DNA of 64,000 nucleotides, taken from the IMG/VR virus record IMGVR_UViG_3300026519_000009, positions 1 through 64,000 of that record; one strand, written 5' to 3'. Positions 1-64,000 of this stretch are shown here, in pieces (within the stretch, counting starts at the first letter, position 1; the number at the start of each line of letters is the position of its first letter). Both the position numbers and the translations under genes were made by a program. Origin of the DNA: a virus. The notes beneath the pieces were generated by a model that worked only from the letters and a program-made list of their open reading frames with translations, searched no databases and was not told the origin of the DNA.

Positions 1-135
1 CCATGTCATATCAGTGTGGACAAGGTTCTTTAGTTAGTCAAATACGAGCAGGAATATCGCATATAGATGCTATTTTAAATCAACGTTCTATGGCGGCTGC
101 GGATAACGACACGCAATTAATGTAATTGTAATATG

Positions 136-477
136 TTATTTCGTAATAACGAACTCTCTACCACCAGCGCCTGTCGTACCACTTACTTTAAATTTTGTAC
201 CATGTGGAACAGTGCCCATTTTATTACTGCCTAATTGCTTAACACGTATGCCATCCATACCCATTTTTGTAATCAAAAACTTACCAGAATTTGTTTTAAT
301 TACATCATTTACCGATGGCGACATGCCGTATTTTGCTGTAATTTCATCAGCACCTTGTGTTTTTTCTGCTTGCGCTTGTTGTTTGGCCCGTTCTTCGTCT
401 TTTAACTCACGCGCCCATGCAAGGTCAACACTATCAATTTCTATTAAGAATTCTTTAAAGGTTTTAGTATTACTCAT
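136..477 (-). CDS. Small phage protein with T4-like capsid-targeting N-terminus (candidate internal head protein)
   Basis: 113-aa ORF; N-terminus MSNTKTFKEFLIE resembles the T4 internal-protein CTS (MKTYQEFIAE). Confidence 0.5.
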   Translation of the reverse strand: MSNTKTFKEFLIEIDSVDLAWARELKDEERAKQQAQAEKTQGADEITAKYGMSPSVNDVIKTNSGKFLITKMGMDGIRVKQLGSNKMGTVPHGTKFKVSGTTGAGGREFVITK

Positions 478-512
478 CGCTTGTTTATTTCCCGGTGATT
501 ATATATGATTAG

Positions 513-764
513 TTAAACATCAACGTTATTACTATTTATAACGGCATTAATTATTTCTTCTAAAACACCCGAACCATATAACGCATGTTTTGCATTTGTC
601 CATGCGTTTTCGTCTGCATTTTTCAAACCATTAATAACTTCCTCCAACCTTGAAATTGTAGTGGACACGGCGGTTTCGTAGGATATCTGACCATACCCCT
701 TAATATTTAATGGCTTAGACGCATTATTATTTTCCGATAATTTCAATATTACATCAGATAGCAT
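513..764 (-). CDS. Hypothetical phage protein
   Basis: 83-aa ORF; ATAAATA motif upstream at 792-798 on the minus strand. Confidence 0.6.
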   Translation of the reverse strand: MLSDVILKLSENNNASKPLNIKGYGQISYETAVSTTISRLEEVINGLKNADENAWTNAKHALYGSGVLEEIINAVINSNNVDV

Positions 765-798
765 AATATATATCCCAAATAGTTATTGTAATATTTAT

Positions 799-861
799 CA
801 AATTGACAAAATATCACCACTAAATCAGCTTGCTGATTTAGTGGTGATCGATTTTCTTCAA
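799..861 (+). mobile_element. Palindromic mini-element (IS200/IS605-derived, PATE-like) copy
   Basis: TTTAT|CAAATTG...; perfect stem ATCACCACTAAATCAGC-tt-GCTGATTTAGTGGTGAT; ends TTCAA. Confidence 0.8.
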
Positions 862-892
862 TATTTAGTGGGCGTAGGAAAACGTAAGTGAA

Positions 893-1084
893 TCAACCCA
901 ACAGCAATTGATCTCCACTTTCCACAATAGGAACGATTATTGCAACTTTTTGTTCGGCTTCGGTAAGACTCATCATTGCCATTTCAGCGCTTATCGTTGT
1001 TGGAAAACGTGCGGATACTTCCATACCATTGATTTTAATAACATAAAACACCTTATTCGTACTATCGGTTATCAGATTATCCAT
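893..1084 (-). CDS. Hypothetical phage protein
   Basis: ORF with GAGGG RBS before MDNLITD. Confidence 0.55.
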   Translation of the reverse strand: MDNLITDSTNKVFYVIKINGMEVSARFPTTISAEMAMMSLTEAEQKVAIIVPIVESGDQLLLG

Positions 1085-1116
1085 TAACTTCCCTCTCGTT
1101 ATATAATATATTAATG

Positions 1117-1476
1117 TCAGCAACCACTACCATCAGTATATTTATTCTTATTATCTTGACTTGTAATAGTTTCATTAAGAAGTACATCAGGTGTATTGGC
1201 ATCTACATCACCATTATCAAAACATTTTTGTGTTTCATATGGTCCTGCAATCGTTCGATAATGTTCTAGCTGTACGCATGTCAATAATCCAATAGCACTA
1301 TTTATGTCCGCATAATTTGTATTATAACAAGTTCGTAGTAATTTTGTTATAATGTAGTTTAAATTACCTTCCATTTGATTTTCATCGTCATCTAACTCTA
1401 ATTGAACAAGCGCCGAGCGTACCTTTTCAATTACTGGGTCTAAAACTTCCCGTTTATGTTGTTTAATATATGGCAT
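1117..1476 (-). CDS. Conserved-looking phage hypothetical protein (MPYIKQ... type)
   Basis: 119-aa ORF with GGAGGT RBS. Confidence 0.65.
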   Translation of the reverse strand: MPYIKQHKREVLDPVIEKVRSALVQLELDDDENQMEGNLNYIITKLLRTCYNTNYADINSAIGLLTCVQLEHYRTIAGPYETQKCFDNGDVDANTPDVLLNETITSQDNKNKYTDGSGC

Positions 1477-1540
1477 TAAATCACCTCCTATTTATGAAAT
1501 TTATATTGCGTAACATATTCTACGTCAGCGCTTGTTCGAT

Positions 1541-1720
1541 TCAAGGTAATAGTACCATAGCTTGTATTACAATCTCAATATTATCTGGTGCTATTTTTAT
1601 TTTATGTAGTGTACCATGTAATTTCCATCCATCCGCTAGTAAATTATTTACTTCAGTAGATACGTTACTAGGAATCCCCTCTACAATATGATATTTGCTA
1701 ATTCGTTTATTGTGTTTCAT
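1541..1720 (-). CDS. Small DUF1737-like protein (59 aa, below ORF-track cutoff)
   Basis: Manual translation MKHNKRISKYHIVEG...VNNLLADGWKLHG...QAMVLLP. Confidence 0.5.
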   Translation of the reverse strand: MKHNKRISKYHIVEGIPSNVSTEVNNLLADGWKLHGTLHKIKIAPDNIEIVIQAMVLLP

Positions 1721-1796
1721 GTGATATAGTCACTTATGCTATAATGTTCAATTTCACCTAACTTGGCACGCTTACACGATGTAGTTTTGTCGCAAT

Positions 1797-1859
1797 CCAT
1801 AGTATTTGCCGGAATGCCACTTCCAAATCAGCGAGCTGATTTGGAAGTGGTCGCTTCAC
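1797..1859 (+). mobile_element. Palindromic mini-element copy; supplies the TGA stop of the adjacent minus-strand gene
   Basis: CCACTTCCAAATCAGC-ga-GCTGATTTGGAAGTGG-TCGCTTCAC; left end degenerate. Confidence 0.8.
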
Positions 1860-2131
1860 TTTAATTCACGCCATATCATCATTTTCTTCGTGTTTTTATC
1901 CTTACGTACAAACACCTGTCCTGAATTTGAATATATATCATGGCGTTTTATTTGTCGAAGCACATTTGTTGACACGTTATGTACACGCGCAAATTCATTA
2001 AAATCAACAGCGATATGTGGGATTTTTTTAAAAGCTAATGCAATTTTATTCCCTTTCGGTCCACGTTTTTTAAGTTTCTTTTTTTGTTTTGTTGCTGTTT
2101 GTGGGGGCGAATGTGGTAATGTGTCTTTCAT
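1856..2131 (-). CDS. Basic hypothetical protein, possibly DNA-binding
   Basis: GGAGGA RBS before MKDTL; Lys/Arg-rich. Confidence 0.55.
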   Translation of the reverse strand: MKDTLPHSPPQTATKQKKKLKKRGPKGNKIALAFKKIPHIAVDFNEFARVHNVSTNVLRQIKRHDIYSNSGQVFVRKDKNTKKMMIWRELK

Positions 2132-2369
2132 TAATATTCCTCCAATTATAGTGTTCATTTCCGGTTTCCCGATAAGTCTTATCGCCAACGCGCTTGCTGC
2201 TGAATAAGCCGGTTGTTGTGTCCATTTGCGATGTGTACGCTGCATTTACAAGTTTACAAGCATTTTATGTGACGTTATTCTTACATAGACTTTCAAATAA
2301 GTCAAATCCAAATCATCAAAGCCGATCTTTGTGCGTTATAACAGTATGGTATGTGGTTGAATCCAATAT

Positions 2370-2398
2370 TTGACACAGCATCCTGTCGATGGTACAAT
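2370..2398 (+). promoter_or_regulatory. Sigma70-type promoter upstream of rpsU
   Basis: TTGACA-N17-TACAAT with extended -10 TG. Confidence 0.7.
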
Positions 2399-2434
2399 TG
2401 TATATTAACTATTAACATTATAAAGGGAATGTGT

Positions 2435-2653
2435 ATGGCTACCGTAAAACAAAAACATGTAAATGAAAGATTTGACAGCTTACTTCGGAGATTTAAAAAG
2501 GCAGTAGATAATGATAATATAATTAAGGAATATAGAAATCGTGAATTCTATTCAAAACCATCATTAAAACGAAAAGCCAAACGGGCGGCGGCGATTAAGC
2601 GTGCCGAAAAACAACATAATGAATCCGTCATGTTGAAAACCCGATTATACTGA
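2435..2653 (+). CDS. rpsU: Phage-encoded 30S ribosomal protein bS21
   Basis: NERFDSLLRRFKKAV...EYRNREFYSKPSLKRK...AAAIKR; ends in TRLY like gammaproteobacterial S21. Confidence 0.9.
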   Translation: MATVKQKHVNERFDSLLRRFKKAVDNDNIIKEYRNREFYSKPSLKRKAKRAAAIKRAEKQHNESVMLKTRLY

Positions 2654-2656
2654 TTC

Positions 2657-3038
2657 ATGTTCCACTGGACTTACACAGAAATCTTTGGTAAACTAACGCG
2701 GTATTGCGAAGATCAAGTTGTTATTGTTCGCAAATTACCGTCTAGTTACGCGAGCCAACAACGATGCACCAAAGGCGGCTGGGTACAAAAAACCAATAGA
2801 AATGGTAAAACATTTGAATGCCAGTCATGCGGTCACGCCGCAGATGCGTATATCAATGCCGCCATTAATATCGGAAGCGAATTGTCAACGTTGTCAAATC
2901 GCAAGTTACTAGACAACAATAATGGATTTTATTGGAATCTAGTAGATCAGGAGCAGTATATAGTCCCTGATTACCAAAAAACATTGAATAATATATTGTA
3001 ATGGTTTACAATATATGTATATTCAAAATGTAACTATC
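2657..3038 (+). pseudogene. tnpB: tnpB 3' remnant (second family) with downstream end region
   Basis: Degenerate zinc ribbon and RuvC-III: NRNGKTFECQSCGHAADAYINAAINI; 3' region repeated at 57889-57999. Confidence 0.7.
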
Positions 3039-3062
3039 TGGGTGTTGTTTAAGAGAATTTAT

Positions 3063-3723
3063 CCAAGTGGCCGGATAGACACCATATTAAATACACAATG
3101 ATTAAGTGAATTTAGTTCTTGACTTGACATTTAACTATGGTATCATAACTATATGAAAAGAGCAATCATTCCTGATGATAAAGCCATGAAGACTTTAATA
3201 ATCCGTGTCAAGGACAACAAGCGCAAGGTTTTAAAGCAAAAGGCGTTTGAAGTCAATCAGGTGTGGAATGATGCAAATCATAAATGGTCAACCAAGATAG
3301 TAAAAGAAAACGAATTAATAGCGATTGGTAATGTTAGTGCGTCTAAGTTAGCAAAAACCAAGATGGCTAAATCCGTATTAGACGCAGGTTGGTATCAACT
3401 AAAGAACATGCTCGATTATAAATCGAAAGCGATGCGATGCATGTTTGTTGAAGTCAACGAATCGTACACCACCCAAACTTGTTCGACGTGTCAAAAAATA
3501 ACTGACACGAGTCCGAAAGGTAGATCAGGCCTTGGAATAAGAGAATGGACGTGTTCCGGGTGTGGAACAAGGCATGATCGTGATATCAATGCAGCAACGA
3601 ACATTCTCCGCTTGGGAAGTCAAGCGCTGGTAGCAGGAGTCTGTGGAAACACAGAAGACACAATGGGTGACCATTGTGCGAATCCACCACCAAATCTTTG
3701 ATTTGGTGGTGGATTCGCTTCAA
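3063..3723 (+). mobile_element. Internally deleted IS200/IS605 (IS1341-like) element with truncated tnpB
   Basis: TTTAT|CCAAG left end; promoter TTGACT-N16-TATCAT; ORF 3153-3701; right hairpin followed by TTCAA. Confidence 0.85.
3153..3701 (+). pseudogene. tnpB: tnpB with in-frame internal deletion (RuvC-I missing)
   Basis: N-terminal KTLIIRVKD fused to AKSVLDAGW...VNESYTTQTCSTC...WTCSGCG..HDRDINAATNI. Confidence 0.85.
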
Positions 3724-3754
3724 AACAATCTATTACATAGGAGAATCTAAGAAA

Positions 3755-4630
3755 ATGAAAATATTAATGGTAGGCATTACCGCTATTTCACTACTATTGC
3801 TGGCGAATATAGCAGTTGGAAGTAGTACCTCCGGTTGGGGAACAAAACATGTGCATAACTCGAAATGTAATCACACAATTAACAAGAATAGAAACGTTAA
3901 TAAAAACATGAATGTTAACAAGAATAGAAACGTTAATAAAAACATGAATGTTAACAAGAATAGAAACGTTAATAAAAACATGAATGTTAACAAGAATAGA
4001 AACGTTAATAAAAACATGAATGTTAACAAGAATAGAAATATTAATCGAAGTAATAACAATCTGAGGACAACAAGCGTTGCCAAAATTAATGGTTCAGGTA
4101 ATAGTAAAAATTACAACAAAACTACCAGTTCGGCAAATGCAACGGGTGGTTCGGCAAATGCAACGGGTGGTTCCGCACAACAAAAACAAAGCCAATCACA
4201 ATCGTTGAATAATTCAGGAAATTCGTCGGCGACAGCGGTGGGTGGTGATGTTTTAGCCAACGGTGCAATTCAGATATCTGACAATTCTAGCACAGTATAT
4301 AAGGCAGCGCGGATTCCTGTAAATACGGCATGGGCAGCCCCATTGGTGGCAAGCGATGATACTTGCATGGGCAGCACTAGTGCTGGTGGACAAGGCATTA
4401 CTATTGGGTTAAGTTTTAGCACAACTTGGAGTGATTCCGACTGTGTTGTTCGTAAGGATGCACGTTTTTTGCACAATACACATCGTCCAGACATTGCGTT
4501 ATCATTAATGTGTTCTAAGAAATCCGTTAAGGAAGCGGTTAGGAGGGCAGGTAGCGACGCTGAAAAACGTAGTTGTGGTCTATTAGAACCGGCACCAACA
4601 GTAACCGAAGAATATGGCGAAAGGGGTTGA
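3755..4630 (+). CDS. Secreted low-complexity Asn-rich repeat protein
   Basis: GGAG RBS; signal peptide; (NKNRNVNKNMNV)n; Cys-containing C-terminal domain. Confidence 0.7.
   Translation: MKILMVGITAISLLLLANIAVGSSTSGWGTKHVHNSKCNHTINKNRNVNKNMNVNKNRNVNKNMNVNKNRNVNKNMNVNKNRNVNKNMNVNKNRNINRSNNNLRTTSVAKINGSGNSKNYNKTTSSANATGGSANATGGSAQQKQSQSQSLNNSGNSSATAVGGDVLANGAIQISDNSSTVYKAARIPVNTAWAAPLVASDDTCMGSTSAGGQGITIGLSFSTTWSDSDCVVRKDARFLHNTHRPDIALSLMCSKKSVKEAVRRAGSDAEKRSCGLLEPAPTVTEEYGERG
3881..4038 (+). repeat. 36-bp tandem repeat, about 4.4 copies
   Basis: AACAAGAATAGAAACGTTAATAAAAACATGAATGTT, perfect copies. Confidence 0.95.
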
Positions 4631-4639
4631 TAACCCAAT

Positions 4640-4690
4640 GATATTTGCTATCAATAATATTTGATAGCAAATATCAGCTTGTTTTTTGTT
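4640..4690 (+). terminator. Intrinsic terminator-like hairpin
   Basis: GATATTTGCTATCAA...TTGATAGCAAATATC followed by a T-rich tract. Confidence 0.6.
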
Positions 4691-4744
4691 TTGATAGTGA
4701 TATAGTAAGATTTAATCTTCATTCATACAACAAATTAATAATTT

Positions 4745-5389
4745 ATGGTGACACCAATGTTTAAAATATTTTCAATATTATCTGTTTTTTACATATTAGT
4801 AGGTTGCGCAAGCACCACACCACTTCGTAGCGTTCATTATATAGCTGATGATTGGATTGTGGCTGGTATGGTTGAACAATCAAAAATATTTGTCCACACC
4901 CGAAATTTAGGCAATTTTAAAGAAACCATTGTAAATTCAGAAACTACGTTTTCCACATATGTGATTAAGCACGGGGATACTTTATCCCGAATTTCAAAAC
5001 TGATGTATGGTTCTACCGAATATGCTGGTGCAATTGCGTTTCACAACGATATCGATAATCCCAATGAAATTATCGTTGATGAGCCTATCCGAATACCATT
5101 TATTAATACCACGGAACATGATGTCGTTATTAATAAATGGGAAGTCAGATATGTGAACGCAAGTGACGTATCATTATGTATAAATGTTACCTTCATCAAC
5201 AATGATTATGCAATCAACATAGCGGATGGGTGGTACCATTTAGAACCAACCAGTACCATATACGTTGGTGATATTACGCAAGAATATTGGGAACTGGATG
5301 AAGCTATCGTTACATTGGATGATGCAGCATGGGCGGTCAACATCATCGAAGTGGTAGATTATTCCAAACAAACAGGTTGTAAATTTTAA
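4745..5389 (+). CDS. LysM-domain lipoprotein
   Basis: Lipobox LVGC; LysM YVIKHGDTLSRISKLMYG...NDIDNPNEI. Confidence 0.8.
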   Translation: MVTPMFKIFSILSVFYILVGCASTTPLRSVHYIADDWIVAGMVEQSKIFVHTRNLGNFKETIVNSETTFSTYVIKHGDTLSRISKLMYGSTEYAGAIAFHNDIDNPNEIIVDEPIRIPFINTTEHDVVINKWEVRYVNASDVSLCINVTFINNDYAINIADGWYHLEPTSTIYVGDITQEYWELDEAIVTLDDAAWAVNIIEVVDYSKQTGCKF

Positions 5390-5419
5390 TAACAAGAATA
5401 TATTATTAAGGGGTGGCAC

Positions 5420-6499
5420 ATGCGGTTGATAGAAGATATAAAACTTGACTACACTGATGTATTATTTGTACCAAAGCGATCTACATTAACATCCCGAAAG
5501 CATGTTGTTCTTGAGCGGAAACAACAGTTTCTACATACTAGTAACAAATATAATGGCATTGGAATCATTAGTGCAAATATGGATCATACTGGTACCTTTG
5601 AAATGGCACGGGCACTAAGTGCCCTAAACGTATCAACCGCGTTACATAAGCACTATGCCGCCGATGAATTAATTACATTCTTTTCGGATAACAATGAACA
5701 AAATCATATAATTTTCTATTCAATGGGGATTAGTAAAACCGATTACGATAAATTCAAGCAGGTGTATAAACACCATAAAACGAATATTTCAGCGGTTTGT
5801 ATTGATGTTGCTAATGGATATACCACACAGTTTGAACAATTCATTACTAAAATTCGTAATGAATTCCCCAAATTAACAATAATGGCCGGAAGTGTTGTTA
5901 CGCCGGAAATGACAGAACAACTCTTATTAGCTGGTGCTGATATTATTCGCGTTGGTATTGGTAGTGGGAGCGTGTGTACCACACGAAAGCTTACTGGCGT
6001 AGGGTATCCACAATTAAGTGCAGTTATTGAATGTGCCGATGCAGCACACGGGCTAAAAGGTCATATATGCGCGGATGGTGGTTGCACTATGCCCGGTGAC
6101 ATATCAAAAGCGTTTGGTGCGGGTGCTGATTTCGTAATGTTAGGTGGTCTATTAGCAGGACACAAAGAATGTAATGGTGAATTAGTGTATCCCTCCAAAA
6201 ATATATCCGAGGGGGGTCCATTAATAGAAGAAGAGCCCACGCATATGCAATTCTATGGGATGAGTTCTGCGCTCGCCATGGAAAAATATGCGGGCGGTGT
6301 TGCTGATTATAGGGCTGCGGAGGGCAAGTCAGTATTGGTGCCCTATCGTGGTGCGGTAACGGACACGATGCACACGATTCTTGGTGGAATACGCAGCACA
6401 TGTACCTATGTCGGGGCTGTTTCATTAAAAGAATTAAGCAAACGCACTACTTTTATTCGTGTGAATCAATCTCACAACACCATATTTGGGGATGAATAA
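5420..6499 (+). CDS. guaC: GMP reductase
   Basis: ANMDHTG, DVANGY, GIGSGSVCTTR, ECADAAHGL, ADGGC, FYGMSS motifs. Confidence 0.95.
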   Translation: MRLIEDIKLDYTDVLFVPKRSTLTSRKHVVLERKQQFLHTSNKYNGIGIISANMDHTGTFEMARALSALNVSTALHKHYAADELITFFSDNNEQNHIIFYSMGISKTDYDKFKQVYKHHKTNISAVCIDVANGYTTQFEQFITKIRNEFPKLTIMAGSVVTPEMTEQLLLAGADIIRVGIGSGSVCTTRKLTGVGYPQLSAVIECADAAHGLKGHICADGGCTMPGDISKAFGAGADFVMLGGLLAGHKECNGELVYPSKNISEGGPLIEEEPTHMQFYGMSSALAMEKYAGGVADYRAAEGKSVLVPYRGAVTDTMHTILGGIRSTCTYVGAVSLKELSKRTTFIRVNQSHNTIFGDE

Positions 6500-6637
6500 T
6501 GGACGAATTGATAATTGTAAGCTACATCATCAGCAACAAGTTGGTATTACTAACTTGTTACCGAAACACTACACCCAATTTTAACTTGCCAATTTGATGG
6601 TGTAGTCTAATTTCATTTCTAAAAATCATCGACACCA

Positions 6638-6696
6638 TTGAAGCAATCACCACCAATTCAGCAAGCTGAATTGGTGGTGATATTTCGGCAACTTGT
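6638..6696 (-). mobile_element. Palindromic mini-element copy
   Basis: TTGAAGC-AATCACCACCAATTCAGC-aa-GCTGAATTGGTGGTGAT-ATTTCGGCAACTTG; a further decayed copy may lie at about 6552-6614. Confidence 0.8.
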
Positions 6697-6701
6697 GTAA
6701 A

Positions 6702-7067
6702 TTAATTTTTGGGAGTTTTTCCCATTAATCTAGCATTTAGTTTAGATAAAATGTTACTAATAGACTTACGTTTTGATATAGCTGCTTTTCGATTTATCAC
6801 GCCTTTTTTGGTTCGCATGATTTTCTTTCCCCTGCGTACCTTTTTGGGGTCTTTGCGCGTAGCGCAACTACCCGGCGATCCTACTAAACGATTTTTCTTT
6901 GGGCCAGACATACAACGATATTTTTTTACCAATTTCTGACCCTGGCGTTTCCATTGACGAACAGCAGCTTCAGATAGAATATTATCATCGCTATCTAAAT
7001 ATACTTCTTCAAACACGCATTCTGTTTCAAATATCACATCTTCCACTTTCATCGTTATATATTCCAA
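6702..7067 (-). CDS. Hypothetical protein with acidic N-terminus and very basic C-terminus (possible prohead-core/internal protein)
   Basis: LSE-type putative protease site followed by a Lys/Arg-rich region. Confidence 0.5.
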   Translation of the reverse strand: MEYITMKVEDVIFETECVFEEVYLDSDDNILSEAAVRQWKRQGQKLVKKYRCMSGPKKNRLVGSPGSCATRKDPKKVRRGKKIMRTKKGVINRKAAISKRKSISNILSKLNARLMGKTPKN

Positions 7068-7077
7068 TAAGTAAATA

Positions 7078-7332
7078 TTATTTTTCTTTTAAAGATAAAT
7101 TCTGCTTTGCACGAATCAACTGTTGTTTTAATTTTTCAATTCTAAGCTTTTCGGATTTATTTGGATCATCAGTCTGTTTAATCGCCCGCTGGTCATCAAT
7201 GCCCTGCGCCAGTTGTTTCTTACGATAGCGTTCAGGATCACGGGCAGCTTGTTTAACATCCGCCATTGCTTGCGTTGGATCATCACTAACGGTGAGTTCA
7301 GTCAAATATTGAATAAATGTTAAATGTTTCAT
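7078..7332 (-). CDS. Small protein with CTS-like N-terminus
   Basis: MKHLTFIQYLTE; start overlaps upstream stop (ATGA). Confidence 0.55.
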   Translation of the reverse strand: MKHLTFIQYLTELTVSDDPTQAMADVKQAARDPERYRKKQLAQGIDDQRAIKQTDDPNKSEKLRIEKLKQQLIRAKQNLSLKEK

Positions 7333-8366
7333 GAATTATGACCAAGGTTACGAATAATCAACGCGGACAATTCTTCTAATGAAATGTCGGCGTTGTCCAA
7401 ATCTTCATCTTCCTGATTTGTTTTATATGGAATACTATCGCCAACATTGATAGTGTTCTCCATTGAAAGCTTAACTTCAGCATTTTGTGCCTGCTCATGT
7501 TGATATCGCGCCAATTTAGCCATTTGCTTTGCTTCTTTTTCTTGGTCTTTAGCTTCTTTTTCAGCGGCTTTCATATCATATAATTGTTCATCCTTACGAA
7601 TATTAAAACTAGCCAAACGTGCGCCAGCTTCCGCCTCTTTTGCACGGGCTTCCGCTTGTTTTGCATCCGCTTCCGCACGGCGGGCATCCGCATCCGCCTT
7701 CATCATGTCAATAACTTGGTTTAACGCGGATTTTGCGGCATCATCGCCCGCATCGCCCGCATCGCCCGCATCAACACTATCCGCAGTGGAAACATCGGAT
7801 AAATCGCTACCATCATCCGGTTCACCGCCATCGCTTGGTGGTGTTTCCATACCACCATCTACCTCTTGTTCTTCTTCTACATCACCTTCTATATTTGGCC
7901 ATTCAACATCCACAATATCAAACTTATCCTTTAACTTAAATAATACTTCCGCAATTTCAATTGATGTATTAGAATCATCATTATCACTATCTTCGCCCGC
8001 CAGCATTGCGGCCAGTTGTTTTTCAAATTGCTCGGCATCCGCATCTGCCACATATACCTTGATCATATTACCATCTTCATCCTCAAGACCAAAAGCAACG
8101 GTGTCCCGTTCCTTTGCGTTTCGCTTGGAGGCACTTTCTATTTTAGACATAACATCGGACGAATCAAACTTGTTAGTATCTTTTGCTATTCCTAGCCCTT
8201 CGCCAATATTAATCACCCTGCGCAGCATTTTTGTATTTTTCTTTTTTCGTTTTTTTGCATCAACCAAACCACCTCCAAGTAGTGATCCTGGATACGCAGC
8301 AATACTACCAGCACTGGTGCTACCAGCCGAAGCCATTTCTTTAATAAGGGTATGTAATAATGACAT
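7329..8366 (-). CDS. Acidic coiled-coil protein (possible head internal/scaffold protein)
   Basis: 345 aa; LIKE-MASAG N-terminus; D/E-rich; ATAAATA upstream. Confidence 0.55.
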   Translation of the reverse strand: MSLLHTLIKEMASAGSTSAGSIAAYPGSLLGGGLVDAKKRKKKNTKMLRRVINIGEGLGIAKDTNKFDSSDVMSKIESASKRNAKERDTVAFGLEDEDGNMIKVYVADADAEQFEKQLAAMLAGEDSDNDDSNTSIEIAEVLFKLKDKFDIVDVEWPNIEGDVEEEQEVDGGMETPPSDGGEPDDGSDLSDVSTADSVDAGDAGDAGDDAAKSALNQVIDMMKADADARRAEADAKQAEARAKEAEAGARLASFNIRKDEQLYDMKAAEKEAKDQEKEAKQMAKLARYQHEQAQNAEVKLSMENTINVGDSIPYKTNQEDEDLDNADISLEELSALIIRNLGHNS

Positions 8367-8401
8367 ATAACTATTCCTATATAACTGTATATTCTATTTA
8401 T

Positions 8402-8829
8402 CTAAAATGCAGAAATACCACCGCCAAATTCAGCGAGCTGAATTTGGCGGTGGATTCGCATAATGATCACACATTATGCTGTCGGCAACTGTTGGCAACC
8501 TTCCGTGTTCCGTTGGTAGCCCATAGACACCTCCTACGATCGTTTCGCTTCACAAGTGGAGAATGTTCATCGCTGCATTGACAACGCGCTCATGTATTGT
8601 TCCACGCTTGATTGACAACAAACGCCTTTTGAATCAATACTTTGCGTTTGTTGTCATTGACACGAAACTTTAATGTCTTCATGACTTTATTGTCGGAATG
8701 AATGCACTTTTTCACATAAACGGTGTACCATAGTTAAATGTCAGATCAAGAACTAAATTCACTATGGTGCCTATCCAACCACTTCCAAATCAGCAAGATG
8801 AATTTGGAAGTGGTATTCCGGTAACTTGG
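8402..8829 (-). mobile_element. Decayed tnpB element with a left end on both sides, between divergent genes
   Basis: Reverse-complement similarity to 3063-3723; hairpins at about 8418-8453 and 8779-8813; both ends abut ATAAATA motifs. Confidence 0.85.
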
Positions 8830-8836
8830 ATAAATA
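8830..8836 (+). promoter_or_regulatory. Putative T4-like late promoter (ATAAATA)
   Basis: Motif recurs upstream of structural genes (12554, 23699, 26064, 45831 and several minus-strand sites); resembles T4 TATAAATA. Confidence 0.6.
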
Positions 8837-8859
8837 GAATAAATTAATGGATATTTAAT

Positions 8860-9240
8860 ATGGCGCACCAAACTAATCTTTACCGAGGCTACTCATCATT
8901 TAACTTTCAAAGCGATAAAACCTTTGCATTGCGCGATGTTGAACTCGTTCAGACGGAATTACTGGCCCATATATTTACCACCAAGGGGTCACGGGTCATG
9001 ATGCCAAATTTTGGCAGCAATATCCCAACAATGGCATTTGAACCATTAGACGAAATGATAGTTGATGAAGTTTATACCGAATTATTAAATATTTTTGACT
9101 ATGATCCAAGAGTTGAAGTGGTTTCATTGCGTGTTATCCCGGACTTCGACAATAATTCAATAGAGGCACGTGCTAGATTACGATATATCGAATTAGATAC
9201 TGTCGATGACTTCGACCTAAATATAGACTTTGAAAATTAA
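8860..9240 (+). CDS. Baseplate wedge subunit, GPW/gp25 family
   Basis: IFTTKGSRVMMPNFGSNIP..AFEPLD...YDPRV motif. Confidence 0.9.
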   Translation: MAHQTNLYRGYSSFNFQSDKTFALRDVELVQTELLAHIFTTKGSRVMMPNFGSNIPTMAFEPLDEMIVDEVYTELLNIFDYDPRVEVVSLRVIPDFDNNSIEARARLRYIELDTVDDFDLNIDFEN

Positions 9241-9267
9241 ATAAAACATACAACATGAGAAATTATA

Positions 9268-12200
9268 ATGGTTAATGAAATTTCAAGAGCTGAAGCATGG
9301 ACACGCGCACATGAGGTGTTCACACGTGTAAATTTTAATGCATTTGACTATAATACAATTAAGGAAAGCCTACTGGACTATATGAAGCTATATTTTCCAG
9401 AAGACTTTAATTCGTATATCGAATCATCCGAATTTATTGCAATTCTTGAACTATTTGCATATGTTGGTGAATTATTAGCATACCGGTTGGATTTAAACGC
9501 ACATGAAAACTTCATTACCACGGCTGAACGCAAAGAATCAATTTTACGATTAGCTAAATTAATATCATATAGTGCTTCGCGTAATGTTCCAGCGCGGGGG
9601 TTAGTAAAAATAACATCTATACAAACAACTGAACAGATTTTTGACGCACAAGGTAGGAACTTAGCTAATACAAATTTAATATGGAATGACTTAAACAACC
9701 CAGACTGGAAAGAACAGTTTCTTACGGTAATGAATCGTGTATTAGAACAACCATTCGGTACGGTTACACCAAATGAGCGGGTACAAATAGAAGATGTATT
9801 GTTTGAATTATACACATGGAATAATCAGCCATTATCTGGAAATGGGATAACCACGTTTAAGTATTCAATTCCTGCTGCGGGCACCACATTTCCACTTGAA
9901 TTAGTACCGGTGGCACTTACCGCAGCATCACCAATAGAAAAGCGACCTGAACGAAATGGGAAATTCTCATTATTATATGGTGCTGATGGTCTTGGTGATG
10001 GTTCCGATACAACCGGGTTTTTCCTGTACACCAAACAAGGAACATTGCAAGTTCGTGAAGCTAATTTCGACGGTCTCACCACAAACCAAACATTTGATGT
10101 AGCTACGAATAATATTAATGAAACTGACGTTTGGTTAAACAATGTAGACCCTAATACCCGTGAAATCATTAGCACAAATCCCTTTGCCCAACAATTACCT
10201 CACCTTGATAGTAATACCGGTCGGTTTGGAGAATGGTCAACCGTTAATGCGTCAAATACACAAAATATCTTCTTTAATATTGTCAATAAACGCCAACAGT
10301 TTGAAATTGAAACATTAGATAACGACCAAATTAGATTAATATTCGGGGATGGTGAATTTTCGGATATTCCAAACGGTGCTTTTGATATTTGGTATAGAAT
10401 TTCTGCAAATAGTAATAGTGCAATTCCACAAACGTCTGCGAATGAGCTCACCGCAAGCTTTACGTATTTAGATATTAGCAACACAACACAAACGTTTACC
10501 TTTACCTTTGCATTAATCAATTCGCTACAGAATGCATCGGTCTCCGAAGATATTGAACATATTAGACGTGTTGCGCCTTCGGTGTACTACACACAGGATA
10601 GAATGGTAAATGGTAGGGACTATAACTCGTTTATGCTACAAGACCCATCTATATTAAAATTACGTGCGGTAAACCGAACATTTTCGGGTGACTCAAAATA
10701 TATAGCGTGGCATGACCCAAAAGAATATTACGAAGATGTAAAAATATTCGGGGAGGATATGGCACTGTATTGGATAAATAATGTTGTGGAGAATGGTGGA
10801 CTAATTACCTCCAATACCGCGCTTACTTCATCTGAAGTTATTTCAAACCTAATAGAACCATTACTATGTAGTTCTGACTTATACAATATAATGATTGGTT
10901 TATTTCAAAACGCATCAATGCAATTAGTGGAACATTGTACGTTTACACCAGCCGAAGTGTCAGTAATTCAATCTGCTTTAGATTTTGCTGCCACATCTTC
11001 CAATCCACAAGTAGACTTATATTTTTCGGCTACTGGTGATGAATGGACGGTGGGCGAAAGCATATCATACACCGATTCTGTATTTTTGATAAGAATAGAA
11101 GCAATTTTCACCGCTAGTAGCTTATCTGGATGGACTATACGTTGGGCGACCAGTAGAATGAATGTTCAAAGTCAAACTACTAGATTTAGAAATACAAATA
11201 CAACCTCACGAATCGTCAACTTTGATACACTAAATTCAAATGATGATAATATTTTAATACTTAATGCAAACGCAAATGGCAGTGAAAATGCGTTATTGGG
11301 TTCAAATAAAAAATATAATGTATTAGGTCAGGAACTCGTAGAACAAAATCTACCAAATGCTGGATTACCGGATGATAATCGTCTTTCAGTGATACCGACC
11401 GATACGGATGATGATGGTATTCCGAATGACATAGAACAAACGGATTTATTAAACGCAATATACACCACCGTCATAGCAGTTGCTGGTACGGGAATATTAT
11501 TTGACTTTCAATCACTATCCAATCCTGCACCCGGCACACAGCTTCCTAATGCAAATGCAATGTATTTTATGGAAAATACACATTTGGAAAGTGTTTCGGT
11601 TAAGGTTAATAATACAACCATTACTACGTGGGTACCCGGTCCAGTTATTCCAGGGACAAACGAAATTCATTCAATAATAATCACATCACCGCTTTCCGTA
11701 AGCGATATTCTCGAAATATCAACTAAACGATTTGTTTATTTTCATCGCCCAACCATTACCGATCAATGGGTACCTGTTGTCGATAATAGCGCAAATCGTG
11801 CGTTATGGTTTGCAGATTCATTGAACCTTTTATATAAACGCGAAGAAGGACGATTTCCGCTAAACTTCGCATGGTTCTATACAACGCCTAGGTTTCATCT
11901 CGTAGACCCCGCCGCTAGTAACATAATTGATATGTTTATAATCACAACGTCATATTATCAAGAACTTACGCGATATCTAAATAATAGCACTACTATTATG
12001 CCAACATTGCCAACACCACTTGACTTACGAACGTCATATGCTGGATTGTTACAAAATGCAATGATTTCGGACACAGTTATTTTACATCCTGGAACATTTA
12101 AAATACTATTCGGCGAGCGTGCAATACCTGAACTTCGTGGTGTATTTAAAGTTCTACGACCGGATAATACATCATTGACTGATAATGAGGTCAAAGTCAG

Positions 12201-12465
12201 AATAGTAGATACCATTAAACGGTTTTTTAATATAACGGATTGGAATTTTGGAAGCACGTTTTACTTAACAGAATTACTAGCCGCCATACATGTTGATTTA
12301 GGAGCGGAGATTCGATCAATTGTATTAGTCCCCACATTCACGACAAATCAATTTGGCGACTTGTTTCAAGTTCAAGCACGCGAAGATGAAATATTTATAG
12401 CAGATATTAATACAACCGATGTTGATATCATACAATCGTTCACCGCTGAAAATATAAGACAATAA
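9268..12465 (+). CDS. Baseplate wedge protein, gp6/baseplate-J-like
   Basis: FDYNTIKESL...ENFITTAERKESILRLAKLISY; FGDGEF; QDRMVNGRDY; directly follows gp25. Confidence 0.85.
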   Translation: MVNEISRAEAWTRAHEVFTRVNFNAFDYNTIKESLLDYMKLYFPEDFNSYIESSEFIAILELFAYVGELLAYRLDLNAHENFITTAERKESILRLAKLISYSASRNVPARGLVKITSIQTTEQIFDAQGRNLANTNLIWNDLNNPDWKEQFLTVMNRVLEQPFGTVTPNERVQIEDVLFELYTWNNQPLSGNGITTFKYSIPAAGTTFPLELVPVALTAASPIEKRPERNGKFSLLYGADGLGDGSDTTGFFLYTKQGTLQVREANFDGLTTNQTFDVATNNINETDVWLNNVDPNTREIISTNPFAQQLPHLDSNTGRFGEWSTVNASNTQNIFFNIVNKRQQFEIETLDNDQIRLIFGDGEFSDIPNGAFDIWYRISANSNSAIPQTSANELTASFTYLDISNTTQTFTFTFALINSLQNASVSEDIEHIRRVAPSVYYTQDRMVNGRDYNSFMLQDPSILKLRAVNRTFSGDSKYIAWHDPKEYYEDVKIFGEDMALYWINNVVENGGLITSNTALTSSEVISNLIEPLLCSSDLYNIMIGLFQNASMQLVEHCTFTPAEVSVIQSALDFAATSSNPQVDLYFSATGDEWTVGESISYTDSVFLIRIEAIFTASSLSGWTIRWATSRMNVQSQTTRFRNTNTTSRIVNFDTLNSNDDNILILNANANGSENALLGSNKKYNVLGQELVEQNLPNAGLPDDNRLSVIPTDTDDDGIPNDIEQTDLLNAIYTTVIAVAGTGILFDFQSLSNPAPGTQLPNANAMYFMENTHLESVSVKVNNTTITTWVPGPVIPGTNEIHSIIITSPLSVSDILEISTKRFVYFHRPTITDQWVPVVDNSANRALWFADSLNLLYKREEGRFPLNFAWFYTTPRFHLVDPAASNIIDMFIITTSYYQELTRYLNNSTTIMPTLPTPLDLRTSYAGLLQNAMISDTVILHPGTFKILFGERAIPELRGVFKVLRPDNTSLTDNEVKVRIVDTIKRFFNITDWNFGSTFYLTELLAAIHVDLGAEIRSIVLVPTFTTNQFGDLFQVQAREDEIFIADINTTDVDIIQSFTAENIRQ

Positions 12466-12485
12466 TTCAAAACTTTGAATTTTAT

Positions 12486-12553
12486 CTAAATTAACGAAAT
12501 GTCACTTCCAAATTCCGCTGGGCGGCCAACGGTGAGGGGATTTAGCAAATCGG
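12486..12553. mobile_element. Degenerate palindromic mini-element with two left ends
   Basis: TTTAT|CTAAATT...CACTTCCAAATT...GCAAATCGG|ATAAATA. Confidence 0.55.
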
Positions 12554-12586
12554 ATAAATAATTAAATAATTGGAGAGCAACTTACC

Positions 12587-15500
12587 GTGCCGAGTGATAA
12601 TAAAACAGATTATATGATAAAATTTATGGATTTACTGGAATTATTACCAGAGCCATATCAATCTGATGTTAATATAAGTGTAGTTAATAACCTTTTTAAT
12701 CGTTTTTTAACGAAAAAAGAGACGGTGCGCGTCTCTGGTTATATTGGTGTTGGTAATCAAAATGCTCTTACCCCTAGACGAATTAAAGAAAATGATATTC
12801 ATCGTCAAGCGTTTCAACTTCAACCAATATTATATGACAAAATTGGTACAATTGAACACATGGCATCGTGGAAGGATATTCAAAATGAAACGACACGACT
12901 TGGAATAAACATTGACGATTTTGCAACGTGGGGCGCAAGTGAAACCTTTAATTGGGTGCCACCAATTGATATCAATAAGATTATTAACTATCGTGACTAT
13001 TATTGGGTCGATACCGTAGGTAGTCAACCACAATATATTACCGTTCGTAGTCGCTGCGCAGTAGCGACAAGTCTGGCAAACTTTTGGGGGCAAATAATAA
13101 CACAATACGGTGAATTATTTCCAATAACTGAAATACGTGAGATTGACGACACCAGTGCATTACAAACATATTCTATTGTGTCGATTAATACAGGCACTGG
13201 TAATGTTGTTATTACAGGTGATGCCACAACCGATATTGTTAATGGTAATTTTTTTAACATATCATCAACATTAAACAACAATGGTACCTACCAAGTAAAT
13301 ATGGCACCGGTATATGATGGTGTTACAAACACTACAACATTAGACGTAAGTGGTTTAATTGCGGATGAAAATATTGGATTAGTAACACTTAGACGATATG
13401 ATAAGCTGGTGATTGGTCCAAATGACAATACACCTACCGGTGATTATAGTACGCTATTTGAAGAAGGGTTTGTTTTTTTTATGAGGCAACCAACAAACCC
13501 AGAACAAAATAATCAATTTGTAACGGTAATTAGTTCAACGTTTGACCCAAACAATGCAAACACAATAGTTAAGATCGGATTAACAACTACCGATAATACT
13601 GTGGCAGCTAGTAGTATGGTTTCATTGGTTGAACAAAATGCAATATATGTCGATGCCCGAAATTGTCAATGTGGCGTTGGGGTAGATGGCTGGGATGATG
13701 GTGTTTTATGGGACGATAACCCATCTAATCCAATATGGGGGGATGCGGAAGGTGCATTAGGGTCACCCATCCCTGATGGAATTTCGGATTATCAAAATTT
13801 AATTAATCGCATATCAAATGCCGGTCCACCTGCTTTGCCGGGAATTCAAAATGAATTATGGTTTGATACCATTGGTGATATATTATATCAATATGATACG
13901 GTAGGCGGTTGGAAGATCATTTGGAACTCTTTTAGTACATTACTATCCGATGTAACCGGACAAGTATTATGGGATTTATCGCAAAATTGCGACGAAGCCA
14001 TTCGTATACCAGCCATGGATCAATGGATTCTTGAAAATAAATGGGTTCATAAAAATGATATAACTAACTTTGCTTCGGTACGTAGAGCCACCCAACCTAT
14101 TATAGAATATGACTGGGACTTAGAGTTAAACGAATGGACATTTACCAAATATCGCTGGGGATACCGTAGTGAAACAAATGGTACCTTCATAGAAACAACA
14201 GAACTTCCACCTTTTATAGAATTAGAAGAAATAGTATGGTGGGAACTGGATACTACTGATATTACGAATAGTACTGTAATCCTTGACTCGCGTTATGGTG
14301 ATCAAAGTGCCTGTTTCGCAGCAAACACCCGATTTCATATTGGTAACACTATTATTAATGAAGTTGACTATGTTGAATATAAAAAACCGTCAATTGCCAG
14401 TATGTTCCCATATAGAACATATGTGAAATTTAAAACACCAATCGTAGGGTCAACCGGTGACTTTAGTATAGGAACCCCTAATAGTTTGTCATTAACACCA
14501 GTTGTAACAAAACAAGGTGATCTTTGGGGAGGATACGGTGTTCATTGGATATTTTTAGGCGCAAATGATACAGTACCTGTTCCACACCAAACGGATAATC
14601 CTGATGTTGCAATTCTGGATACTGCGTTGGTGTCTACTATTGGAAGTCCTCCTATATATGAAACACGCGAATCATTATATGCGCAAGAATTTCAATTATT
14701 AGCACCATCTACAACAATATTGGAATTAAGTAATATTGTTCCTACTAATGATACTAGATCATTACAAAGAAAGGCATTGTATAATTTCGATGATATTCGT
14801 GTTTATTTAAGCGATATCACAAATGGAAATATTGTTCGTCAATTCGGAACGTATGAAGAAATAGGAGAAGTTGTTGTCGATATTATCGGAATCGATGACG
14901 TATTAAACGAATTTATAATAGGTGAAGACTATTCAACATTATATACAGCAGGGGATACAATACGATTACAGGAAAATAATACGGTTGGTACACAAGACTA
15001 TACGGTTGCGGGCGGTGCGTCAAATCCTAATCGTATTCGCGTAACAACCGCGCTTGCCGGAATATCCATAACCGGACAAATAGTGAATATATCGAATCCT
15101 GTTACTACCGAATTATATCCAAATATCGATTTCGTAAATACACGAAATATTTCAATTTATGTTCGAGGGATACGCTTCTTAACCCCTGTGTTAGGCGGAC
15201 AAAATGTTACAATAGAAGTCGGTGAAGCATCAATAAATGAATTAGACCGTCATGCACTTAGAGTGCGCACTATTGAGGATGAAGCACAATATAATATTGT
15301 TGGTGACTTAGCTATTAGTACAATAAAATATAGAAAAGTTGAACAAGTAAAAACAAGTGACAATCAATATCCTTTATTTGATATTTTTACAGCAACGGGC
15401 GAAGCTGCAAATCGTGCCAATCCTATATTTGGATATAAAACGTCAAACACCGCTCCTATTAATCAAACAGGACTACGAATAGTTTTCGATGCAAGCACGC

Positions 15501-18500
15501 TGGTATATGAATTTGATCAATTTATTTTAGATGCAGATAATAGTGAATTATTTGCATATCGTGACTATTCTAATAAAAAAACAGATTTTTGGTATAATCC
15601 AGAAACAAATGAAATGTTGTTCTGGCACGGCACCGAATGGAGCAGTCGCACGGCGATGTCTGAGCATTATAGAAATGCTGTTATTAGTAGTATTGAACCG
15701 TCATTAATTGACCGCGCAATCAATGGCCTATATTGGTATAACACTACAACAAATACGCTATTTATTAGATCAATAGACCCAATATCCAATATTGGTACGT
15801 GGAATCCAATATTGGATATTGATACCACGACGACTGATACCAATTTACAAACAATATGGAAAGGCGGGTTGAACAATGATCAATATGTGCCTGAACGTGT
15901 TGATTGGTTAAATAGAACAAATAGTGAATATAATACTGAAATGTCTGCCTTTATTGACGGTAGAGTTAATACTTTATTGACGGGTGACACAACCCTAAGT
16001 ATCGCCGACGCAACAACGCAAGCATCCATTGATTGGTTTACTAGTCAGGAAAATGTGTTGTCACCGACCGGCATATGGGTCGGTGATTGGGAAATACCTG
16101 ATCCCTTATATCATAATAATTTACACGAAAATAAGAAATGCATTACAAGTAGGGACTTGTTAACACATTTCACCACCATTATTGAAAGTCAACCGACGAT
16201 TCCCGGATTTAATGGTGATAAAAACGCAATGTTCAATTTAATTCCAACGACGGGTGTTAATTTTGCACTAGGCGGTACAATAAAAGAATTCAATGATGGT
16301 TTCGATACTTTTCTATCTTCAACCTTCGTAAATAATGTAACACCTAGACGATTAATTGAGTTCGCGCATGATCAATATGAAAGTTTATTGAATAGCATTA
16401 AAGAAAGTTATCGGGCAAATGCGGTGCGCCTATTTACCGATTTATCCCCTAATAATATAGTAAACATATCTGGTTATATTTCAAATGAAATAATAGCTAT
16501 ACACGAGTTAAATGATGCGGCGGCATTTATATATGGGGATAGTACGACATTCAATGATATCCCCGGTGCCAATGATCTTGGTGTTCGGAATTGGATAGCA
16601 ACATTACCGTATTTGCGTCTATTGCATCGAAGATTGCCCGTTAGAATAATTAACGAGGTATTATCGCTGGATGAGATAATACATCACGATGGTCATCGGG
16701 GGGCATATTCATTAACCGATACTGCGGAAAATGTAATTGTTCAATTAATTATTAATACTGATGATAATCGAAATGGGATTGATACTTTAGGTAGAAATTC
16801 AATAGCAAACCCACCGAATAATATAGCTGATTTTGCTGCCGAATTTAATACCGATGCGAATAATCGCGGTGGTGTTTATTGGTGGAACACGACAACAAGT
16901 ATATTATATCGCTATACCGTAGCTGAATCTGGAACAAATACACCTATATTAGATTATCCTGATGGAACGCTATGGATGGATTTAACGCTTGGTAATGAAG
17001 TACTACGCATAAAATCAACAAGTACGAGTGGTGTGATATCTTGGGATGTCGCTGATGGATTATCGGTAGGCGATGGAAGATTTCATAATGGCACAACGGT
17101 TAATGATTTTAACACGGCAACAGTATCCACATGGCAAGAAGTTAACTTAAATAATTTATTGGGTGACCTTATATTCGAGCTTGAAACCCGTCTGTATAAT
17201 AATGCACCCAATAATCCGCAACTTAGCTATAATACCTCATTAGTGGAAACAACGTATCCGAATGACCACGCATTATATTTAGAGCAGGCATTTTTAGATC
17301 ATGTATCCCAACTAAATATACAAACCCCATATCAAAATACAGCGTTCAATATTTCTGATCCATTTACATGGAATTATAAGCATTCAGCAGGAGGCGGTGG
17401 GTTCGCTATACTCGAGGCGGATGGACTTACGAACTCTTTTTTAATATCGGGTAATCAATTATTCTTTTTTGATCCATGTTCGGCCTCCGCCACCGGATCA
17501 CCGATAACATATCCTGCATGTGTTCCAGGGGGGACAACAGCTACATTTTATATTAAAAACTCAGGCGGAAATGATGGAATTTGGACAACATTAAGTTCAA
17601 CCGTCGGTGATTTTACCGCATTCTATGATATATTAACCAATACCACCAGGATTTTTGTCCAAGGCAATGTGATGGATGATGCTACAGGTATTATTCATAT
17701 TGGATTATTACCAAGTCAAATATCATCAACAACGCCAAACAATCTAAATGATGGTTCGGAATCTGGTGGTGACTGGCGCGACTTGTATACCAAGTTATAC
17801 AATACACCATATCCAAATTTAGAACCATGGAAATTACAGGGCTATATCGATAAACCAACGTGGTGGGATGCGGAATATCTTAACACAAATGCATTACAAT
17901 GGGGCGACCGCGTATGGAAGTATAAGCACGGGTTTGAACTTATAAGTGCCGACAACTTAAGTAATGATAGTGTAGATGGTATACACGGTTCATTTAATAT
18001 TTCTGGAAACTTTAATACTGTTTTTACAACAGGTCATTCGTTTACCATAGATTCATCAATCGGATCACCGAATAACGATGGTACGTATATCACAGGTATG
18101 CGCGAAATAATTACTAATGTTAATATAGGTAGTGCTGGTACTGCATCTATAGAAATCGATGATGTCAGCAATTTAGCAACTGCGATATATCTACCGTCAA
18201 TGATATTTTCTGTAATTCAAACACCTGTTCTACCAGCAATAAATAATACAATTACAAAAACATATTCAATTACCAGCGTAAATAAAATAGGCTCCATATT
18301 TACAATAGCGGTAGCGGAAGAAATATTGGTTGGAGATATTATTCCAGCAACAAGTGTTATTAATGGAGCATTATACTTACCAACGTCCAACATCACTAAA
18401 GTGAAAATAGCTGGTGCCGTGACAACCAGTAGTGGGAATGGAAGACTAATAAAATCCGATAGTTTTGGACTTGGAATGTGGGAGAACATAAGGATTGGTG

Positions 18501-21500
18501 TAATTCCTCCTAACCGTGAATATCCAAATGGTATAGTTGGTGTCACCGGCAATCCATCAATAGATACATTAAATGGTTTGTCGGTACCTGATTTACCAAG
18601 ATTTAGTTACTTCAGTGTCAATATTGATAATAGTAATGTTAGTTCGGATGGAGGAATGACTACGTATGCACCTGATGGATTACTCCCTCCGTTTTGGGAT
18701 CATACCCAGCAATTTGGAACTACATTAATATCGTTCGATAATTTGATTCGAACAGTATTTTTTAACTTTAGCACAGAAATAATAACACCTAATATTGATT
18801 TTATATTTGGTGATGCCGGGCCAGTTGAATGGGAATGGAGAGTTTCATCACAATTTTTATATGATCAGTTAACTATAGCGTATAGAATTGATCCGGTCAG
18901 ATATGTGTCATCAACGTTCGGCTTCAATTTAACAACAATTGCTGGATTACAAATAGACCGTAATATAAGAAACACTCCCAGTCATACGCGAACTACATTT
19001 CATGGTGATATTGCAAATAATACACCAGTAGTAAGCAATGGAACGAATCAATGGTATGTCAATTTTAATCGTTTTACCGGTTATGACTCTAATTTTTCCG
19101 ATTTTAACCAGTTATGGACGCAATGGACCGCACCACTTAGTTACCAGTTTGCTTCGTTTATTGATACGCCATCTTTAAGTATTGGACATCGGTTTGTGTC
19201 AATTTCTGAGTTCGACTATAATATAGCGGCAAAACGCTCACCCGGTGTTAATGATTATTGGTTAGACGCATTTAATGTTAATATTATACAGATACCGTTT
19301 GATATTCAACGATATGATAATCAGTTGGAATGGCGATTTGAACTATCTACTAATATAAATATTAGTAGAGAAATCAACTATTACGATGTACGAAATTATC
19401 AATTCTATGCCAATCCTATAACAAATGAATGCTTGTTATACACATGGGAAATTGAGTCTGTAAATGCATTCAATAAAGAATTTACAATATTGGGCGATCA
19501 AACCTATGTGTTTTCCGCAGGAAGGGAATTCACAATTTCGACATCGAGTGGTAATGATGGTACATATACAACAACACGGGCAAGATATGATGTAAATTCA
19601 AACACCACTACAATAACCGTTAATTCCATAATTACATCAACTGTTGCGAATGGATTGATAACAGCAAAATATCGTTCTTATATGTGGGATACCGGTGATA
19701 GTATTTACCTGTCCACCGCTGAAACCCTTCCCATACCATTAAGGGGCGATAACGCAAATGGCCTAACCGAATATTTTATTATAAAAATATCTGATACCGT
19801 ATTTAAAATTGCAAATACTCCACAAGATGCAATAACAAATACCCCTATTGTAATTACATCAACAGGAAGGCGCGATCAATTCGTAGGCGAAATAACAAGC
19901 ACATTCCTTGCGCCTAACTCAACCACTAATTGGAGAATATATCGCATAGATGAATCATCTTCACGAAAATTTAATACACCATATCAAGTGCAAGGATTTC
20001 AAACACTTATTGATATAGTTCGTGGCTATGCAACATTTGCAAATGATGTTGGGTGGGTATTCAATGAAGACAACTCACTTCGTGATCCCGATACTACGCG
20101 AGTCGTAAATTGGCAGGTCGAATTGGAACGACTAATTACATATGCTTACGGTAATCGTCAATTGCGCAGAAGCATTAATGATAGGTATGAGGTATCCGTA
20201 AATTCATCAACCGATATTTGGACATTTATTGAACCGAATCAATCGTTTATAACGGGCGATATAATTACTGTATTATCTTCTAATTCTATATTTCCGGTGC
20301 CGATTGCAAATGGTCTCAATTACTTCATAATCCGAGATTCCATAACTACATTTAGAATATCTGCAACTAGGCAAGATGCGCTAAATGGTATAGCACTTAA
20401 TATTTCGGCATCAAGTGGCGTAGGAACATTACAAATATCAACACCGAATACCAACGCTAATATCATTCAGCCTTTTGAATTAAATGCGTTTAGAAATGCG
20501 GCATGGTTGAATACGCCTACCGGAATTGTTTCCAATGTAATTACCGGTCCAAGTGAAGATATTAGAACCAATCAAACTATTTTTAATCAGAATGGTCAAC
20601 AGATCAGCGAATCGCATTTGAGGGTGTATCGCCAAGATAAACAAACAAAAATACAAATAATAGATGTTGATAATCCGGTATCAAATAATAATAACCCATT
20701 ACTTTCACAAGAATATAGTAATATTAATTTAGGTGGATTGCATTTGTTTACCGATTCATACGAACACATCATGATATTCAACAATTATAATACTGATGGC
20801 GTATTGCTGTATGATCCATTTATTGGGTTAAATGTATCGAAGTATGAAATGTTATTCAATAAACAGCCAGAATTTCTACATAGACCATCGGTTGGTGGGT
20901 ATACTATTGAAACATTTTTCAATCAAGGTACAAATTTAACCGAAAATATAGAAGCAAGCATTGAGAATCTTAGGTTTGCACATGATACCTATACTAATTT
21001 AGAAAGTAATTTAATGACTACACATTCAAGATTATCATTGGGGTATGAAGGAATAACCGATTATTTACTTAATCTAAATCTTTCCGAAAAATCACAATTT
21101 ATTTTTTGGCGTGGTCTTATTCAGTATAAAGGTTCGCGCAATGCGGTACAAGCATTTACACATTCAAGACGGTTTATTGATGCACAGATTGACGACTTCT
21201 GGGCAATAAAAGTTGGTGAATTTGGTAGTGTAAAGGAAAAAGAATATCCTGAGATATTTGTAACAACTTCCGATGCGCGATCAAATGAGCTTCGCCTCGA
21301 ATTTATAGATAATGATGCATTAGATACAAGCGTAGAAAGTACATTTACGCCAATTAAACTATCAAACGAAGAACGATGGTATAACCAGCCTGATCAAGTG
21401 CATATTTTACGTGATAAAGGAAATGCATTATTTTTTGATATGATTGTGAATAATTCAATAGTATGTTCGTTAACCCCTGGATCGCCCTCTAACTTAATTG

Positions 21501-23632
21501 AATCACCGGGTACATTCAATAACAAACTATACATTCGACATGATCTAGATGCAGATGCAATTGCAATTACTCATTTTAATAACACAACCAATTTATTAGA
21601 AACGTTGGTATTGGGGGTTGACTATAATATTATTAACAATAACATAATTGAATATATTATTGGACCACCAAGAGATTCAATTACAATCTGGGGAATGTTA
21701 CAGAATAATGATGCACAATCACCTGCACGAATTATTGATCACGCCTCGGAAACGCAAATTTCTCCCATTCAATTCTTTGATCCGGCACGGGGTATACATT
21801 ATTCTAATGCTATTCATAATATTGATTTGTTGAATGATACCGATCCCGCGCAATATACGAATACCATTAAAAATCAACCAATGGGTTCACCAGCAACCAC
21901 AGTTATAAATTCCACAATTTGGGAAAAATCATTTATTGGAACGACTTGGTGGAACACCAATAATTTAGACTATGTTCCTTATTATAGTAAAGAAATGCTA
22001 CCTAACACAACCGAACGATTCCGCAATTGGGGTGCGTTGGCTGATTGGTCAACCGTTTCCATATTTGAATGGGTTGAGTCAAACGTTCCACCGGATGAAT
22101 GGGATATTCTAGCGTTAAGTGAAGAAGGTGATTTATCAATACCAGAACACATACGCAAGTCAGGAACCGCTCGGCGCGTGTTATTTGAACAAAATAATGC
22201 AGGGGGTTTTATTGTTGCAGTTGATAAAATCGAAGAACAATATGTGGCGACTGAAGGAACAGAAACAGCAACCACGTTTGAATTTTCAGTTCCAGTTGGA
22301 AACTTTAAAGAAACGGGTAGTCCGCTCATGTATATTGTTGATGTATATATTAATGGAAAATTATATAAAGAGAATGATATCTTAACCTTTCCATATATTG
22401 TCGATAAGGTAAACATTAAAGAAGCCGATATTATTCACTTCGTTCAACCGATTCCAACCGATCAGACTATAATTGATGCTGAAATAATAGCGGGTAATAT
22501 GCGACAGGAGTATGAATTTTCCAGAATAACAACCTTTAATGAAATAGGCACGGAAGTAACAACATATTATTTTTGGGTAGAAAATAAGAAAACTAGACCC
22601 ATTAATCGGAATCGTTCAATGTCAATATCTGAGGCCGCAACCCAATTAATAGACATTCCTTCGGCACATATGTTTTTTCAAGAAGTACGACCGACCGAAA
22701 CAATAACATTGGATGATACAATACTACCACGAACCGAATTACATACGGTAATTGGTGGTAGTCCGATAGCTACCTTTTATCCGACAGATTTGCCAATTGC
22801 GTCAACCACCAATCTTTTAGTGGAAGTTAATGGCGTGGATTTACCGAATAATGGTATATATTTTACAGTGGGGGGGTCGCCCAATGGAATTACAATGATA
22901 AACCCACTCCCAAGTGGTAACAATTTAATGGCAGGTGACATTATACGCATATCATATAATGGAGTGAATACCAATTCACTAATATTACCATATCGTCAAA
23001 CCCAATGTATTATTCGTGGATTGCAAGGTATAGTGAATGCGGATCGTAGATATACTATTAGGTTCACGCGAGACTTCACTTTGCGTGATAACTTAACTAT
23101 TGTTGATAATGATGAACATATACAATTAAACAACGTACACGAAGAATGGAAGTTATTCAGGGAAAGTCAGCAATTTAACATTGATCGATATATGTGGGAT
23201 AATATAACGGAATCCATTGTTAAATTTAAGCTATTGCAACCAAGCGTGCGCGTTCCATCATTTGAGCGCGAATTATATGATTTACAATACAACACTGATA
23301 CACAATATGGTCTGGAAGACGGACAAGCCTTCGTAAATGGTGAGTTGGCGCTGGGTAGCGTATTGGGATATTTAAATGATCCAAATGTGGACTTTTCGCC
23401 AATAGATATTAATGCCTTTTTTAATAACAATAGTTTTGATACACCTGCTGAAATAATTATTGCGATGGATACTATATATAATACATTTTTATTCACCGAT
23501 GTGAATCGAATATTCTTCTCTGTGTTGGCTGATGCTTTTAGTACAAAATCTAAATACCCAGGATTGTTTAAAACATCAATGGTAAGTTTACATGGGGTGC
23601 AACCATTTCAAACCGCGTTATTTGATGATTAA
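12587..23632 (+). CDS. Giant virion structural (baseplate-associated) protein, 3681 aa
   Basis: Uninterrupted ORF with GTG start and GGAG RBS inside the baseplate cluster; repeated beta-rich modules. Confidence 0.8.
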   Translation: MPSDNKTDYMIKFMDLLELLPEPYQSDVNISVVNNLFNRFLTKKETVRVSGYIGVGNQNALTPRRIKENDIHRQAFQLQPILYDKIGTIEHMASWKDIQNETTRLGINIDDFATWGASETFNWVPPIDINKIINYRDYYWVDTVGSQPQYITVRSRCAVATSLANFWGQIITQYGELFPITEIREIDDTSALQTYSIVSINTGTGNVVITGDATTDIVNGNFFNISSTLNNNGTYQVNMAPVYDGVTNTTTLDVSGLIADENIGLVTLRRYDKLVIGPNDNTPTGDYSTLFEEGFVFFMRQPTNPEQNNQFVTVISSTFDPNNANTIVKIGLTTTDNTVAASSMVSLVEQNAIYVDARNCQCGVGVDGWDDGVLWDDNPSNPIWGDAEGALGSPIPDGISDYQNLINRISNAGPPALPGIQNELWFDTIGDILYQYDTVGGWKIIWNSFSTLLSDVTGQVLWDLSQNCDEAIRIPAMDQWILENKWVHKNDITNFASVRRATQPIIEYDWDLELNEWTFTKYRWGYRSETNGTFIETTELPPFIELEEIVWWELDTTDITNSTVILDSRYGDQSACFAANTRFHIGNTIINEVDYVEYKKPSIASMFPYRTYVKFKTPIVGSTGDFSIGTPNSLSLTPVVTKQGDLWGGYGVHWIFLGANDTVPVPHQTDNPDVAILDTALVSTIGSPPIYETRESLYAQEFQLLAPSTTILELSNIVPTNDTRSLQRKALYNFDDIRVYLSDITNGNIVRQFGTYEEIGEVVVDIIGIDDVLNEFIIGEDYSTLYTAGDTIRLQENNTVGTQDYTVAGGASNPNRIRVTTALAGISITGQIVNISNPVTTELYPNIDFVNTRNISIYVRGIRFLTPVLGGQNVTIEVGEASINELDRHALRVRTIEDEAQYNIVGDLAISTIKYRKVEQVKTSDNQYPLFDIFTATGEAANRANPIFGYKTSNTAPINQTGLRIVFDASTLVYEFDQFILDADNSELFAYRDYSNKKTDFWYNPETNEMLFWHGTEWSSRTAMSEHYRNAVISSIEPSLIDRAINGLYWYNTTTNTLFIRSIDPISNIGTWNPILDIDTTTTDTNLQTIWKGGLNNDQYVPERVDWLNRTNSEYNTEMSAFIDGRVNTLLTGDTTLSIADATTQASIDWFTSQENVLSPTGIWVGDWEIPDPLYHNNLHENKKCITSRDLLTHFTTIIESQPTIPGFNGDKNAMFNLIPTTGVNFALGGTIKEFNDGFDTFLSSTFVNNVTPRRLIEFAHDQYESLLNSIKESYRANAVRLFTDLSPNNIVNISGYISNEIIAIHELNDAAAFIYGDSTTFNDIPGANDLGVRNWIATLPYLRLLHRRLPVRIINEVLSLDEIIHHDGHRGAYSLTDTAENVIVQLIINTDDNRNGIDTLGRNSIANPPNNIADFAAEFNTDANNRGGVYWWNTTTSILYRYTVAESGTNTPILDYPDGTLWMDLTLGNEVLRIKSTSTSGVISWDVADGLSVGDGRFHNGTTVNDFNTATVSTWQEVNLNNLLGDLIFELETRLYNNAPNNPQLSYNTSLVETTYPNDHALYLEQAFLDHVSQLNIQTPYQNTAFNISDPFTWNYKHSAGGGGFAILEADGLTNSFLISGNQLFFFDPCSASATGSPITYPACVPGGTTATFYIKNSGGNDGIWTTLSSTVGDFTAFYDILTNTTRIFVQGNVMDDATGIIHIGLLPSQISSTTPNNLNDGSESGGDWRDLYTKLYNTPYPNLEPWKLQGYIDKPTWWDAEYLNTNALQWGDRVWKYKHGFELISADNLSNDSVDGIHGSFNISGNFNTVFTTGHSFTIDSSIGSPNNDGTYITGMREIITNVNIGSAGTASIEIDDVSNLATAIYLPSMIFSVIQTPVLPAINNTITKTYSITSVNKIGSIFTIAVAEEILVGDIIPATSVINGALYLPTSNITKVKIAGAVTTSSGNGRLIKSDSFGLGMWENIRIGVIPPNREYPNGIVGVTGNPSIDTLNGLSVPDLPRFSYFSVNIDNSNVSSDGGMTTYAPDGLLPPFWDHTQQFGTTLISFDNLIRTVFFNFSTEIITPNIDFIFGDAGPVEWEWRVSSQFLYDQLTIAYRIDPVRYVSSTFGFNLTTIAGLQIDRNIRNTPSHTRTTFHGDIANNTPVVSNGTNQWYVNFNRFTGYDSNFSDFNQLWTQWTAPLSYQFASFIDTPSLSIGHRFVSISEFDYNIAAKRSPGVNDYWLDAFNVNIIQIPFDIQRYDNQLEWRFELSTNINISREINYYDVRNYQFYANPITNECLLYTWEIESVNAFNKEFTILGDQTYVFSAGREFTISTSSGNDGTYTTTRARYDVNSNTTTITVNSIITSTVANGLITAKYRSYMWDTGDSIYLSTAETLPIPLRGDNANGLTEYFIIKISDTVFKIANTPQDAITNTPIVITSTGRRDQFVGEITSTFLAPNSTTNWRIYRIDESSSRKFNTPYQVQGFQTLIDIVRGYATFANDVGWVFNEDNSLRDPDTTRVVNWQVELERLITYAYGNRQLRRSINDRYEVSVNSSTDIWTFIEPNQSFITGDIITVLSSNSIFPVPIANGLNYFIIRDSITTFRISATRQDALNGIALNISASSGVGTLQISTPNTNANIIQPFELNAFRNAAWLNTPTGIVSNVITGPSEDIRTNQTIFNQNGQQISESHLRVYRQDKQTKIQIIDVDNPVSNNNNPLLSQEYSNINLGGLHLFTDSYEHIMIFNNYNTDGVLLYDPFIGLNVSKYEMLFNKQPEFLHRPSVGGYTIETFFNQGTNLTENIEASIENLRFAHDTYTNLESNLMTTHSRLSLGYEGITDYLLNLNLSEKSQFIFWRGLIQYKGSRNAVQAFTHSRRFIDAQIDDFWAIKVGEFGSVKEKEYPEIFVTTSDARSNELRLEFIDNDALDTSVESTFTPIKLSNEERWYNQPDQVHILRDKGNALFFDMIVNNSIVCSLTPGSPSNLIESPGTFNNKLYIRHDLDADAIAITHFNNTTNLLETLVLGVDYNIINNNIIEYIIGPPRDSITIWGMLQNNDAQSPARIIDHASETQISPIQFFDPARGIHYSNAIHNIDLLNDTDPAQYTNTIKNQPMGSPATTVINSTIWEKSFIGTTWWNTNNLDYVPYYSKEMLPNTTERFRNWGALADWSTVSIFEWVESNVPPDEWDILALSEEGDLSIPEHIRKSGTARRVLFEQNNAGGFIVAVDKIEEQYVATEGTETATTFEFSVPVGNFKETGSPLMYIVDVYINGKLYKENDILTFPYIVDKVNIKEADIIHFVQPIPTDQTIIDAEIIAGNMRQEYEFSRITTFNEIGTEVTTYYFWVENKKTRPINRNRSMSISEAATQLIDIPSAHMFFQEVRPTETITLDDTILPRTELHTVIGGSPIATFYPTDLPIASTTNLLVEVNGVDLPNNGIYFTVGGSPNGITMINPLPSGNNLMAGDIIRISYNGVNTNSLILPYRQTQCIIRGLQGIVNADRRYTIRFTRDFTLRDNLTIVDNDEHIQLNNVHEEWKLFRESQQFNIDRYMWDNITESIVKFKLLQPSVRVPSFERELYDLQYNTDTQYGLEDGQAFVNGELALGSVLGYLNDPNVDFSPIDINAFFNNNSFDTPAEIIIAMDTIYNTFLFTDVNRIFFSVLADAFSTKSKYPGLFKTSMVSLHGVQPFQTALFDD

Positions 23633-23698
23633 CCAAATAGCCGAAATGCCACCACCAATTCAGCAAGCCGAATTGGTGGTGGCATTTCGGAAAATTAG
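23633..23698. mobile_element. Palindromic mini-element with two left ends
   Basis: CCGAAATGCCACCACCAATT...AATTGGTGGTGGCATTTCGG, then AAAATTAG|ATAAATA. Confidence 0.8.
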
Positions 23699-23740
23699 AT
23701 AAATATAATATGCAACATATAAAATAACCGGATATTCTAA

Positions 23741-25759
23741 ATGACTGATAATATTAAAACATTAGACCCAGTACAGGGATTAATTGATTATGTAAATGAT
23801 GTAAAACCATTTCATACTAAAGTTATAGAAACGTTGGTAGAATATGTTGGGTTTGAATCGGTTAATACTACCATAAGTGAACAATACATAATGGAAATCG
23901 GGTTAAATTATGGATATAATACACCCATAAGCGAATGTATTAATGCGATAGACGGACAAACCATTATTAATACTACGATACCAGTTCGTTCCAATATTAC
24001 GTTTATTGGCAGCCCACCGCTGCAATTATATGATTTTAATGATACTATAGTGTATGTTAATGGCATATTACAAGCGGAGTCATTAGACGGTGGCAGCCCA
24101 CCCACGGGTGATTACACTATATCCGGTCCAAATCAAATAACGTTTACCAATCCTCTTATGGATGGTGATGAGGTAAAAATATATACGTTTACACATTTAC
24201 AACAAGCACCAGATCAATGCTTGTTGGGTGGGTATGGTACAAATGGATTTGACTTTCCAACTAATATTCCAGTATTGTCGCCTGATATGTCAATATCATT
24301 ACCGGCATTCCCAGCAATTAGCGCCAATACACTAATTGTGTTGGGTGATCAAACAAAATTATTCAATCCAAATAAAAATTTAACGTTTCAATTAAATAGC
24401 TATATTGAAAATCCAATACTTGGAACTATGGTTAGTGATGCTAGCAATACAGGTTCTTTTATTGTAATTAACGCAACGGTAACGCCACGCACACTGGTGA
24501 CAACAGAATATACTACCATAACACTTTCCGGTTTGACATTGATACCACCAGCAGTGCCCGCTGATCCAAATGAAAAATATGTTTCCATAATATCACTCGG
24601 CGGAATATCATATAACGGTATATTATCCTATAGTAATACCTTCGAGACAATAAATGCTGGTTCGCCACCGAATGAGGTACAAGTGCCGGACGAAGGGCAT
24701 ATATCCATACCTATTGTGGGTATTAATGGTGGTTCGCCCGGTTCGTTTGTAATATCTGGTGATTTTAGAGGGAGTAATCTATTTGAACAAGATACCTTTA
24801 TTGTATCAAACTCAATAGGTAATGATGGTACATATGTTATATCTAATATATCATATGATATGGTAATGAATGAAACAACATTAACCACCTCAAGTACTAT
24901 CACCGAGTTAACGATTAGTGGAAATATATCGTTAATAATACCGGCAAATGTATTTTTAATTTCAGGCGATTACACAGAATTTTTTAAACAAGGAACGGTA
25001 ATTCGTGTACTATCAGGGAGTGTAATTGGTATATACACAACATTAATATCCTTTTTCAACAATAACAAAACATACATTAGGGTATTTGAAGATATTATTA
25101 ATGATCCCGGCGCTGATATAATAGGAACAGTTACATCACCCGATGGAATTATAGTGAGCGGTGATCAATCAGGAACATATCTTACAGGTACCGCGTTTAA
25201 TATATCGTCATCGCTGTTAAATAATGGTAGCTTTACCACAACCACTAATTCTACATATGATATAATAAATGATGAAACTACAATCCTTGTCAATGAGGCG
25301 TTAGATACAACGGATATTACCGGGAATATCCATGAATTTATAAGCGGTAACTTAGAAATCCTATCACCAGGATTTGGACAAACTTCACTTATTTGCGAAG
25401 AACTTCCAGACACTTTAATTAAAATAGGATTCATCGATACTCTTACAGTACAAACTACAACGGGTGGATCACCAAGTATACCAATGTTTCAATATGTTAT
25501 TATAAATACGTCTAATACAATTGGAAGCCCAATAGGCGTGAATTCAATATCAGTGCATGGGGATGCAACAAATGACATTATTAATGGAAACACGATAACT
25601 ATTATACATTCTACTTTTTCACCAAGTAATGATGGAATATATACGATATCATCCAACCCAACATATAATATCGGTGAGAATTTTACAACGTTTAATGTGT
25701 TAGAAGGTATAAATAATGTAGGTAATTCAGGTGGTTGGATTGAAGGAATTTTGCAATAA
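23741..25759 (+). CDS. Virion structural protein
   Basis: IDYVNDVKPFHTK N-terminal motif; shares NDGTY modules with the giant protein. Confidence 0.7.
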   Translation: MTDNIKTLDPVQGLIDYVNDVKPFHTKVIETLVEYVGFESVNTTISEQYIMEIGLNYGYNTPISECINAIDGQTIINTTIPVRSNITFIGSPPLQLYDFNDTIVYVNGILQAESLDGGSPPTGDYTISGPNQITFTNPLMDGDEVKIYTFTHLQQAPDQCLLGGYGTNGFDFPTNIPVLSPDMSISLPAFPAISANTLIVLGDQTKLFNPNKNLTFQLNSYIENPILGTMVSDASNTGSFIVINATVTPRTLVTTEYTTITLSGLTLIPPAVPADPNEKYVSIISLGGISYNGILSYSNTFETINAGSPPNEVQVPDEGHISIPIVGINGGSPGSFVISGDFRGSNLFEQDTFIVSNSIGNDGTYVISNISYDMVMNETTLTTSSTITELTISGNISLIIPANVFLISGDYTEFFKQGTVIRVLSGSVIGIYTTLISFFNNNKTYIRVFEDIINDPGADIIGTVTSPDGIIVSGDQSGTYLTGTAFNISSSLLNNGSFTTTTNSTYDIINDETTILVNEALDTTDITGNIHEFISGNLEILSPGFGQTSLICEELPDTLIKIGFIDTLTVQTTTGGSPSIPMFQYVIINTSNTIGSPIGVNSISVHGDATNDIINGNTITIIHSTFSPSNDGIYTISSNPTYNIGENFTTFNVLEGINNVGNSGGWIEGILQ

Positions 25760-25769
25760 GGAATATAAT

Positions 25770-26003
25770 ATGGAACGATTTAATACAACAGATATTATTT
25801 TAGCATCGGTGCTTGACTTAGCAGGGGCTGAATTAATTGATATTGAAATAAACGGTAACAAGGGAACGTTTATTTTTTCAAACGTAAACGATGAACTTAT
25901 TTTCAAATATGACCTTGCCAAATGCATGGTTGAACCAATTGCGTTTAATAACAAAATAAAACAATTAACAACAAGCGTTCGTCGAAAATTAAAACGTAAA
26001 TAA
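25770..26003 (+). CDS. DUF5659-like small protein
   Basis: FNTTDIILASVL...VEPIAFNNKIKQL. Confidence 0.55.
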   Translation: MERFNTTDIILASVLDLAGAELIDIEINGNKGTFIFSNVNDELIFKYDLAKCMVEPIAFNNKIKQLTTSVRRKLKRK

Positions 26004-26096
26004 TTTTAAAAATGTTTAAGTAAGTCAATTCAAAAACACTTTTTATGGATTAAAAAAATCACATAAATATAATGAAATATAGGAGCGTTCGCCATA

Positions 26097-27284
26097 ATGC
26101 ACAGTAATATACCAGTTTTAATATCAGGACATGTCCTGATTGAAGATGATCTTGGAAACGTTTTGTTAGATAAAGAGAATGCCGTTCACCCACAAAATAT
26201 GTCAAGAATAATTGCACGTGCATTAAGTAACGAAAGTAATTTTCGCATTAATCGTATTGCATATGGGAACGGTGGGACAAATATAGATGCCGCATTTAAT
26301 ATCACATTTAACCCACCTAATGATGGCCAGCCACCCGATGTGCAAACGTGGGAATCCCGATTATACAACGAAACTTATTCCGAAATAGTAGATGATAGCA
26401 ATACAGCATTGTTGGGTACCGATCCAGGTAGTGCCGGTCCAAGCGTAGGAACACGTCCAGGAGGAGGGGCAAATCCAAGTGGTGACCCAGCATCAATCAC
26501 ACATGTTTCCGGCCCCGGAACACGAAGTAGGGAACTTGGTCTAACTTCTGAGGTTCTAATAGTATCAGTATTAAATCCATCCGAACCAACCGGTCAGTTT
26601 GCAAATGATCAAACATTAAGCAATATTAATTCACCGTTTACATTCGATGAATTGGCGCTATTTACAACTGGTCAACAAGCCGCCGCCTCATCCGGTTCAC
26701 AAGATATTGATGTTGGTAATAAAACTTCAACCGATCTTACTAATCTAGTAATGGGTACCACATATACCTTTCAAATCGCCGTAGATGCAGCTACCTCCGC
26801 GCCCATATCATATACCACAGTCTCATTAACACCACCAACCGCCACCACCACCTTCGGTGAACTATGCGAAGCATTAAATAATATTACGGGTGCTACAGGT
26901 ATTGCGTGGGGTGTATCAACACCACTACCCAGCTTAACCACTTGTTCAATTACAGATACAACATTTGGTACGTACCCATCAATTGAAGGGCTACAGACCT
27001 TTGGCTTTTTAAGGTTTACTAGTGGAACCGCTGGAAATACATCGAAAATTAGGGTTATTGGGGATGGTAGTCCTACCGATTTGTTCGTTGGTTTAGCAGG
27101 CACAGTGGTAACACCAGCAGCCGATGGAAATGATAAGGGTGTTCAAAATAACGCAACCAATCCATCAACAGAACAAGAGCGAATGTTAACACATTTAATA
27201 TTCGCACCTATAATTAAGGCGGCCAATAGAACACTTACGATAACGTATACACTCACGGTTGCGGTTGGACGAACGCAAACCTAA
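26097..27284 (+). CDS. Virion structural (baseplate/tail) protein
   Basis: ISGHVLIEDD...KENAVH; FDELALF; MLTHLIFAPIIKAANRTLTITYTL; ATAAATA upstream. Confidence 0.7.
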   Translation: MHSNIPVLISGHVLIEDDLGNVLLDKENAVHPQNMSRIIARALSNESNFRINRIAYGNGGTNIDAAFNITFNPPNDGQPPDVQTWESRLYNETYSEIVDDSNTALLGTDPGSAGPSVGTRPGGGANPSGDPASITHVSGPGTRSRELGLTSEVLIVSVLNPSEPTGQFANDQTLSNINSPFTFDELALFTTGQQAAASSGSQDIDVGNKTSTDLTNLVMGTTYTFQIAVDAATSAPISYTTVSLTPPTATTTFGELCEALNNITGATGIAWGVSTPLPSLTTCSITDTTFGTYPSIEGLQTFGFLRFTSGTAGNTSKIRVIGDGSPTDLFVGLAGTVVTPAADGNDKGVQNNATNPSTEQERMLTHLIFAPIIKAANRTLTITYTLTVAVGRTQT

Positions 27285-27307
27285 ATTCGCAGTGATATGG
27301 AACAGAT

Positions 27308-27367
27308 TTGAAGCGAGCACTTCCAATTCGGTAAGCTGAATTTGGTTGTGCTCGCCCGGTAATTTAG
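27308..27367 (-). mobile_element. Palindromic mini-element copy
   Basis: TTGAAGCGAGCACTTCCAATT...GCTGAATTTGG...AATTTAG|ATAAT. Confidence 0.7.
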
Positions 27368-27385
27368 ATAATGCGTTAGCAATCG

Positions 27386-27580
27386 CTATTTCAACAATGC
27401 GTTGTGAATTGTTTTGGCAGTAGTATATCCATCTACCCATTTATCGAATAAATCACGTTCCGAGCAGCAATTATATATATTACATGATAAACCATGTTCT
27501 TCAAAAAAAGCAACCCACCCAAGATTATAAGCATGTTCTTCTGGTGTTGGTGTAATCGGTTCATTATTTAAACTATTCAT
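27386..27580 (-). CDS. Rmf/CrpP-fold-like small protein
   Basis: AYNLGWVAF...CNIY...KWVDGY resembles the Rmf pattern AxxxGxxA...CPY...WxxGW. Confidence 0.45.
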   Translation of the reverse strand: MNSLNNEPITPTPEEHAYNLGWVAFFEEHGLSCNIYNCCSERDLFDKWVDGYTTAKTIHNALLK

Positions 27581-28539
27581 GCGCATATCTCACTGACTGA
27601 TGTTCCTAAATGGATTCTCCTTATTGTTTCCGCTAACAAAGAGGCAATTGATATCACCCGAACTTTAGACTGTGAATCAATATCAATATTTAATATAGTA
27701 TCAGTTATTACTACTTCTGACAATATCGAATTTTCGATATTATCGAACGCACTACCCGATAACACTCCATGCGTGGCATATGCACACACCGATGCAGCGC
27801 CCTTTTCATGTAATGCGGCTGCCGCTTTCACAAGCGTACCTGCGGTATCTACAATATCATCTACAATGATACAGTCCTTACCTTGAACATCGCCGATTAC
27901 ATTCATAACCTGCGACACATTTGGTGATGGTCTGCGTTTATCTATTATGGATAAATCCGCATCATTTATTTGCTTAGCAATAAATCGGGCACGCGCTACG
28001 CCACCTGTGTCAGGACTAACAATAACCACATTATTAATATTAGCTTGATACTTTCGCCAGATATCACCAACAATAATTGGCATTGCGGAAATATTGGTTA
28101 CTGGTATGGAGAAAAAACCTTGTTGTTGTTCCGAATGTAAATCAACTACAACAAGTTGCGATATGCCGGATGATTCAATTAAGTCCGCTACTAGTTTTGA
28201 TGTTATGGCTACCCTACTATAACTCGGACGACGATCTTGCCTTGAATATCCATAATATGGAACAACACCTATGATATCACTAGCTCCTGAACGTTTGGCA
28301 GCATCCGCGATTATAAGCAGTTCCATTATATTATCATTAGCAGGGGCACTTGTCGGTTGGATAATAAAAACAGATTGTTTTCGAACTGGCTCATTCAATT
28401 CAACACACGTTTCATTATCACTGAAAGAACTAACATCTATTTTACCAAGTCGATGTTGTAATGTCGCTGCAATATTAGTAGATAGTGCAATATTTGCAGT
28501 TCCTGAAAAAATAATGGTATTTGTTAAATCCTTATTCAT
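27577..28539 (-). CDS. prs: Ribose-phosphate pyrophosphokinase
   Basis: PYYGYSRQDRR, DLHSEQQQGFF, VSPDTGGVARAR, IVDDIVDTAGTL. Confidence 0.97.
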   Translation of the reverse strand: MNKDLTNTIIFSGTANIALSTNIAATLQHRLGKIDVSSFSDNETCVELNEPVRKQSVFIIQPTSAPANDNIMELLIIADAAKRSGASDIIGVVPYYGYSRQDRRPSYSRVAITSKLVADLIESSGISQLVVVDLHSEQQQGFFSIPVTNISAMPIIVGDIWRKYQANINNVVIVSPDTGGVARARFIAKQINDADLSIIDKRRPSPNVSQVMNVIGDVQGKDCIIVDDIVDTAGTLVKAAAALHEKGAASVCAYATHGVLSGSAFDNIENSILSEVVITDTILNIDIDSQSKVRVISIASLLAETIRRIHLGTSVSEICA

Positions 28540-28563
28540 TATAGCACTTTTGTTTCAAATATA

Positions 28564-29238
28564 TCAATTTTCATCATTTTCACCATTCATTATGTTTTCT
28601 ATTATTAAATCAAGTACCGAACTAATTTCGGTACGCACATCCTCAATTGAACCGGTTGCATCAATAACATGATATCGGTCGGTGTTTGCTGCTGCACGAC
28701 TGAGGTATGTGGTTCTAACACGTTCAATAAAGTCGGTTGGTTCGCGTTCAATACGATCCTTTTCCTCTTCCACTCTGCGCACCTGTCTAACGCTGGCAGG
28801 TAAATCCATAATAAAAGTAAGGTCTGGGCGTAATTCACCAAGCACCCAATCTTCTAACAACGCAATTCTATTATGTGGAATCCCGCGCCCACCACCTTGA
28901 TATGCATATGTAGAATCGGTGAATCTGTCACATAACACCCAGTCGCCCATAGATAATGTTGGTTCAATTACGCTTTGAATATGTTGCGCCCTCGCTGCAA
29001 ACAACATTAATAATTCGGCATCATTTACAATATTAGGTTGATCAGCGTTTAGTAGTATTGCCCGCAACTGTTCACCTAACAGTGTTCCACCTGGTTCACG
29101 GGTATGCCTTATATTAATTCCCATAGGCGCTAAGCGGGCCGATAAATATTCTATAGCATATCCCATTTGTGTACTTTTACCACCACCATCCCCGCCATCT
29201 ATCGTTATAAACATACCACGCTTAATTGTACTATTCAT
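28564..29238 (-). CDS. tmk: Thymidylate (dTMP) kinase
   Basis: GGDGGGKST P-loop, TREPGGT, DRFTDSTYAYQGGGRG. Confidence 0.95.
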   Translation of the reverse strand: MNSTIKRGMFITIDGGDGGGKSTQMGYAIEYLSARLAPMGINIRHTREPGGTLLGEQLRAILLNADQPNIVNDAELLMLFAARAQHIQSVIEPTLSMGDWVLCDRFTDSTYAYQGGGRGIPHNRIALLEDWVLGELRPDLTFIMDLPASVRQVRRVEEEKDRIEREPTDFIERVRTTYLSRAAANTDRYHVIDATGSIEDVRTEISSVLDLIIENIMNGENDEN

Positions 29239-30353
29239 AAACTTAATTCATCCAAAATTGTTTTGTCCACATCTTGTTTTATGTCAGAAATCAAATATGA
29301 AGATAATTCCACTTCTTGTGGTGCCACTTGTACATCACCACCACTAATCCACTGCTTAGTCCATGGTAAAGGATTAGAAGTTGGGTGTTCAAAATCCACA
29401 TCAATTCCAACCGAACGCATTCTTCTACTAGCAATGTATTCAATATATTGTCCAAGAATTTCTTCACTGAGACCAATCATAGATCCATACTTAAATAAAT
29501 ATCGCGCCCAATCCTTTTCTTGTGTAATTGCGTCATGAAACATTTCCAGAACATCATTATAACATTCCTGTTTTATTTTTACAAAATCTTTATCGTCTTT
29601 AGGTAATGTTCTTAAAAAATATTGGGTTGACCCAAGGTGAATATTTTCATCACGGCATATTAGCTTAATTTCTTTTGCATTTCCTTCCATTAATTTTAAT
29701 TCAGAAAAGTTCCAAGAACAAGCAAATGATACATAAAAACGAATACCTTCTAAAATATTAGCACTATTCATTGCCAACCAAAAAGCTTTTTTATGCTCAT
29801 ACTCATCATATTTAAGTTTATCAATAATACCACACCGGGAAGCATCGCGTAGGGTATTATGATATGCGAGAATATTATAATATTTAGATATAGATTCAAT
29901 AAAGGTTGTTATTTCTGGAATCTTCATGATGTTATCAAAAACTTCGGAAGGGTTTGAATATATATTCTTAATTATATGGGTATACGCCCGACTATGTATC
30001 GTTTCATTTGCCCCCCAAGTTTCAATCCATACCTCAACTTCAGGAAGACTGGCTAATGGAAGAAACACTAAGTTTGGACCACGGCCATTTACCGTATCTG
30101 CCGCAATCTGTCTAAATAAATTACTGGTAAATATATGTTGTTGTTCTTGTGGTAAACTATGAAAATCGCGCTTATCCTTTGTTAAATCGAGTTCCTCTGG
30201 TCGCCAAAAAAAGGAAAGTTGGGTATTCGTAAAATTGTCAAATTGTGAATATTTTACTTCTTCATATCTTGCAATTTGTGGCCCACCATTTTCATCAAAA
30301 AACATTTTTGATTTTAAATGGTGTGTAGCCTTATGATTAAATACTTTATCCAT
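29235..30353 (-). CDS. nrdB: Ribonucleotide reductase class Ia beta subunit
   Basis: FFWRPEE, ETIHSRAY, LEGIRFYVSFAC, DENIH, VQVAPQE. Confidence 0.97.
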   Translation of the reverse strand: MDKVFNHKATHHLKSKMFFDENGGPQIARYEEVKYSQFDNFTNTQLSFFWRPEELDLTKDKRDFHSLPQEQQHIFTSNLFRQIAADTVNGRGPNLVFLPLASLPEVEVWIETWGANETIHSRAYTHIIKNIYSNPSEVFDNIMKIPEITTFIESISKYYNILAYHNTLRDASRCGIIDKLKYDEYEHKKAFWLAMNSANILEGIRFYVSFACSWNFSELKLMEGNAKEIKLICRDENIHLGSTQYFLRTLPKDDKDFVKIKQECYNDVLEMFHDAITQEKDWARYLFKYGSMIGLSEEILGQYIEYIASRRMRSVGIDVDFEHPTSNPLPWTKQWISGGDVQVAPQEVELSSYLISDIKQDVDKTILDELSL

Positions 30354-30362
30354 TATGATTTA

Positions 30363-31384
30363 CCGTTGTTAAAATAGTAACAAAATGTAACAAGTGTTTT
30401 TTGTTACTGATTATTCACAATGTCAACGAGCTTGCCAAGATGATCTTTGGACTGACGGCTCTCTTTTGTGCGTTTTTGGCCTCCTTGCAACGCATGGCGA
30501 CCATACTCTTTTAAATTATTTGCTGCATTAAAATCACGATCCATATTAACACCACAATCACAACTATACAACCGTTCCGACAATGTTAAATCGTTTTTTA
30601 ATTGTCCGCAGCCACTACATACCGCGATTGCTTCCTTTCTTCTTTCGTGCCATTTCCGTTGCAACCGTGCCAACCGATTAAGATTGGATTTAAGGCATTG
30701 ATTAGCTGGGAAAATTGTCCCATTGCTAATCACTGCCAATTCTTTAATTCCTAAATCAACGCCACCAATTGCTTCGCGGTTATGATCCTGTGGATCATAT
30801 TCGTTGGTTTCAACCAAGATCGATGCGAAGTATTTTCCGGCGTGTTTACTAATAGTAACCTGCTTGGTCTGCCCGGCAAATCGTAATCGTTGCCGCATTT
30901 TTATCTTGGTCTTTAACTTTTCAATCCGTAGTTCTCGGCCAGCCACATCAAACTTTTCCGCTTCGCGCAAGGCAAATGAGTCACGAACACCCCGTCGTTT
31001 GAATCGGGAAAAGCCCGGTGTCTGTCCCTTCTTCACCCGACGAAAGAAATGACTAAAGGCATTATCCAAATCATCAATCGCATTGCGCGTAACACGCGAT
31101 GACACCTCATTGTACCATGGAAACGTAGGTCTAATAACTCTCATGAAATGCTGATAACCAGCAGCTTTCGACCACTTATTCTCTGGATGACTAAAATGCG
31201 CCAGCAATTGATTATAGCAATGCCGCCGATGACCACAGGCCATATCCAAATATTGGATATGGCCTGCTGTAGGTCGCAATTCAATTTTGTGTGCTAGTAA
31301 CATAGTAGTATTTATCTACAAAATGTAACACGACTTGTTACATTTTGTCAAGTTTAGTTACATTTTAATCAACTGTTGGCAGCC
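30363..31384 (-). mobile_element. IS607-like non-autonomous tnpB element inserted at a GG in the nrdB leader
   Basis: Subterminal AAAATGTAAC repeats at both ends; GG at both junctions; removal restores AATAATAAGG-TAAATCATA-ATG. Confidence 0.7.
30404..31303 (-). pseudogene. tnpB: tnpB (third family) with deletion of the RuvC-II region
   Basis: HKIELRPT N-terminus; GVDLGIKELA; jumps directly to CSGCG...DRDFNAANN. Confidence 0.85.
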
Positions 31385-31435
31385 TTATTATTATTATTGC
31401 ACTATTATGGTTAATATATATTTATATGTTTATCA

Positions 31436-33793
31436 TCACAATACACATGAATCGCATTGATCATCGACATCAACATCATCATCCTTTTCTAAAATAACTT
31501 CACCAGCACCATCACTTGTATTTTGATAATACAACGTCTTAATTCCAAGCTTATATGCATAAATTATGTCCTTCAACAATTCTGACATCGGTACTTTACT
31601 ATCGGCATAGTTCTTAGGGTTATATGTTGTATTTGTTGATATCGACTGATCCGCCCACTTTTGAAATATGGCGGCTATTTCTAAATATCCACGTGTATGC
31701 GGCATGTCCCACAGGTATTCATATTTGTTTTTTAATTTATGGAACTCTGGTACTACTTGCTTCAGTGTACCATCCTTAGAACTCTTTATTGATACCGCCG
31801 CCCTTGGTGGTTCTATGCCATTCGACGAATTGATGACTTGGCTGGAACTTTCAATTGGCATCAATGCCATGACGGTTGAATTGCGCATTCCATGTTCTAA
31901 TATTTCTTTTCGCAATGGTTCCCAGTCTATATGTGATGTTACCGTCAATAAACTATCTACTTCTTTTTTATAAGTATCAATCGGCAATATACCATCTGAA
32001 TATTTAGTTTCATCGAACCAATCACATTTACCCTTTTCTTTAGCAAGGTTAACTGACGTGTTAATTAAGTGATATGATATCTTTTCGGCATATTCATTAA
32101 CTAATTCATTTGCAGAACTGTCTGAATATTTAACACCATTTTTTGCAAGGAAGTATGCAAGATTACCAATCCCTACTCCCAATGTTCTGCGTTTATGCGC
32201 AGGAATCGCGGCGGCAATCATTGGATAATCCTGATAGTCAAGTAATTCATCCAAACCACGAATAATAAGGTCACATGCAAGTATAATGTCTTCATCCGTC
32301 CGCATCATGCCCATGTTTATTCCACCTAATGTACAAAGTGCGATTTCACCATATTTTTCACGAAAATCTTTCGGGGTAACATCTTTGAATTCTTCTAAAT
32401 GGGTTTCCGATTCAAATGCTATGCGACTATTGCGTGTCAAAGGGGCGGTCGAAAGTGTAATTTCTGCACATAAATTTGACATTCTTACCGGACTAGTTTC
32501 TTCTTTAAATGAACTATGTGTATTCGAATGGTCAACATTGTGTATATAAATTCGACCGGTGTTGTTTCGTTCCATTATGACATTAGAAAAATGTTCTAAT
32601 GCAGATAGTGTTTTTTTCTTAATGGAATACGCACGTTCATATTTTTCATATAATTCACCGAACAGTTTCTGATCTTCAAAGAATGCGGCATATAAGTCTG
32701 GAACATCATATGGATTAAATAATGTAATTTTTTCTCCCTTCAATAACCGTGTATATAGATACCCATTTATTTGGACACCATAGTCCATATGGCGAACACG
32801 GGTTTCTTCGGTTCCTTTATTATTTTTCAACACTATTAAATCTTCTGCTTCTAAATGCCAAATGGGGAAATATACGGTCGCGGATGCCCCCCGAATTGCA
32901 CCTTGACTACAACTCTTCAATGCGGCGTTAAAGTATTTGTAGAACGGAATATTACCGGTATGGAACGCTTCGCCCTCACGTATCGGCGATCCTTTAGCAC
33001 GAATGGCACCCGCACCAATCCCAATCCCCGCACGCCGTGACGCATAGTCTACGATGCTACTCGCAACTTCATTAATACTACTTAGGCTATCACCTGTTTC
33101 GATCAATGTACATGAACTAAATTGTCGTGTTGGTGTACGCATTCCTGCTATTAATGGCGTAGGTAAGGTGAATAATGATTTTGGACCTTTTGATATTGCA
33201 TCATAATAAGAACGAATATACCGCATTTTTGTATCTTCGGGATATTTACTAAATAATATGGCAGCAATAAGAATATACGCCATTTGTGGCGTTTCATAAT
33301 ATCTGCCTGTTATTCGGTCCTGCACCAAATATTTACCACGAAATTGTTCAACGCCCGCATATGATAATAACATATCGCGTTCATGTTTTACTATTTTATC
33401 TAATTTCATCCATTCATCTTCGGTAAATAATGATATAAGTTCGGAATCATATACACCTAACCTAATACATTTCTTAACATGTTCGATTAATACAGGAGGC
33501 TCGAAGCAATCATATGCCGTCTTACGCAACGTGAATATTGCTAACCGTGCAGCAACCCACTGATAGTTTGGATATTCTTCGGATATTAAATTGGCTGCGG
33601 ATTTTATTAAAGTTTCATGTATTTCTGATGTAGGGATTTTATTATACAGCTGCATTTTAGTTTTTATTTCAATTTCTGAAACTGAAACATTTGATATATT
33701 TTCGGTGCCCCAAAAAAGAACTGTGTGGATTTTGTCAAAATCCAATGGTGCTGTTTTACCATTCCGTTTAGTTACGTGAAGAAGATCGGTCAT
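31436..33793 (-). CDS. nrdA: Ribonucleotide reductase class Ia alpha subunit
   Basis: ATP-cone VTKRNG, RQFSSC, SNLCAEI, ALCTL, C-terminal CDSC. Confidence 0.97.
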   Translation of the reverse strand: MTDLLHVTKRNGKTAPLDFDKIHTVLFWGTENISNVSVSEIEIKTKMQLYNKIPTSEIHETLIKSAANLISEEYPNYQWVAARLAIFTLRKTAYDCFEPPVLIEHVKKCIRLGVYDSELISLFTEDEWMKLDKIVKHERDMLLSYAGVEQFRGKYLVQDRITGRYYETPQMAYILIAAILFSKYPEDTKMRYIRSYYDAISKGPKSLFTLPTPLIAGMRTPTRQFSSCTLIETGDSLSSINEVASSIVDYASRRAGIGIGAGAIRAKGSPIREGEAFHTGNIPFYKYFNAALKSCSQGAIRGASATVYFPIWHLEAEDLIVLKNNKGTEETRVRHMDYGVQINGYLYTRLLKGEKITLFNPYDVPDLYAAFFEDQKLFGELYEKYERAYSIKKKTLSALEHFSNVIMERNNTGRIYIHNVDHSNTHSSFKEETSPVRMSNLCAEITLSTAPLTRNSRIAFESETHLEEFKDVTPKDFREKYGEIALCTLGGINMGMMRTDEDIILACDLIIRGLDELLDYQDYPMIAAAIPAHKRRTLGVGIGNLAYFLAKNGVKYSDSSANELVNEYAEKISYHLINTSVNLAKEKGKCDWFDETKYSDGILPIDTYKKEVDSLLTVTSHIDWEPLRKEILEHGMRNSTVMALMPIESSSQVINSSNGIEPPRAAVSIKSSKDGTLKQVVPEFHKLKNKYEYLWDMPHTRGYLEIAAIFQKWADQSISTNTTYNPKNYADSKVPMSELLKDIIYAYKLGIKTLYYQNTSDGAGEVILEKDDDVDVDDQCDSCVL

Positions 33794-33841
33794 TTAACTA
33801 CCTTATTATTGTTGTTATTATTGTAATTATAATTATAATTA

Positions 33842-34087
33842 TTGTTGCACAGTATCAATATCTATAATATATGTCAATATATAATCGACATATATATCAT
33901 TATGACGATGAACGAAAAAGATGCATTATTGGCATATTTAGAAATCAAATTATTTGAATTATATTCAAACACTGAACGATATATATATAGCCCTGGGTTG
34001 CATATTCTACATGAAGAAATTTATAACCTATTATTAGAAATAGATGATAGTATCATATGTAGCGATATCGACATTACTTCACATTAA
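33842..34087 (+). CDS. Small hypothetical protein (start uncertain)
   Basis: Short ORF divergent from nrdA. Confidence 0.3.
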   Translation: MLHSINIYNICQYIIDIYIIMTMNEKDALLAYLEIKLFELYSNTERYIYSPGLHILHEEIYNLLLEIDDSIICSDIDITSH

Positions 34088-34093
34088 GCGTTG

Positions 34094-34153
34094 TTGAAGC
34101 GACTACCACCAAATCAGCAAGCTGAATTTGGAAGTGGTATTCCGGCAACTTGG
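34094..34153 (-). mobile_element. Palindromic mini-element copy
   Basis: TTGAAGCGACTACCACCAAATCAGC-aa-GCTGAATTTGGAAGTGGTATTCCGGCAACTTGG. Confidence 0.85.
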
Positions 34154-34158
34154 GTATT

Positions 34159-35676
34159 CTATCTGTGCCAACGTGGATTCCTTGCAATAGGAACACCACG
34201 TTCTACACGTCCTACATTCGCATCGTTATAATTATGTTCACTGGAACCCATGTGACTATTGCCAGAATCAAGGTCCGTGGCCGATGCTAGTGTCATTGTC
34301 CTTGCCCATGGTTCATGTTCAGGAACACGGCTGGTTAACCATGCTTCAAGTGTTTCACTGGCGGACATACTGGCCGTTGCAGGTGTTGCGGGTGGGCCAT
34401 TCAAATGTATAGAGGTGCCCGTTACGATCACATCCGCTGCCGCTAATATATTGGTGGTAGCACCCGATTGTAAATTCAACATACCGCCACTCGCGGTAAG
34501 ATGTATATCGGCAGTGGCCGTTAAAAATAAGTTGGGCATTGATATTCCCATATCACCAATTGAATCAATATTTGTTGACCCATTTGAACGAATATTTAGA
34601 TTCCCACTAGAATGTATTCGCATTTCGCCCTCAGTTGCCAAATGAATACCTTCTTTTGCAGTAACCCTAAATGCGCTGCCTGCCGTAAAATTTATATCCT
34701 TCTCGGCGTGCATCGAAATATTTCCTGCACCATACATATCAATATTTCCATTTTCGTCCATTTCAATCCAAGTGTTACCACCGGCTGTACTAATGTATAT
34801 CCTTTCATTAGTATCATCCATTATTATTTGATGACCATGTGTTGAACGTACACGAATTCTACAATTATCCGCATTATCAGACATTGAATATGAATGGAAG
34901 CCAGGTGTTGTCCAAGAATATACCTGTGGATCGTATACAAATTCGGTGGCACTAGATGCAAGCCCTTCTTGCACCCGACTTCTATTGTATCCCTGAGTGT
35001 TATTTAATATATTTCCATCTTCTTCAGTGAAGTCAACTTCCTGATCATCTGCAACGCTGGTATAAATAACATCATTATTCGCAATATAAACTGCTGATAA
35101 TCCAGCAACACCAACATCGGCACCTCGTGTTCTATATTCAAAATTCTTTCTAGGTGTTGGGATTGCTTGGCCGGTAACTGATTCATATTTTGTGAACGCA
35201 TTGGTTTGGCTTGAATACAATGGTTGGATAGGGTCATCCGTTGAACTTAGTGGGCCGGTAGGTTCTTCGTTAGAAGCAGCTGTTTTATTATAAGTATATC
35301 GTCCATGTGGCATTGTATGTGGAAGAAATTGATCATGCATTGCACCAAGATATATACGAAACCGTGGATCTGCATCAATACACCCCACCAACACGGTTGC
35401 CCCCACTTTCGGAACATTGAACATACCATAGGCGACCGGGCCAAATGTTCTATCGTCACCACGACCACGACTGGCGGATTCATTAATTCCTGCTAATGGT
35501 GAAATTGGTGTTGCCCAAGGTATATCCTCAACCACAGTATTATTTAGATCACCAAATCGTGGACATGCTACGCGAATCCTACCCATTTGCTGTGGGTCAT
35601 TTGTATCCACGACCTCACCCAATGTTAAGTGATCAAAATTACCATTAGTTGTATTTATTTCATCGAAAATAGACAT
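34159..35676 (-). CDS. Baseplate central spike, gp5/VgrG-like
   Basis: GEVVDTNDPQQMGRIRV OB-fold; GHQIIMDDTNERIYI; beta-helix repeats; RVPEHEPW; TAATG coupling to upstream gene. Confidence 0.88.
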   Translation of the reverse strand: MSIFDEINTTNGNFDHLTLGEVVDTNDPQQMGRIRVACPRFGDLNNTVVEDIPWATPISPLAGINESASRGRGDDRTFGPVAYGMFNVPKVGATVLVGCIDADPRFRIYLGAMHDQFLPHTMPHGRYTYNKTAASNEEPTGPLSSTDDPIQPLYSSQTNAFTKYESVTGQAIPTPRKNFEYRTRGADVGVAGLSAVYIANNDVIYTSVADDQEVDFTEEDGNILNNTQGYNRSRVQEGLASSATEFVYDPQVYSWTTPGFHSYSMSDNADNCRIRVRSTHGHQIIMDDTNERIYISTAGGNTWIEMDENGNIDMYGAGNISMHAEKDINFTAGSAFRVTAKEGIHLATEGEMRIHSSGNLNIRSNGSTNIDSIGDMGISMPNLFLTATADIHLTASGGMLNLQSGATTNILAAADVIVTGTSIHLNGPPATPATASMSASETLEAWLTSRVPEHEPWARTMTLASATDLDSGNSHMGSSEHNYNDANVGRVERGVPIARNPRWHR

Positions 35677-37673
35677 TACGTTCTTCCAGCTACTGGCCAT
35701 CGGACCGTACTTTTCTTAACATCACCTACAGCAACGGTTTCACTATTCTTTACATTACCGGAATTGGACAAGGTAAATAGACCGGTTATTTCACGATGCA
35801 CCGCTGTTCGATTCTGATCCTTGTCAACTATAACGTCACTCGTGGTATCTGTGTGTTGTTCTAATTTATCTGATACAGGTAAGCTCATCAAATCCAACTC
35901 TTGTGTAAATTCACCATTATTGAATATTTGTTTTACCCCAAATAACGTATAAAATCCGGTATACCAAAAATCACGATATTCAGTATTAACATCATTTGTA
36001 TCAACTGGCATTTTAATATTTATTTTAACCAACGTAGGTGTATTCAACCAACTTGGGTTAATTGTTTGACCATCCCGCACAGGCTCTGTTTCTTGTCGAT
36101 CTAATTCACTAGGCAATACTTGCATTTCATTTAATAATTGTGGGTTGCCATAAATCACCATCTTAGCTTCAATAGTTTCCAATGCTGCGTGACGGTTTAA
36201 TAATGCTTGAAACGATGCACTATCTATAGGATTTCGTGTATTTCTTGCCATTGGTTGTTCTATTTTTGAACCAAGAAACAATGGTGTTGCGCTTCTACGT
36301 GTTTGACCATTTGATGCAACAACGGTTGAGCCAGTGGTTTTTACTTGATATGAACGATTTCCTTCTTTGGTTGTTTGTTGGGTGGGGATGGTATCTGTTG
36401 TTGCTGCAATTTGAAAAAAGGCCATTCCCATTTCCATTTTAATATCAAACGACTTTATATCTACATTATTACCAGTAAATATATAGTCAAACGTAATTGA
36501 TTGGCCGGGCAATGGTTCGAATACCGCACCATTAAACGCGGCTTCGTATGGGAGCATTGTCATTGCATATCGTTTTATATGATATTCAACAATAAACTGC
36601 GTCGATGTGGAGTTTAGTCCCGACGTTATTTTGTAAATAAATTTTGTTCCGTCCTCCCGACCCTTACCATCATTAATGACACCATTACAGCTTGCCATTA
36701 TTCGTTTAATAATTTCTTCAACACCTACTTTCGGTCCAAAGTTAAATGCACCATCCGCATTGATATTACTTATCCGAACATGTTCATTGTCACCCGCACT
36801 ATACACCGCACCATCCGCATAGTCAGGTGCAAAAATACGGTATTCAACCGGACGATAGTTTGCATCAAAAAACTTAGTGGCGCTATCAACACTTTCCTGA
36901 GCTGTTAATGGATTTCCTTCAAGCACGGATGCGTCATATAGTGTTTTTGCAAACTCTATTTTAGCTTGTTCAAGATATGCAGAGTATGATGTATTTATTT
37001 TGGTGGCTAATGATGCAAACGTTTCCGCCAAGCTATCTGATTGACCAATCTTAAATGAAAACCCTTTAAATATTTGTTGCGTTTGCGGTAGTTTACCCAT
37101 ACCATTTGTTGCACCCACAAAACTCATTTTATATTTAGCACCAGATGTATCAAAAATCGCTGATATATCATAATTAATAAACAACAATGGTCTAATATTA
37201 GATATCATTTCCGTAGTGCCCTGTGTAGTATGTCCTACAAAAACGGTTTTCAATACAAAAACCAAACCAACCGGATCAGTGTTCAACTCATCGCACGCAT
37301 TCGTAAGGACGTTCAGGAAGTTTGCGCCAAGTGGTTCTATAATATCAAGTTCACCATCTAATGCCATTGAAGTCGATTGTGGAATATTACCGTATCCTAT
37401 AAAGTTTTCCATGGCAATAATATTTTCCCACGTAGCAGCGGTAATATAAAATCTAGCATCGGTCATTCCATCAATTAAAGTAATATATCGATTCTCGGTG
37501 CTGGTGCCGGTTGGACGGGAAGCGTAACGCGCACGATCACTTGGCTGTTGAAATACAACAATTTCACTAGTATTTGCCAGCTCTTCCGCAGCAGTACTAT
37601 TATTACACACTAAAAGAATGTGATGATAGGAATATGATCTAAATTGCCCAAGTATATTTCGTGGTGTTGACAT
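35676..37673 (-). CDS. Putative baseplate hub protein
   Basis: NILGQFRSYSYH N-terminus; IYGNP...YTGFY...FNNGEFTQEL C-terminus; directly upstream of gp5-like gene. Confidence 0.65.
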   Translation of the reverse strand: MSTPRNILGQFRSYSYHHILLVCNNSTAAEELANTSEIVVFQQPSDRARYASRPTGTSTENRYITLIDGMTDARFYITAATWENIIAMENFIGYGNIPQSTSMALDGELDIIEPLGANFLNVLTNACDELNTDPVGLVFVLKTVFVGHTTQGTTEMISNIRPLLFINYDISAIFDTSGAKYKMSFVGATNGMGKLPQTQQIFKGFSFKIGQSDSLAETFASLATKINTSYSAYLEQAKIEFAKTLYDASVLEGNPLTAQESVDSATKFFDANYRPVEYRIFAPDYADGAVYSAGDNEHVRISNINADGAFNFGPKVGVEEIIKRIMASCNGVINDGKGREDGTKFIYKITSGLNSTSTQFIVEYHIKRYAMTMLPYEAAFNGAVFEPLPGQSITFDYIFTGNNVDIKSFDIKMEMGMAFFQIAATTDTIPTQQTTKEGNRSYQVKTTGSTVVASNGQTRRSATPLFLGSKIEQPMARNTRNPIDSASFQALLNRHAALETIEAKMVIYGNPQLLNEMQVLPSELDRQETEPVRDGQTINPSWLNTPTLVKINIKMPVDTNDVNTEYRDFWYTGFYTLFGVKQIFNNGEFTQELDLMSLPVSDKLEQHTDTTSDVIVDKDQNRTAVHREITGLFTLSNSGNVKNSETVAVGDVKKSTVRWPVAGRT

Positions 37674-37711
37674 GTATTAATTATTCCAATTATTATTATT
37701 ATTATTATTAT

Positions 37712-37772
37712 CCAAGTTGCCGGAATACTACTTCCAAATTCAACAAGCTGTATTTGGAAGTAGTCGCCTCAC
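37712..37772 (+). mobile_element. Palindromic mini-element copy
   Basis: ATTAT|CCAAGTTGCCGGAATACTACTTCCAAA...TTTGGAAGTAG-TCGCCTCAC with a compensatory stem change. Confidence 0.85.
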
Positions 37773-37786
37773 GTATACTAATATGA

Positions 37787-38146
37787 TTAAACTACGTTAT
37801 TTCCACCTTCCGATTTGGTAATTATATCCAATATTAATCTTGACTGTGTTGGAAGTCTGATAGCAACACCCGCTACTAATTCGGTTACCGGATCAACAAT
37901 ACTGTTATATTGCAATACCAACCATGCAAATGTTGCCTTTCCATACACCCTATTTGAAATTAAATCGGGACGACCGGCTTCGTGTTCAAGAACAACAAGC
38001 AGGAAATCATTTTCTTGTTGTGGTAGGGTACGTTTTTCCCACCATCCAAGTCTATTATTATAGATGTCCGTGGTTCCGCCCTGAACCAAACGTGAATTTC
38101 TATTTTCAACCGAGCTTGTACTAATGTTTTGAGTATTAAATGGCAT
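37787..38146 (-). CDS. Baseplate wedge gp53/LysM-like tail protein
   Basis: GRPDLISNRVYG...WLVLQYNSIVDP...IRLP. Confidence 0.8.
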   Translation of the reverse strand: MPFNTQNISTSSVENRNSRLVQGGTTDIYNNRLGWWEKRTLPQQENDFLLVVLEHEAGRPDLISNRVYGKATFAWLVLQYNSIVDPVTELVAGVAIRLPTQSRLILDIITKSEGGNNVV

Positions 38147-38148
38147 AA

Positions 38149-38871
38149 TTAAAATCCTTGTAGTCGGCCAGTTCTAAATGCGTCTAAATCAAATGATTCA
38201 AATGCATCAGGACTGGGTGCTTCCAATAAACTAATATCAATATTCATTATAATTGGCATAGGCACGCCACTTGTTGTGGTAATATAATCAACATCATTTG
38301 GATATGGTATCGTAAGTTGTTGTATAACCACTGGAATCCGGTTAATATGCTGTGCTATTTGCCAAACATTGGTTGCCCCCGTGGTCGCACCAGTGGGTTC
38401 GGTTCCGATAGTTCTTGAATACGCACTTAGGTATAAAATAGCGGGTGGTGCCCCCAATAACTCACTACCTAAAAAGCTTGCACGTTCTTGTGGCGTTAAA
38501 TCTAAACTATCCAACTCATCCGCCGTAAAATTAGCTTCCCTTGCCGCACGCTGCTCACTATTTAATGTGGAGCTATTTCCAAATCTGGGCATACACCAAC
38601 CACGAAGTCGCCATAATCTTCTTAAATTTCGATCCGCTTCTTCAATTGTTCTGGAAATTAACTTAATATCTGATAATTGAAAATTGCGGGAGGATGTATT
38701 TTTATAAACTTGTATTTGTCCCGGAGCATGTAATGGTTCAAGTGAATTATAATTCACATTTCTATTTTCAGAAACAACAGGACTTGCATCAAAACTAACG
38801 GTACCACCACCGCTATTTGCATTTGTTAATTTTACACGATAAGGATTTGATATTCTGTTACGATCCGACAT
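38149..38871 (-). CDS. Putative baseplate/tail-tube initiator protein
   Basis: GAPPAILYLSAY...IPVVIQQLTIPYPNDVDYI; position in baseplate cluster. Confidence 0.6.
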   Translation of the reverse strand: MSDRNRISNPYRVKLTNANSGGGTVSFDASPVVSENRNVNYNSLEPLHAPGQIQVYKNTSSRNFQLSDIKLISRTIEEADRNLRRLWRLRGWCMPRFGNSSTLNSEQRAAREANFTADELDSLDLTPQERASFLGSELLGAPPAILYLSAYSRTIGTEPTGATTGATNVWQIAQHINRIPVVIQQLTIPYPNDVDYITTTSGVPMPIIMNIDISLLEAPSPDAFESFDLDAFRTGRLQGF

Positions 38872-38911
38872 TTAGTATCCATTGATAATCATACATTGTA
38901 TTGTTATTTAT

Positions 38912-39357
38912 CCAATTTGCCGGAATACCACTTCCAAATTCAGCTTGGTGAATTTGGAAGTGGATGGATAGGCACCATTAGGACGATCTTGCACTTGTAT
39001 ATATTGCTTTAATATTTCAATTGGGGCAATAATTAAGTGAATTTAGTTCTTGAATTGATATTTAACTATGGTACACTGTTTATATGAAAAGAGCAATCAT
39101 TCCCGACAAAATAAAGCCATGAAGACTTTAAAAATTCGCGTCAATGACATCAAGCACACGGTTGCCAACAGTATTGAACCAAAGGGGGGGGTTGCGGTTG
39201 CCAACAGTCAATCGGGTGTTGATGGACACAAAACATAAATGATCAACAAAAATAGTAAGTGAAAACGAATTAGTGAAAACACCGAAGACATAATGAGCGA
39301 CCATTGTGCGAATCCACGTTCAAGCGCAGATCGCTGATTTGGTGGTGGTCGCTTCAA
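38912..39357 (+). mobile_element. Decayed IS200/IS605 tnpB element with both hairpins
   Basis: TTTAT|CCAATTTGCC; left hairpin; tnpB promoter and 5' remnant; right hairpin; TCGCTTCAA supplies the stop of the next gene. Confidence 0.88.
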
Positions 39358-39932
39358 TAGTTAACAATTCCTGCGTGATTTAGTGCTTTAACGAGTGATA
39401 GTAGGTGCTTACATACCCCAGGAACTTGTTTTGGATTAACCGGTCCCCTATTTGAACCTTGAACTTTTTGGTATGGTTTGGGTGCTCTTCCTATTAGGCT
39501 TTTATCCTTAGCATTGAAATAACTAAATCGGTAATAGAAATCTAAACAATTACATCTAACCCGGCATGTATGTGCCGTTAAATGTATTGCATTCATATTG
39601 TATTCTTCACCATCTTTTGCGGTGAACGTCACGTTGTCCGGTAAATTTTCGTTTGAAAATTCAACGTTATTGAATATAATTGAAGTGTTATAATTGGTAC
39701 CATCGCTACTTGCGAGACCTATCACGTTTAAATTTTTGGTGCCTATAAATGGCAATAATTCCAATTTAACTATTCTAACCGGGTCGATTGCATTTTGGCG
39801 CTTTGCAGATACCGGGATAAAATTCAGCACATTTTGTTCTAAATCCGAAAATGTTGATTGTTCACATAAAACAAATTTATCAAGTTGATTGTGTATTCGT
39901 TGGCCACGTATAAGGTAATGATCATTTTTCAT
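39354..39932 (-). CDS. SWIM-type zinc-finger protein
   Basis: VRCNCLDF...GVCKHL; GGATAAATA 5 nt upstream of MKNDHY. Confidence 0.7.
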   Translation of the reverse strand: MKNDHYLIRGQRIHNQLDKFVLCEQSTFSDLEQNVLNFIPVSAKRQNAIDPVRIVKLELLPFIGTKNLNVIGLASSDGTNYNTSIIFNNVEFSNENLPDNVTFTAKDGEEYNMNAIHLTAHTCRVRCNCLDFYYRFSYFNAKDKSLIGRAPKPYQKVQGSNRGPVNPKQVPGVCKHLLSLVKALNHAGIVNY

Positions 39933-39944
39933 AGTGGTATTTAT

Positions 39945-40000
39945 CCAAGTTGTCATTAAAGCGGTTGCCAACGGTCGCCAACTGTGCAATCACTTTTCAA
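39945..40000 (+). mobile_element. Decayed mini-element left end carrying two 10-bp inserts
   Basis: TTTAT|CCAAGTTGTC...GG-TTGCCAACGG-TCGCCAACTG. Confidence 0.5.
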
Positions 40001-40094
40001 TTTTCGGTGAAATTATTTTAAATTTTTAAAAATTAGTGGAACTTTTTTGAATATACAGCGTCTTTACTATTTTAACAACGTGTGTACGTTCAAA

Positions 40095-41693
40095 TTAAAT
40101 AAATAATAATTTCCCAATAGTCCGACCTTCTACCGCAGCGTTAAGTGTGTCAGTTATTTGAAAACTAATATCATTAGAATTAATTACAGTGGGATTTAAC
40201 ACCCTTGCCGTACCATTATACAATACTAATAGTGCAAATCCTGGTTCGGTAGATGCTAAATTATGAGTGATTGTAAAATTCCCTACACCAATATATGTAG
40301 TTGTCCATCCAATAGGCAAGGTATTATTAGTCATTACCGCCCCTGTTGTATCAACATCAATAAAAAAAGATTCGGAATGTAACGCAGTTGTTGTATCTAC
40401 ATATGACTTCGAGGCCGCTTCATCGGGTGCTACTGGTAATAGTGGTACCCCAGTAATGGTTCCACCGCCAGTTATAACAATATCAGAACCATTTGTTATC
40501 TGTAGTTGACCACCGTCTAATGTAAACGTAGCGGCCAAATCCATTGTATCACCACTTCTACTAATTTTTAAGTCAGAATATTGTTTTGTCGCGAATTCCG
40601 CATCAAGCACAGGTGTTATTCCTTGTACTGAACCTGTAAATGTTGCAGCATTCCCCGTGATATTTCCTGTAAAAATAGGATTATTTAAAGGAGCTTTTTC
40701 TACGTCTAACTCATTAATTGCTGCTTGTATATCAATTGCACTTATATTTCCAGCTGGGACATTAGTCAAATCACTTGCGGTATGTGTATGTCCTACGCGC
40801 GAAATACCTTCTACCGTTAATGTGTTAGTACTGGGTGGTGAACCTGGAACGAGTACCGTAAATTCTAAAGTAGTATCGGATACTACAAATGGACCGGGTG
40901 TCGCGGCAACAAAGTTAGCACTATTTAATACACCATCACCTGAACTTACACCACCGGTTAATACAGAAAAATCAACATATGCCTTTGATGCAACCTCATC
41001 CGCTAATGTAGGGAGGGCGGGTATGCCTGTGATTATACCACCAGAAATAACTAAATTTCCAGCAATAACACCTCCCGATAAATTTAATTTATTATTAAGT
41101 TGTAACTGTACATTGCTTGTAATTCCTTCTAATTGATTAACATCACTTGCTGTGAGTGTAGTCGGTGAACCAGTCAGTGATAAATTGTCTAAGAACGTGT
41201 TTTGTATGGGTGATAAGTGTAATGCATTATCTGAAATATGGGTATCCACATATTGTTTTGGTACTGCACCCAAATTCGTAGTTGGATTACCAAACAATAA
41301 TAGTTCACCTTGCATTGGTGTTGAACCTGTGGCGGTTATTATTCCATCCCACCCTGGACCACCAGCGGTATCATCGGGTGAATTATTCCGTATAAACAAG
41401 GAACTACTAGGCGGACTACCGTTATTAGTAGAATACCATAATTGTCCTTCTATAGAATTAACCGGGCGTGTTGGACTAGCAAAGTTTTCTATCATATATA
41501 CAAAATTTTGCGCAACCGCTTCCCCAAAATTAGATAAGCCACGGCCATATAACTTCAATGTGGTTCTTGCAGTAACAGCATTTTCTATGAGCGTGGGATT
41601 GGATGGACTAATCGGACCATTTGTTGTAAATGGAAAAATAGAAAATCCTGGTTTAGTCGTATCCGAAAATAATAAGTTATATGTTAGAGCCAC
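40095..41693 (-). CDS. Tail-fibre-like virion protein
   Basis: LYGRG...GEAVAQNFVYMIENFA...GQLWY; repeated A(S/T)KxY(V/S)D fibre motifs. Confidence 0.7.
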   Translation of the reverse strand: MALTYNLLFSDTTKPGFSIFPFTTNGPISPSNPTLIENAVTARTTLKLYGRGLSNFGEAVAQNFVYMIENFASPTRPVNSIEGQLWYSTNNGSPPSSSLFIRNNSPDDTAGGPGWDGIITATGSTPMQGELLLFGNPTTNLGAVPKQYVDTHISDNALHLSPIQNTFLDNLSLTGSPTTLTASDVNQLEGITSNVQLQLNNKLNLSGGVIAGNLVISGGIITGIPALPTLADEVASKAYVDFSVLTGGVSSGDGVLNSANFVAATPGPFVVSDTTLEFTVLVPGSPPSTNTLTVEGISRVGHTHTASDLTNVPAGNISAIDIQAAINELDVEKAPLNNPIFTGNITGNAATFTGSVQGITPVLDAEFATKQYSDLKISRSGDTMDLAATFTLDGGQLQITNGSDIVITGGGTITGVPLLPVAPDEAASKSYVDTTTALHSESFFIDVDTTGAVMTNNTLPIGWTTTYIGVGNFTITHNLASTEPGFALLVLYNGTARVLNPTVINSNDISFQITDTLNAAVEGRTIGKLLFI

Positions 41694-41720
41694 AATCGTA
41701 TCCTTTTTTTAAATAAATTT

Positions 41721-43685
41721 TTACCCAAATACCCGCAATTCTTTAAACCTTCGTCGAATCAAGGTACCACCAGAACTAAATAAAATCGCTCGCGCGTTCG
41801 TTCCATCCGATATAATAGTGTACATACGCTGTGAATGTGGGAGGTTTCCGGTCCCCGTGGCAGGGGGTGTGGATGAGACATTATTACCATCAAAAATTTT
41901 AGTCCAGGCACTATCTATAAATACTTCAAATATAACTTGACCATTTATCAAATCTTCGTTTACTACCTGATACATTCCAGCTGGAAATACGTATGTAGAG
42001 CCAGGGACATTTGCTAATGTTCGTAAAGTATATACATTAGTAAAACTAAAACCACCAGCAATAAGATTATCAACATATTGCTTATTTGCAGCATCCGAAT
42101 TATTAGTCGGTGTGTCCACGTTAACAATTTTAGCGTTTGTCATATCTAATTCACTATCAAATTGAACTGGCCCTGTAATTCTGGCATCGCCAACCACATG
42201 TAACTTATTTCCTGGTGCCGGTGTTCCTATTCCAACGTCACCAGTCGTGGTTATTCTAAACTGTTCGGTTGCTACACCAGCACTTCCGGTTTCTATTACA
42301 AAGTCCCCATAATTTGCACGTAGTCGTAGTATATCGCCAAAATCATTGTGCTGTATAAGACTACGAGGTAGAACATTTCCAGCTTGATGGAATTGTATTG
42401 CAACATTTCCATTCGAGTTATTGTTCTCTAGGCGCAATGCTTCACCATTGCCGCCCGCTAAGGTTAGGACGTGTAACTTTGCGGCTGGTGCTGTCACCCC
42501 CATTCCAATATCACCACTAGACGTTATAACTAGATTTTTATTACCATTTGTTGAAAAACTAAGTGTTTGTCCAAGGTCAAATTCAATTGAATTATCACCA
42601 CCTGCGGAATTACCAAAGTTTATTAATCCGGTGGAAGGGTCGGTTAACGCATTAGTAGCCCGTATTGCGCCATTAATAGTAACTTCACCACTAGGCGCTA
42701 TAAGTAGTTTTTCATTACCATTTGTTGAAAAACTAAGTGTTTGTCCAAGGTCAAATTCAATTGAATTATCACCACCTGCGGAATTACCAAAGTTTATTAA
42801 TCCGGTGGAAGGGTCGGTTAACGCATTAGTAGCCCGTATTGCGCCATTAATAGTAACTTCACCGGTGGTCTCAAAAATATTTAGACGTATTTGATTATTT
42901 TTAACTATATCGAAACTATTACTATTATTAATTATATAATCACTGGCACCTAACCCGAAATTAATTCGACCATCCCCACTATTGTTAACTGTCAGGTCAT
43001 CATTGATTGTAGTTGCACCATTCAATTCAGTATCACCAACTACTTCAAATGCTGTGGATGGTGATGGTTGATTAATTCCAACTGACCCATTACTTAACGC
43101 GGTTAGTACACTCCCCCCTGCACTTTGTAAATCAATAATAGCACCTGCCCCCTGTTGATTTACAATAAGCAATGTTCCCGGTTCATTCGCTTGCATAATA
43201 TCAGCAACATCGCTGCGTAAAAATTGAGTACTATCAAGGCCGTCCAACAACGTTGCATCACCACCAGTCGGAATTGACCATATATTACCTAATGAAAAGG
43301 TATAAGTAACATTTGCAGAAGTATTGAACCATTGTTGTCCAATAACAGGATTAGTTATTCCATTACCAAGACCAAGATCATTTTCATCTTTTGGAAGAAC
43401 CGGATCGGTCACAGGGTCATAATCCATTAACATCGTAGCTGGATTATAATCACCGAAAACCTTTGCTGGGCAAGCATAATTCTCCAACAATCTGAATATA
43501 TTTTGATTTACGCCCTGTCCCCAACTTACAGTACCAAATCCATATAATGATAAGTCGGAATCCCGCGCAATCCCGCCTGCACCATTTAATTCACCAGAAC
43601 CAATAGTAAATGATGATGAAGTACGATTTGCAACTGATTCTGAATCATCATATGCTGTATGTTTTATTAAATATGTTTCAGCCAT
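41721..43685 (-). CDS. Tail-fibre-like virion protein (N-terminus paralogous to previous gene)
   Basis: LYGFG...QNIFRLLENYA; DATLLDGLDSTQFLRSD; GxVGIGT repeats. Confidence 0.75.
   Translation of the reverse strand: MAETYLIKHTAYDDSESVANRTSSSFTIGSGELNGAGGIARDSDLSLYGFGTVSWGQGVNQNIFRLLENYACPAKVFGDYNPATMLMDYDPVTDPVLPKDENDLGLGNGITNPVIGQQWFNTSANVTYTFSLGNIWSIPTGGDATLLDGLDSTQFLRSDVADIMQANEPGTLLIVNQQGAGAIIDLQSAGGSVLTALSNGSVGINQPSPSTAFEVVGDTELNGATTINDDLTVNNSGDGRINFGLGASDYIINNSNSFDIVKNNQIRLNIFETTGEVTINGAIRATNALTDPSTGLINFGNSAGGDNSIEFDLGQTLSFSTNGNEKLLIAPSGEVTINGAIRATNALTDPSTGLINFGNSAGGDNSIEFDLGQTLSFSTNGNKNLVITSSGDIGMGVTAPAAKLHVLTLAGGNGEALRLENNNSNGNVAIQFHQAGNVLPRSLIQHNDFGDILRLRANYGDFVIETGSAGVATEQFRITTTGDVGIGTPAPGNKLHVVGDARITGPVQFDSELDMTNAKIVNVDTPTNNSDAANKQYVDNLIAGGFSFTNVYTLRTLANVPGSTYVFPAGMYQVVNEDLINGQVIFEVFIDSAWTKIFDGNNVSSTPPATGTGNLPHSQRMYTIISDGTNARAILFSSGGTLIRRRFKELRVFG
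42540..42863 (-). repeat. 150-bp identical direct repeat with 174-bp period inside fibre gene
   Basis: 42540-42689 equals 42714-42863. Confidence 0.9.
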
Positions 43686-43721
43686 GGTATCCTCGTGTTT
43701 ATTGATTATATTATTATTTAT

Positions 43722-43865
43722 CCAAGTTGCTGAAATACCATTTCCAAATCAACAAGCTGAATTTGGAAATGGATGGATAAGAAGAATTTTGGTTGGATTC
43801 CAATTGAAGCTACCATCACCAAATCGTCTCGCTCATTTGGTGATGGTCGCCAACAGTAGCTTCAA
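43722..43865 (+). mobile_element. Two-hairpin mini-element (left end, short spacer, right end)
   Basis: TTTAT|CCAAGTTGC; hairpin CCATTTCC/GGAAATGG; second hairpin; ends CTTCAA. Confidence 0.85.
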
Positions 43866-43889
43866 GTATTAATCATAACAATTAGCACG

Positions 43890-44558
43890 TTAATGTATTG
43901 TTGTTCCTTTTTTAACGAAAGGAACTGTCGTTATTGATTTATTATCAATATTTTCTTGTTCGGTCAATTTACTTGGGGGTGTATCATATAAGTTTGATAA
44001 TATTTCACGTATTTTACTGTCTTTCGAGGATGATTTACTATTCTCTTTAACCGGTTCTTTTACCTTCTTAACCGGTTCTTTTACCTTCTTAACCGGTTCT
44101 TTTACCTTCTTAACCGGTTCTTTTACCTTCTTAGCCGGTTCTTTTACCTTCTTAATCGGTTCCTTAATTGATTCGTTATCCGTCTTAATAGGTTCTTTAG
44201 CTTGGTTAATAGATTTATTGACATTGGATGGATTCAATACCAACTTCGGACGCGAAACATAAACATCATGCGTTCCTACCACATTAATATTTCCGTTCAT
44301 TGGACAAAAATGGTATCCATCTACAATAATATCAATATGGAAGTTATATGTGGTAGTTTCCAGCATTTCTAATGGCGGAATTATTACTGTCCATGAACGC
44401 TTGCTATTCTCGACTCGTTTACATTCAAATTTAAGGTCCATTTCGGAGGCTTCTATAACAAAATAAACACACATATCTTTCGTTTCGATATTAGTTATGT
44501 CTACTTCAAAATCCAAAATATTTTCTTTTACGTTTGAAATTGATATTAAATTATCCAT
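43890..44558 (-). CDS. Hypothetical protein with KEPVKKV tandem repeats
   Basis: 222-aa ORF; 21-bp tandem repeat at about 44045-44165. Confidence 0.7.
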   Translation of the reverse strand: MDNLISISNVKENILDFEVDITNIETKDMCVYFVIEASEMDLKFECKRVENSKRSWTVIIPPLEMLETTTYNFHIDIIVDGYHFCPMNGNINVVGTHDVYVSRPKLVLNPSNVNKSINQAKEPIKTDNESIKEPIKKVKEPAKKVKEPVKKVKEPVKKVKEPVKKVKEPVKENSKSSSKDSKIREILSNLYDTPPSKLTEQENIDNKSITTVPFVKKGTTIH

Positions 44559-44562
44559 AATA

Positions 44563-45015
44563 TTAGTTATCCGTTCGTTTTCTTGTTAAATTTTTAATCA
44601 AAATGCGCATGTTATGCAACTTCTTTCGTATCGTGGATACCCCAATTTTTACCCTAGATTTCGATATATTGGCAAAATTCAAAATAGTGACTATCGTATC
44701 CGCTTTCTCTATTGGCACCATATATATTTTTTCCATATGGAAGTTACCTAGTTCAACACGAATTATTACTTCTTTTTTATAGCGTGGAAATCGTGTAGGA
44801 TCATAAAAGTCTTCAGCAACCGGTTTGAAAAAATCCTGTATATTGTTTACTTGATTCTGAGCACCCATATTTTCCGGGTATGGTCCACCACCGCCCGTTG
44901 GTTGAACCACCACACCAAGGCAATATAGTGAAAAATGCGTAGTAATTAACCCTTCACATGCCCCACCACATAGTCCCTTTGTTATTATTCGCTGACCACC
45001 AACACCAATACTCAT
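44563..45015 (-). CDS. Hypothetical (probable virion) protein
   Basis: Likely start MSIGVGGQRIITKGL just after the upstream stop. Confidence 0.55.
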   Translation of the reverse strand: MSIGVGGQRIITKGLCGGACEGLITTHFSLYCLGVVVQPTGGGGPYPENMGAQNQVNNIQDFFKPVAEDFYDPTRFPRYKKEVIIRVELGNFHMEKIYMVPIEKADTIVTILNFANISKSRVKIGVSTIRKKLHNMRILIKNLTRKRTDN

Positions 45016-45022
45016 ATTATGC

Positions 45023-45685
45023 CTATGGGCATACCGCCTTGCCATCCGTACCACCAGCAACAGGTCTACGTTCACACACTTCAGACGTACTAGGCGTGCC
45101 ACTCTGATCCAATAAGTTAAATACCCGCAATGGTGTAACGCAATCATCATCGTATACAGTTAATGTGTTTGCGGTAGAATCAACACGGGTGCGGTTCGTT
45201 TCATATTTACACAATAATTCTACAATATCGGTTACCGCCTGAATGTCCAAAAATAATTGTGTAGTGTTCGCATTAATCATGCTTAATGTAGCACCAGTGG
45301 AGCCGGTTATTTGATGGTCAGGGAGCAATACTTCGTCAAGAACATTTGGTTCAATTTTTGCGGTTTGATACCGGTCTATATTCGATACAGAGGGACCAGC
45401 ATCCGTCCGTATAACGTAATTACTACTTTGGTCATACCCGAGTAATGGGGTAAAGTCAAAGGTGTAGAAACCATCTTGTGATGGTGGTGAACCAGTACCG
45501 ATAATTTCAAGCATAACACCATCCGTAGCTTGTCCTGTGCCATTGGGGGCACCAACAATCAGCGTTTGAGTCGATCCATTTACTTCCCATATACGAACCC
45601 GAGGATATCCGGGGGTGGTTGTTCCTATGTTTATTGCGGGAACGCCTGCATCTGAAAAGAAGCTATTAATTTCCGTTTGTGCCAT
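45023..45685 (-). CDS. Probable virion protein
   Basis: 220 aa; ATAAATA upstream; contains GSPP. Confidence 0.6.
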   Translation of the reverse strand: MAQTEINSFFSDAGVPAINIGTTTPGYPRVRIWEVNGSTQTLIVGAPNGTGQATDGVMLEIIGTGSPPSQDGFYTFDFTPLLGYDQSSNYVIRTDAGPSVSNIDRYQTAKIEPNVLDEVLLPDHQITGSTGATLSMINANTTQLFLDIQAVTDIVELLCKYETNRTRVDSTANTLTVYDDDCVTPLRVFNLLDQSGTPSTSEVCERRPVAGGTDGKAVCP

Positions 45686-45723
45686 ATGTACAACATCCTA
45701 TTAACTATTATCTTATTATTTAT

Positions 45724-45775
45724 TCAAGTTACCGAAATACTACTACTGGTGGTTGGTCGTTTCGAACCGTTAATT
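45724..45775 (+). mobile_element. Decayed mini-element
   Basis: TTTAT|TCAAGTTACCGAAATACTAC...GGTCG. Confidence 0.5.
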
Positions 45776-45849
45776 TGACATTATATATCAATATCGCTTC
45801 AATCTTTTTTTTTATGTATGATAAATATACTAAACTAGGGAATATAATT

Positions 45850-46092
45850 ATGCATGATTTTTCACTAATTAAACAGTTAAATACCGTTGACGTTAAGCAA
45901 CCGTGTGGATTGGCGGAAGGAATTGTGTACCAGCAATATGAGCTAAAGATTGAAGGTGGTTTAGTGACTGTCAATATCCCATTACGCGAAAGCGAACATT
46001 TTGAAACAGCATTGTCTAAACACGACAGCGAAATAACACGTCAATCATTAAAATTATTATTAAGAGAATTTCGCGGAATCCGCGAACGCTAA
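45850..46092 (+). CDS. Hypothetical protein
   Basis: GATAAATA and GGGA upstream of MHDFSL. Confidence 0.55.
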   Translation: MHDFSLIKQLNTVDVKQPCGLAEGIVYQQYELKIEGGLVTVNIPLRESEHFETALSKHDSEITRQSLKLLLREFRGIRER

Positions 46093-46107
46093 TACTGGAT
46101 ATTAAAT

Positions 46108-46602
46108 ATGGGATTTGTTCTAACACAACCAACAACAGGTAACATAGGCGGCGGGGGAATACCCGGACTAACGGTATCCATGATAAATGGGCAAAACGTT
46201 CTAACATTGGAAGATACTACACGTGGTAATAAAATATTATCTGTTTCGGATAATCCAGTCGTTTTTTCCGAAAATGTATTATCAAACCTTGACTGGTTGG
46301 CCGTTGGTGGGGCAAGGGATGCGGATAGTGGTTTTATCACAACATTAGATGCAACTATTGTTGGCATTTCGGCACATTGTGAAAATACTGGCGGAAATTC
46401 TAAAAATATTCATCTTTTTGTTGATGGTGCCGACCTTGGCTCACTTGGAACACTAGGTGGCGGTACAAATGCAGTGATTAATGATACTATTTTGGATATA
46501 GATATTAATCAGGGACAACGTGTAAGATTACGCGCAGTGGACGGTATACCGGGAAATATCCAAGATACCGTAATTAAACTAACATTAAAGTGGCGCGGCT
46601 AA
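46108..46602 (+). CDS. Probable virion (beta-rich) protein
   Basis: 164-aa Gly/Thr/Asn-rich ORF. Confidence 0.55.
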   Translation: MGFVLTQPTTGNIGGGGIPGLTVSMINGQNVLTLEDTTRGNKILSVSDNPVVFSENVLSNLDWLAVGGARDADSGFITTLDATIVGISAHCENTGGNSKNIHLFVDGADLGSLGTLGGGTNAVINDTILDIDINQGQRVRLRAVDGIPGNIQDTVIKLTLKWRG

Positions 46603-46838
46603 ACTTGAGTTATAATGACTTTTAATTCGTTTAATGTTTTTTCTTCACCATTAACTACTATAATCGGAACGGTTCTTGGTGTACGGTCTATAATATCCGT
46701 TATTTCTTCTATTGAAATATTGGTACCAATCGTCAAATAATTATACGGGATTCCCTTATCTGTAAGCATAGCTTCTAATTTACGACAATTGCCACACACT
46801 TTTGTACCAAATATATCAATTTTCATCATTTTCACCAT
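46599..46838 (-). CDS. Glutaredoxin
   Basis: CGNC active site; RTVPII cis-Pro motif. Confidence 0.85.
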   Translation of the reverse strand: MVKMMKIDIFGTKVCGNCRKLEAMLTDKGIPYNYLTIGTNISIEEITDIIDRTPRTVPIIVVNGEEKTLNELKVIITQV

Positions 46839-46854
46839 TAATTAATTTTGTTAT

Positions 46855-46912
46855 CCAATTTGCTGAATCCACTTCCAATTTCAGCTTACTGATTTGGAAG
46901 TGATCGCTTCAA
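46855..46912 (+). mobile_element. Mini-element inserted in the 3' end of a membrane-protein gene
   Basis: GTTAT|CCAATTTGC...hairpin...TCGCTTCAA; excision restores a TAATG overlap with the glutaredoxin start. Confidence 0.88.
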
Positions 46913-47330
46913 ATTTAAGATAAATTGTTTGAATTGTTGTATTAAACCGTAGACAGAAAATAAAAGTACTAATAACTGTCGCATTCATTACACTCCAGCC
47001 TACGCTGAAAATCGCCCATGTGTTTTCATTTGTCACAACAGGTAATATCAAAAGCGTTATAATATTAAAAAATATAGCGCAGGCGGAAAACCGAAGTAAT
47101 GAACGATATCCGGTAATAACGGAGTTAATAAAGTTATTTTCTGCCCGCCATAATAATATTTCTGATTCGTTCGTCACACCGGTAGTCTTGTCCATGGCAG
47201 CGTGAATTAGCAACCGTGTTCGTAATGCACACTTAATAGTGGTAATATATGAACGACATATGACTACACACATGACACACAGCAACAATATTAATAATAT
47301 AATCCCATATTCATCCATTACATTCTCCAA
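46881..47330 (-). CDS. Membrane protein (about 3 TM); last ~10 aa element-derived
   Basis: Hydrophobic segments. Confidence 0.6.
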   Translation of the reverse strand: MENVMDEYGIILLILLLCVMCVVICRSYITTIKCALRTRLLIHAAMDKTTGVTNESEILLWRAENNFINSVITGYRSLLRFSACAIFFNIITLLILPVVTNENTWAIFSVGWSVMNATVISTFIFCLRFNTTIQTIYLKFEAITSKSVS

Positions 47331-47349
47331 ATGCCTATAATATAGTTAT

Positions 47350-47410
47350 CCAAGTTGCCTGAATACTACTTCCAAAGTGGGCTAGCTGAATTTGGAAGCG
47401 GTCGCTTCAA
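47350..47410 (+). mobile_element. Mini-element supplying the TGA stop of the Nudix gene
   Basis: GTTAT|CCAAGTTGCC...GTCGCTTCAA. Confidence 0.85.
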
Positions 47411-47838
47411 TTAACTATGTTTTTTGTGATCCATCGCGTAGCAGCCTCTACAATAGGACGATGCAATAGTCTACCTTCCTCATAAAATTCGGAAGGTGTC
47501 ATCCATCGCGTTGATGCAATTCCGGGTTCAGGATCACCAAACAACAATGGATCATTTACTTCTGCCACAAAAACAGTAGTTCGTCCAAGAAAAATCCCAA
47601 GTGAATAAATGTCACCAATTATATTGGGTACAAACAGACCAACTTCTTCTTGGGCTTCGCGAATAGCAGCATCAATCGCCGATTCATTGTTTTCAATTTT
47701 ACCCTTACATAATTGATAAGTATTACCCCCGAAAGTATGCGAGGCTGGACGTTGAAATAACATTTTAAATGTATTTGAATCTTCACTTAAATGATAGGGT
47801 ATCAATCCAGCTCTATATATTTTTTTTTTATTTCTCAT
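47407..47838 (-). CDS. Nudix hydrolase
   Basis: Nudix box GKIENNESAIDAAIREAQEEVGL. Confidence 0.9.
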   Translation of the reverse strand: MRNKKKIYRAGLIPYHLSEDSNTFKMLFQRPASHTFGGNTYQLCKGKIENNESAIDAAIREAQEEVGLFVPNIIGDIYSLGIFLGRTTVFVAEVNDPLLFGDPEPGIASTRWMTPSEFYEEGRLLHRPIVEAATRWITKNIVN

Positions 47839-47873
47839 AATAGTGATCGTTCCAATATATTATAGATATTTAT

Positions 47874-47937
47874 CCAATTTGCCAAAATACCATCACCCAA
47901 TTTTGCAAGCAGAATTTGGTGATGGCATTCGCGTCAA
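47874..47937 (+). mobile_element. Palindromic mini-element copy
   Basis: TTTAT|CCAATTTGCC..CCATCACC...GGTGATGG..CGCGTCAA. Confidence 0.8.
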
Positions 47938-47945
47938 CGTCTGCA

Positions 47946-48179
47946 TTAATGTGCGATATGTTTTTCATTAAACATATTATATTCTTTTAAATATCGTTGG
48001 GCACGCTTATCGTTTTCGCTACTACCAAGTTGCTTGCGCACCACATCAGAATCTTCAATCAACGATGCTTTAATTTTAATCGTATTCCTGCAAAAATTAA
48101 TTAAGTCATTCGCTGACGTATTTGTTCGGACGAATATAATAGTTGACGTATTATCGTGTTCCATTAGTTCAATTAACAT
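47946..48179 (-). CDS. Hypothetical protein
   Basis: 77-aa ORF overlapping the upstream gene. Confidence 0.5.
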   Translation of the reverse strand: MLIELMEHDNTSTIIFVRTNTSANDLINFCRNTIKIKASLIEDSDVVRKQLGSSENDKRAQRYLKEYNMFNEKHIAH

Positions 48180-48369
48180 GTTTGGTCACCACCATACGAA
48201 CAGGCAAACGTTTTTCGACAATTTTATATTGTTTCATGATAAGCTTATTTGCCACACTACGCATATCAGGTGTCATATTTTTGTCATTGCGTGTCATTAT
48301 TAATAAGTCGGAGGTAAGCTTATCTAATTGCCGATGCGTTTTTACTGATGAAAAATCTAAAATATTCAT
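48169..48369 (-). CDS. Hypothetical protein
   Basis: 66-aa ORF in a minus-strand run. Confidence 0.45.
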   Translation of the reverse strand: MNILDFSSVKTHRQLDKLTSDLLIMTRNDKNMTPDMRSVANKLIMKQYKIVEKRLPVRMVVTKHVN

Positions 48370-48548
48370 AATATATGTACTATCTCTGGTATAATTTATG
48401 GGAGATTAGGTAGATGTTAAAACAACTACCGCCCAACGTTGGTGTTCCGGCACAACAGTTCCACGATCAATAAATGTGTAGTTACTATTTCTTTCGGAAA
48501 AGATTAATGCCATTGCCTTATTCCTGAAAAACATCATAATTAAATTCC

Positions 48549-48917
48549 TTAAAGTGAAAGCATTTCGGTTACCCTGATTTTCCGGCGCAACGATTCAACA
48601 TATAAACGCTTAGCGCCGTCTATATCACTGGCTGAGTTTTCGGGGGGTGTAAACGTGTTAATTACCTTAATGTAGGGTGCGACAGGTTTACCTTCGCGGA
48701 TATCACGAACTACATATACAATCGACATTTTACCAGATTGTTTATTAATCGTTCGGTGGGCGGCATGTAATGACTGTGCGTATGGGATACCGATTTGAAA
48801 CTGTTCACAAAGCATTTTAATTGCGGTATTGCGCTTAATATGTTTAATTTCATCGAGATATGCGAATGCCAGCTGTCGTTTACTGTTTGGGTTAGATGGT
48901 CTTGCCATATTAATCAC
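48549..48917 (-). CDS. Basic hypothetical protein, possibly DNA-binding
   Basis: MARPSNPNSKRQ...; start may be at 48908. Confidence 0.55.
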   Translation of the reverse strand: MINMARPSNPNSKRQLAFAYLDEIKHIKRNTAIKMLCEQFQIGIPYAQSLHAAHRTINKQSGKMSIVYVVRDIREGKPVAPYIKVINTFTPPENSASDIDGAKRLYVESLRRKIRVTEMLSL

Positions 48918-49008
48918 CTGTTGTTGTAAGTCATCAGCATTATTACTGATTTAAACAAACTATATCATAATTATTCAACAACTGTCAACCATTTTTTAAT
49001 GGTTGTGA

Positions 49009-49389
49009 TTAGAATCCAGGTTTAATTTTCTTCAACTCCCAATATTTCCTATTCCCTATATGTCTAACACGATGAATTTTAAACTTCTTTGATGCTACCA
49101 TAGCATCTACCATTTTTGTAGTCATCCGTTTGCTATACGCATCCGTGGCGAACAAACTCACAATATTTCGTCGATTTGTCTTATATTGCGAATATGCAGA
49201 AAGCGCATTTATACTAGCTGCCATGGTTAAATTAGAATTCGATTTCATAAAATCCTTAACCATTTTATCAGTAATGTTTTTGCCACGTTTAGACACCTTC
49301 AATTCCCGAATTGAACGGGATATCGCTTCCATCAAATTAATGGCTTCAATATTAAGATATTCTTCCGTTATTTCTTTAAGTAAATCCAT
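49009..49389 (-). CDS. Hypothetical protein (LxE N-terminus, basic body)
   Basis: GAGG RBS; MDLLKEITEE. Confidence 0.6.
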   Translation of the reverse strand: MDLLKEITEEYLNIEAINLMEAISRSIRELKVSKRGKNITDKMVKDFMKSNSNLTMAASINALSAYSQYKTNRRNIVSLFATDAYSKRMTTKMVDAMVASKKFKIHRVRHIGNRKYWELKKIKPGF

Positions 49390-49402
49390 TTTCGCCTCAA
49401 TA

Positions 49403-49756
49403 TTATTCTACCGGTAATTCCTCGGGTGGTAGACCAAGCTTTTTCTGTAATTCATCCCGCTGCTCGGTATATGCTTTATTTATCACATCGTACTCTTTTA
49501 ACGCACGCTCTAGTTCACGCGCATATCCCAATAACACTTCCAGTGTGGCATGATAATGCTTTACTAAGGCACCGGGTTGAAGAATTTCTTCCTGCGTCAT
49601 ATCATGTATGGGAAGACTGGGGCGTGGTATGTGTGGCGGCTTTGGACTATACAATATAGGAACCAATGTTTCTTGAACTTCGGTCTTTACCGTTATTAAT
49701 TTTCCACCACAGCCAACCATCAATGTCATTAATATAATAATAATTATTTTTCCCAT
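49403..49756 (-). CDS. Outer-membrane spanin (Rz1-like lipoprotein)
   Basis: Lipobox LMVGC; Pro-rich segment; overlaps the upstream i-spanin-like gene. Confidence 0.7.
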   Translation of the reverse strand: MGKIIIIILMTLMVGCGGKLITVKTEVQETLVPILYSPKPPHIPRPSLPIHDMTQEEILQPGALVKHYHATLEVLLGYARELERALKEYDVINKAYTEQRDELQKKLGLPPEELPVE

Positions 49757-50190
49757 GATATCCCCTTTCGAATATTGCGTAAGTATTCAATACTAGCTTC
49801 GCATGTTGTTGGTGTCTTATTGGCAAGAATTTCATTTACCCTTTTATCGGTATTCACGCGGCTATCCCGTAGTGTATTTTTCAAACTTTTAATATTGTTT
49901 GCAAGGTTTTTTGATATCATTCGCCATTTATCAACTTCATTATTTCTATCAACAATACTGTCGGCAAGTGTATCATTCCCTTTTTTACAAATATCAATCG
50001 CATTATCCGCAGCAGCAAGTCTCTTCGTCAAGCTAGGTATGGTTTCAGCGCCAAAAAATATTCGGGCTTCAAACACATTTTGATATACTATTATAGCCAT
50101 CATACCACCAATGGCAATTGTTTTCCAGTTTGTTATGATAAACGGAACTATACTTTTAAAATTTAAAAGTTTTAATAAGAATAACGGCAT
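49744..50190 (-). CDS. Inner-membrane spanin (Rz-like)
   Basis: N-terminal TM, coiled coil, C-terminal PTTCEASIEYL. Confidence 0.7.
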   Translation of the reverse strand: MPLFLLKLLNFKSIVPFIITNWKTIAIGGMMAIIVYQNVFEARIFFGAETIPSLTKRLAAADNAIDICKKGNDTLADSIVDRNNEVDKWRMISKNLANNIKSLKNTLRDSRVNTDKRVNEILANKTPTTCEASIEYLRNIRKGISWEK

Positions 50191-50240
50191 AACAGATTCT
50201 CCACTTGATATAATTATATATCAAGTGGAGAATCTGTTAT
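50189..50240 (-). promoter_or_regulatory. Perfect 24-bp stem-loop masking the spanin RBS and start
   Basis: ATAACAGATTCTCCACTTGATATA-atta-TATATCAAGTGGAGAATCTGTTAT. Confidence 0.75.
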
Positions 50241-50249
50241 TTTTTGAAT

Positions 50250-50324
50250 TTACTGTTGGCAACCCTAAATTTCCGAAATGCCACTTCCAAATTTGGTTTG
50301 CTGAATTGGAAGTGGTCGCGTCAT
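50250..50324 (+). mobile_element. Mini-element copy with a 10-bp insert at its left junction; supplies a TGA stop
   Basis: CCACTTCCAA...TTGGAAGTGG-TCGCGTCAT. Confidence 0.75.
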
Positions 50325-50524
50325 TTTCCTAGTTTTTGGTGGATATTCATAAGGTCTGATGAATTTTTTCGTGTAGAATGATATGTTCTATCCAGCTTTA
50401 CACCAGTTTTTTGAAGTTGCTTCTGCAACTGACGCATTACTTTTTCTATTTTCCTAATTTGATCAGCCTGTTTTGATATCAGTTCCGATTGTAGTTTTAG
50501 TTGTTGTTCGATATTAATTTTCAC
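50321..50524 (-). CDS. Small coiled-coil protein
   Basis: 67-aa ORF. Confidence 0.55.
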   Translation of the reverse strand: MKINIEQQLKLQSELISKQADQIRKIEKVMRQLQKQLQKTGVKLDRTYHSTRKNSSDLMNIHQKLGK

Positions 50525-50873
50525 TATAAAGTTCCCAAAAGTTGATTATAACGTAGCTATTCCATAGGACAACTATCATGTATATTATCGTTACCGCTAA
50601 CATAGTCCAAAACACAAGGGGTCGCTGACACAGTGCCCAGCGGCGATACGCGATGCCACATACCCAAGATAATCCAATTAGTTTGACTACCAATATAACC
50701 CAAATAGTATTGGTTATGTCCATCAGATATACTAAAACTGGGTTTACCTCACGGCCATCCATTTTCTCTAAAATAATATATGTTGTGACGAAATCCAATA
50801 AGTTAAGAACAACAATGGCACCTATCATTGCAATGATGCCAATGCGGAGTGTATTAGCAGACAACAACATCAA
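50514..50873 (-). CDS. DUF5658-like membrane protein
   Basis: LNLLDFVTTY...GREVNPVL; 3 TM. Confidence 0.65.
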   Translation of the reverse strand: MMLLSANTLRIGIIAMIGAIVVLNLLDFVTTYIILEKMDGREVNPVLVYLMDITNTIWVILVVKLIGLSWVCGIAYRRWALCQRPLVFWTMLAVTIIYMIVVLWNSYVIINFWELYSEN

Positions 50874-51337
50874 TGACCGGTGGGCATTAAAATATGATTT
50901 GTTAATACAATTGCAGTATCAATATCCGATACTACAAATGGACATGCTTCAAGCAACATTGGGTGTTCATGTATATTTCCATGCGGTTCCATAATCAATA
51001 CGATTGGAATATTTGCTTGTTTGGCCCACGCAATTTCCATTACAGTACCAATACTAACAGTAGTGGCGTTCAGTAAATTTACTAGAAGTAAGTCAGAACG
51101 ATGAACATCAAAATTGTCACGTGTATATATACCACGCTGGGTAGATAATGGCCAATCATTATTGTCATAAGAACCAACTATTTTGTCAAGCGTACCTAAG
51201 TATTCCTTACCACGTAATGGGGACACGCCGCTGATATGCGAATCTAAATTTTCAATAGCATACTGTCGCCAGTCAATAGATTCGTTGAACCCGAGTCCTG
51301 AAATGGGCCCGGCCAAGTATACAAAAAACGATTTCAT
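50870..51337 (-). CDS. Nucleoside 2-deoxyribosyltransferase-like protein
   Basis: VYLAGP, DVHRSD, SIGTVMEIAWA. Confidence 0.85.
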   Translation of the reverse strand: MKSFFVYLAGPISGLGFNESIDWRQYAIENLDSHISGVSPLRGKEYLGTLDKIVGSYDNNDWPLSTQRGIYTRDNFDVHRSDLLLVNLLNATTVSIGTVMEIAWAKQANIPIVLIMEPHGNIHEHPMLLEACPFVVSDIDTAIVLTNHILMPTGH

Positions 51338-51592
51338 TTTTGCCTCCAGTAATGATATTATATTAAAGCGTTATCCATCAATATCAGGAAGTTCAGCATT
51401 CTGTTTCACCAATTCGTCAAACACAATAGAAATCCGATTAGATAATGTAGTTTCCAAGGCGGATAATGACGTAAGTTCTGATAGTCGAACGGTTGCTTCA
51501 ATTAAGCTATCCATGATATATTCTCTCTAATATTATTGAAACATGACAATATCATGCGATAACGAATAAATCAAGCATTTTATCCAATTTGA

Positions 51593-51766
51593 CTAAATTT
51601 CGGATGGCTTTCCAAATATTCGTTCAACTGCATGTAAGAACTCCTTTTCGGGGTCTAATGCCCGTGCGAGCATCTCTTCTTGTTCGGGTGTTAATGGTTG
51701 GGTTTCGGTAAATCCCATGTCGGCTAAAACGGTGATAATCGCTGAATCTTGGTTTTCTGTCTTCAT
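51593..51766 (-). CDS. Small acidic protein (57 aa, not in ORF track)
   Basis: MKTENQDSAII...ERIFGKPSEI; GGATAAATA 5 nt upstream. Confidence 0.45.
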   Translation of the reverse strand: MKTENQDSAIITVLADMGFTETQPLTPEQEEMLARALDPEKEFLHAVERIFGKPSEI

Positions 51767-51778
51767 GTGTATATTTAT

Positions 51779-51842
51779 CCAAGTTGTCGGAATACCACCA
51801 AATTAGCAAGCTGAATTTTGAAGTGGTATTCTGGCAACTTGG
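51779..51842. mobile_element. Mini-element with two left ends
   Basis: TTTAT|CCAAGTTGTCGGAATACCAC...GTGGTATTCTGGCAACTTGG|ATAAA. Confidence 0.85.
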
Positions 51843-51844
51843 AT

Positions 51845-51882
51845 AAAAAAAGCAGTGATATACCGAAAAATATCACTGCTTT
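51845..51882 (-). terminator. Intrinsic terminator
   Basis: AAAAAAGCAGTGATAT...ATATCACTGCTTT. Confidence 0.7.
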
Positions 51883-51906
51883 GGTTTAAACAACCACCGG
51901 TTGTCG

Positions 51907-52173
51907 CTAGTCGGCGGAGGGAGAATCTTCTGCGTCAGCAGAAGATTCTCCCTCCGCACTAAGCTCTGCACGTACTTTATTGATAATTTGTTGCGAAAGT
52001 GTTTCTTTTGCCGCAATATATCGAGTCAATTCATCCCGTACCACCACTTCCTGCCGTTGCCAATCATTATACATTTCGACCAATCCTTGAATTTCTTCAC
52101 TCAGACTATCAACCGCATATGGCTTTTCATCAATTGTAAGTACCTTAATATCCACTACTTTTTGCATCTTCAA
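51907..52173 (-). CDS. Small acidic hypothetical protein
   Basis: GGAG RBS; terminator downstream. Confidence 0.6.
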   Translation of the reverse strand: MKMQKVVDIKVLTIDEKPYAVDSLSEEIQGLVEMYNDWQRQEVVVRDELTRYIAAKETLSQQIINKVRAELSAEGESSADAEDSPSAD

Positions 52174-52254
52174 TCTCCTAATATTATAATTATATATTCA
52201 ACGCTTTATTTTACCACTGTATTGCTACAAATATCAATCTTTTTTTTTCATTTA

Positions 52255-53574
52255 TTACACATTCGGTAACGTGTTAAACATATGGTCGGCATCCGACAAA
52301 TCAACACCAGGCGGTGCATCGGATGGTTTTTTCTTCTTAAAAATAAGTTGATCGGAGGCGGCTGTATCATCATCCACTATCCTTAAATATTTATTATCCC
52401 ATTTTAAATGAATATGATCACCAACACCATCGCTATTTCGTGTTTTTTGTAAAATAAATATAATTTTTTCCATTGCACGCATCTCATCCGTCATTATTAT
52501 TGAGAAATAAGTATCAGCGACCTGTATTTTACTAAGACCACCAGCAATTTGACTATGATTATGTGATGGTGCTTCAATTGCACTACGATTAAGTTGGGAA
52601 GCGGTTGCAATAAACATATCGTAATCTATACCAATTTGTCGTAACTGTTCGGAACATAATTTATCTTTTTGAAACACATTATCAGCGGATATTGCTTCAT
52701 TTGCCCCCATATTATCAAGATAATCAAGAACGATCATATCCGGTATTCGTTTGTTTCTTAACTCAAATTCTTTTAAATATGCACGAATATCATTGGCGCT
52801 AGTTTCGGTTGGCATCTGTACGATATCTAACGCCCCGATGTTTTTACCGGCCTTTGTTACCGTTTTGGTTATTTCATCTACATGTTCTTTCCAAACTTTC
52901 CTAGAAATACCGGTGTACATTGTGTCAAATCTACTGCCTATTACATCTTCTGATAATTCAAGTGATATGTATAAAACGTCAAGTCCTCTATTTACAAAAT
53001 TTAATGCTAAATTGGCCAAAGTAATAGACTTACCGCCACCGGAATTCGCGGAAACTAATAATAATTCTTTTCGTGAAATACCACCAAATAATGCATCATC
53101 CAGTTTAGACCATCCGGTCGGTGATGTCTGCGTGCCTATTAAATTTCGTTGTAGTCGTTCTTCTACGCTTGAAAAATATGATAATCCAAGATTTTTTGAC
53201 AGTGATATTTGTGACGCGGCTAACATTACGGCAGCTGCTTCTGCATGTTTCGCATCGTTAGTAATTAGTTCAACGGCAATAATTACTGCTTCTTCCATCG
53301 CTCGCTTTTGGCAAAACTCTTCTATTTCATCTGCACAATATGAAACTTGATCCGTTGTTATTTCATGCATTCGCAACAACATGCCAGTTTCCGCTTCAAT
53401 TTGTTTTGTATTAGGTGTAGTGGAATACTCATTAAAGTATTTAACTATAAACATAATGACCCTTTGATATTCAGGATCAAAGTAAGTTGCTTTGATTATC
53501 CCTTGACACATAGCATATGTGTCCGGTGATGAAATCAGCAATTCTATTAAGAATTTTTGTTTAGTATTATCCAT
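52255..53574 (-). CDS. Replicative DnaB-like helicase (T4 gp41-type)
   Basis: SANSGGGKS Walker A, ISLELSE, VLDYLD, TASQLNR, KTRN. Confidence 0.92.
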   Translation of the reverse strand: MDNTKQKFLIELLISSPDTYAMCQGIIKATYFDPEYQRVIMFIVKYFNEYSTTPNTKQIEAETGMLLRMHEITTDQVSYCADEIEEFCQKRAMEEAVIIAVELITNDAKHAEAAAVMLAASQISLSKNLGLSYFSSVEERLQRNLIGTQTSPTGWSKLDDALFGGISRKELLLVSANSGGGKSITLANLALNFVNRGLDVLYISLELSEDVIGSRFDTMYTGISRKVWKEHVDEITKTVTKAGKNIGALDIVQMPTETSANDIRAYLKEFELRNKRIPDMIVLDYLDNMGANEAISADNVFQKDKLCSEQLRQIGIDYDMFIATASQLNRSAIEAPSHNHSQIAGGLSKIQVADTYFSIIMTDEMRAMEKIIFILQKTRNSDGVGDHIHLKWDNKYLRIVDDDTAASDQLIFKKKKPSDAPPGVDLSDADHMFNTLPNV

Positions 53575-53591
53575 TTTTTATTATTTTTTAT

Positions 53592-53650
53592 CCAAGTTGC
53601 TGGAATACCACTTCCAAATCGGCGATCTGATTTGAAACCGACCACTTCAA
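53592..53650 (+). mobile_element. Palindromic mini-element copy
   Basis: TTTAT|CCAAGTTGCTGGAATACCACTTCCAAATC...CACTTCAA. Confidence 0.8.
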
Positions 53651-53653
53651 TTT

Positions 53654-54661
53654 CTAAATATTTCGTATAGCGGGATATATAGTTTTTATAGCTGCCTCAT
53701 CGATGAAAAATTCACCATTATCGTAAACCAGTGCAAATTGATTCATTGTTGGGGTTATATCAGTAACATCTACATATATACCGGTATCCTTATCTACCGT
53801 AGCAAAGGGTGGATTTGACATAAGCAACAACACCTCATTTTTCTCTATACTTCTGGTATTCGGCGGACTACCCGAACATTCGGTTATGGTATCATATGTA
53901 AACGTAGAACCATTACCAACAATATCATCTTGTATTGATTGATATATCCCTTGATAGCTCCGCACCGTATATATTTTACCCTTAATGACCACACTATCAA
54001 AATCACTCCATGGTGATACCGAATTAAGCAAGGATTCGCTTACATTTGAATACAGGTGCTGTTCCGTATTTCCCGTTGCGGTAGTAAAGGATACCATTAT
54101 TCCGACATTTGCGCAAGTGCCTATGGTAGGGACTCGCGTGGCGATAGTGATTTCGCCACCAATGGAAATTTGTCGGCGCGACCGTATGGAGGCTGATTCT
54201 ATAGTAGTGGAAGATAATATATCGGGGGGGGACTGTCTAGCCACAAGCTGTGCAACCCCAGACCATTGACGATCAAATACCAACATAATATTATTTGAAT
54301 CGACTATTATGACATCTGTCGGTGATATTTCAACCATATTATTAATATCCGTTTCTGTTGGTATATTAACAAATACCGAAATTGCGGGCGTGGTACCAAG
54401 ATTATGTGGAATAGTCCATGTGGAGCGTGCAATAACTTGTGTATGATCATATAAAACACGACGGGGAAGCCACTCGTCCAGTCCAAATACGGGGGTTGAT
54501 ACACCAGCTTGGGTAAAGTCGGACATTAAATCAATTTGATACAATGAACCACGACAACCATGCGTAATAGTACAACGATTTATATTTTCAATACCATCGA
54601 TGATACGAACGTATTCCTTTTCCCGTTTACACACATCGCATCTATATAAAACAACTGCCAT
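53654..54661 (-). CDS. Probable virion protein
   Basis: N-terminal Cys motif (CDVC...CTITHGC); WTIPHNLG module; GSPP. Confidence 0.6.
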   Translation of the reverse strand: MAVVLYRCDVCKREKEYVRIIDGIENINRCTITHGCRGSLYQIDLMSDFTQAGVSTPVFGLDEWLPRRVLYDHTQVIARSTWTIPHNLGTTPAISVFVNIPTETDINNMVEISPTDVIIVDSNNIMLVFDRQWSGVAQLVARQSPPDILSSTTIESASIRSRRQISIGGEITIATRVPTIGTCANVGIMVSFTTATGNTEQHLYSNVSESLLNSVSPWSDFDSVVIKGKIYTVRSYQGIYQSIQDDIVGNGSTFTYDTITECSGSPPNTRSIEKNEVLLLMSNPPFATVDKDTGIYVDVTDITPTMNQFALVYDNGEFFIDEAAIKTIYPAIRNI

Positions 54662-54672
54662 ATTTCCCCCAA

Positions 54673-54975
54673 TTACGCCAATACAATATCGGACACTTGC
54701 TGTAAATAAGCATCAATCATTGGCTGTGGAACTGTTGTTACTTCTGACATAATTGCGGTCTTTAACATTTTTACCGTAGTTTCCGTAGTAAACTCTGGAT
54801 TATTTGCACTTACCATAAATGGTAACATGCCCAATGATACAGAACCATCTGGCGACTGCTGCATAACCAATACCCTAGCCCTTTCAAGCATATAGTAAGT
54901 ACTATTATCTTCTACGAGAGTTGCAATTACTTCTTCACCGCTGATTGTTTTAAGTGCCAATACTGTTGTTGTCAT
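54673..54975 (-). CDS. Small phage protein, Sm-like fold candidate
   Basis: LKTISGEEVIATL...YLQQVSDI pattern common in T4-like phages. Confidence 0.55.
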   Translation of the reverse strand: MTTTVLALKTISGEEVIATLVEDNSTYYMLERARVLVMQQSPDGSVSLGMLPFMVSANNPEFTTETTVKMLKTAIMSEVTTVPQPMIDAYLQQVSDIVLA

Positions 54976-55016
54976 CCTTATCTCCTATTTATTATTATAA
55001 ACATATAATATCAATT

Positions 55017-55583
55017 CTAACTATTGGTTGTCAAGTGCGCATAGTTACTAATCGTGGTGACACGGAGCGCATAGTAATATGGTATCCCATATAATATTAT
55101 TTCAGCACCGCTGGATATTCCTTCGGATAGCTGTTCGGTTGAATAATTAAACCGCAATAAATCTTCAAATATCATCGTTCCGCTTGTTTCACCAAGCTTA
55201 TTGAATATTGATTCAAATATTGGTTCGTAACAGTTGGTTGAATCGTTAACCGCCTTGCTGTACATATATCGAAACCCATTGGGTGGAAACACATAAAACA
55301 ACTCATTTTCATTTTCATAAATATCTTCCACCCCACCAATGGCAAATACTGCTCGTTCTCTCAGGTTATACAGTTGTTCCTTAAATACTGAATTAAAAAC
55401 CTTACCGAATTTCGTCGTATTATTGTGCTTACGGACTTTGATTTTTTGAAAGTCATCGTGTGTATTGGGTAAGTACTTGAACAATGGCATACCATTTGCT
55501 TCCAATAAAAACTGGGAACAATTGGTTTTGATTCGACGAATGTTGCTAATTTCGTTTATTTGTAATAATGGTTGTACGCGCAT
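55017..55583 (-). CDS. Hypothetical protein (possible internal head protein)
   Basis: LQINE N-terminus; GGATAAATA 6 nt upstream. Confidence 0.55.
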   Translation of the reverse strand: MRVQPLLQINEISNIRRIKTNCSQFLLEANGMPLFKYLPNTHDDFQKIKVRKHNNTTKFGKVFNSVFKEQLYNLRERAVFAIGGVEDIYENENELFYVFPPNGFRYMYSKAVNDSTNCYEPIFESIFNKLGETSGTMIFEDLLRFNYSTEQLSEGISSGAEIILYGIPYYYALRVTTISNYAHLTTNS

Positions 55584-55596
55584 AAAACCTATTTAT

Positions 55597-55663
55597 CCAA
55601 GTTGCAGCAATACCACTTCCGATTTCAGCTTGCCGATTTGGAAATGGTATTGCTACAATTTGG
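55597..55663. mobile_element. Mini-element with two left ends
   Basis: TTTAT|CCAAGTTGCAGCAATACCA...TGGTATTGCTACAATTTGG. Confidence 0.8.
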
Positions 55664-55704
55664 GTAACTAACAATAGTCAATCAAACACTAATCCAGACA
55701 ACGA

Positions 55705-56166
55705 TCACTTCCAACGCAACTCACCACCAATATTTTTGGGCATCCCATCTAAAGATTTAAGATGATTATTCATACACAAGAACGTTCCTCCCACTGAGGT
55801 CGGCGCACCGTCTAATGTTATTAATTCATTATCATAGCAAAAAAAACTACCATTAACCTCATATGGTGAATATTCTAAGCTGGATAATAAGTTAAATGAA
55901 CAATTAAAACCACCTTCTACTTCGTGCGGGCTACCTTTTAATGATGTCAATTTGTTACCTGAGCAGTTAAAATCACCATACACCGTTCGAAATTGCACTG
56001 GGATTTCGGTCAAATAACGATGACAAATGTTTACGTTACCATTTACGATAACACTACCGTTATCGCAAATAATATAGTTTTTTATTTTCATATTTTCAAG
56101 CCAGCGCATAATATCGCACACTGGCTTGAAATCCGTTCCGGAGGTATCAGGCATGTTCATCATCAT
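55705..56166 (-). CDS. LRR-like solenoid repeat protein
   Basis: 22-aa repeats GDFNCSGNKLTSLKGSPHEV. Confidence 0.8.
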   Translation of the reverse strand: MMMNMPDTSGTDFKPVCDIMRWLENMKIKNYIICDNGSVIVNGNVNICHRYLTEIPVQFRTVYGDFNCSGNKLTSLKGSPHEVEGGFNCSFNLLSSLEYSPYEVNGSFFCYDNELITLDGAPTSVGGTFLCMNNHLKSLDGMPKNIGGELRWK

Positions 56167-57148
56167 GCTCTTTCATTCCCCCAAAGTGTCTGGATTCTGT
56201 CACAGATATATTATGCTTTTTGAAATATTTTCGAATATCAGCATGGTGTTTGGTAACAATGGTACTACCATGTTTACCCTTTACCTGCGTTGCCTTTCCG
56301 TTAACCAGCTCAATTGTTGCGATTGGGACCATTAGTTTATTCCGAGCACTGTAAATTTTTGCCTTGCCCTTTTCAATATCAGAACCATACGAAGCAACGC
56401 AATGTTTCATTAATGTACCTTCGACCTTAGCACTCTCCCGTGTCAGTAATTTTACAACTGTTATTGTTTCAAAATCATCATCTTCAACCGTAAAGTCTTT
56501 GCCTTCAACCAAGTTATCTATCATTTCTTGTGCCAGCGCAGCGTCAACTATTTCGGATTGTTGCACCGTGTATTCGTGCCATGCTATTGACCGCTTTAGC
56601 GCTTCCGGGAAATGTAGTTTTGATATATCACGAACTTGAAAGGCTAATGGACAAATAACACTTTCCTCATATCCCGCCTGTGCGTTTGCTAATAAAAAAT
56701 CATGCACGTTACTGATGACATTTGTTAGTTTTAATATTCTGAACATTCGTCCTGCTGAAAACACAACAACATCATCAATCGCTTCTTGTGCAAATTCAGG
56801 AAATAATGCCAAAGCGGTTTGCATTGAAATGTTGTTGCTTTTTGTTGAAACTAATGTGGTCAGATATTCCTTTAATGGGACAAAAAACATTTCTTGAAAT
56901 TTTTCAGGGTTCATCATGTCATTCGTGATATCAATTGCACCACGTCTGACCCAATTATAAAAATTGTGTTTAAACCAATATCGTACATCATCAGTTGTTC
57001 GAGAATTACAAATTTTATTGTCAATAAAGCGTTCTATAATATGTTGACACGTATTGATATGGTCGATTTCAATGCCATCGTTATTTGCTATTGTGATTTT
57101 TACATTACCAGAATTGACAATATTCGGACATTTTTTCATAGCTTTCAT
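56147..57148 (-). CDS. PcfJ-domain protein
   Basis: EGTLMKHCVASY...IYSAR...ATIEL...QVKGK. Confidence 0.8.
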   Translation of the reverse strand: MKAMKKCPNIVNSGNVKITIANNDGIEIDHINTCQHIIERFIDNKICNSRTTDDVRYWFKHNFYNWVRRGAIDITNDMMNPEKFQEMFFVPLKEYLTTLVSTKSNNISMQTALALFPEFAQEAIDDVVVFSAGRMFRILKLTNVISNVHDFLLANAQAGYEESVICPLAFQVRDISKLHFPEALKRSIAWHEYTVQQSEIVDAALAQEMIDNLVEGKDFTVEDDDFETITVVKLLTRESAKVEGTLMKHCVASYGSDIEKGKAKIYSARNKLMVPIATIELVNGKATQVKGKHGSTIVTKHHADIRKYFKKHNISVTESRHFGGMKEHDDEHA

Positions 57149-57177
57149 AGATACATTCCATAAGTAGTTGAATTAAA

Positions 57178-57519
57178 TTGAAGTGACCACCATCAAATCA
57201 GCGAGCTGTGTTTGGTGGTGGATTCGCACAACGGTCGCCCATTGTGTTTTCTGCATTTCCACAGACCCCTGCTAGTAGCGCTTGGTTTCCCAAGCTGAGA
57301 ATGTTCGTTGCTACATTTACATTGCAATCATGCATTGTTTCACACCCGGAGCATGTACATTCTCTTATTCCAAGACCTGAACTACCTTACTGATAATAAC
57401 ATAGTTAAATGTCAAGTCAAGAATTAAATTCACTTAATCATTGTGTGTTTAATATGTTGCCTGTCCAACCACCATCAAATCAGCACGATGATTTGATGGT
57501 GGTTGGACAGGCAACTTGG
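57178..57519 (-). mobile_element. Deleted IS200/IS605 element retaining promoter region, tnpB 3' end and both hairpins
   Basis: Reverse-complement similarity to 3063-3723; TTGAA at 57178; AACTTGG|ATAAA at 57519. Confidence 0.88.
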
Positions 57520-57880
57520 ATAAATATTCAATAACAGCCTCTTCGTCTATTGTTAGTGATCCACTTGCATTGGCGCGGCGCAACGTAGTTTCAAAGGTCA
57601 TTATCATTTCTTTTGAGTTTATATATTCTAATATGATTTCACACGCGGCGCGTGTGAAATCATATTGTGAATTGTCCTCATCATGTTTGTAGTCAATTGC
57701 CAACGCCGCCATAAACATGATATTTTGTACCACTGGCACCGTGGTTGGCATTAAAGTGAACCATCCAGGATCATTTTTAATAAAATTGGTGTATAAAATT
57801 TTATCATCATCCGTTAATGGCACGCAGCTTGACATTTGTTTAACAAATCGTTCTTCATATGTTTTTTGCAATGCAGTCAT
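57449..57880 (-). CDS. Hypothetical protein with element-derived C-terminal extension
   Basis: Reads through the left end (EYL|SKLP...); excision gives EYLF*. Confidence 0.6.
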   Translation of the reverse strand: MTALQKTYEERFVKQMSSCVPLTDDDKILYTNFIKNDPGWFTLMPTTVPVVQNIMFMAALAIDYKHDEDNSQYDFTRAACEIILEYINSKEMIMTFETTLRRANASGSLTIDEEAVIEYLSKLPVQPPSNHRADLMVVGQATY

Positions 57881-57888
57881 ATTATATC

Positions 57889-57999
57889 CGATAGTTGCAT
57901 TTTGAATATGAATATATTGTAAACTATTACAATATATTATTCAATGGTTTTGGACTATATATTTCACTTGTTCTACTAGATTCCAATAAAATCCATTAT
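57889..57999 (-). repeat. Second copy of the 3' end region of the 2657-3038 tnpB remnant
   Basis: ATAATGGATTTTATTGGAATCTAGTAGA...CATTGAATAATATATTGTAAT...TTCAAAATG.AACTATC shared with 2918-3038. Confidence 0.8.
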
Positions 58000-58059
58000 C
58001 CAAGTTGCCGAAATACCACTACCAAATCAGCAAGCTGAATTTGGAAATGGTCGCTTCAA
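58000..58059 (+). mobile_element. Palindromic mini-element copy (near consensus)
   Basis: ATTAT|CCAAGTTGCCGAAATACCAC...TGGTCGCTTCAA. Confidence 0.88.
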
Positions 58060-58069
58060 TATGTCAATA

Positions 58070-58846
58070 TTAATGTTTTGGTTGCCAACGTTCTAAATAC
58101 TGCCCGATATCGAATAACACCGAATTTACATTGTGAAATAACCAACTGTTGTTATTGGGTTGGCGTGACCCATGTTGGTCTAATGCACCGAACACGGCTG
58201 TGCTTTGTTCAGCATCCCATATATACCATTGCACTATTTCTAGGTTCCGTTCGGTTATTATTTTATGTAGTTCAGTCTGACCGGTTTTATGAATAAAGAC
58301 CCCTATTATATTGGGCGAACTAGATTTCATTCTATATAAAATGAATATGGGCGTGATTTCCTTAGCCGCGTTGATTTTAGATTGCACGGTTTTGCCCAAA
58401 AAACCGGGCCAACCACCATTTTTCGTAAAATCACGATAGCCACGAATTGGATTTCTTGGTATCCCTTCGGGTATGTTACCCTTGTCAAATTCTATTTTGA
58501 ATTCTTCGATTGTTTTTAGGCCAAGTTTATGTATTAAGGCCACCGCATCCCAATATGGCATTCGCTTGGCGCGTGTAACCGCGTGTGGCGCGTCCGCTGA
58601 GAATATGTTGTTGGTATCTAAAAACGTATTCCAGTTATCCCATTCTATATAAACCTCACTTGGATTTGCAGGCATTCCACCCGGTTTATAGTTACGTATC
58701 CATGTCCGGTATTGGCGGTATGATTTAATGCCTACCCGTCTTGCATATTGCGCAGCAAGGTCATATGGCATCCACCTCCAGTCTTTTGGTTTGCTATTTT
58801 CCAATGCTTTGGGAAGATATGTGCGTGATTTGCGTTTTTTAACCAT
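58070..58846 (-). CDS. Protein with two 'phage-integrase repeat'-like DNA-binding units
   Basis: MPY..A...R..GIKS...PANP..VY..W..W..FL repeated twice. Confidence 0.6.
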   Translation of the reverse strand: MVKKRKSRTYLPKALENSKPKDWRWMPYDLAAQYARRVGIKSYRQYRTWIRNYKPGGMPANPSEVYIEWDNWNTFLDTNNIFSADAPHAVTRAKRMPYWDAVALIHKLGLKTIEEFKIEFDKGNIPEGIPRNPIRGYRDFTKNGGWPGFLGKTVQSKINAAKEITPIFILYRMKSSSPNIIGVFIHKTGQTELHKIITERNLEIVQWYIWDAEQSTAVFGALDQHGSRQPNNNSWLFHNVNSVLFDIGQYLERWQPKH

Positions 58847-58857
58847 ATAATTACCAA

Positions 58858-59358
58858 CTAATTGTTGTGTGAATTAATGAACAGTCCGCCAATAATTGTG
58901 GTTGCGCGATGTGATTGTGGTAGTATATTAAATGAACAGTCAAAATCACCATCAATTTCTTGTGGTGATCCTGTCAACGATCTTAGGTTATTAGCATATA
59001 CATGAAAAAACTTTCCGACTTCGGATGGACCGCCAACTAATGAAGATATCATATTCATAGAACAATCAAAGCCACCAGCAACTTCCTTCGGCGCACCTAA
59101 TAATGAGTTCAGTTCGTTAAATGAACAATCAAAATCGCCACCGACTTCACGCGGTGAACCTTTTAGTGTGGTCAAGCTATTATTTGAGCAATTAAAATTA
59201 CCATAAACAATTCGGAACTGTACTGGTATTTCGACTAATCCTTTAAAATCTAAATAAACATCACCTTTCACCGTTACCGTACTTGTATCATTAATAGTAT
59301 AATTTATAATACCCATTTCATCAAGCCATCTTATAATTTCTTTTTTATTAGTCATCAT
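58858..59358 (-). CDS. LRR-like solenoid repeat protein, paralog of 55705-56166
   Basis: EIPVQFR.VYG.FNCS.N.LT.LKGSP.EV. Confidence 0.8.
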   Translation of the reverse strand: MMTNKKEIIRWLDEMGIINYTINDTSTVTVKGDVYLDFKGLVEIPVQFRIVYGNFNCSNNSLTTLKGSPREVGGDFDCSFNELNSLLGAPKEVAGGFDCSMNMISSLVGGPSEVGKFFHVYANNLRSLTGSPQEIDGDFDCSFNILPQSHRATTIIGGLFINSHNN

Positions 59359-59370
59359 ATTGATATTTAT

Positions 59371-60088
59371 CCAAGTTGCCGAAATACCACTTCCAAATTC
59401 ACGTGGTCGGTGGTATCTTTCGGTTCAAGTACTTGTTGACAAACAAGTATCAACTGGCACCGGACATATAGGAATTGACTTGGGGTTAAAGACCATTGCT
59501 ACGTGTTCAAATGGCGAAATATTAGAACGTAAGGAATATTATCGTAAATCCGAAAGCAAGTTGGGCATTGCCCAACTTGCAAAAAAGAAACGCCAAGTAA
59601 AAACAATTCATGCGAAAATCAAGAACCAACGGATGGACACAAATCATAAATGGTCAACCAAGATAGTAAAAGAAAAACGAATTAATAGCGATTGGTAATG
59701 TTAGTGCGTCTAAATTAGCAAAGACTAAGATGGCTAAATCCGTATTAGACGCAGGTTGGTATCAACTAAAGAACATGCTCGATTATAAATCGAAAGCGAT
59801 GCGATGCATGTTTGTTGAAGTCAACGAATCGTACACCACCCAGACCTGTTCGTCGTGTCAGGAAATAACTGAAACGAGTCCGAAAGGTAGGACAGGTCTT
59901 GGAATAAGGGAATGGACGTGTTCCGGGTGTGGCACATTGCATGATCGTCATATCAATGCAGCAACGAACATTCTCCGCTTGGGAAGTCAAGCGCTCGATG
60001 GAGGAGTCTGTGGAAACACAGAAGACACAATGGGTGACCATTATGCGAATCCACTTCCAAATCAAAGATTTGGAAGTGGTCGCTTCAA
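59371..60088 (+). mobile_element. tnpB: IS200/IS605 element remnant with the largest tnpB fragment (5' deleted, frameshifted)
   Basis: TTTAT|CCAAGTTGCC; IGIDLGLKT RuvC-I; extra A near 59678; zinc ribbon; right hairpin + TTCAA. Confidence 0.9.
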
Positions 60089-60112
60089 CAGTAATAATAA
60101 AGGAAACGGCTA

Positions 60113-60325
60113 ATGCCTACATATCAATATAAATGTTCAAATAAAAAGTGTGACATTCATAATGTTATTATAGAAGTAAAGCAAAAAATGACTGAAGAAC
60201 CATTACAAATATGCCCCGACTGTTCTGAACCTACCTTAACAAAAAGGATATCAGGCGGTGGTGGATTCCGCATAGGTGGCCAAGGCGTTCATAAACCAAC
60301 CGCACACTGGGGTGATCTAAGCTAA
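60113..60325 (+). CDS. FmdB-family zinc-ribbon protein
   Basis: MPTYQYKC....C...CPDC...KRISGGGGF. Confidence 0.85.
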   Translation: MPTYQYKCSNKKCDIHNVIIEVKQKMTEEPLQICPDCSEPTLTKRISGGGGFRIGGQGVHKPTAHWGDLS

Positions 60326-60591
60326 TGTCAACCACCACGAAAGAGATTGAAACAATAATTAATAAAAAAATATCATTACTTTCGTGGAATTATTTATTGA
60401 ACTTCTTTGAAGAATTCAAGTCAGAGCTTTCAATCAATGAAATTGAAATACTAAATGCACATTCAGAAAAATGCAGGCATTTCTTAAATACTAAATATGA
60501 AAAAACGTATGGTTGGAAACATATTTCAAAAAAAGATATGAGAGTTGATATATTATATTATTTAAAAGAAAGAAAGAAAAAACGATTGTAA
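60325..60591 (+). CDS. Hypothetical protein
   Basis: TAATG coupling to upstream gene. Confidence 0.55.
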   Translation: MSTTTKEIETIINKKISLLSWNYLLNFFEEFKSELSINEIEILNAHSEKCRHFLNTKYEKTYGWKHISKKDMRVDILYYLKERKKKRL

Positions 60592-61153
60592 AAGTTTAAC
60601 ATTCGTGTAATATCCATAATACAGAAGTGATGATCAAGCCCCCAATTTGGGCACTATTGTTGCACATCACCAACAATTCGATGTACGTTGCCCAATTTAT
60701 CGAAAGACGTTGAGGTTAGTCCATTGTTAGGTAGATTTTTATATTTACCAGAAGGTAGAAAACAAACATGCTGTAGTGTTCCAGTTTTCAAACGCTATGG
60801 TGGTAGTTCCCCACTAGGCCCGCGAAACCCCCCGTGACCGGCCTGGATAGATATATATCTATCCGAACGGAGGGGGGCCAGCTCTCATGGTTTTAAATGG
60901 TTAAAAAAAATAATTTAATAATGAATGTTTATTAGTTCTTTCTGCCTTGCGAGGCTTTATCCGCAAGGCAGAAGAATAATTGATATTACATTTTCGCGCC
61001 TTGGTGCGAAGATTATAGATAATCCATTATTACGTTATTATATTATTATGGAAATTGAAAATGTAGGCAATAATTGCAAAAAATGTGGTTTTGTTGTTGT
61101 CATGTCCCATTCATAACATTGGCACCAGACAAGTGCTTTCACGCAAGCGCTTC

Positions 61154-61168
61154 TTGAACGCAACTTGG
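61154..61168 (-). repeat. Minimal element scar (both ends, hairpin lost)
   Basis: TTGAA-CG-CAACTTGG|ATAAA. Confidence 0.5.
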
Positions 61169-61260
61169 ATAAAAAATACAAGTCGTCAATAGTGACGAAT
61201 AAATATATTCTTAAAAAATAATCCATTGATGATTTATAAAAAACATGATACAATCATAGG

Positions 61261-62859
61261 ATGAATAATAAATCAAAAATATTTGAATCATGGCCCACGC
61301 CAGAATTCACACCTCGTACAAATCAAATAATTGCATTGGAATGGATTGAAAAACAAACCGCAAAATATTTGATTTTGGAAGCACCGGTTGGTAGTGGAAA
61401 ATCACATACAGCACTTACATTTGCAACCTCTATATCAACACATCTAAAACACTCATTTGTATTAACACCACAGATAATTTTACAACAGCAATATGAAGTT
61501 GACTTTAAAAAAAATGGTAGTGCATTTTTAGCATCATTGCGTGGTAAATCAAATTATAAGTGTATTAATAAAAAAACATCATGTAATGTTGGTTCTTTAG
61601 TCAAACCAAAATGTGCTGTCTGCCCCTATATTAAAGCAAAACAACGGGCATTATACTCCAAAAATACGGTTCTTAATTACAAGTTGGCACTAACTACCTT
61701 CACGTATACAGATACGTTTGCAAAACGAAAGCTATTAATAATGGACGAAGCACATACCCTTGAGCGACATTTAGTTGATTTTGATTCCGTTGATATCAAA
61801 TCTTTTATATGCGAGAAATACAATATTAAATTTAAAGTTAATACTAATATTAAATCAGCAAAAGAATGGGTAACAAAAGAATATTTACCTAACATACAAG
61901 ACGCATTAAATACACTTGAAGAAGATAGTGAATATTTATATGAAAAAACAGGAGCAGAAATAACAAAAAAGGAATTAAAATTATTATCAGAAATTGATGA
62001 ATTAAGCGCACATGTGAATGATGTTTTGGAATTGTCAATACGAAATGTTAAGTATTTAGAAAAACACTTCGTACTAGTACACGATAAAACGATGATTCAA
62101 TTTAAACGTATTACAGGCGCGTATTCATTTAAAAAAATATTTGAACCACAAGCTGAACGTTTTTTATTCATGTCCTCAACCATATTAAATAAAAACCAAT
62201 TCTGTGCAGACTTAGGTATTGATGAAAAAGATACCGCGTTTTTATCACTTGAAAGTGACTTCCCTGTTGAAAACAGGCCAATATATTATATGCCCATTTT
62301 AAAAATGAATGCTGCTTGGAACAAACCAGAACAAGCAAATGGTAGAAAACAAATGATTACCAGAATATGCGAACTGCTTGATATTCATAAAACCGAGTCG
62401 GGAATAATCCACACAGCAAATTATCAAATAGCAATATGGTTAGTACAGGAACTTTCGAAGTTAAAGTCACACGACATTTATCATCATAATCCAAAAACCA
62501 AGCATAATCGAAATACCACAATTGATATGTTTATAGAGTCAACCGTACCATCTATTCTTATAAGCCCATCATGTACCGAAGGACTTGACCTAAAAGATGA
62601 TTTGTCACGGTTCGCAATGATTGTTAAGACACCGTTTGGATACTTAGGTGACCAGTGGATAAAGAAACGGTTAGATATGTCGGCTGAATGGTACAGGCGC
62701 AGAGCTATGACCGATATCATACAAGCTGGTGGACGAATTGTGAGAAGTTCAAATGATAGTGGCACAGTATATATTCTGGACGGTAGCTTTGGATACCTAT
62801 ATTCGCAGTCATCTTCCATGATACCAAAATGGTGGAAAGATTCATTAGTGTTTATGTAG
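61261..62859 (+). CDS. DinG/XPD-like SF2 helicase
   Basis: APVGSGKS, Cys cluster, DEAH, MSST, EGLDL, QAGGRIVRS. Confidence 0.9.
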   Translation: MNNKSKIFESWPTPEFTPRTNQIIALEWIEKQTAKYLILEAPVGSGKSHTALTFATSISTHLKHSFVLTPQIILQQQYEVDFKKNGSAFLASLRGKSNYKCINKKTSCNVGSLVKPKCAVCPYIKAKQRALYSKNTVLNYKLALTTFTYTDTFAKRKLLIMDEAHTLERHLVDFDSVDIKSFICEKYNIKFKVNTNIKSAKEWVTKEYLPNIQDALNTLEEDSEYLYEKTGAEITKKELKLLSEIDELSAHVNDVLELSIRNVKYLEKHFVLVHDKTMIQFKRITGAYSFKKIFEPQAERFLFMSSTILNKNQFCADLGIDEKDTAFLSLESDFPVENRPIYYMPILKMNAAWNKPEQANGRKQMITRICELLDIHKTESGIIHTANYQIAIWLVQELSKLKSHDIYHHNPKTKHNRNTTIDMFIESTVPSILISPSCTEGLDLKDDLSRFAMIVKTPFGYLGDQWIKKRLDMSAEWYRRRAMTDIIQAGGRIVRSSNDSGTVYILDGSFGYLYSQSSSMIPKWWKDSLVFM

Positions 62860-62861
62860 TG

Positions 62862-62883
62862 TTGAATAATTCAGGCAACTTGG
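62862..62883 (-). repeat. Minimal element scar
   Basis: TTGAA-TAATTCA-GGCAACTTGG|ATAAA. Confidence 0.55.
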
Positions 62884-62898
62884 ATAAAGGAAAAAAAA

Positions 62899-63204
62899 AT
62901 GCGAAGCATATTAAAATTAATGTTACAGATTGTCGCGTATGCAGTAATAGTGATGTTAACAGTATATTGGATATCGGCAGAACAACTAAACTACATTCTT
63001 ATTGAAATACCAACATTAATATTTGATACGTTGGTTAAGTTAATGCCGACTAATGGCCACGAATCAACAACAGTTGACGTTGCGTTAATGGGGATATACA
63101 CATTCCTTGCACTAACCTTACCCGTTCTTTGGTGGTTATTTGTATTTTTTACACCATTTATGCTATTACGTAATGTTTCCAACAAATATATTAATGGTTG
63201 TTGA
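62899..63204 (+). CDS. Membrane protein; stop codon supplied by element
   Basis: Two hydrophobic segments; TGA lies in TTGAAGCG. Confidence 0.6.
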   Translation: MRSILKLMLQIVAYAVIVMLTVYWISAEQLNYILIEIPTLIFDTLVKLMPTNGHESTTVDVALMGIYTFLALTLPVLWWLFVFFTPFMLLRNVSNKYINGC

Positions 63205-63262
63205 AGCGCCACACACCACCAAATCAGCAAGTTGAATTTGGTGGTGTGGTAGTGGTAACTTC
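63201..63262 (-). mobile_element. Palindromic mini-element between convergent genes
   Basis: TTGAAGCG-CCACACACCACCAAAT...ATTTGGTGGTGTGG...GGTAACTT. Confidence 0.75.
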
Positions 63263-64000
63263 AATTCGTCCAATGTAGTTTTACTTTTCCACTATCCCAT
63301 ATAGTATCGTAACCAATTGATTCAAGGATTTTGGATTTACTTAAATGTGCGGGATGCCCCTTCGCCACTAAATCTTTTTTAGATATAAACCTCCGATGTT
63401 GTCGATTTGTGTAATCTGTCCACCATAATGCCGGTTTAGTATATCCGACACGCACAAATCCAATATGTTGTTTTACCAGTCCGGTAAACCAACGTCGATC
63501 AACATATGCTATTATTTCATTATATCCAAAGGTGCGTATTGCATGTTTGAACATTTTAGACCCCAGGCCGGGATTATTTTTTTTATTAGTAACAAACCGC
63601 TTTAATTCCACCACACTCGAATCGCCATGTTCATTATTGGTCTGCCCAAATACCATTACGCCAATTAAATTATCATTATTATCATAAGCACCAATTCGTT
63701 TATTTCCACAGCTTCCTGCATTCAATAAATGATATTGATTTAAAAATTTCCTAGCGGTAGGCCAATTAATTTCACGAATAGTAGTATTTCGTGCGTATAC
63801 GCCCTTTTTACTCCGATTCATTAAATGTAGTAAGGTATCTTTGCATTTTTGTTGTTGATCACGCCATTCATCCTCAAATATATGAATAAGACGAATTCCT
63901 TGCGCTTCGCATAATTGGGTCTTGTTCAAATGATAGTTAGAATCCTTACCTTGTGCTGTAGAATGATAATACAAACCATTATATTCTATTGCTAACTTAT
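63261..64000 (-). CDS. Putative Hef-like/Vsr-type endonuclease (5' end beyond window)
   Basis: Frame open to window edge; LAIEYNGLYYH, LIHIFEDEW, YARN, ELKRF, IWDSG. Confidence 0.7.
   Translation of the reverse strand, partial: KLAIEYNGLYYHSTAQGKDSNYHLNKTQLCEAQGIRLIHIFEDEWRDQQQKCKDTLLHLMNRSKKGVYARNTTIREINWPTARKFLNQYHLLNAGSCGNKRIGAYDNNDNLIGVMVFGQTNNEHGDSSVVELKRFVTNKKNNPGLGSKMFKHAIRTFGYNEIIAYVDRRWFTGLVKQHIGFVRVGYTKPALWWTDYTNRQHRRFISKKDLVAKGHPAHLSKSKILESIGYDTIWDSGKVKLHWTN

Follow-up and report, generated by a model that had tools for sequence, protein, structure and literature searches.

A single family of repeats occupies 28 intergenic loci in the window analysed here, which covers the opening 64 kb of an IMG/VR contig of 76.6 kb whose source is a T4-like jumbo phage of ~320–360 kb. 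We consider it very probable that these repeats are PATEs, the non-autonomous descendants of one IS608-like element that colonised this lineage of jumbo T4-like phages. Together they make up 4,006 bp, or 6.3% of the bases (about one copy per 2.3 kb and 6% of the DNA), every element lies between genes or at the end of an ORF, and the family is found on three independent contigs. This type of element is already known; such a copy number in a virus is unusual.

Extent and anatomy of the repeat family

The family is real and non-random. Its 12-nt hairpin core (with at most one mismatch) occurs 25 times in the window, against 0.41 occurrences expected from shuffles, and a covariance model (CM) trained on 13 units detects, at a cut-off of E<0.01, 28 separate hairpin loci within the window and three further loci on the contig beyond it (positions 70059, 71718 and 74902), with weaker matches at 62862 and 12486; for the window count and base total, hairpin loci were grouped into 28 elements. 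The first-pass annotation had proposed about 28 copies of IS200/IS605 origin in a phage genome, bounded by TTAT and TCAA and forming a reduction series, with neither target duplication nor tnpA in the window. A left arm, a hairpin and/or a right arm is indeed present at all 28 of the positions it gave, and the remainder of that description is borne out.

The layout of a unit is TTAT / 16-nt left arm / 15–17-bp hairpin / 9-nt right arm ending in TCAA. Single-hairpin units are 58–66 bp long, and both arms and the hairpin are common to them and the tnpA/tnpB element. TTAT precedes 27 of the 33 left-arm ends and TTAC three; right ends read TTCAA, TTCAC or GTCAA, and no target duplication is present in the element flanks examined. 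To judge from the sequence, each hairpin foot has on its 5' side a 4-nt guide that matches a cleavage site, so that GAAT would pair with TCAA at the right end and AATA with the target TTAT at the left end. The hairpin is maintained through compensatory changes (89.7% of cells are paired, 8 of 15 pairs have changed on both sides, and none of 500 shuffles attained the observed score). In being too short to encode a transposase, in their near-terminal palindrome and IS605-type ends, and in having neither terminal inverted repeats nor target duplication, the units have the make-up of PATEs. A classical DDE-mobilised MITE was rejected, because the left and right arms of canonical units differ and no target duplication accompanies them.

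Copies of 342–718 bp with TnpB remnants, a 144-bp form with two hairpins, single-hairpin units of ~60 bp and hairpin-less scars of 19–22 bp make up a size series. Ordinary single-hairpin units lie at 46855..46912 (+, CM 68.8 bits), 47874..47937 (+, 62.6 bits) and 58000..58059 (+, 75.8 bits), and one in a convergent intergenic gap at 27308..27367 (−, 64.4 bits). Others depart slightly from the consensus: 799..861 (+, 62.5 bits) has a small insertion in the right arm, 1797..1859 (+, 71.1 bits and sequence) has the atypical junctions CAAT and TTCAC, 6638..6696 (−, 78.5 bits) follows the target TTAC, and 50265..50324 (+, 69.3 bits) has a divergent left arm. At two loci a unit contributes a stop codon to a neighbouring gene: the complement of the TTCAA end of 47350..47410 (+, 71.1 bits) provides the TGA stop of ORF 47407–47838 (−), and the TGA in the complement of the right end of 63201..63263 (−, 60.4 bits) is the stop of ORF 62899–63204 (+).

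More degraded copies comprise a degenerate unit between a gp6-like gene and a 3681-aa ORF (12486..12558, +, 17 bits), a left arm, broken hairpin and right arm at 45724..45802 (+, 22.7 bits), a hairpin-less remnant that joins a left arm to right-end interior (39945..40003, +, sequence) and a left arm alone after TTTAT (51584..51610, +, sequence). The hairpin is lost altogether in the 19-bp scar at 61154..61172 (−, sequence), where right-arm and left-arm fragments are joined, and in the 22-bp scar 15 nt upstream of ORF 62899 (62862..62883, −, 18.6 bits). Three or four forms are fully palindromic and were judged secondary. In those at 23633..23698 and 51779..51842 (both by CM and sequence) a left arm and hairpin are followed by an inverted left arm, and a further palindromic form lies at 55597..55663 (CM); none of these is assigned a strand. 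The 144-bp form (43722..43865, +, CM) has inverted right-arm copies flanking its second hairpin.

Link to tnpA and tnpB, and distribution among relatives

The repeats derive from an IS200/IS605 (IS608-like) element that carried tnpA and tnpB. By Pfam, TnpB fragments lie between repeat-type ends in three to five of the longer copies. The 661-bp deletion derivative at 3063..3723 (+; Pfam PF07282, 80 bits, and CM) has lost tnpA and consists of a left arm without hairpin, the tnpA–tnpB promoter region, a truncated tnpB (ORF 3153–3701, with a TNB domain) and a right-end hairpin (3678–3718) followed by TTCAA. The 718-bp derivative at 59371..60088 (+; Pfam and CM) has a broken left-end hairpin, a two-frame tnpB remnant with OrfB_IS605 and TNB domains, and a right end composed of the guide GAAT, hairpin and TCAA. 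Both tnpA and most of tnpB are deleted from the 446-bp derivative at 38912..39357 (+; CM and alignment), which keeps its right end, and the 342-bp derivative at 57178..57519 (−; CM and alignment) retains right end, right-end interior, a remnant of the tnpA–tnpB promoter region, left-end hairpin and left arm. Subterminal hairpins at both ends, without terminal inverted repeats, are seen in copies 38912–39357 and 59371–60088 and in copies on contigs G001 and G002.

No Y1 tnpA is present anywhere on the window's own contig. On the sister contig G001, an identical left end and hairpin are immediately followed by an intact 159-aa Y1 TnpA (Pfam, 136 bits). Its best PDB match is ISHp608 TnpA (E=7e-22), to which it aligns at both the HUH motif and the catalytic Tyr. 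All eight solved structures that it matches at E≤0.001 bear the name of a transposase, and none has a REP-associated name. Window copies are 94–95% identical to the G001 element on both sides of tnpA: 3063..3723 shows 95% identity over 184 nt to this tnpA-bearing copy, and the left end, hairpin and left-end interior of 38912..39357 are 94% identical to it. The major capsid protein encoded by G001 (GC 37.1%) is 81% identical to that of the 363-kb kin, which places it, by sequence, in one clade with the window's phage and links it to the window's genome at the level of the clade. The tnpA of G001 is the only Y1 gene found, and it adjoins tnpB inside an IS; no intact tnpB occurs in the 152 kb sampled.

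We suggest that the autonomous form would run left end, tnpA (on the reverse strand), promoters, tnpB and right end, and that its Y1 HUH transposase would cut the top strand on the 3' side of both the target TTAT and the terminal TCAA of the element itself, reading these sites through the guides AATA (left) and GAAT (right) 5' of the subterminal hairpins. Excision and insertion by TnpA on single strands are predicted from sequence: the element may move as a single-stranded circle into TTAT on single-stranded DNA, which would leave no target duplication.

The family is lineage-specific. No repeat copies were found in ~1.0 Mb of kin loci, and a complete 363.5-kb relative holds neither repeat copies nor a Y1 TnpA. 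The unit at 37712..37772 (+, 74.2 bits) sits in a 113-nt gap that in four relatives is empty and only ~12–20 nt long. Occupancy varies even between relatives 88–91% identical, intact units being missing from L005 at 12486 (where this close relative is ~52 nt shorter in alignment) and from L001 at 71718, at both of which sites the differences exceed simple excision and offer no clean TTAT/flank empty site.

Decay, insertion sites and alternative explanations

The ~60-bp units resemble old, terminal-only products of recombination between left- and right-end hairpins, and not a recently spreading REP-like unit; in Haloquadratum, core deletion mediated by repeats is documented to give 52-bp terminal-only PATEs (PMC3119063). 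Their median pairwise identity is 72% and no pair exceeds 87%, so a claim of present activity is unsupported; since the longer copies are 94–95% alike, the short units look like independently collapsed relics. Chimeric hairpins occur at 34094..34153 (−, 80.3 bits; its left arm comes from one subtype and its right arm from another), at 22722 on G001 and at 6069 on G002, and because of them the collapse of left and right hairpins into one is supported. The first-pass annotation had proposed this collapse, and to that extent it stands; its further proposal, that the collapsed unit then spread, finds no support in these identities, and 'REP-like' holds only as an analogy, the transposase being IS608-like within an IS and not a RAYT. 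Copying as such is shown by a derived hairpin variant common to 43722 in the window and 29916 on G001. As to the order of events, internal deletions may first have stripped the elements of tnpA and of the greater part of tnpB; the near-identical left- and right-end hairpins would then have recombined, or slipped, to give the ~60-bp terminal-only unit, and loss of the palindrome would have left the 19–22-bp scars. The hairpins, acting as recombination substrates, could also have produced the arm–hairpin–inverted-arm forms and rearrangement breakpoints.

We know of no demonstration that a one-hairpin substrate moves. It is nevertheless possible, though unlikely, that the ~60-bp unit is itself mobile, a REP-like mini-PATE mobilised in trans by TnpA and multiplied as such. 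In the short unit both GAAT and AATA overlap 5' of the foot of one hairpin, which is correctly spaced from TTAT and TCAA, compensatory change preserves the pairing, and mobilisation was suspected for a 52-bp terminal-only PATE of Haloquadratum (PMC3119063). Such multiplication sits poorly, however, with the divergence of the short units beside the near-identity of the long copies; the chimeric hairpins fit independent recombination events, and the TnpA of IS608 brings a pair of hairpin ends together in synapsis (PMC3201880).

The number of left ends that adjoin ATAAATA boxes is far above the prediction from a TTAT target: 15 of the 33 are preceded by TATTTAT, which is complementary to the box, against 3.9% expected from TTAT sites. 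This 7-nt preference is not accounted for by 4-nt guide pairing. ATAAATA lies within 60 nt upstream of 24 of 87 ORFs, an element is flush against the box in 13 of these 24, and kin that have no element keep the box at the orthologous positions. TATTTAT precedes the left end of 799..861, which lies 34 nt upstream of the ORF 513–764 (−) start, the left end of 38912..39357 adjoins a box conserved in kin, and the right side of the palindromic form at 23633..23698 adjoins a box upstream of gene 23741. The 428-bp composite at 8402..8829 (no strand assigned; CM and context), a minus-oriented tnpB-remnant element with a left arm in place of its right-end tail, has outward-facing left arms on both sides, each adjoining the box of one of two divergent genes (7329–8366 and the gp25-like 8860–9240), and homology with L005 restarts exactly at the box. 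The T4 late promoter is TATAAATA. By analogy with it, and from its conservation, ATAAATA is probably a late promoter box. We suggest that insertions would survive only between genes, strongly concentrated at TATTTAT, with the left arm set flush against the box on its upstream side and running antisense to the gene, a position that would be harmless if the late promoter, like that of T4, needs only a −10-like box.

That the phage has co-opted the units, for instance as inter-cistronic RNA hairpins that affect processing or stability, as insulating elements upstream of late promoters or as hot spots of recombination for module shuffling, strikes us as improbable. All are intergenic (one, 53592..53650, +, 60 bits, precedes the start of a DnaB-like helicase gene by 17 nt), at 13 genes a left arm directly abuts a promoter-like box, hairpin symmetry is kept despite 28% sequence divergence, and synteny breakpoints relative to kin coincide with element ends (unit 34094, 5 nt from the stop of a gp5-like gene, sits on one, and L005 homology breaks at the left edge of 55597). 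Yet kin with the same genes and boxes do without the units, which are therefore dispensable, occupancy differs among close relatives, neither orientation of the hairpin has a T-run after it, a search of Rfam with the repeat gave no match, and survivorship at harmless sites accounts for the distribution. It is a long shot, too, that the IS is phage-adapted, with an insertion preference tuned to the template strand where late promoters melt, and that its relics are active, with hairpins as hot spots for recombination of gene modules and copies that retain the right end and the 3' part of tnpB as stand-alone guide-RNA (omega RNA) loci, through which a phage-encoded TnpB would cut empty-site co-infecting relatives; if true, the omega RNA/TnpB part would amount to a homing drive between phages. 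We give practically no credence to native regulatory stem-loops (terminator/promoter cassettes) unrelated to a transposon, or to an assembly artefact, for although regular intergenic placement beside promoter-like boxes would suit the former, it is already contradicted by the same ends bracketing an intact TnpA on G001 as well as TnpB remnants, the end anatomy agrees with IS608, none of the kin examined has the units, and diverged 60-bp sequences, present on three independent contigs, should be spanned by ordinary reads.

Comparison with known systems

Descent from an IS608-like element, the reading that we prefer, agrees with what is known of IS608 (ISHp608) of Helicobacter pylori, which likewise has a Y1 HUH TnpA, subterminal hairpins, an accessory tnpB and insertion 3' of TTA(C/T), with neither terminal inverted repeats nor target duplication. 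The right-end pair GAAT/TCAA is identical in the two (PMC5934647, PMC3201880), whereas at the left end IS608 has TTAC/AAAG and the phage element TTAT/AATA, the last pair having changed on both sides (PMC5934647); the arms are 16 and 9 nt long in the phage element and 19 and 10 nt in IS608 (PMC5934647, PMC3201880). The phage element differs further in a TnpA only ~40% identical, in residing in a phage, in being represented mostly by deletion derivatives, and in a tnpA divergent from tnpB, as in IS605 but not IS608.

REP/BIME sequences with their RAYTs are also short, multi-copy intergenic hairpins with a relationship to Y1 HUH enzymes, and they may influence mRNA and recombination. The phage transposase, in contrast, is IS608-like and belongs to a mobile IS that also carries tnpB, and IS-type cleavage sites flank the units; no RAYT-type gene flanked by repeats was found.

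The PATEs of Haloquadratum walsbyi (HqIRS46 and ISHwa23 derivatives, with a 52-bp terminal-only form) are similarly non-coding, with IS605-type ends, near-terminal palindromes, no inverted repeats or target duplication and many diverged copies, and inter-palindrome deletion there leaves a single-palindrome unit of 50–60 bp; they differ in occupying an archaeal chromosome and not a virus, and promoter-edge targeting is unreported in that study (PMC3119063). The density of one copy per ~2.3 kb also sets the phage family apart. Among phages, the T4-like Campylobacter phages CP220 and CPt10 carry the IS200/IS605 elements ISCaje1–4, one with both tnpA and tnpB, but in one to few full copies per genome and with no miniature family, and their 75-bp repeats form tandem arrays (PMC2853527). 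Finally, MITE invasions of giant viruses have likewise brought miniature non-autonomous derivatives to high copy number in large viral genomes, although there the viruses are eukaryotic and the elements mostly have inverted terminal repeats (PMC6004678).

The repeat family and the genome that carries it

Parts of a single unit are present at every one of the 28 positions listed in the first-pass annotation, and its 12-nt hairpin core (with at most one mismatch) was observed 25 times against an expectation of 0.41. The unit consists, in order, of a TTAT target (outside the element), a 16-nt left arm, a hairpin and a right arm of 9 nt that terminates in TCAA; left-arm ends are preceded by TTAT in 27 of 33 cases and by TTAC in three, and, as had been claimed, there is no target duplication in the element flanks. 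Alignment of 13 canonical units yielded a consensus fold, a 15–16-bp hairpin with compensatory changes, and then a covariance model, which was run with filters off. Against the named structure, pairing is seen in 89.7% of cells, both sides have changed in 8 of 15 pairs, and none of 500 shuffles reached the observed covariation score. At E<0.01 the model placed 28 separate hairpin loci in the window; two more there scored more weakly, and another three lie in the last 12.6 kb of the contig. When grouped, the elements in the window number 28 and cover 4,006 bp (6.3%). At an average spacing of about 2.3 kb, IS608-type relics account for much of the lineage's non-coding DNA; without exception the elements lie between ORFs or at ORF ends. 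We can dismiss the hairpin as an intrinsic terminator, since a T-run is absent 3′ of it on both strands. Perfect hairpins outside the family occur at 50189–50240 (24-bp stem, terminator-like with a 3′ T-run), 51914–51957 (20 bp) and 57630–57666 (18 bp).

The window is the opening 64 kb of a 76.6-kb IMG/VR record, whose CheckV completeness of 24% indicates a genome of roughly 320 kb. The window (37% GC) encodes NrdA, a DnaB-like helicase and three T4-type baseplate proteins: a gp25-like protein (8860–9240, plus strand), a gp6-like wedge protein (9268–12465) and a gp5-like hub protein (34159–35700, minus strand). A 3681-aa ORF (12587–23632, plus strand), with 54–59% identity in kin, lies 3′ of the gp6-like gene. 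About 60 related viral contigs were found, including the complete 363.5-kb genome G005, which has the window's gene block at 55–67% protein identity. Megablast with 16 kb against deposited phages gave a sole match, to 86 nt of nrdB, and hence the phage has no close relative in culture; scanning the window for Rfam families and tRNAs gave no match. The window also encodes a ribosomal protein S21 homologue (2351–2653, plus strand; Pfam 55.7 bits) and, as an auxiliary nucleotide-metabolism gene, an enzyme of the IMPDH/GMP-reductase family (5420–6499, plus strand), and has in-frame tandem repeats within ORFs at 3843–4058, 44026–44219 and 42511–42858, with units of 18/36 nt, 21 nt and 174 nt (twice, in a tail-fibre-like gene).

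The transposase and the origin of the short units

The reported absence of tnpA extends beyond the window, a Y1 gene not being found in its whole contig. An exact left-end pattern was matched in IMG/VR by two further viral contigs of sample 3300026519, G001 (50.5 kb) and G002 (25 kb), each carrying about seven units by the covariance model, and the search for a Y1 tnpA that had been proposed found its object there: an intact 159-aa Y1 transposase (G001:49915–50394; Pfam 136 bits). The gene, encoded on the reverse strand, comes immediately after a canonical left end with its hairpin; next in order are a divergent promoter-like region, the start of tnpB and the contig end. Its nearest solved structure is ISHp608 TnpA (E=7e-22), with which the HUH histidines and the catalytic tyrosine align. 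Given that copies in the window are 94–95% identical to the G001 element on either side of tnpA, they are deletion derivatives of it.

Among the genes of G001 are those for topoisomerase II and for a T4-type major head protein with 81% identity to its G005 counterpart; G002 encodes the DNA polymerase, 57–63% identical to that of G005. The GC content is 37.1%, equal to that of the window's contig. The three contigs have complementary sets of core genes from a single clade and may belong to one genome, and the likely autonomous partner is in the same phage clade. Compared with 5.8 billion proteins, TnpA matched itself and then nothing above 64% identity; among genomes of 185,579 species (one each) the best match was 54%, with matches spread across several phyla (many in cyanobacteria) and so pointing to no particular host or donor, and all 108 matching records among deposited phages were below 60%. 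A cellular source was not found among these species genomes and proteins.

The longer copies do contain TnpB remnants enclosed by the same ends, as the first-pass annotation had it. The copy at 3063–3723 retains a TNB domain (80 bits) and that at 59371–60088 both OrfB_IS605 and TNB domains; others with the same ends lie at 38912–39357, 8402–8829 and 57178–57519. At their right end, the guide GAAT precedes the hairpin, and TCAA lies 9 nt beyond the foot of the hairpin. A second, different TnpB-like gene (30404–31303, minus strand; 299 aa; HTH_OrfB_IS605, OrfB_IS605 and TNB domains) lies directly downstream of nrdA, a region that is a frequent homing endonuclease site in T4-type phages, and just upstream of it is a 15-bp hairpin unrelated to the family (31318–31348). 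A 114-aa ORF (2657–3001, plus strand) has a Cas12f/TnpB TNB zinc-ribbon domain (43 bits) and a homologue at the kin locus L184.

The hairpins of the two ends form direct repeats of nearly the same sequence, so that deletion between them leaves exactly a left arm, one hairpin and a right arm. The proposal that the ~60-bp units arose by such a collapse agrees with three units that are chimeric, having the left hairpin arm of one subtype and the right of another; both subtypes occur in the 38912–39357 copy, at its left and right ends. Pairwise identity among 21 canonical units from the three contigs has a median of 72% and a maximum of 87%, and the internal parts of the long copies are 94–95% alike. 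The same deletion process is documented in Haloquadratum, where it yields 52-bp terminal-only PATEs (PMC3119063). Considering the chimeric hairpins, the low identity and this precedent, we read most short units as old relics that probably collapsed independently. The further proposal, that the collapsed unit itself spread, fares less well: with units as diverged as these we consider it rather unlikely that the short unit is itself mobile. A derived hairpin variant is common to window 43722 and G001:29916, different loci, which shows that variants were copied.

The family is restricted to one lineage. The covariance model gave no matches in ~857 kb of gp6-like-gene loci from 59 relatives or in a further 179 kb of kin loci, and the complete G005 genome has neither a unit by this model nor a Y1 TnpA. 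Looser left-end and right-end patterns across IMG/VR matched the family only in its two source metagenomes, IMG 3300026519 and 3300023368, and searches for kin of the helicase and of the 665-aa structural protein (the latter in metagenome contigs) gave a best relative of at most 72% identity, so that no near-identical genome offered a clean empty site. Among the kin, empty sites, which it had been proposed to look for, do occur: four relatives have 12–20 nt between the 119-aa and 665-aa genes, a gap of 113 nt in the window, where it holds unit 37712. In L001 and L005, two fragments of a close relative (88–91% nucleotide identity), occupancy differs: L005 is ~52 nt shorter than the window at 12486, and L001 lacks an intact copy at contig position 71718 but shares the unit at 74902.

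Probable genome rearrangements and putative promoter edges

Three or four units (23633, 51779, 55597 and perhaps 12486) are fully palindromic, with a left arm to either side; at 43804–43865 one hairpin lies between two right arms, and the 8402–8829 composite has a left arm at each end. Such forms would be expected if like-oriented elements recombined within their palindromic hairpins. Three relatives share the gene order 240-aa, 119-aa, 665-aa, gp5-like, gp25-like, gp6-like, giant ORF, and at L184, L186 and L192/L041 the gp5-like gene directly precedes the gp25-like, gp6-like and giant ORFs. In the window, ~25 kb separates the gp5-like gene (minus strand, stop at 34159) from the gp25-like gene (plus strand, 8860), and both breakpoints fall at element ends (8829/8830 and 34153/34154). 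L005 connects window 55598 to 8829 via 860 bp (L005:768–1628) encoding two proteins, of 112 aa (IscA/HesB-like) and 104 aa, and both of its homology breaks are exactly at element edges. Because ordinary reads should be long enough to cover the short units, which are 60 bp in length and diverged, we think that these rearrangements are genuine and not assembly products. In an attempt to derive the arrangement from a single ancestral inversion on the basis of the composite elements, one candidate pairing, 8415 with 43813, failed to restore the kin gene order. Contigs of the lineage end inside element copies (G001 at both ends, L001 at its 3′ end), which suggests that the repeats fragment short-read assemblies of these phages.

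The left ends are also placed non-randomly. TATTTAT precedes 15 of 33; of the contig's 1,495 TTAT sites, just 58 (3.9%) have this context. The bias is weaker on G001 and G002. Of 87 ORFs, 24 have the complement of TATTTAT, ATAAATA, no more than 60 nt upstream, and for 13 of these the left arm of an element lies flush against the box, antisense to the gene. The box is outside the element: upstream of the gp25-like gene and the giant ORF, homology to L005 restarts exactly at it, and four distant kin have it ~35 nt upstream of the 240-aa and gp25-like genes, with a Shine–Dalgarno sequence in between. The T4 late promoter is TATAAATA, and by analogy we read ATAAATA as the putative −10 element of the clade's late promoters. 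Left ends at boxes may be insertions that survived at a harmless spot, and single strands exposed at melted promoters would perhaps aid insertion there; the 7-nt bias is not accounted for by four-nucleotide guide pairing alone. Four ORFs (39354, 47407 and 50321 on the minus strand; 63204 on the plus strand) take their TGA stop from the strand opposite the terminal TTCAA of an element. The TAA on the strand opposite the TTAT target would be in the same register, so that insertion at a stop codon alters the last sense codon by a single base.

Comparison with known systems

Multi-copy transposable elements are usually near-absent from phage genomes, and according to a survey of viral transposable elements most have a copy number of one or two (PMC6004678). 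IS200/IS605 elements in T4-like phages (PMC2853527) and terminal-only PATEs are already known; what is new is the jumbo-phage host, the density, the promoter-edge association and the link to rearrangement, and apparently also an autonomous copy residing in the phage clade. We suggest that, in this natural system, T4-type replication and late transcription may be coupled to single-strand 'peel-and-paste' transposition, that the promoter-edge relics offer a clear example of safe-harbour survival, and that the palindromic relics mark, and perhaps cause, phage genome rearrangements.

At the sequence level the phage element classes in every respect as an IS608-like member of IS200/IS605 and as a PATE, and neither as REP/RAYT nor as a classical MITE. 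IS608 has the right guide GAAT with the right cleavage site TCAA at 10 nt from the hairpin foot; on its left side the guide is AAAG, and the cleavage site TTAC is at 19 nt from the foot (PMC5934647, PMC3201880). The right guide/cleavage pair of the phage element, GAAT/TCAA, is identical, whereas its left pair is TTAT/AATA in place of TTAC/AAAG, the last position differing on both partners.

Follow-up and report, generated by a model that had tools for sequence, protein, structure and literature searches.

The ends of a short repeated element in this phage DNA exchange one stop codon for another in the same register: on the complementary strand the target TTAT reads A-TAA and the right end TCAA reads T-TGA, as a sequence-only reading had proposed. 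The swap is real and is best read as a by-product of the end chemistry of a transposon family combined with purifying selection. In our judgement the repeats are probably non-autonomous IS200/IS605 elements, for which insertion on an antisense TAA is nearly silent and whose distribution has been shaped by purifying selection.

The window is a stretch of 64,000 nt (positions 1 to 64,000 of IMGVR_UViG_3300026519_000009) from a contig of 76.6 kb which, the record being rated 24% complete, represents about 24% of the genome, and our sampling comprises one phage lineage, namely this contig and two sister contigs (G001 and G002). A T4-like jumbo phage is indicated by the helicase, baseplate and nrd genes; an N4-like phage, suggested by a 3681-aa ORF, was dropped. 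No close relative emerged when IMG/VR was scanned with the NUDIX and helicase proteins, the DnaB-like helicase having relatives at 52% or lower only, and among the matches listed in a metagenome scan with a loose pattern none was closer than 47%. No near relative was found among GenBank phages by blastn or tblastn.

A single-hairpin element with IS200/IS605-type ends

The repeat is non-coding, about 61 nt long (copies mostly 58-65 nt) and laid out as target TTAT, 16 nt, a single hairpin and TCGCTTCAA, with a density of about 30 copies per 76 kb. A left-end search of the contig and the two sister contigs returned 36 left ends directly preceded by TTAT, and a few preceded by TTAC, TTAA or ATAC. 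Right ends read TCGCTTCAA or differ from it slightly, with TCAA ending 9 nt past the hairpin foot. Conservation ends exactly at TTAT and TCAA, beyond which the sequence varies; since the flank 3' of TCAA is variable and is not TTAT, the element appears to insert 3' of a tetranucleotide without target duplication. TCA is kept in all 12 right ends that do not serve as stops and is thus a feature of the element, not a product of selection for stops. Subterminal hairpins with stems of 11-16 bp take the place of terminal inverted repeats. The stems differ between copies, with compensatory changes, and folds of the single strand gave z scores of -4.8 to -5.9 in four copies and of -2.6, -1.3 and -0.05 in three others. 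Most copies have one hairpin, a two-hairpin form being found at 43722-43865 only. Inside the 61 nt there is no sigma-70 -35/-10 pair, and no T-run follows the hairpin.

The same ends flank TnpB remnants in two larger copies:

3063..3723, plus strand: IS copy sharing these ends, with a 182-aa fragment of the TnpB C-terminus (3153-3701; phrog_506, PF07282)
59371..60088, plus strand: IS copy sharing these ends, in which TnpB is split (phrog_506, PF01385, PF07282)

The two parts of the split TnpB correspond to OrfB_IS605 (PF01385; 59360-59698) and the TNB domain (PF07282; 59730-60113). All TnpB pieces in the window are fragments or split, and their 3' end runs into the element's right end. A Y1 TnpA (PF01797, E = 1.5e-41, HIH motif) is encoded on sister contig G001 at 49915-50394(-), where it overlaps a perfect left end (0 mismatches) starting at 49919; no TnpA was found within the 76.6-kb contig, about 24% of the genome. 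Rfam gave no match in the window at the gathering threshold, and hence no catalogued omega-RNA family. The exact right-end pattern occurs in 52 IMG/VR stretches; the hairpin accompanies it only in those from G001 and G002, and the others are chance matches. Judged by these sequence features, the repeat of about 61 nt derives from IS200/IS605 insertion sequences and has one hairpin and no coding capacity.

The left arm and an adjoining ATAAATA always point toward the gene downstream, whose start lies 15-40 nt further on. ATAAATA is also present upstream of start codons that have no element, at 1489(-), 26063(+), 54986(-) and 65608(+), which makes it a promoter-like motif in its own right, with the target inside it; by analogy with T4 it may be called a putative late promoter. 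As to the suggestion that the element colonises junctions at which a stop overlaps the next late promoter, present-day element-free junctions where a stop overlaps ATAAATA number none in this contig and one in G001.

Element-derived stop codons and the genes that use them

Five frames had been named as using an element-derived TGA, and all five end on the complement of a right-end TCA (1856-1858, 129 codons; 39354-39356, 211; 47407-47409, 143; 50321-50323, 67; 63202-63204, 101). Four are real genes with homologs, the exception being the 67-aa ORF at 50321-50524. A sixth element-derived TGA, absent from the earlier list, lies at 63261-63263. The elements and genes concerned are the following:

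38912..39357, plus strand: 446-nt IS copy retaining a decayed piece of tnpB; TTAT at 38908-38911, left hairpin at 38928-38963
39354..39929, minus strand: conserved phage gene (orthologs) ending ...GIVNY and the element TGA
47346..47349, plus strand: TTAT target at the left end, whose complement ATAA would have held the in-register TAA (from sequence)
47350..47410, plus strand: 61-nt mini element with a 16-nt left arm, hairpin at 47366-47401 and right end TCGCTTCAA
47407..47838, minus strand: NUDIX hydrolase gene (Pfam PF00293), its TGA stop complementary to the right-end TCA
1801..1859, plus strand: degenerate mini element, hairpin at 1817-1850, right end TCGCTTCAC (z = -5.55)
1856..2245, minus strand: gene with 165 homologs ending ...MIWRELK and the element TGA
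50265..50324, plus strand: degenerate mini element whose left arm belongs to the CTAAAT subfamily; right end TCGCGTCAT
50321..50524, minus strand: putative 67-aa ORF stopping on the element TGA (coding score 3.2, weak)
63201..63264, no strand assigned: 64-nt element resembling a right end on either side (TTGAAGCGCC ... hairpin ... AACTTCAA; z = -5.92)
62899..63204, plus strand: small membrane-protein-like gene (orthologs) ending ...YINGC and TGA
63261..64000, minus strand: 3' portion of the gene for a 543-aa protein (contig positions 63261-64892), which closes with AAT TGA, the sixth element stop

TTAT is still present at only two of the five named sites, those at 39354 and 47407. At the first of these, where the right end reads ...GTCGCTTCAA at 39348-39357, excision in silico yields AAC TAA TAA, i.e. 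...GIVN*, and restores the length of the orthologs: of 13 aligned, 12 lack precisely one residue relative to this protein, their ends reading ...[IM]V[RKMI]*. In all likelihood the stop was formerly TA|A in the preceding codon, which would mean that the gene has gained one Tyr. At the second, deleting 47350-47410 produces ...GTT AAA TAA, just as the sequence-only reading had it, and the C-termini of the NUDIX orthologs lie within about 3 residues, without truncation. The hairpin of this copy is weak (8-bp stem, z = -0.05 in the ssDNA fold), which suggests a decayed copy; a strain of about 95% identity, whose contig spans 46810-50227 with one gap, also has it.

At the other three named sites the left flanks are without TTAT, so that TAA cannot be rebuilt. 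The flank is CCAT (1797-1800) for the element at 1801-1859 and AACC (50261-50264) for that at 50265-50324, and the element at 63201-63264 has no left end; it occupies the entire gap between two convergent genes and gives both their TGA stops. The family of the 1856 gene ends in MIWR[ED] followed by a variable stretch of 2-7 or more residues, and this protein is not truncated; excision with the present flanks would lengthen the frame by 8 codons. The ORF at 50321-50524 has no homologs in the phage collection. The 62899 gene encodes 101 aa, as against 100 aa in its orthologs, which end ...YI[SN]C. For the 63261 gene, the aligned end position is shared by three of four G001 paralogs, which have AAA TAA, GCT TAA, and ATT TGA plus a right-end remnant.

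Orthologs running well past these ends would have indicated truncated genes. For four of the five named genes none was seen, and the ends fall within 0-3 residues of one another in a comparison made at the protein level, in which the orthologs' own DNA may carry the element too. More broadly, the coincidence of stops with right ends exceeds chance. A co-directional gene lies upstream of thirteen right ends; its stop lies exactly on element bases 2-4 in six cases, and in the remaining seven it lies 3, 8, 10, 14, 23, 24 and 138 nt before the element. The proposed count of in-register and out-of-register insertions gave 9 in-register cases across the three contigs against 3-4 antisense out-of-register ones, in which genes read into the antisense element, and a single gene running through a left end in sense orientation. 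The contig has 1495 TTAT sites. By our own crude gene calls, only 3 of the 1270 inside genes are occupied, all at extreme 3' ends, compared with about 20-25 of 215 intergenic sites, while among in-register A|TAA stop sites 2 to 6 are occupied and 10 are free.

Two insertions in the window did change the protein:

46855..46912, plus strand: mini element that struck out of register; gene 46881-47330(-) stops in its loop
57178..57519, minus strand: IS copy lying in the sense direction, through whose left end gene 57449-57880(-) reads

The first gene reads 10 codons into the element; judged by excision, 10 residues took the place of about 5. The second reads 23 codons through the left end, and excision gives ...EYLF*, with 1 residue replaced by 23. 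Protein searches with 57449-57880 and 46881-47330 gave no hits. Contigs of two runs on 37501-57500 contained no joint that skips exactly one element at its own locus; their skips of 386-396 nt are other mini copies aligned to the two hairpins of the IS copy. A relative (L005; 88% identical over 70429-74920) offered no clean empty site and has, at the one site open to comparison, where the contig carries the element at 71718-71773, a different 33-nt spacer with a differently decayed remnant.

Origin of the stop swap

We infer the history of each site, the mechanism of transposition and the role of selection, rather than design, as follows. PATE-like single-hairpin mini elements and copies with TnpB fragments would have spread in a T4-like jumbo-phage lineage through TnpA-type single-strand 'peel-and-paste' insertion 3' of TTAT. 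A copy landing on the TAA of an antisense gene would push that TAA about 60 nt downstream and place TGA in the same codon slot; the last sense codon would change in its third base only, from A to T (Lys to Asn, for example), leaving the protein almost unchanged. In-register stop codons would be about as permissive as intergenic DNA, and purifying selection would leave copies mainly on stop codons and in short spacers beside ATAAATA.

A more adaptive account, that the in-register TAA/TGA pair at both cleavage sites was itself selected for life on stop codons, seems to us rather unlikely. It draws on the excess of in-register cases over other outcomes across the three contigs, on the same T-Y-A pattern in IS608, and on a stop class occupied at least as densely as intergenic sites. 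However, purifying selection alone predicts the same enrichment, one lineage was sampled, and in this family guide tetranucleotides determine both TCAA and the target through base pairing, so that the pattern may be a mechanistic constraint (PMC3201880). A 'built-in' rescue that evolved for colonisation is not required: the TTAC and TCAA of IS608 share the property, and survivorship under purifying selection suffices for the distribution. The ends of IS608 having the same complement property, it follows from the end chemistry of the family. We know of no IS200/IS605 family members that lack the stop pair. It is likewise doubtful that T-Y-A-N at both cleavage sites is a selected, family-wide trait letting IS200/IS605 elements and their mini derivatives sit on stops; if it were, it would help explain high density in very compact genomes, and with the target inside ATAAATA a single insertion would keep both the upstream stop and the downstream promoter-like core.

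It is most improbable that the repeat is no transposon and instead a conserved regulatory cassette like the PeSLs documented in T4-type phages (PMC2839356, PMC4122927), with genes simply ending where the cassette begins. The orientation of the left arm and ATAAATA toward the downstream gene and the compensatory changes in the stems would fit such a cassette, but the same ends flank TnpB fragments and abut TnpA, conservation stops exactly at TTAT and TCAA, ATAAATA is found without the element, excision at 39354 restores the ortholog length, and both the sigma-70 promoter and the T-run are missing. Equally hard to credit is that the insertions were in general not silent and truncated or re-tailed genes, TGA being the first stop met, which is true of 46881-47330 and 57449-57880 and is compatible with the 8 codons added by excision at 1856, since four of the five named proteins end 0-3 residues from the ends of their orthologs.

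If these are indeed IS200/IS605 derivatives filtered by purifying selection, they provide a rule for where such elements, with TnpB and omega-RNA, can persist free of cost, namely at A-preceded TAA stops on the strand opposite the element, and the rule would account for part of the gene-end distribution in a phage with almost no spare DNA. For annotation in this lineage, a TGA followed by AGCGACC should be taken as an element-derived stop, and a few C-terminal tails as transposon-encoded.

Relation to known elements

The closest comparison is with IS608, whose target is TTAC and whose right end is TCAA, located 19 nt 5' and 10 nt 3' of the hairpin foot (PMC3201880), as against 16 nt and 9 nt here. 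By our own reading of the sequences in PMC3201880, its ends give GTAA and TTGA on the complementary strand, the same in-register stop pair; we found no remark in the literature on this consequence of IS200/IS605 ends. As in IS608 and the family at large, insertion is strand-specific and 3' of an AT-rich target of 4-5 nt without duplication, hairpins are subterminal and TnpB lies inside. Unlike in IS608, the target is TTAT or TTTAT, in most copies one hairpin must serve both ends, and the host replicon is a jumbo phage. TTTAT is the target motif of ISGst2, and PATEs (palindrome-associated transposable elements) are known as MITE-like IS200/IS605 derivatives that are non-coding, keep both ends and are presumably mobilised by TnpA in trans (PMC10055086, PMC3119063). 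Described PATEs keep separate left and right hairpins, whereas here one hairpin carries both the 16-nt and the 9-nt arm; most copies, though non-coding, have not retained both hairpins.

PeSLs are likewise repeated stem-loops beside promoters at the gene junctions of T4-like phages (PMC2839356, PMC4122927). They are, however, early-promoter and terminator motifs and recombination sites without a transposase, target site or defined ends, and the present repeat has transposon ends and neither an early sigma-70 promoter nor a terminator. Small palindromic elements of Rickettsia coexist with reading frames by inserting in frame inside genes, and in integron cassettes a stop codon often lies within the inverse core site of attC; both are recombination systems unrelated to these elements.

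IStrons are IS200/IS605 elements fused to a group I intron and are harmless in genes through RNA splicing (PMC4227781). In contrast to that route, harmlessness here comes from a stop codon in the DNA end and is confined to stops, to one orientation and to one frame. Were the property general for the family, insertion could be harmless in a third way, in addition to intergenic targeting and the splicing of IStrons.

Stop codons supplied by the right end

Each of the five stops that the sequence-only reading had traced to element ends (at 1856, 39354, 47407, 50321 and 63202) is the complement of the right-end TCA, and in silico removal of the copy at 47350-47410 does convert GTT AAT TGA to GTT AAA TAA, as proposed there. 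A sixth element-derived TGA closes the 543-aa gene 63261-64892 (-). The element at 63201-63264 has right-end-like sequence at both ends, occupies the whole spacer of two convergent genes and provides the TGA for both 62899-63204 (+) and 63261-64892 (-); as ssDNA it folds into a single long hairpin (-18.6 kcal/mol, z = -5.9). Since TCA is kept in 12/12 right ends that do not serve as stops, it is an element feature and not a product of stop-codon selection.

Comparison of C-termini took in the 39354, 63261, NUDIX (47407), 62899 and 1856 genes; 50321-50524 is a candidate gene with a weak coding score that lacks homologs in the phage collection. For 39354-39929 (-), 13 orthologs could be aligned (45-70% identity), of which 12 end in ...[IM]V[RKMI], and the window protein, ending in ...GIVNY, is one residue longer than these. 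In silico excision of 38912-39357 turns AAC TA + A TAA ATA into AAC TAA TAA, or ...GIVN*, the exact ortholog length, which argues that the insertion split the original stop: TA|A would have become TAT (Tyr), with the TGA of the element directly after it. At the rebuilt junction, TAATAAATA, the stop overlaps a promoter-like motif. Three of four paralogs of gene 63261 in the sister contig G001 stop at the same aligned position; the paralog ends read AAA TAA, GCT TAA and ATT TGA plus a right-end remnant, and AAA TAA against the AAT TGA of the window gene is the footprint predicted for an insertion. NUDIX orthologs differ by up to about 3 residues at the C-terminus, with the window protein inside that range; 62899-63204 shares a C-terminal Cys with its orthologs (101 aa here, 100 aa there); and the 1856-2245 family (165 homologs) ends in MIWR[ED] plus a variable tail, here ...WRELK*. 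Orthologs of the 39354, NUDIX, 62899 and 1856 genes thus do not extend well beyond these stops, in keeping with the claim that insertion is almost silent. The stop swap is a direct consequence of the target and right-end tetranucleotides, TTAT and TCAA, and has the support of the orthologs.

Occupancy and state of the insertion sites

In the whole contig, 13 right ends face a co-directional upstream gene, whose stop falls exactly on element bases 2-4 (in register) in 6/13 and lies 3, 8, 10, 14, 23, 24 or 138 nt ahead of the element in the remaining seven. There are 1495 TTAT sites, of which 1270 are within genes (3 occupied, each at the extreme 3' end) and 215 intergenic (about 20-25 occupied), while in-register A|TAA stops number 10 free versus 2 certain, up to 6 occupied. 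Occupancy density at stop sites is at least that of intergenic sites and roughly 100 times that of internal gene sites.

Two genes show what the in-register swap avoids. Gene 46881-47330 (-), with an insertion one base out of register, runs 10 codons into the element at 46855-46912 to a TGA in the loop, and 57449-57880 (-) continues for 23 codons across the left end of a sense-oriented IS copy, ending in ...EYLF* after in silico excision. In the sister contig G002, two further genes enter an element for 10 codons and two cases are in register, and G001 has one in-register case; the three contigs together have 9 in-register cases, 3-4 genes that run out of register into an antisense copy and 1 gene that crosses the left end of a copy in sense orientation.

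Only two of the five cited sites, 39354 and 47407, keep TTAT. The left flanks are CCAT at 1801 and AACC at 50265, 63201-63264 is without a left end, and excision restores nothing at these three sites. The hairpin of 47350-47410 has decayed (z = -0.05), and this copy is also present in a ~95% identical strain. No empty-site allele was found in contigs of two runs covering 37501-57500, including that strain, or at the one comparable site of an 88% identical relative; the stop-site copies are probably old and fixed. A left-end-only remnant lies at 39945-40000, directly after TTAT at 39941-39944; a contig of the ~95% strain (run X2) has ~550 additional nt between 39965 and 39984, and element content at this site therefore varies by strain.

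The element family and its phage

Repeat and hairpin searches returned one repeat unit, in ~30 copies in the contig, reading on the top strand TTAT, CCAAGTTGCCGGAATA, an 11-16-bp hairpin and then TCGCTTCAA. TTAT precedes 36 left ends in the contig and the sister IMG/VR contigs G001 (50.5 kb) and G002 (25 kb), where the flanks outside TTAT and TCAA are variable. The target lies 16 nt from the hairpin foot, and the right end closes 9 nt past it.

IS copies and in-gene repeats
3063-3723: IS copy with TnpB fragment (PF07282) and element ends
59371-60088: IS copy with TnpB fragments (PF07282 + PF01385) and element ends
38912-39357; 57178-57519; about 8418-8829: IS copies with decayed tnpB remnants
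3843-4058: tandem repeat, 18/36-nt units, in ORF 3674-4630
44026-44219: tandem repeat, 21-nt units, in ORF 43890-44558
42511-42858: 174-nt duplication in tail-fibre-like gene 41721-43685

G001 encodes a Y1 TnpA (159 aa, PF01797, E = 1.5e-41, HIH motif) whose gene extends into a left end with no mismatches (G001 49915-50394, or L048:9915-10394 in a stretch of that contig, minus strand). Its bottom-strand ORF crosses the entire left-end hairpin and terminates on the TAA within ATAA, the complement of the target, so that the last ~26 residues are left-end encoded and the stop codon belongs to the adjoining target. In IS608, TTAC lies 19 nt 5' of the hairpins and TCAA 10 nt 3' of them (PMC3201880); TTTAT as a target motif and mini elements of the PATE type are already known (PMC10055086). 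Given these precedents, the IS608-like geometry and the ends shared with TnpB copies and TnpA, the element model of the sequence-only reading is sound and the family is IS200/IS605.

Two-sided left-end forms occur at 51779-51842, 55597-55663 and 23633-23698; left-left and right-right forms suggest flank exchange through the palindromic hairpin. Beyond the window, a hairpin-less remnant (67845-67875) has TTGAATCGACCACCACC fused to AACTTGGAT, and gene 67411-67875 (+) reads through it. A second TnpB fragment, 30404-31303 (-), lies between nrdB and nrdA (phrog_506, N-terminal two thirds), near a hairpin at 31318-31348 that is unlike the element's and has TATTTAT just outside; together they look like another IS200/IS605-type lineage. 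Perfect hairpins unrelated to the element comprise 20 bp at 51914-51957 and 24 bp at 50189-50240, the latter flanked on both sides by T/A runs and resembling a two-way terminator.

The source is a single IMG/VR virus record of 76,606 bp, rated 24% complete. The window, its first 64 kb, encodes baseplate wedge and hub, nrdA/nrdB, thymidylate kinase, a 3681-aa ORF and a DnaB-like helicase whose top matches are 300-490-kb jumbo phages (~40% identity), a gene content that marks it as part of a T4-like jumbo phage genome. The 3681-aa ORF (12587-23632, +) lies immediately 3' of the baseplate wedge gene; the phage also has a homolog of ribosomal protein S21 (2351-2653, +; PF01165, E = 3.9e-15), and the small ORF next to it (2657-3001, +) carries a TnpB TNB domain. 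The public run best containing the contig sequence, possibly its source, is labelled hydrothermal vent metagenome, and the ~95% identical strain is present in a second public study.

The target motif and comparison with IS608

ATAAATA stands 15-40 nt ahead of start codons whether or not an element is present (element-free: 1489, 26063, 54986 and 65608) and is therefore an independent promoter-like motif containing the target. The T4 late promoter motif is TATAAATA, and the putative role of ATAAATA as a 'late' promoter rests on analogy with T4. Strand-specific insertion at the complement of ATAAATA would account for the near-uniform antisense orientation of the element to flanking genes.

We found no paper noting the stop-codon property of the element ends in the literature searched. 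In IS608, with ends TTAC and TCAA, base pairing to guide tetranucleotides determines both sites (PMC3201880), and mechanistic constraint together with purifying selection therefore suffices to account for the pattern. Of the proposed 'built-in stop rescue', the swap itself holds, on the tetranucleotides and orthologs, but 'built-in' is the less likely reading: the IS608 complements, GTAA and TTGA, have the same stop register as the element here. What is unusual, compared with published IS608 and PATE-type elements, is the use of one hairpin for both ends.

What the first reader, a model, noticed from the sequence alone, without database searches (positions are those of the whole stretch)
3063..60088. 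Five tnpB-deleted elements retain the 3' scaffold region: possible stand-alone omegaRNA loci with different guides
Seen: the copies at 3063, 8402, 38912, 57178 and 59371 carry different internal deletions. All keep some or all of the terminal segment GGAAACACAGAAGACACAATGGGTGACCATTGTGCGAATCC plus hairpin, and four keep the tnpB promoter region. Established: the TnpB omegaRNA derives from the right end, and its guide is the flanking DNA. Inference: with an intact TnpB in trans, each locus would target its own empty allele in co-infecting relatives (homing or competition). The targets would lie at promoter-adjacent TTTAT sites.
Basis: inference. Interest (0 to 1): 0.7.

Follow-up and report, generated by a model that had tools for sequence, protein, structure and literature searches.

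The report
Broken TnpB transposon copies in phage
A large T4-like phage carries five broken copies of one IS605-type jumping gene; three still hold a complete-looking guide-RNA module that an intact TnpB nuclease found on a sister contig could borrow, but nothing shows that they are used, and gene-less guide-RNA elements of this kind are already described.

Summary
All five copies are real and each has a different internal deletion: A 3063-3723(+), B 8402-8829(-), C 38912-39357(+), D 57178-57519(-), E 59371-60088(+). They are relics of one IS605-family element with divergent Y1 tnpA and tnpB, inserted after TTTAT.

Only A, D and E keep the whole ~129-nt 3' scaffold (five stems) and the TTCAA end. 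A covariance model scores them 156, 122 and 157 bits, against 148 for an intact copy. C (59 bits) and B (50 bits) are wrecked. Only A and D keep a sigma70-like promoter.

The contig has no intact tnpB or tnpA. The same metagenome does: an intact 382-aa cognate TnpB on a T4-like replication-module contig, and an intact TnpA on another phage contig. Both contigs carry the same repeat family.

The scaffold is no better conserved than the ORF remnants (0.90 against 0.90-0.92). Stem changes look neutral. No empty target alleles were found, and RNA data could not be obtained.

Best reading: these are decaying non-autonomous IS relics. A and D, and less clearly E, resemble the omegaRNA-bearing PATE-like elements already proposed by Meers et al. 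2023.

This scan has reported comparable gene-less omegaRNA elements in many other phages.

The parts
3063..3723 (+). Copy A. LE flank without its hairpin, remnant of the tnpA 5' end with the tnpB promoter, an in-frame fusion ORF (3153-3701, 182 aa: TnpB aa 1-42 plus about 240-382), a full scaffold, the RE hairpin and TTCAA. TAM TTTAT at 3058-3062.
3119..3146 (+). Sigma70-like promoter of copy A (TTGACT, 16 nt, TG-TATCAT; 10 of 12).
3593..3723 (+). Predicted omegaRNA scaffold of copy A (stems S1-S5). The putative guide would be 3724-3739.
   Evidence: 155.9 bits
8402..8829 (-). Copy B. Intact LE hairpin, a degraded promoter, TnpB aa 1-~45, a decayed partial scaffold with a 30-nt insert that contains TTGCCAACAG, and a terminal hairpin. 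There is no TTCAA: the right end is an inverted LE-like flank, so TTTAT lies on both sides.
   Evidence: 50.3 bits
38912..39357 (+). Copy C. Intact LE hairpin, about 50 nt of the tnpA 3' end, a degraded promoter, TnpB aa 1-~35, and two TGCCAACAG motifs. Only stems S3-S4 of the scaffold remain. The 5' arm of the RE hairpin is destroyed, and TTCAA is kept.
   Evidence: 58.8 bits
57178..57519 (-). Copy D. Intact LE hairpin, promoter joined directly to the last 210 nt (TnpB aa 323-382), a full but diverged scaffold, an RE hairpin with one mismatch, and TTCAA. It is the only copy with both ends intact. TAM at 57520-57524. The putative guide would be 57162-57177.
57393..57420 (-). Sigma70-like promoter of copy D (TTGACT, 16 nt, TG-TATTAT; 10 of 12).
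57178..57312 (-). Predicted omegaRNA scaffold of copy D.
   Evidence: 121.6 bits; 0.82 identical to the intact copy's scaffold
59371..60088 (+). Copy E. Only the 5' arm of the LE hairpin, no promoter, TnpB aa 160-382 with a frameshift near 59670-59683, a full scaffold, the RE hairpin and TTCAA. TAM at 59366-59370.
59960..60088 (+). Predicted omegaRNA scaffold of copy E. Stem S4 has one C-A mismatch. The putative guide would be 60089-60104.
   Evidence: 157.2 bits

Best explanation
The five loci are decaying, non-autonomous deletion derivatives of one IS605-family insertion sequence. The full element runs: LE hairpin, Y1 tnpA on the opposite strand, a divergent promoter, a 382-aa tnpB whose 3' end and RE encode the omegaRNA, and TTCAA. 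It has colonised this jumbo T4-like phage lineage, inserting after TTTAT.

A tnpA-less derivative spread to several sites with TnpA supplied in trans. Each copy then lost a different internal piece. Three copies (A, D, E) still hold a complete-looking ~129-nt scaffold and RE. This reflects where the deletions happened to fall and how recent they are, not detectable selection. B and C are dead as guide-RNA genes.

If the intact TnpB found on a sister contig is made in the same infected cell, A and D could be loaded and direct cleavage of TTTAT plus right-flank sites. Both have a promoter, a scaffold and an RE. That would be the ordinary selfish behaviour already proposed for omegaRNA-bearing PATEs. 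This last step is inferred, not shown.
For: - Copies and deletion map.
- Pfam domains in the remnants: OrfB_IS605 and TNB.
- No intact tnpB or Y1 tnpA on the 76.6-kb contig.
- Intact tnpB with the same RE at L050:4-1152, on a contig with clamp loader, DNA polymerase and exonuclease genes and the same repeats.
- Intact Y1 tnpA inside a sister copy at G001:49996-50361.
- Copies A, D, G1a, L044 and L050b share one tnpA-deletion junction (CCAT|ATTAAATAC) at different loci. This shows proliferation of a tnpA-less progenitor.
- Scaffold model scores separate A, E and D (122-157 bits) from C and B (50-59 bits) and from the mini elements (31 bits or less).
- Pairwise identity is 0.90 in the scaffold and 0.895-0.92 in the ORF remnants.
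- One-sided stem changes: 7 keep pairing, 10 break it (my count).
- Other derivatives on sister contigs lack the scaffold altogether: L050b and L047b.
Against: - Right-end remnants cluster at guide-RNA size. Two solo REs (G002:8374-8514 and L047:~5128-5262) and the 3' piece of B all begin 130-150 nt before the RE end, just upstream of the scaffold.
- Two other TnpB families on these contigs also survive mostly as 110-260-nt 3' fragments. Random decay does not obviously predict this. It would fit drive or selection acting on the omegaRNA module.
- D looks like a tidy cassette: promoter -10 box joined almost directly to the 3' 210 nt.
- The power of the conservation test is low (11 related sequences).
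Confidence: 0.55

Rival explanations
1. A and D, and possibly E, are working protein-less omegaRNA loci. TnpB made from an intact copy elsewhere in the same phage genome loads their RNAs. It then cuts TTTAT plus flank in genomes that lack the insertion: co-infecting relatives, or for D the donor joint left after TnpA excision. Recombinational repair copies the element in.
For: - Intact cognate TnpB and TnpA on phage contigs of the same sample.
- Full scaffolds, 82-93% identical to that of the intact copy.
- Promoters in A and D.
- Invariant D187, E300/E303 and D344 across 121 clade members. This argues for an active nuclease with a relocated RuvC-II Glu.
- Remnant sizes cluster at scaffold length in three families.
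- The concept is accepted in the literature (PMC10055086; PMC13565253, Table 1).
Against: - No preferential conservation of the scaffold.
- Stem changes look neutral.
- B and C are defective.
- E has no promoter on its strand.
- The intact tnpB is not on this contig, and linkage to the same genome is unproven.
- No empty alleles or TAM-adjacent guide matches were found.
- No RNA evidence is available.
Confidence: 0.3
2. The relics persist because the phage uses them as portable promoters. The sigma70-like promoter kept in A and D reads through the relic into the co-oriented gene just downstream: 3756-4630 after A, and the PcfJ-like gene 57148-56147 after D.
For: - A and D both lie directly upstream of co-oriented genes, with no terminator between.
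- On sister contig L047, an LE-plus-promoter fragment with no RE lies directly upstream of what reads, by eye, as a tRNA gene (CAU anticodon; not run through the tRNA finder).
Against: - B and C have lost the consensus, and E has no promoter.
- The promoter region is also the tnpA 5' end, so it may be retained by history alone.
- There are no expression data.
Confidence: 0.1
3. The copies are assembly artefacts: repeats collapsed or chimeric joins in a metagenome assembly.
For: Sister contigs break inside copies of this element. The repeats do therefore disturb the assembly.
Against: Each of the five copies has unique flanks on both sides, its own deletion junctions, and 7-20% divergence from the others. 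Artefacts would give identical copies or breaks.
Confidence: 0.03

Closest known systems
PATE-like non-autonomous IS200/IS605 elements that encode omegaRNAs (Geobacillus stearothermophilus; Meers et al. 2023, PMC10055086)
   Same: - Derived from IS605-family elements.
- No working nuclease gene.
- LE and RE hairpins, a TAM on the left, and an omegaRNA scaffold at the RE with the guide taken from the flank.
- They would need TnpB, and TnpA, from another copy.
   Different: - Here only D keeps both ends. A and E have lost the LE hairpin, so they are immobile relics rather than mini-transposons.
- A and E still carry long ORF remnants.
- The host replicon is a lytic-type jumbo phage, not a bacterial chromosome.
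- No RNA evidence.
IS605-group insertion sequences (Y1 TnpA plus TnpB; IS605/IS608/ISDra2 type)
   Same: - Y1 HUH transposase and TnpB.
- Subterminal hairpins and no inverted repeats.
- Insertion 3' of a fixed pentanucleotide, with the RE ending in TCAA.
- The omegaRNA overlaps the tnpB 3' end.
   Different: - tnpA and tnpB are divergent, and both ORFs run into the end hairpins.
- The TnpB belongs to a clade with Asn at the canonical RuvC-II Glu position and invariant Glu residues 40 aa downstream.
- The phage RE has two extra stems (S3, S4) that are absent from the gammaproteobacterial relatives.
Free-standing homing endonucleases of T-even phages (Seg, Mob) and 'transposon non-restorative homing' (review PMC13565253)
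   Same: The proposed outcome is the same: cleavage of the allele that lacks the element in a co-infecting phage, then repair from the carrier.
   Different: Recognition would be RNA-guided, and the nuclease would be encoded at another locus. None of this is shown here.

Membership tests
IS200/IS605 family, IS605 group | Y1 (HUH) TnpA transposase | tested here: met
   Absent from the window and its contig. A sister copy with the same LE and promoter encodes a full Y1_Tnp (136.8 bits, profile 1-121 of 121) at G001:49996-50361. Copy C keeps about 50 nt of its 3' end.
IS200/IS605 family, IS605 group | TnpB (OrfB_IS605 plus Cas12f1-like TNB domains) | tested here: met
   Remnants in A and E hit PF07282 and PF01385. 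The intact 382-aa homologue is at L050:4-1152. ISDra2 TnpB matches at E 1e-21.
IS200/IS605 family, IS605 group | Subterminal hairpins at LE and RE, no terminal inverted repeats, insertion 3' of a fixed short motif, conserved RE cleavage motif | tested here: met
   TTTAT precedes all five copies. TTCAA ends A, C, D and E. LE and RE hairpins show compensatory CC/GG to TT/AA changes.
omegaRNA-bearing PATE-like element | Both transposon ends intact, so TnpA can mobilise it in trans | tested here: not met
   Only D keeps both hairpins and both cleavage motifs. A and E lack the LE hairpin. C lacks the 5' arm of the RE hairpin. B lacks TTCAA.
omegaRNA-bearing PATE-like element | Complete omegaRNA scaffold next to the RE | tested here: inconclusive
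   Met for A, E and D (156, 157 and 122 bits, against 148 for the intact copy). Not met for C (59) and B (50). The scaffold is defined by prediction only: 97.4% of cells are paired, with few covarying pairs.
omegaRNA-bearing PATE-like element | No protein-coding gene | tested here: inconclusive
   D, B and C hold no long ORF of the element. A keeps a 182-aa in-frame fusion that lacks the RuvC-I Asp. E keeps a 127-aa C-terminal ORF.
Functional TnpB guide RNA locus | Cognate intact TnpB in the same genome | tested here: inconclusive
   None on the 76.6-kb contig, which CheckV rates 24% complete. One sits on a T4-like contig of the same sample that shares the repeat family. Physical linkage is unknown.
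Functional TnpB guide RNA locus | Transcript covering scaffold plus about 16 nt of flank | not testable with these tools
Rfam has no matching family.
Functional TnpB guide RNA locus | A target (TAM plus guide match) exists in related genomes | tested here: not met
   No exact empty-site junction for A, D or E in IMG/VR. No TAM-adjacent near-match in the sister contigs. No close relative of the phage is available, so this is weak evidence.

The most novel reading that the evidence does not exclude
This jumbo-phage lineage runs a distributed RNA-guided homing network. One or a few intact TnpB genes serve many protein-less omegaRNA modules from three TnpB families. Each module drives its own locus, and the neighbouring phage genes, into co-infecting relatives that lack it. 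That would be an RNA-guided counterpart of the Seg and Mob endonucleases of T4. The clustering of right-end remnants at guide-RNA size would then be the footprint of this drive.
Probability: 0.1. Interest if true: 0.7.

Novelty: new member of a known kind. Interest (0 to 1): 0.3.

Why it matters
If A and D are really loaded by TnpB, a lytic phage would hold several RNA-guided 'marker exclusion' loci served by one nuclease. That would bear on phage-phage competition and on how guide-RNA modules separate from their nucleases, a step on the road to CRISPR-like arrays.

As the evidence stands, the value is descriptive. It is a well-resolved example of an IS605 family invading a phage and decaying there. 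Intact TnpA and TnpB, tnpB-only copies, omegaRNA-only copies and single-hairpin mini forms all occur side by side in one sample.

Tried and rejected
No RNA or read evidence was obtained, and read laying was not used.
- Rfam gave no omegaRNA family match at gathering or permissive thresholds. Only hairpin noise appeared.
- The RE pattern scan of genome contigs gave 21 hits, close to the ~35 chance hits I estimated by hand. None aligned to the element. No bacterial host copy was identified.
- Apart from the window's own record, which the tool may leave out, the same pattern in IMG/VR found only two contigs, both from the same sample.
- A search for relatives of a flanking phage gene found none, so orthologous empty sites could not be compared.
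- Exact empty-site junctions for A, D and E were not found.
- Gammaproteobacterial relatives (44-57% aa identity) share stem S1 with covariation but lack S3 and S4. They could not be used to test the phage-specific stems.
- I considered an alternative pairing (UCUCC with GGAGG, enclosing S1). I dropped it because copy A breaks it, while the small hairpin S2 is kept by a compensatory change.
- I considered a retro-copy origin of the solo right ends. I rejected it because their 3' flanks do not carry another locus's guide.
Full report
**Setting.** The window is the first 64 kb of a 76.6-kb IMG/VR virus contig that CheckV rates 24% complete. GC is about 37%. The contig encodes gp25-like baseplate wedge, NrdA and NrdB, a ribosomal protein S21 homologue and a 3681-aa ORF. 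This is a T4-like jumbo phage with no close relative among deposited phages.

**Observation.** BLAST of the two longest copies against the whole contig recovers exactly five loci that carry tnpB or promoter material.
- Refined spans, from the printed sequences and LE and RE motif scans: A 3063-3723(+), B 8402-8829(-), C 38912-39357(+), D 57178-57519(-), E 59371-60088(+).
- All five follow TTTAT. A, C, D and E end in TTCAA.
- B ends in an inverted LE-like flank, so TTTAT lies on both of its sides.
- tblastn with a 382-aa full-length relative maps five different deletions.
  - A: aa 1-42 fused in frame to about aa 240-382.
  - B: aa 1-~45 plus aa ~338-363.
  - C: aa 1-~35 and small pieces.
  - D: only aa 323-382.
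  - E: aa 160-382 with a frameshift.
- Pfam confirms OrfB_IS605 and TNB domains in the remnants.

**What the full element looks like.** Pattern scans found sister copies only in contigs of one metagenome (Ga0256839 = IMG 3300026519).
- L050:4-1152 is an uninterrupted 382-aa tnpB with the same RE. Its contig encodes clamp loader, DNA polymerase and exonuclease and carries the same repeats.
- A copy at the end of contig G001 shows LE hairpin, a complete Y1 TnpA on the opposite strand (136.8 bits), the divergent promoter region and the tnpB start.
- The element is therefore an IS605-group IS with divergent tnpA and tnpB.
- Copies A, D, G1a, L044 and L050b share one tnpA-deletion junction at different loci. 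A tnpA-less derivative therefore transposed several times with TnpA supplied in trans.
- The TnpB clade has Asn at the canonical RuvC-II Glu position, but invariant D187, E300, E303 and D344 across 121 members. This fits the RuvC-II-rearranged clades described in PMC10691335.

**The scaffold.** Folding and alignment of 11 right ends give five stems, S1 to S5, within the last ~129 nt.
- 97.4% of pair cells are paired, against 31-47% when partners are slid.
- Compensatory changes occur in one S2 pair and two pairs of the terminal hairpin. That hairpin is also the TnpA DNA site, so its covariation does not discriminate between RNA and DNA function.
- S1 covaries between the phage copies and gammaproteobacterial relatives. 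Those relatives lack S3 and S4.
- A covariance model built on this structure scores the intact copy at 148 bits, A at 156, E at 157, D at 122, C at 59 and B at 50. The single-hairpin mini elements score 31 bits or less.
- A, D and E were in the training alignment. B and C were not.
- In C, stems S1 and S2 and the 5' arm of S5 are gone.
- In B, S1 is mutated to non-pairing, a 30-nt insert separates S3 from S4, and the cleavage motif is missing.

**Promoters.** A sigma70-like site (10 of 12, with an extended TG) is kept in A (3119-3146) and D (57420-57393). It is not kept in B or C. E has no candidate on its strand upstream of the scaffold.

**Is the scaffold protected?** Mean pairwise identity is 0.90 in the last 120 nt, 0.92 in S1-S4, and 0.895-0.92 in three upstream ORF segments.
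- Counting one-sided substitutions in stems keep pairing (all through G-U) and 10 break it. Transition-biased neutral change would give about this ratio.
- D, the most cassette-like copy, has 4 kept and 4 broken.
- Derivatives without any scaffold also exist on sister contigs. L050b joins the promoter and 25 codons to half of the RE hairpin. L047b is LE plus promoter only.

**A point in favour of the functional reading.**
- Two solo right ends (G002:8374-8514 and L047:~5128-5262) and the 3' piece of B all begin 130-150 nt before the RE end.
- An IS607-like family has a 299-aa, internally deleted TnpB at 30404-31303. It leaves four 164-259-nt 3' fragments on sister contigs.
- A third family (2657-3038) leaves 3' fragments at 57890-57999 and L044:1445-1591.
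- This size clustering was noticed post hoc and remains unexplained. It keeps the selfish-drive reading alive.

**Targets.** The 16-nt right flanks of A, C, D and E have no TAM-adjacent near-match in any available contig. The reconstructed empty junctions of A, D and E are absent from IMG/VR. No close relative of the phage could be found to compare.

**Known context.**
- Meers et al. (PMC10055086) already describe PATE-like elements. They state that these 'often encode omegaRNAs' that need TnpB in trans.
- A 2026 review lists homing of transposons into co-infecting phages as a category (PMC13565253).
- PMC10691335 notes TnpB branches enriched in viruses.
- This scan has reported comparable gene-less omegaRNA elements in many other phage genomes.

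**Verdict.** The kind of element is already described.

Noticed in passing
window 30348-31420 (-), between nrdA (31436-33793) and nrdB (29235-30353): A second, IS607-like TnpB element. Its left end reads GG|CTGCCAACAGTTG and its right end CAACGG. The 299-aa ORF has an HTH, the RuvC-I Asp and RuvC-III. It lacks about 85 aa covering RuvC-II and half of the zinc ribbon, so it is an in-frame deletion. Its last 164-259 nt recur as orphan fragments on four sister contigs at 82-93% identity. One has a 20-nt LE stub.
   Followed up: partly
window 2657-3038 (+); 57890-57999 (-); L044:1445-1591: A third TnpB family survives only as a C-terminal 114-aa ORF with a TNB domain plus its downstream end. The last ~110-150 nt are repeated elsewhere. 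At 57997-58059 a single-hairpin mini element sits at the inner edge of the repeated fragment, after ATTAT, where the homology to 2919-3038 stops. It is not clear that it interrupts the fragment.
   Followed up: partly
about 25 sites, e.g. 6640-6699, 34094-34156, 37709-37771, 47347-47410, 57997-58059; palindromic forms at 23630-23701, 51776-51845, 55594-55666: About 60-nt single-hairpin mini elements made of the LE left flank, one hairpin and the RE end (TTTAT|...|TTCAA), plus LE/LE palindromes. They carry no scaffold: 31 bits or less with the scaffold model.
   Followed up: partly
window 8489-8497, 39163-39171, 39199-39207, 31373-31381, 50253-50261: The motif (T)TGCCAACAG after GG sits at deletion junctions inside copies B and C. 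It equals the first bases of the IS607-like element's left end. These may be stubs of that element, and they may have caused some of the deletions.
   Followed up: partly
G002:8374-8514; L047:5128-5262; window 8442-8605: Independent right-end remnants of the main family begin within a 20-nt window just upstream of the predicted scaffold. This is unexplained. It could mean selection or drive on the guide-RNA unit, or a deletion hotspot near the internal GATGTCAA motif. That motif equals the RE end of the gammaproteobacterial relatives.
   Followed up: partly
L047:~6830-7110 (-): An LE-plus-promoter fragment of the element, with no RE, lies directly upstream of what reads, by eye, as a tRNA gene (CAU anticodon; not run through the tRNA finder) on a sister contig.
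   Followed up: no
L050:1-1830: The one intact tnpB lies tail to tail with a 217-aa ORF that matches only a short 'DNA polymerase' PHROG. Its own RE hairpin has three mismatches. This copy may no longer be a good TnpA substrate.
   Followed up: no
window 2351-2653 (+): A phage-encoded ribosomal protein S21 homologue (PF01165, E 4e-15).
   Followed up: no
window 3843-4058; 42511-42858; 44026-44219: In-ORF tandem repeats: 18/36-nt units in ORF 3674-4630, just downstream of copy A; a 174-nt duplication; and 21-nt units.
   Followed up: no
left flanks of the copies, e.g. 8830-8840, 38905-38911, 59364-59370: Read on the opposite strand, the TAM and its flank give ATAAATA, which resembles the T4-type late promoter core and points away from the element. 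At E the neighbouring gene's start codon is only about 12 nt from the element, so a promoter role is doubtful there.
   Followed up: partly

Follow-up and report, generated by a model that had tools for sequence, protein, structure and literature searches.

In the jumbo-phage record IMGVR_UViG_3300026519_000009 (76.6 kb), positions 1 to 64,000 of which form the window analysed here, copies of a mobile hairpin element directly adjoin the upstream edge of approximately two thirds of the boxes that appear to serve as late promoters, and the boxes themselves are unchanged. The most probable explanation is that an insertion sequence targeting TTAT lands flush against the late box, where its insertions are harmless and are retained, such that the box edge acts as a safe harbour. 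The new aspect of this finding is the link between the ATAAATA motif and IS200/IS605 target choice; the literature searched treats each of these separately, and the link is absent there.

Identity of the repeated hairpin element

Sequence comparison places the repeated element in the IS200/IS605 family, as an IS with divergent tnpA (Y1) and tnpB together with deletion derivatives that shrink to single-hairpin miniature copies of ~60 nt. Searches with nhmmer recovered ~33 copies in 76.6 kb (~1 per 2.3 kb), and the window holds TnpB fragments, ends closing in TCAA and ~30 single-hairpin miniature copies. The Y1 transposase itself (PF01797, E 1.5e-41) is encoded on a related phage contig, G003 (49996-50361, minus strand), where its 3' end continues through the left-end hairpin up to the junction; this is the same left end as that of the copies described here, and tnpB-homologous sequence follows the transposase inside the same IS. 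No transposase gene was found in the 76.6 kb of this record, which represent ~24% of a genome. All tnpB copies in the record are fragments, matching Pfam PF07282 with E values of 1e-21 to 1e-24 (matches at 2678-2872, 3390-3605, 57300-57368 and 59757-59972), and a 140-nt repeat composed of the tnpB 3' end, the right-end hairpin and TTCAA is 92-96% identical between contigs.

The hairpins are subterminal and imperfect, with stems of 15-27 bp and a recurrent one-base bulge, and terminal inverted repeats are absent. Paired changes in the stems preserve pairing (CCACTTCC/GGAAGTGG, CCACCACC/GGTGGTGG and CCATCACC/GGTGATGG). Complete copies start after TTAT and close in TCAA without target duplication, and in 11 of them the right end reads GG TCGCTTCAA up to the junction. 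TTAT is present at 24 junctions in this record and at most junctions in G003 and another contig, G001, and the right flanks do not resemble it; the element integrates 3' of TTAT, which stays at the left flank. Outside the hairpins, the left flank measures 16 nt and the right flank 9 nt, lengths similar to those of IS608. The tetranucleotide AATA lies just 5' of the left-end hairpin foot, overlapped by GAAT, and complements TTAT position by position. The target guide of IS608 occupies the position 5' of the left-end hairpin foot (PMC3201880, PMC5934647, which also provide the reference values), and AATA may similarly guide this element by pairing with TTAT.

The ATAAATA box and its junctions with the element

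Several lines of sequence evidence identify the lone ATAAATA box as the putative late promoter of this jumbo-phage clade. Across 24 related loci, the density of ATAAATA is raised 35-fold in the 60 nt preceding ORF starts, and 7-mers of the same composition score 0.6-11.5 in the same test. The gp25-like baseplate gene is preceded by the box in ~50 of 59 relatives, and the element is absent from all of them; the flanks there vary around an invariant box. The box also precedes homologues of a 240-aa virion gene (38149-38871 here) in ~13 of 15 relatives. Genes preceded by the box in this record include the gp25-like, giant, fibre-like, virion-protein, terminase, adaptor and tail-tube genes, and no perfect box was found before dnaB, nrdA, nrdB or tmk. 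ATAAATA has been described together with a gp55-like late sigma factor for the relatives CBB and GAP32 (PMC5259590). A gp55-like gene (homologue of CBB_244) is present in the loci of at least 25 relatives; none is found in this record, G001 or G003, each of them a fragment of a genome. The earlier note had equated the motif with the lone box of T4-like late promoters, TATAAATA. The lone box stands, but its conserved form is ATAAATA, and TATAAATA itself is not enriched (9 found vs 15.5 expected). By comparison, TATTTATC occurs 18 times in the window vs 8.1 expected, a count reached in 0 of 100 shuffles.

All 13 junctions listed in that note read TATTTAT followed by the element, and the opposite side of each box carries the left-end flank CCAAGTTGCCGGAATA, intact or decayed. 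The leftmost box (792..798, minus strand), 27 nt before the ATG of gene 513-764, is abutted by an element copy at 799-867. A defective composite IS copy (8402..8829, minus; detected by BLAST to the G003 element and by nhmmer), with hairpins at 8418-8453 and 8779-8813 and remnants of tnpA and tnpB inside, lies between two divergent boxes: 8395..8401 (minus) before gene 7329-8366, and 8830..8836 (plus) before the gp25-like baseplate gene 8860-9240 and wedge gene 9268-12465. A decayed copy (12481..12553, minus) precedes the box at 12554..12560 (plus) and the giant ORF of 3672-3681 aa (12587/12614-23632), and a palindromic single-hairpin copy (23633..23698, minus) precedes the box at 23699..23705 (plus) and gene 23741-25759.

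The remaining listed boxes are on the minus strand. Box 38905..38911, before the virion structural gene 38149-38871, is joined by a 446-nt defective IS (38912..39357, plus) whose left end keeps the final ~50 nt of tnpA; internal remnants follow, and its right end closes in TCAA. Box 39938..39944, 5 nt before the ATG of gene 39354-39932, is abutted by a left-end flank remnant (39945-39990), and box 43715..43721, before the tail-fibre-like gene 41721-43685, by a 144-nt element with two hairpins whose right end closes in TCAA (43722..43865, plus). A 79-nt element (45724-45802) sits between box 45717..45723, which reads TATTTAT+T and precedes gene 45023-45685, and a free divergent box at 45821-45827 (plus). 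Box 47867..47873 precedes the NUDIX gene 47407-47838 and is abutted by an element at 47874-47947; palindromic copies at 51779-51842 and 55597-55663 abut boxes 51772..51778 (5 nt before the ATG of ORF 51593-51766) and 55590..55596 (6 nt before the ATG of gene 55017-55583). The far end of the copy at 51779-51842 reads ATAAAAAAA and lies within the T tract of a terminator-like hairpin. Finally, box 59364..59370, 5 nt before the ATG of gene 58858-59358, is followed by a 718-nt defective IS (59371..60088, plus) that retains the left end, a TnpB C-terminal fragment (59730-60113, Pfam Cas12f1-like_TNB), a guide-RNA-scaffold-like 3' region, the right-end hairpin and TCAA.

Three further occupied sites lie at 57520 in the window and at 70119 and 74895 in the remainder of the record. 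At 57520-57526, a 342-nt defective IS with a tnpB 3' remnant (57178..57519, minus) sits at a chance TATTTAT formed by the last codons of an ORF rather than by a promoter; the insertion falls 5 nt ahead of the stop codon that originally closed ORF 57449-57880 and adds 22 codons to this ORF. In 15 of the 16 occupied boxes a gene start is 5-36 nt away (box 12554 is 26 nt from the GTG at 12587), and the claim that the listed boxes point into the adjacent gene holds for 12 of 13. Five boxes are only 5-6 nt from the called ATG, an unusual spacing for a promoter.

The invariant part of the junction is TTAT, and 8 further TTAT junctions (7 elements) are found in the record away from boxes. A 661-nt defective IS (3063..3723, plus) with a TnpB C-terminal fragment (3153-3701) sits at the near-box AATTTAT, and a canonical miniature copy of ~60 nt (37712..37766, plus) sits at a non-box TTAT (TTATTAT); similar miniature copies occur at 47350-47410, 53592-53636 and 58000-58059. 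In reciprocal fashion, the motif does occur without the element at the three sites previously noted, here located at 26063..26069 (plus; before gene 26097-27284), 31309..31315 (minus) and 45821 (formerly given as 45831), and also at 1489, 31419, 54986 and 61199. The box at 31309 lies in front of a separate TnpB-like gene (30404-31303), 5 nt from its ATG, and is preceded by a different, unrelated hairpin (31318-31348).

Occupied and empty orthologous sites are both seen among relatives, as expected of a mobile element. The relative L050 (88-91% identity) is element-free at the sites orthologous to 8830, 12554 and 55590, lacking for example the copy at 12481..12553, and it retains the box at all three, which indicates that the box predates the insertion and lies outside the element. 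Homology between this record and L050 stops at the box edge, and another relative, G002, is empty at 71718 and filled at 74902. The proposal that the element inserts right at the upstream side of a box that was already there, without damaging it, is thus borne out by the three empty sites, and likewise by element-free boxes in dozens of distant relatives.

Explanations for the accumulation at the box edge

The element is distributed very unevenly among its potential targets. Intergenic TATTTAT sites are occupied in 16 of 24-26 cases (62-67%) and other intergenic TTAT sites in 8 of 132-209 (3-6%), with an odds ratio of 31-40 and Fisher p values of 1e-10 to 1e-12. In the occupancy test that the earlier note proposed, equal occupancy thus clearly fails as a description of these data (odds ratios of 31-56 over all comparisons). 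Of 65 TTAT sites with no gene start within 40 nt, only 2 are occupied, a figure that a pure harmless-site account fits poorly. G003 likewise weighs against the safe harbour, with only 2 of ~12 boxes occupied and 6 insertions at non-box sites.

The safe harbour remains the probable reading and would follow from the base sequence of the box. Its complement, TATTTAT, ends in TTAT, the target of the element, so that integration into the template strand puts the element flush with the upstream edge of the box without altering any box base. If this promoter, like T4-type late promoters, requires nothing upstream of the box, insertions there would be harmless and would persist and accumulate. The strong hairpin, which the transposase requires, would come to lie 5' of the late transcription unit only incidentally. 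The observed bias exceeds that of a simple tolerance filter, so that a preference during insertion, or some benefit, probably contributes as well.

Such a preference might take the form of directed targeting, in which the transposition machinery favours the whole TATTTAT, or the single-stranded DNA of a late promoter melted in its active state, above TTAT sites elsewhere; the enrichment would then reflect insertion bias rather than survival. This possibility is given roughly one chance in four. It is in keeping with the contrast between boxes (64% occupied) and TTAT sites remote from gene starts (3%), at which tolerance is expected too, with the hit at the perfect non-promoter 7-mer at 57520 and with the requirement of Y1 transposases for single-stranded targets (PMC3201880). 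However, at positions -5 to -7 the 18 non-box junctions on three contigs do not resemble the box in any graded way, the CGG beside the AATA guide is unable to pair with TAT, and non-box TTAT takes most insertions on G003. Extended pairing in IS608 arises only if engineered, and then involves sequence 3' of the hairpin and target bases past a 3-nt gap (PMC5934647). A benefit, which is somewhat less probable again, would mean that copies were co-opted and retained for a useful hairpin, as a barrier to read-through or a stabiliser of the upstream mRNA 3' end, or for a flank serving as an upstream promoter element. Native terminator hairpins directly upstream of a box, at 65608 in this record and in the relatives L053 and L089-L091, indicate that a hairpin followed by a box is a native layout in the clade. 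The left-end flank (12-16 nt) persists beside boxes after loss of the hairpin (G001 2999, 16731 and 21459; G003 47295; 39938 and 45717 here), and at 74902 it stays while a different hairpin replaces the canonical one; these observations, like the enrichment beyond a tolerance filter, favour co-option. Against it, no T tract was found beside the element hairpins on either strand, and none of them is among the 16 terminator-like sites in 36001-56000. Judged by sequence, they do not resemble intrinsic terminators, which combine a G+C-rich stem with a T tract. The loop orientation (CAAG or CTTG) also varies relative to the promoter, L050 manages without hairpins at three sites, and recognition by the transposase already accounts for the conservation of the stem.

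The box could conceivably be part of the repeat, as a promoter-plus-stem-loop cassette of the PeSL type that spreads by recombination with its own promoter. A conserved run does cross the junction in nearly all copies (CAACTTGG then ATAA...), and synteny between this record and L050 breaks exactly at two box-element junctions. Nevertheless the ATAA is the trace that the target of an IS200/IS605 element invariably leaves on the left side, and boxes occupy the same positions in wholly element-free relatives. The element also has a transposase, TnpB and ends in TCAA, and it joins TTAT outside promoters as well. Such a cassette is very improbable, and the empty orthologous sites contradict it. A combined scheme, in which integration is coupled to the late promoter through the whole box or its single-stranded active state and the hairpins are recruited as insulators or mRNA-end structures, seems unlikely as well. 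If coupled integration were true, phage-resident IS200/IS605 elements might generally be tuned to the promoter core of their host phage.

The safe-harbour reading would explain how a selfish element coexists with a densely packed virus genome: since the 4 nt that it targets form the outer border of promoters needing nothing upstream, dozens of copies could fit without damage to genes. The arrangement offers a testable natural system for target choice by single-strand transposases, for whether it truly makes no difference to a T4-type late promoter what lies upstream of it, and for whether phage transcription units recruit transposon hairpins. The copies further mark points prone to recombination, as in the two synteny breaks with L050, which bears on the reshuffling of jumbo-phage genomes.

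Comparison with known systems

The element resembles IS608 and IS605 (Helicobacter pylori) and ISDra2 in its Y1 transposase, its TnpB with a conserved 3' scaffold, its subterminal imperfect hairpins, the fixed tetranucleotide 5' of the insertion, the lack of target duplication and the short protein-less copies (PATEs, miniatures). It shares with IS608 the right end closing in TCAA and GAAT 5' of the hairpin, and with IS605 the divergent tnpA/tnpB. Unlike these three, its target is TTAT (guide AATA), the single hairpin of its smallest copies serves both ends, and it resides in a jumbo phage at ~1 copy per 2.3 kb with about two thirds of its junctions at a phage late box. The box itself resembles the gp55-dependent T4-type late promoter and the ATAAATA of CBB and GAP32 (PMC5259590) as a lone AT-rich box before virion genes with no -35 element, in a clade encoding a gp55-like sigma factor (none in this record's ~24% of the genome). 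It differs from the T4-type box in that the first T is not conserved (NATAAATA).

Repeated stem-loops with promoters between genes, and synteny breakpoints at these positions, are also features of the PeSLs of T4-type phages, which combine an early sigma-70-type promoter with a real terminator and are not transposons (PMC2839356, PMC4122927). In the present case the box is of the late type and pre-existing, and the stem-loop is a transposon end; PeSL identity is rejected on the late-type box without a -35 and the hairpins without a T tract. REP/BIME sequences, mobilised by RAYT, are similarly numerous short hairpins between genes, with an origin among Y1 transposases. Unlike the domesticated single-copy RAYT gene flanked by REPs, the transposase here is inside a complete IS with TnpB and proper ends, and REP/RAYT identity is rejected because the transposase is in an IS with a left end and tnpB-homologous sequence after it.

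Safe-harbour or promoter-proximal targeting is exemplified by Tn7 (at attTn7), bacterial group II introns (downstream of terminators) and Ty3 (at the starts of tRNA genes), all of which, like the present element, insert where host function is spared. To our knowledge no targeting protein is associated with this element. What distinguishes it from these systems is that its 4-nt target happens, or evolved, to be the edge of a promoter box.

The phage and its late promoter

The window, with a G+C content of 37%, makes up the first 64 kb of G000, an IMG/VR virus record of 76.6 kb to which CheckV assigns a completeness of 24%, and its gene content marks it as part of a jumbo myophage. More specifically, it encodes a gp6-like baseplate wedge protein, a gp25-like protein, a baseplate hub, a fibre-like protein, ribonucleotide reductase, thymidylate kinase, PRPP synthetase and a DnaB-like helicase, and the terminase, head-tail adaptor and tail-tube genes lie just past its end. 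Counterparts of the wedge protein occur in Xanthomonas phages XacN1 and Xoo-sp13 and Stenotrophomonas phage RAS14 at 46-48% identity and in Pseudomonas phage PA5oct at 36%, with Rak2-like coliphages among the remoter matches. The gene order of gp25-like protein, wedge and 10-kb giant protein is common to G000 and Pectobacterium phage CBB; the giant ORF (12587-23632, 3672-3681 aa) has no Pfam match and is equivalent in position to CBB_236, the 10-kb structural protein of CBB. The fibre-like protein has a 79%-identical homologue on a 29-kb contig, and the NUDIX protein a single distant match in metagenomes. A GenBank phage megablast with 10 kb of the window returned no match, and Rfam at the gathering threshold returned none across the window. 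An HNH homing-endonuclease-like gene of 543 aa (63261-64000 of the window; 261-1892 of L158, a stretch of the same record) has four paralogues, at 29-45% identity, in the related phage contig G003. The record is a metagenome assembly rich in 60-140-nt repeats, and its segment order could include assembly errors; the element junctions are short enough for single-read coverage and recur in independent contigs.

Several independent lines of evidence indicate that ATAAATA, read on the gene strand, is the late promoter of this clade, and from these we infer its activity and timing. The wedge protein was used to recover 59 related contigs, all of them free of the hairpin element (0/59); in about 50 of these, spanning 37-94% protein identity, the box lies 7-35 nt 5' of the gp25-like gene. 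The intergenic bases around it are unconserved and the base 5' of it is variable. The box is likewise kept before homologues of a 240-aa virion gene. In 24 related loci (530 kb), sense boxes are 35-fold denser within 60 nt 5' of ORF starts than elsewhere, against 0.6 to 11.5-fold for the 20 remaining permutations of its seven letters. The boxed genes of G000 are the classical late ones, and its helicase, reductase and kinase genes have no perfect box. The motif has been described before 35 structural genes of CBB and in phage GAP32, and a gp55-like late sigma factor was reported in the same study (PMC5259590). A homologue of that factor lies beside the 240-aa gene in at least 25 relatives and was not found in G000, G001 or G003, all of which are fragments. 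In the relatives' loci L159-L171 this sigma factor gene is the divergent neighbour of the 240-aa virion gene; in G000 (38905-39357) a 446-nt remnant of the insertion element occupies its position, with no sigma gene nearby. Of the promoter proposed in the earlier note, the form ATAAATA is the one conserved, and TATAAATA is not enriched.

Structure of the element

In every testable respect the element matches the IS200/IS605 family. Complete copies in G000, 59 to 718 nt long, start directly after their TTAT target, end in TCAA and show no target duplication. The foot of the left hairpin lies 16 nt from the junction, and TCAA ends 9 nt past the right foot. AATA, the four bases 5' of the foot, is the position-by-position complement of TTAT, and GAAT overlaps it. 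The stems vary among copies through paired changes, as would be expected of a structure that the transposase recognises. IMG/VR, scanned for exact 16- to 19-mers, yielded mostly chance matches, and the element was located only on the related phage contigs G001, G002 and G003.

A 140-nt repeat (3582-3723, 59950-60089, 57178-57322) comprises the 3' end of tnpB, a hairpin and TTCAA, and its translation includes the RuvC-III-type motif DRDINAATNIL. The Pfam domain Cas12f1-like_TNB matches ORFs 3153-3701 and 59730-60113, and the whole record holds five tnpB-derived stretches. No Y1 transposase was found in G000; G003, which also encodes tail sheath, portal, major head protein and topoisomerase, has one (PF01797, E 1.5e-41). 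Its tnpA frame traverses the left-end flank ("flank C") and the hairpin to end in ...CTT GGA TAA, and because this TAA is complementary to the TTAT target, the target doubles as the tnpA stop codon. The gene (about 15910-16400 of the G003 stretch L157) reads toward the downstream host gene. The extension of tnpA to the junction, together with the tnpB 3'-end repeat, gives the element an IS605 layout: TTAT, left end, outward tnpA, opposite-reading tnpB, scaffold region, right-end hairpin and TTCAA.

The tnpB-deleted copies (3582-3723, 59950-60089, 57178-57322 and 39273-39359) still carry about 140 nt from the 3' end of tnpB and the scaffold, a stretch that is 92-96% identical between contigs, far above neighbouring DNA, and may be stand-alone guide-RNA loci. 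An element is inserted 5 nt ahead of the original stop codon of ORF 57449-57880, and its left end encodes a 22-codon tail in place of the last residue. At G000 74902-74950 (L158 11902-11950) the left-end flank is conserved in both G000 and G002 (L049 4446-4466); G000 has there an unrelated hairpin, CATCTCTAAGTAA...TTACTTAGAGATG, and G002 the canonical CCACC stem. What looks like a second mobile element family is represented by a different TnpB-like gene (30404-31303, 299 aa; locus 30351-31348), with weak HTH_OrfB_IS605, OrfB_IS605 and TNB matches, its own hairpin at 31318-31348 and a box 5 nt 5' of its ATG. The 3' end of this gene and the 50 nt downstream recur at 91-93% identity on G001 (10176-10399) and G003 (15541-15760), in contexts otherwise unrelated.

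Occupied and empty boxes

The window contains 18 occurrences of TATTTATC against 8.1 expected. Every junction at which the earlier note had placed the element against a box was seen when each ATAAATA was printed in its own orientation; the order on the gene strand is a long hairpin, ...GGTATTCCGGCAACTTGG, the box and then the gene start. Further junctions lie at 57520 in the window and, past its end, at 70119 and 74895. About 33 hairpin copies in the 76.6 kb were detected with an nhmmer profile, and about half of them do not adjoin a full box.

With element DNA masked, 16 of the 24-26 intergenic TATTTAT sites of G000 are occupied, compared with 8 of 132-209 other intergenic TTAT sites (odds ratio 31-40, Fisher p 1e-10 to 1e-12), a result that holds at any ORF length cut-off for "intergenic". 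An element-free reconstruction of G000 gives an occupancy of 16 of 25 for boxes and of 2 of 65 for non-box TTAT sites more than 40 nt from any gene start, at which insertion should be nearly harmless (odds ratio 56). Occupancy of the boxes thus exceeds that of other intergenic TTAT sites, equality with which the earlier note had named as fatal to a link between element and promoter. The related contigs show a weaker bias in the same direction: the left-end flank precedes 4 of about 6 boxes in G001 and 2 of about 12 in G003, the latter against 6 insertions at other TTAT sites. A restriction of long copies to boxes was considered and rejected, as 5 of 6 copies of at least 140 nt and 10 of 16 short ones adjoin perfect boxes, a difference that is not significant and is contradicted by G003.

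L050, a relative from the same sample as G002, aligns with G000 at 88-91% identity in two stretches. At the orthologues of 8830, 12554 and 55590 it lacks the element and has each of the three boxes, followed by the same downstream sequence, and homology with G000 stops at the upstream edge of the box. Thus the box lies outside the element and is unaltered by insertion, as the earlier note had proposed. G002 lacks the miniature copy at 71718 and has a canonical left end at 74902; such filled and empty orthologous sites indicate rapid gain or loss of copies.

In L050 (1-6276) the homologues of 54832-55598 and 8829-13527 are linked by 860 nt that encode an IscA-like protein of 112 aa and another protein of 104 aa. 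Both synteny breaks, at 8829 and 55598, coincide exactly with box/element edges and reflect either recombination at those sites or an assembly artefact. At 31309, 39938, 51772, 55590 and 59364 the box lies 5-6 nt 5' of the called ATG with no Shine-Dalgarno sequence, a spacing repeated at the L050 empty site; these genes may have leaderless late mRNAs or miscalled start codons.

Cause of the bias and known systems

The geometry of integration is settled: because TTAT forms the last four bases of the box complement, an element integrating into the template strand comes to lie precisely against the upstream edge of the box. Such an insertion would leave a promoter without upstream requirements untouched, which would make the box edge a safe place, and retention at this safe harbour is favoured as the main cause of the bias. 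The low occupancy of distal TTAT sites (2/65) suggests that more than tolerance is at work. Directed targeting to the box, for example through a longer recognition sequence, is a live rival; yet positions -5 to -7 of the 18 non-box junctions bear no graded resemblance to the box, the bases beside the AATA guide are unable to pair with TAT, and extended target pairing in IS608 has only been engineered and used other positions (PMC5934647). Directed targeting predicts a TAT preference at -7 to -5 on NNNTTATNNN single-stranded targets, and retention predicts none.

Co-option, in which the hairpin would be beneficial next to a late promoter, is also a live rival. Native terminator hairpins lie directly 5' of the box at G000 65608 and in the relatives' loci L053 and L089-L091, and the left-end flank persists beside boxes after the hairpin has decayed. 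However, the element's own hairpins lack a T tract, and none of those in 36001-56000 is among the 16 terminator-like sites of that stretch; their loops are variable in orientation relative to the promoter, and the sister phage manages without any at three sites. The idea that a TnpA nick at the junction loads a clamp in the manner of the T4 late enhancer was rejected, since the nick would fall on the transcribed strand; the CBB study moreover reports no gp33 or gp45 homologues in the CBB clade, which also counts against this idea (PMC5259590).

Compared with known systems, the element spacing of 16 and 9 nt is close to that of IS608, in which the left hairpin foot is 19 nt downstream of TTAC and the right one 10 nt upstream of TCAA (PMC3201880), and GAAT, the right-end guide of IS608 (PMC5934647), is also found 5' of the element's hairpin foot. 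The box fits a T4-type late promoter, as already proposed for the clade. PeSL cassettes, with a stem-loop beside a promoter and synteny breaks, are alike only superficially, as the element/box pair fails their defining features. What is new in comparison with these systems is that copies are so dense in a phage (one per 2.3 kb), that they occur in a single-hairpin form and that late-promoter edges are nearly saturated with them.
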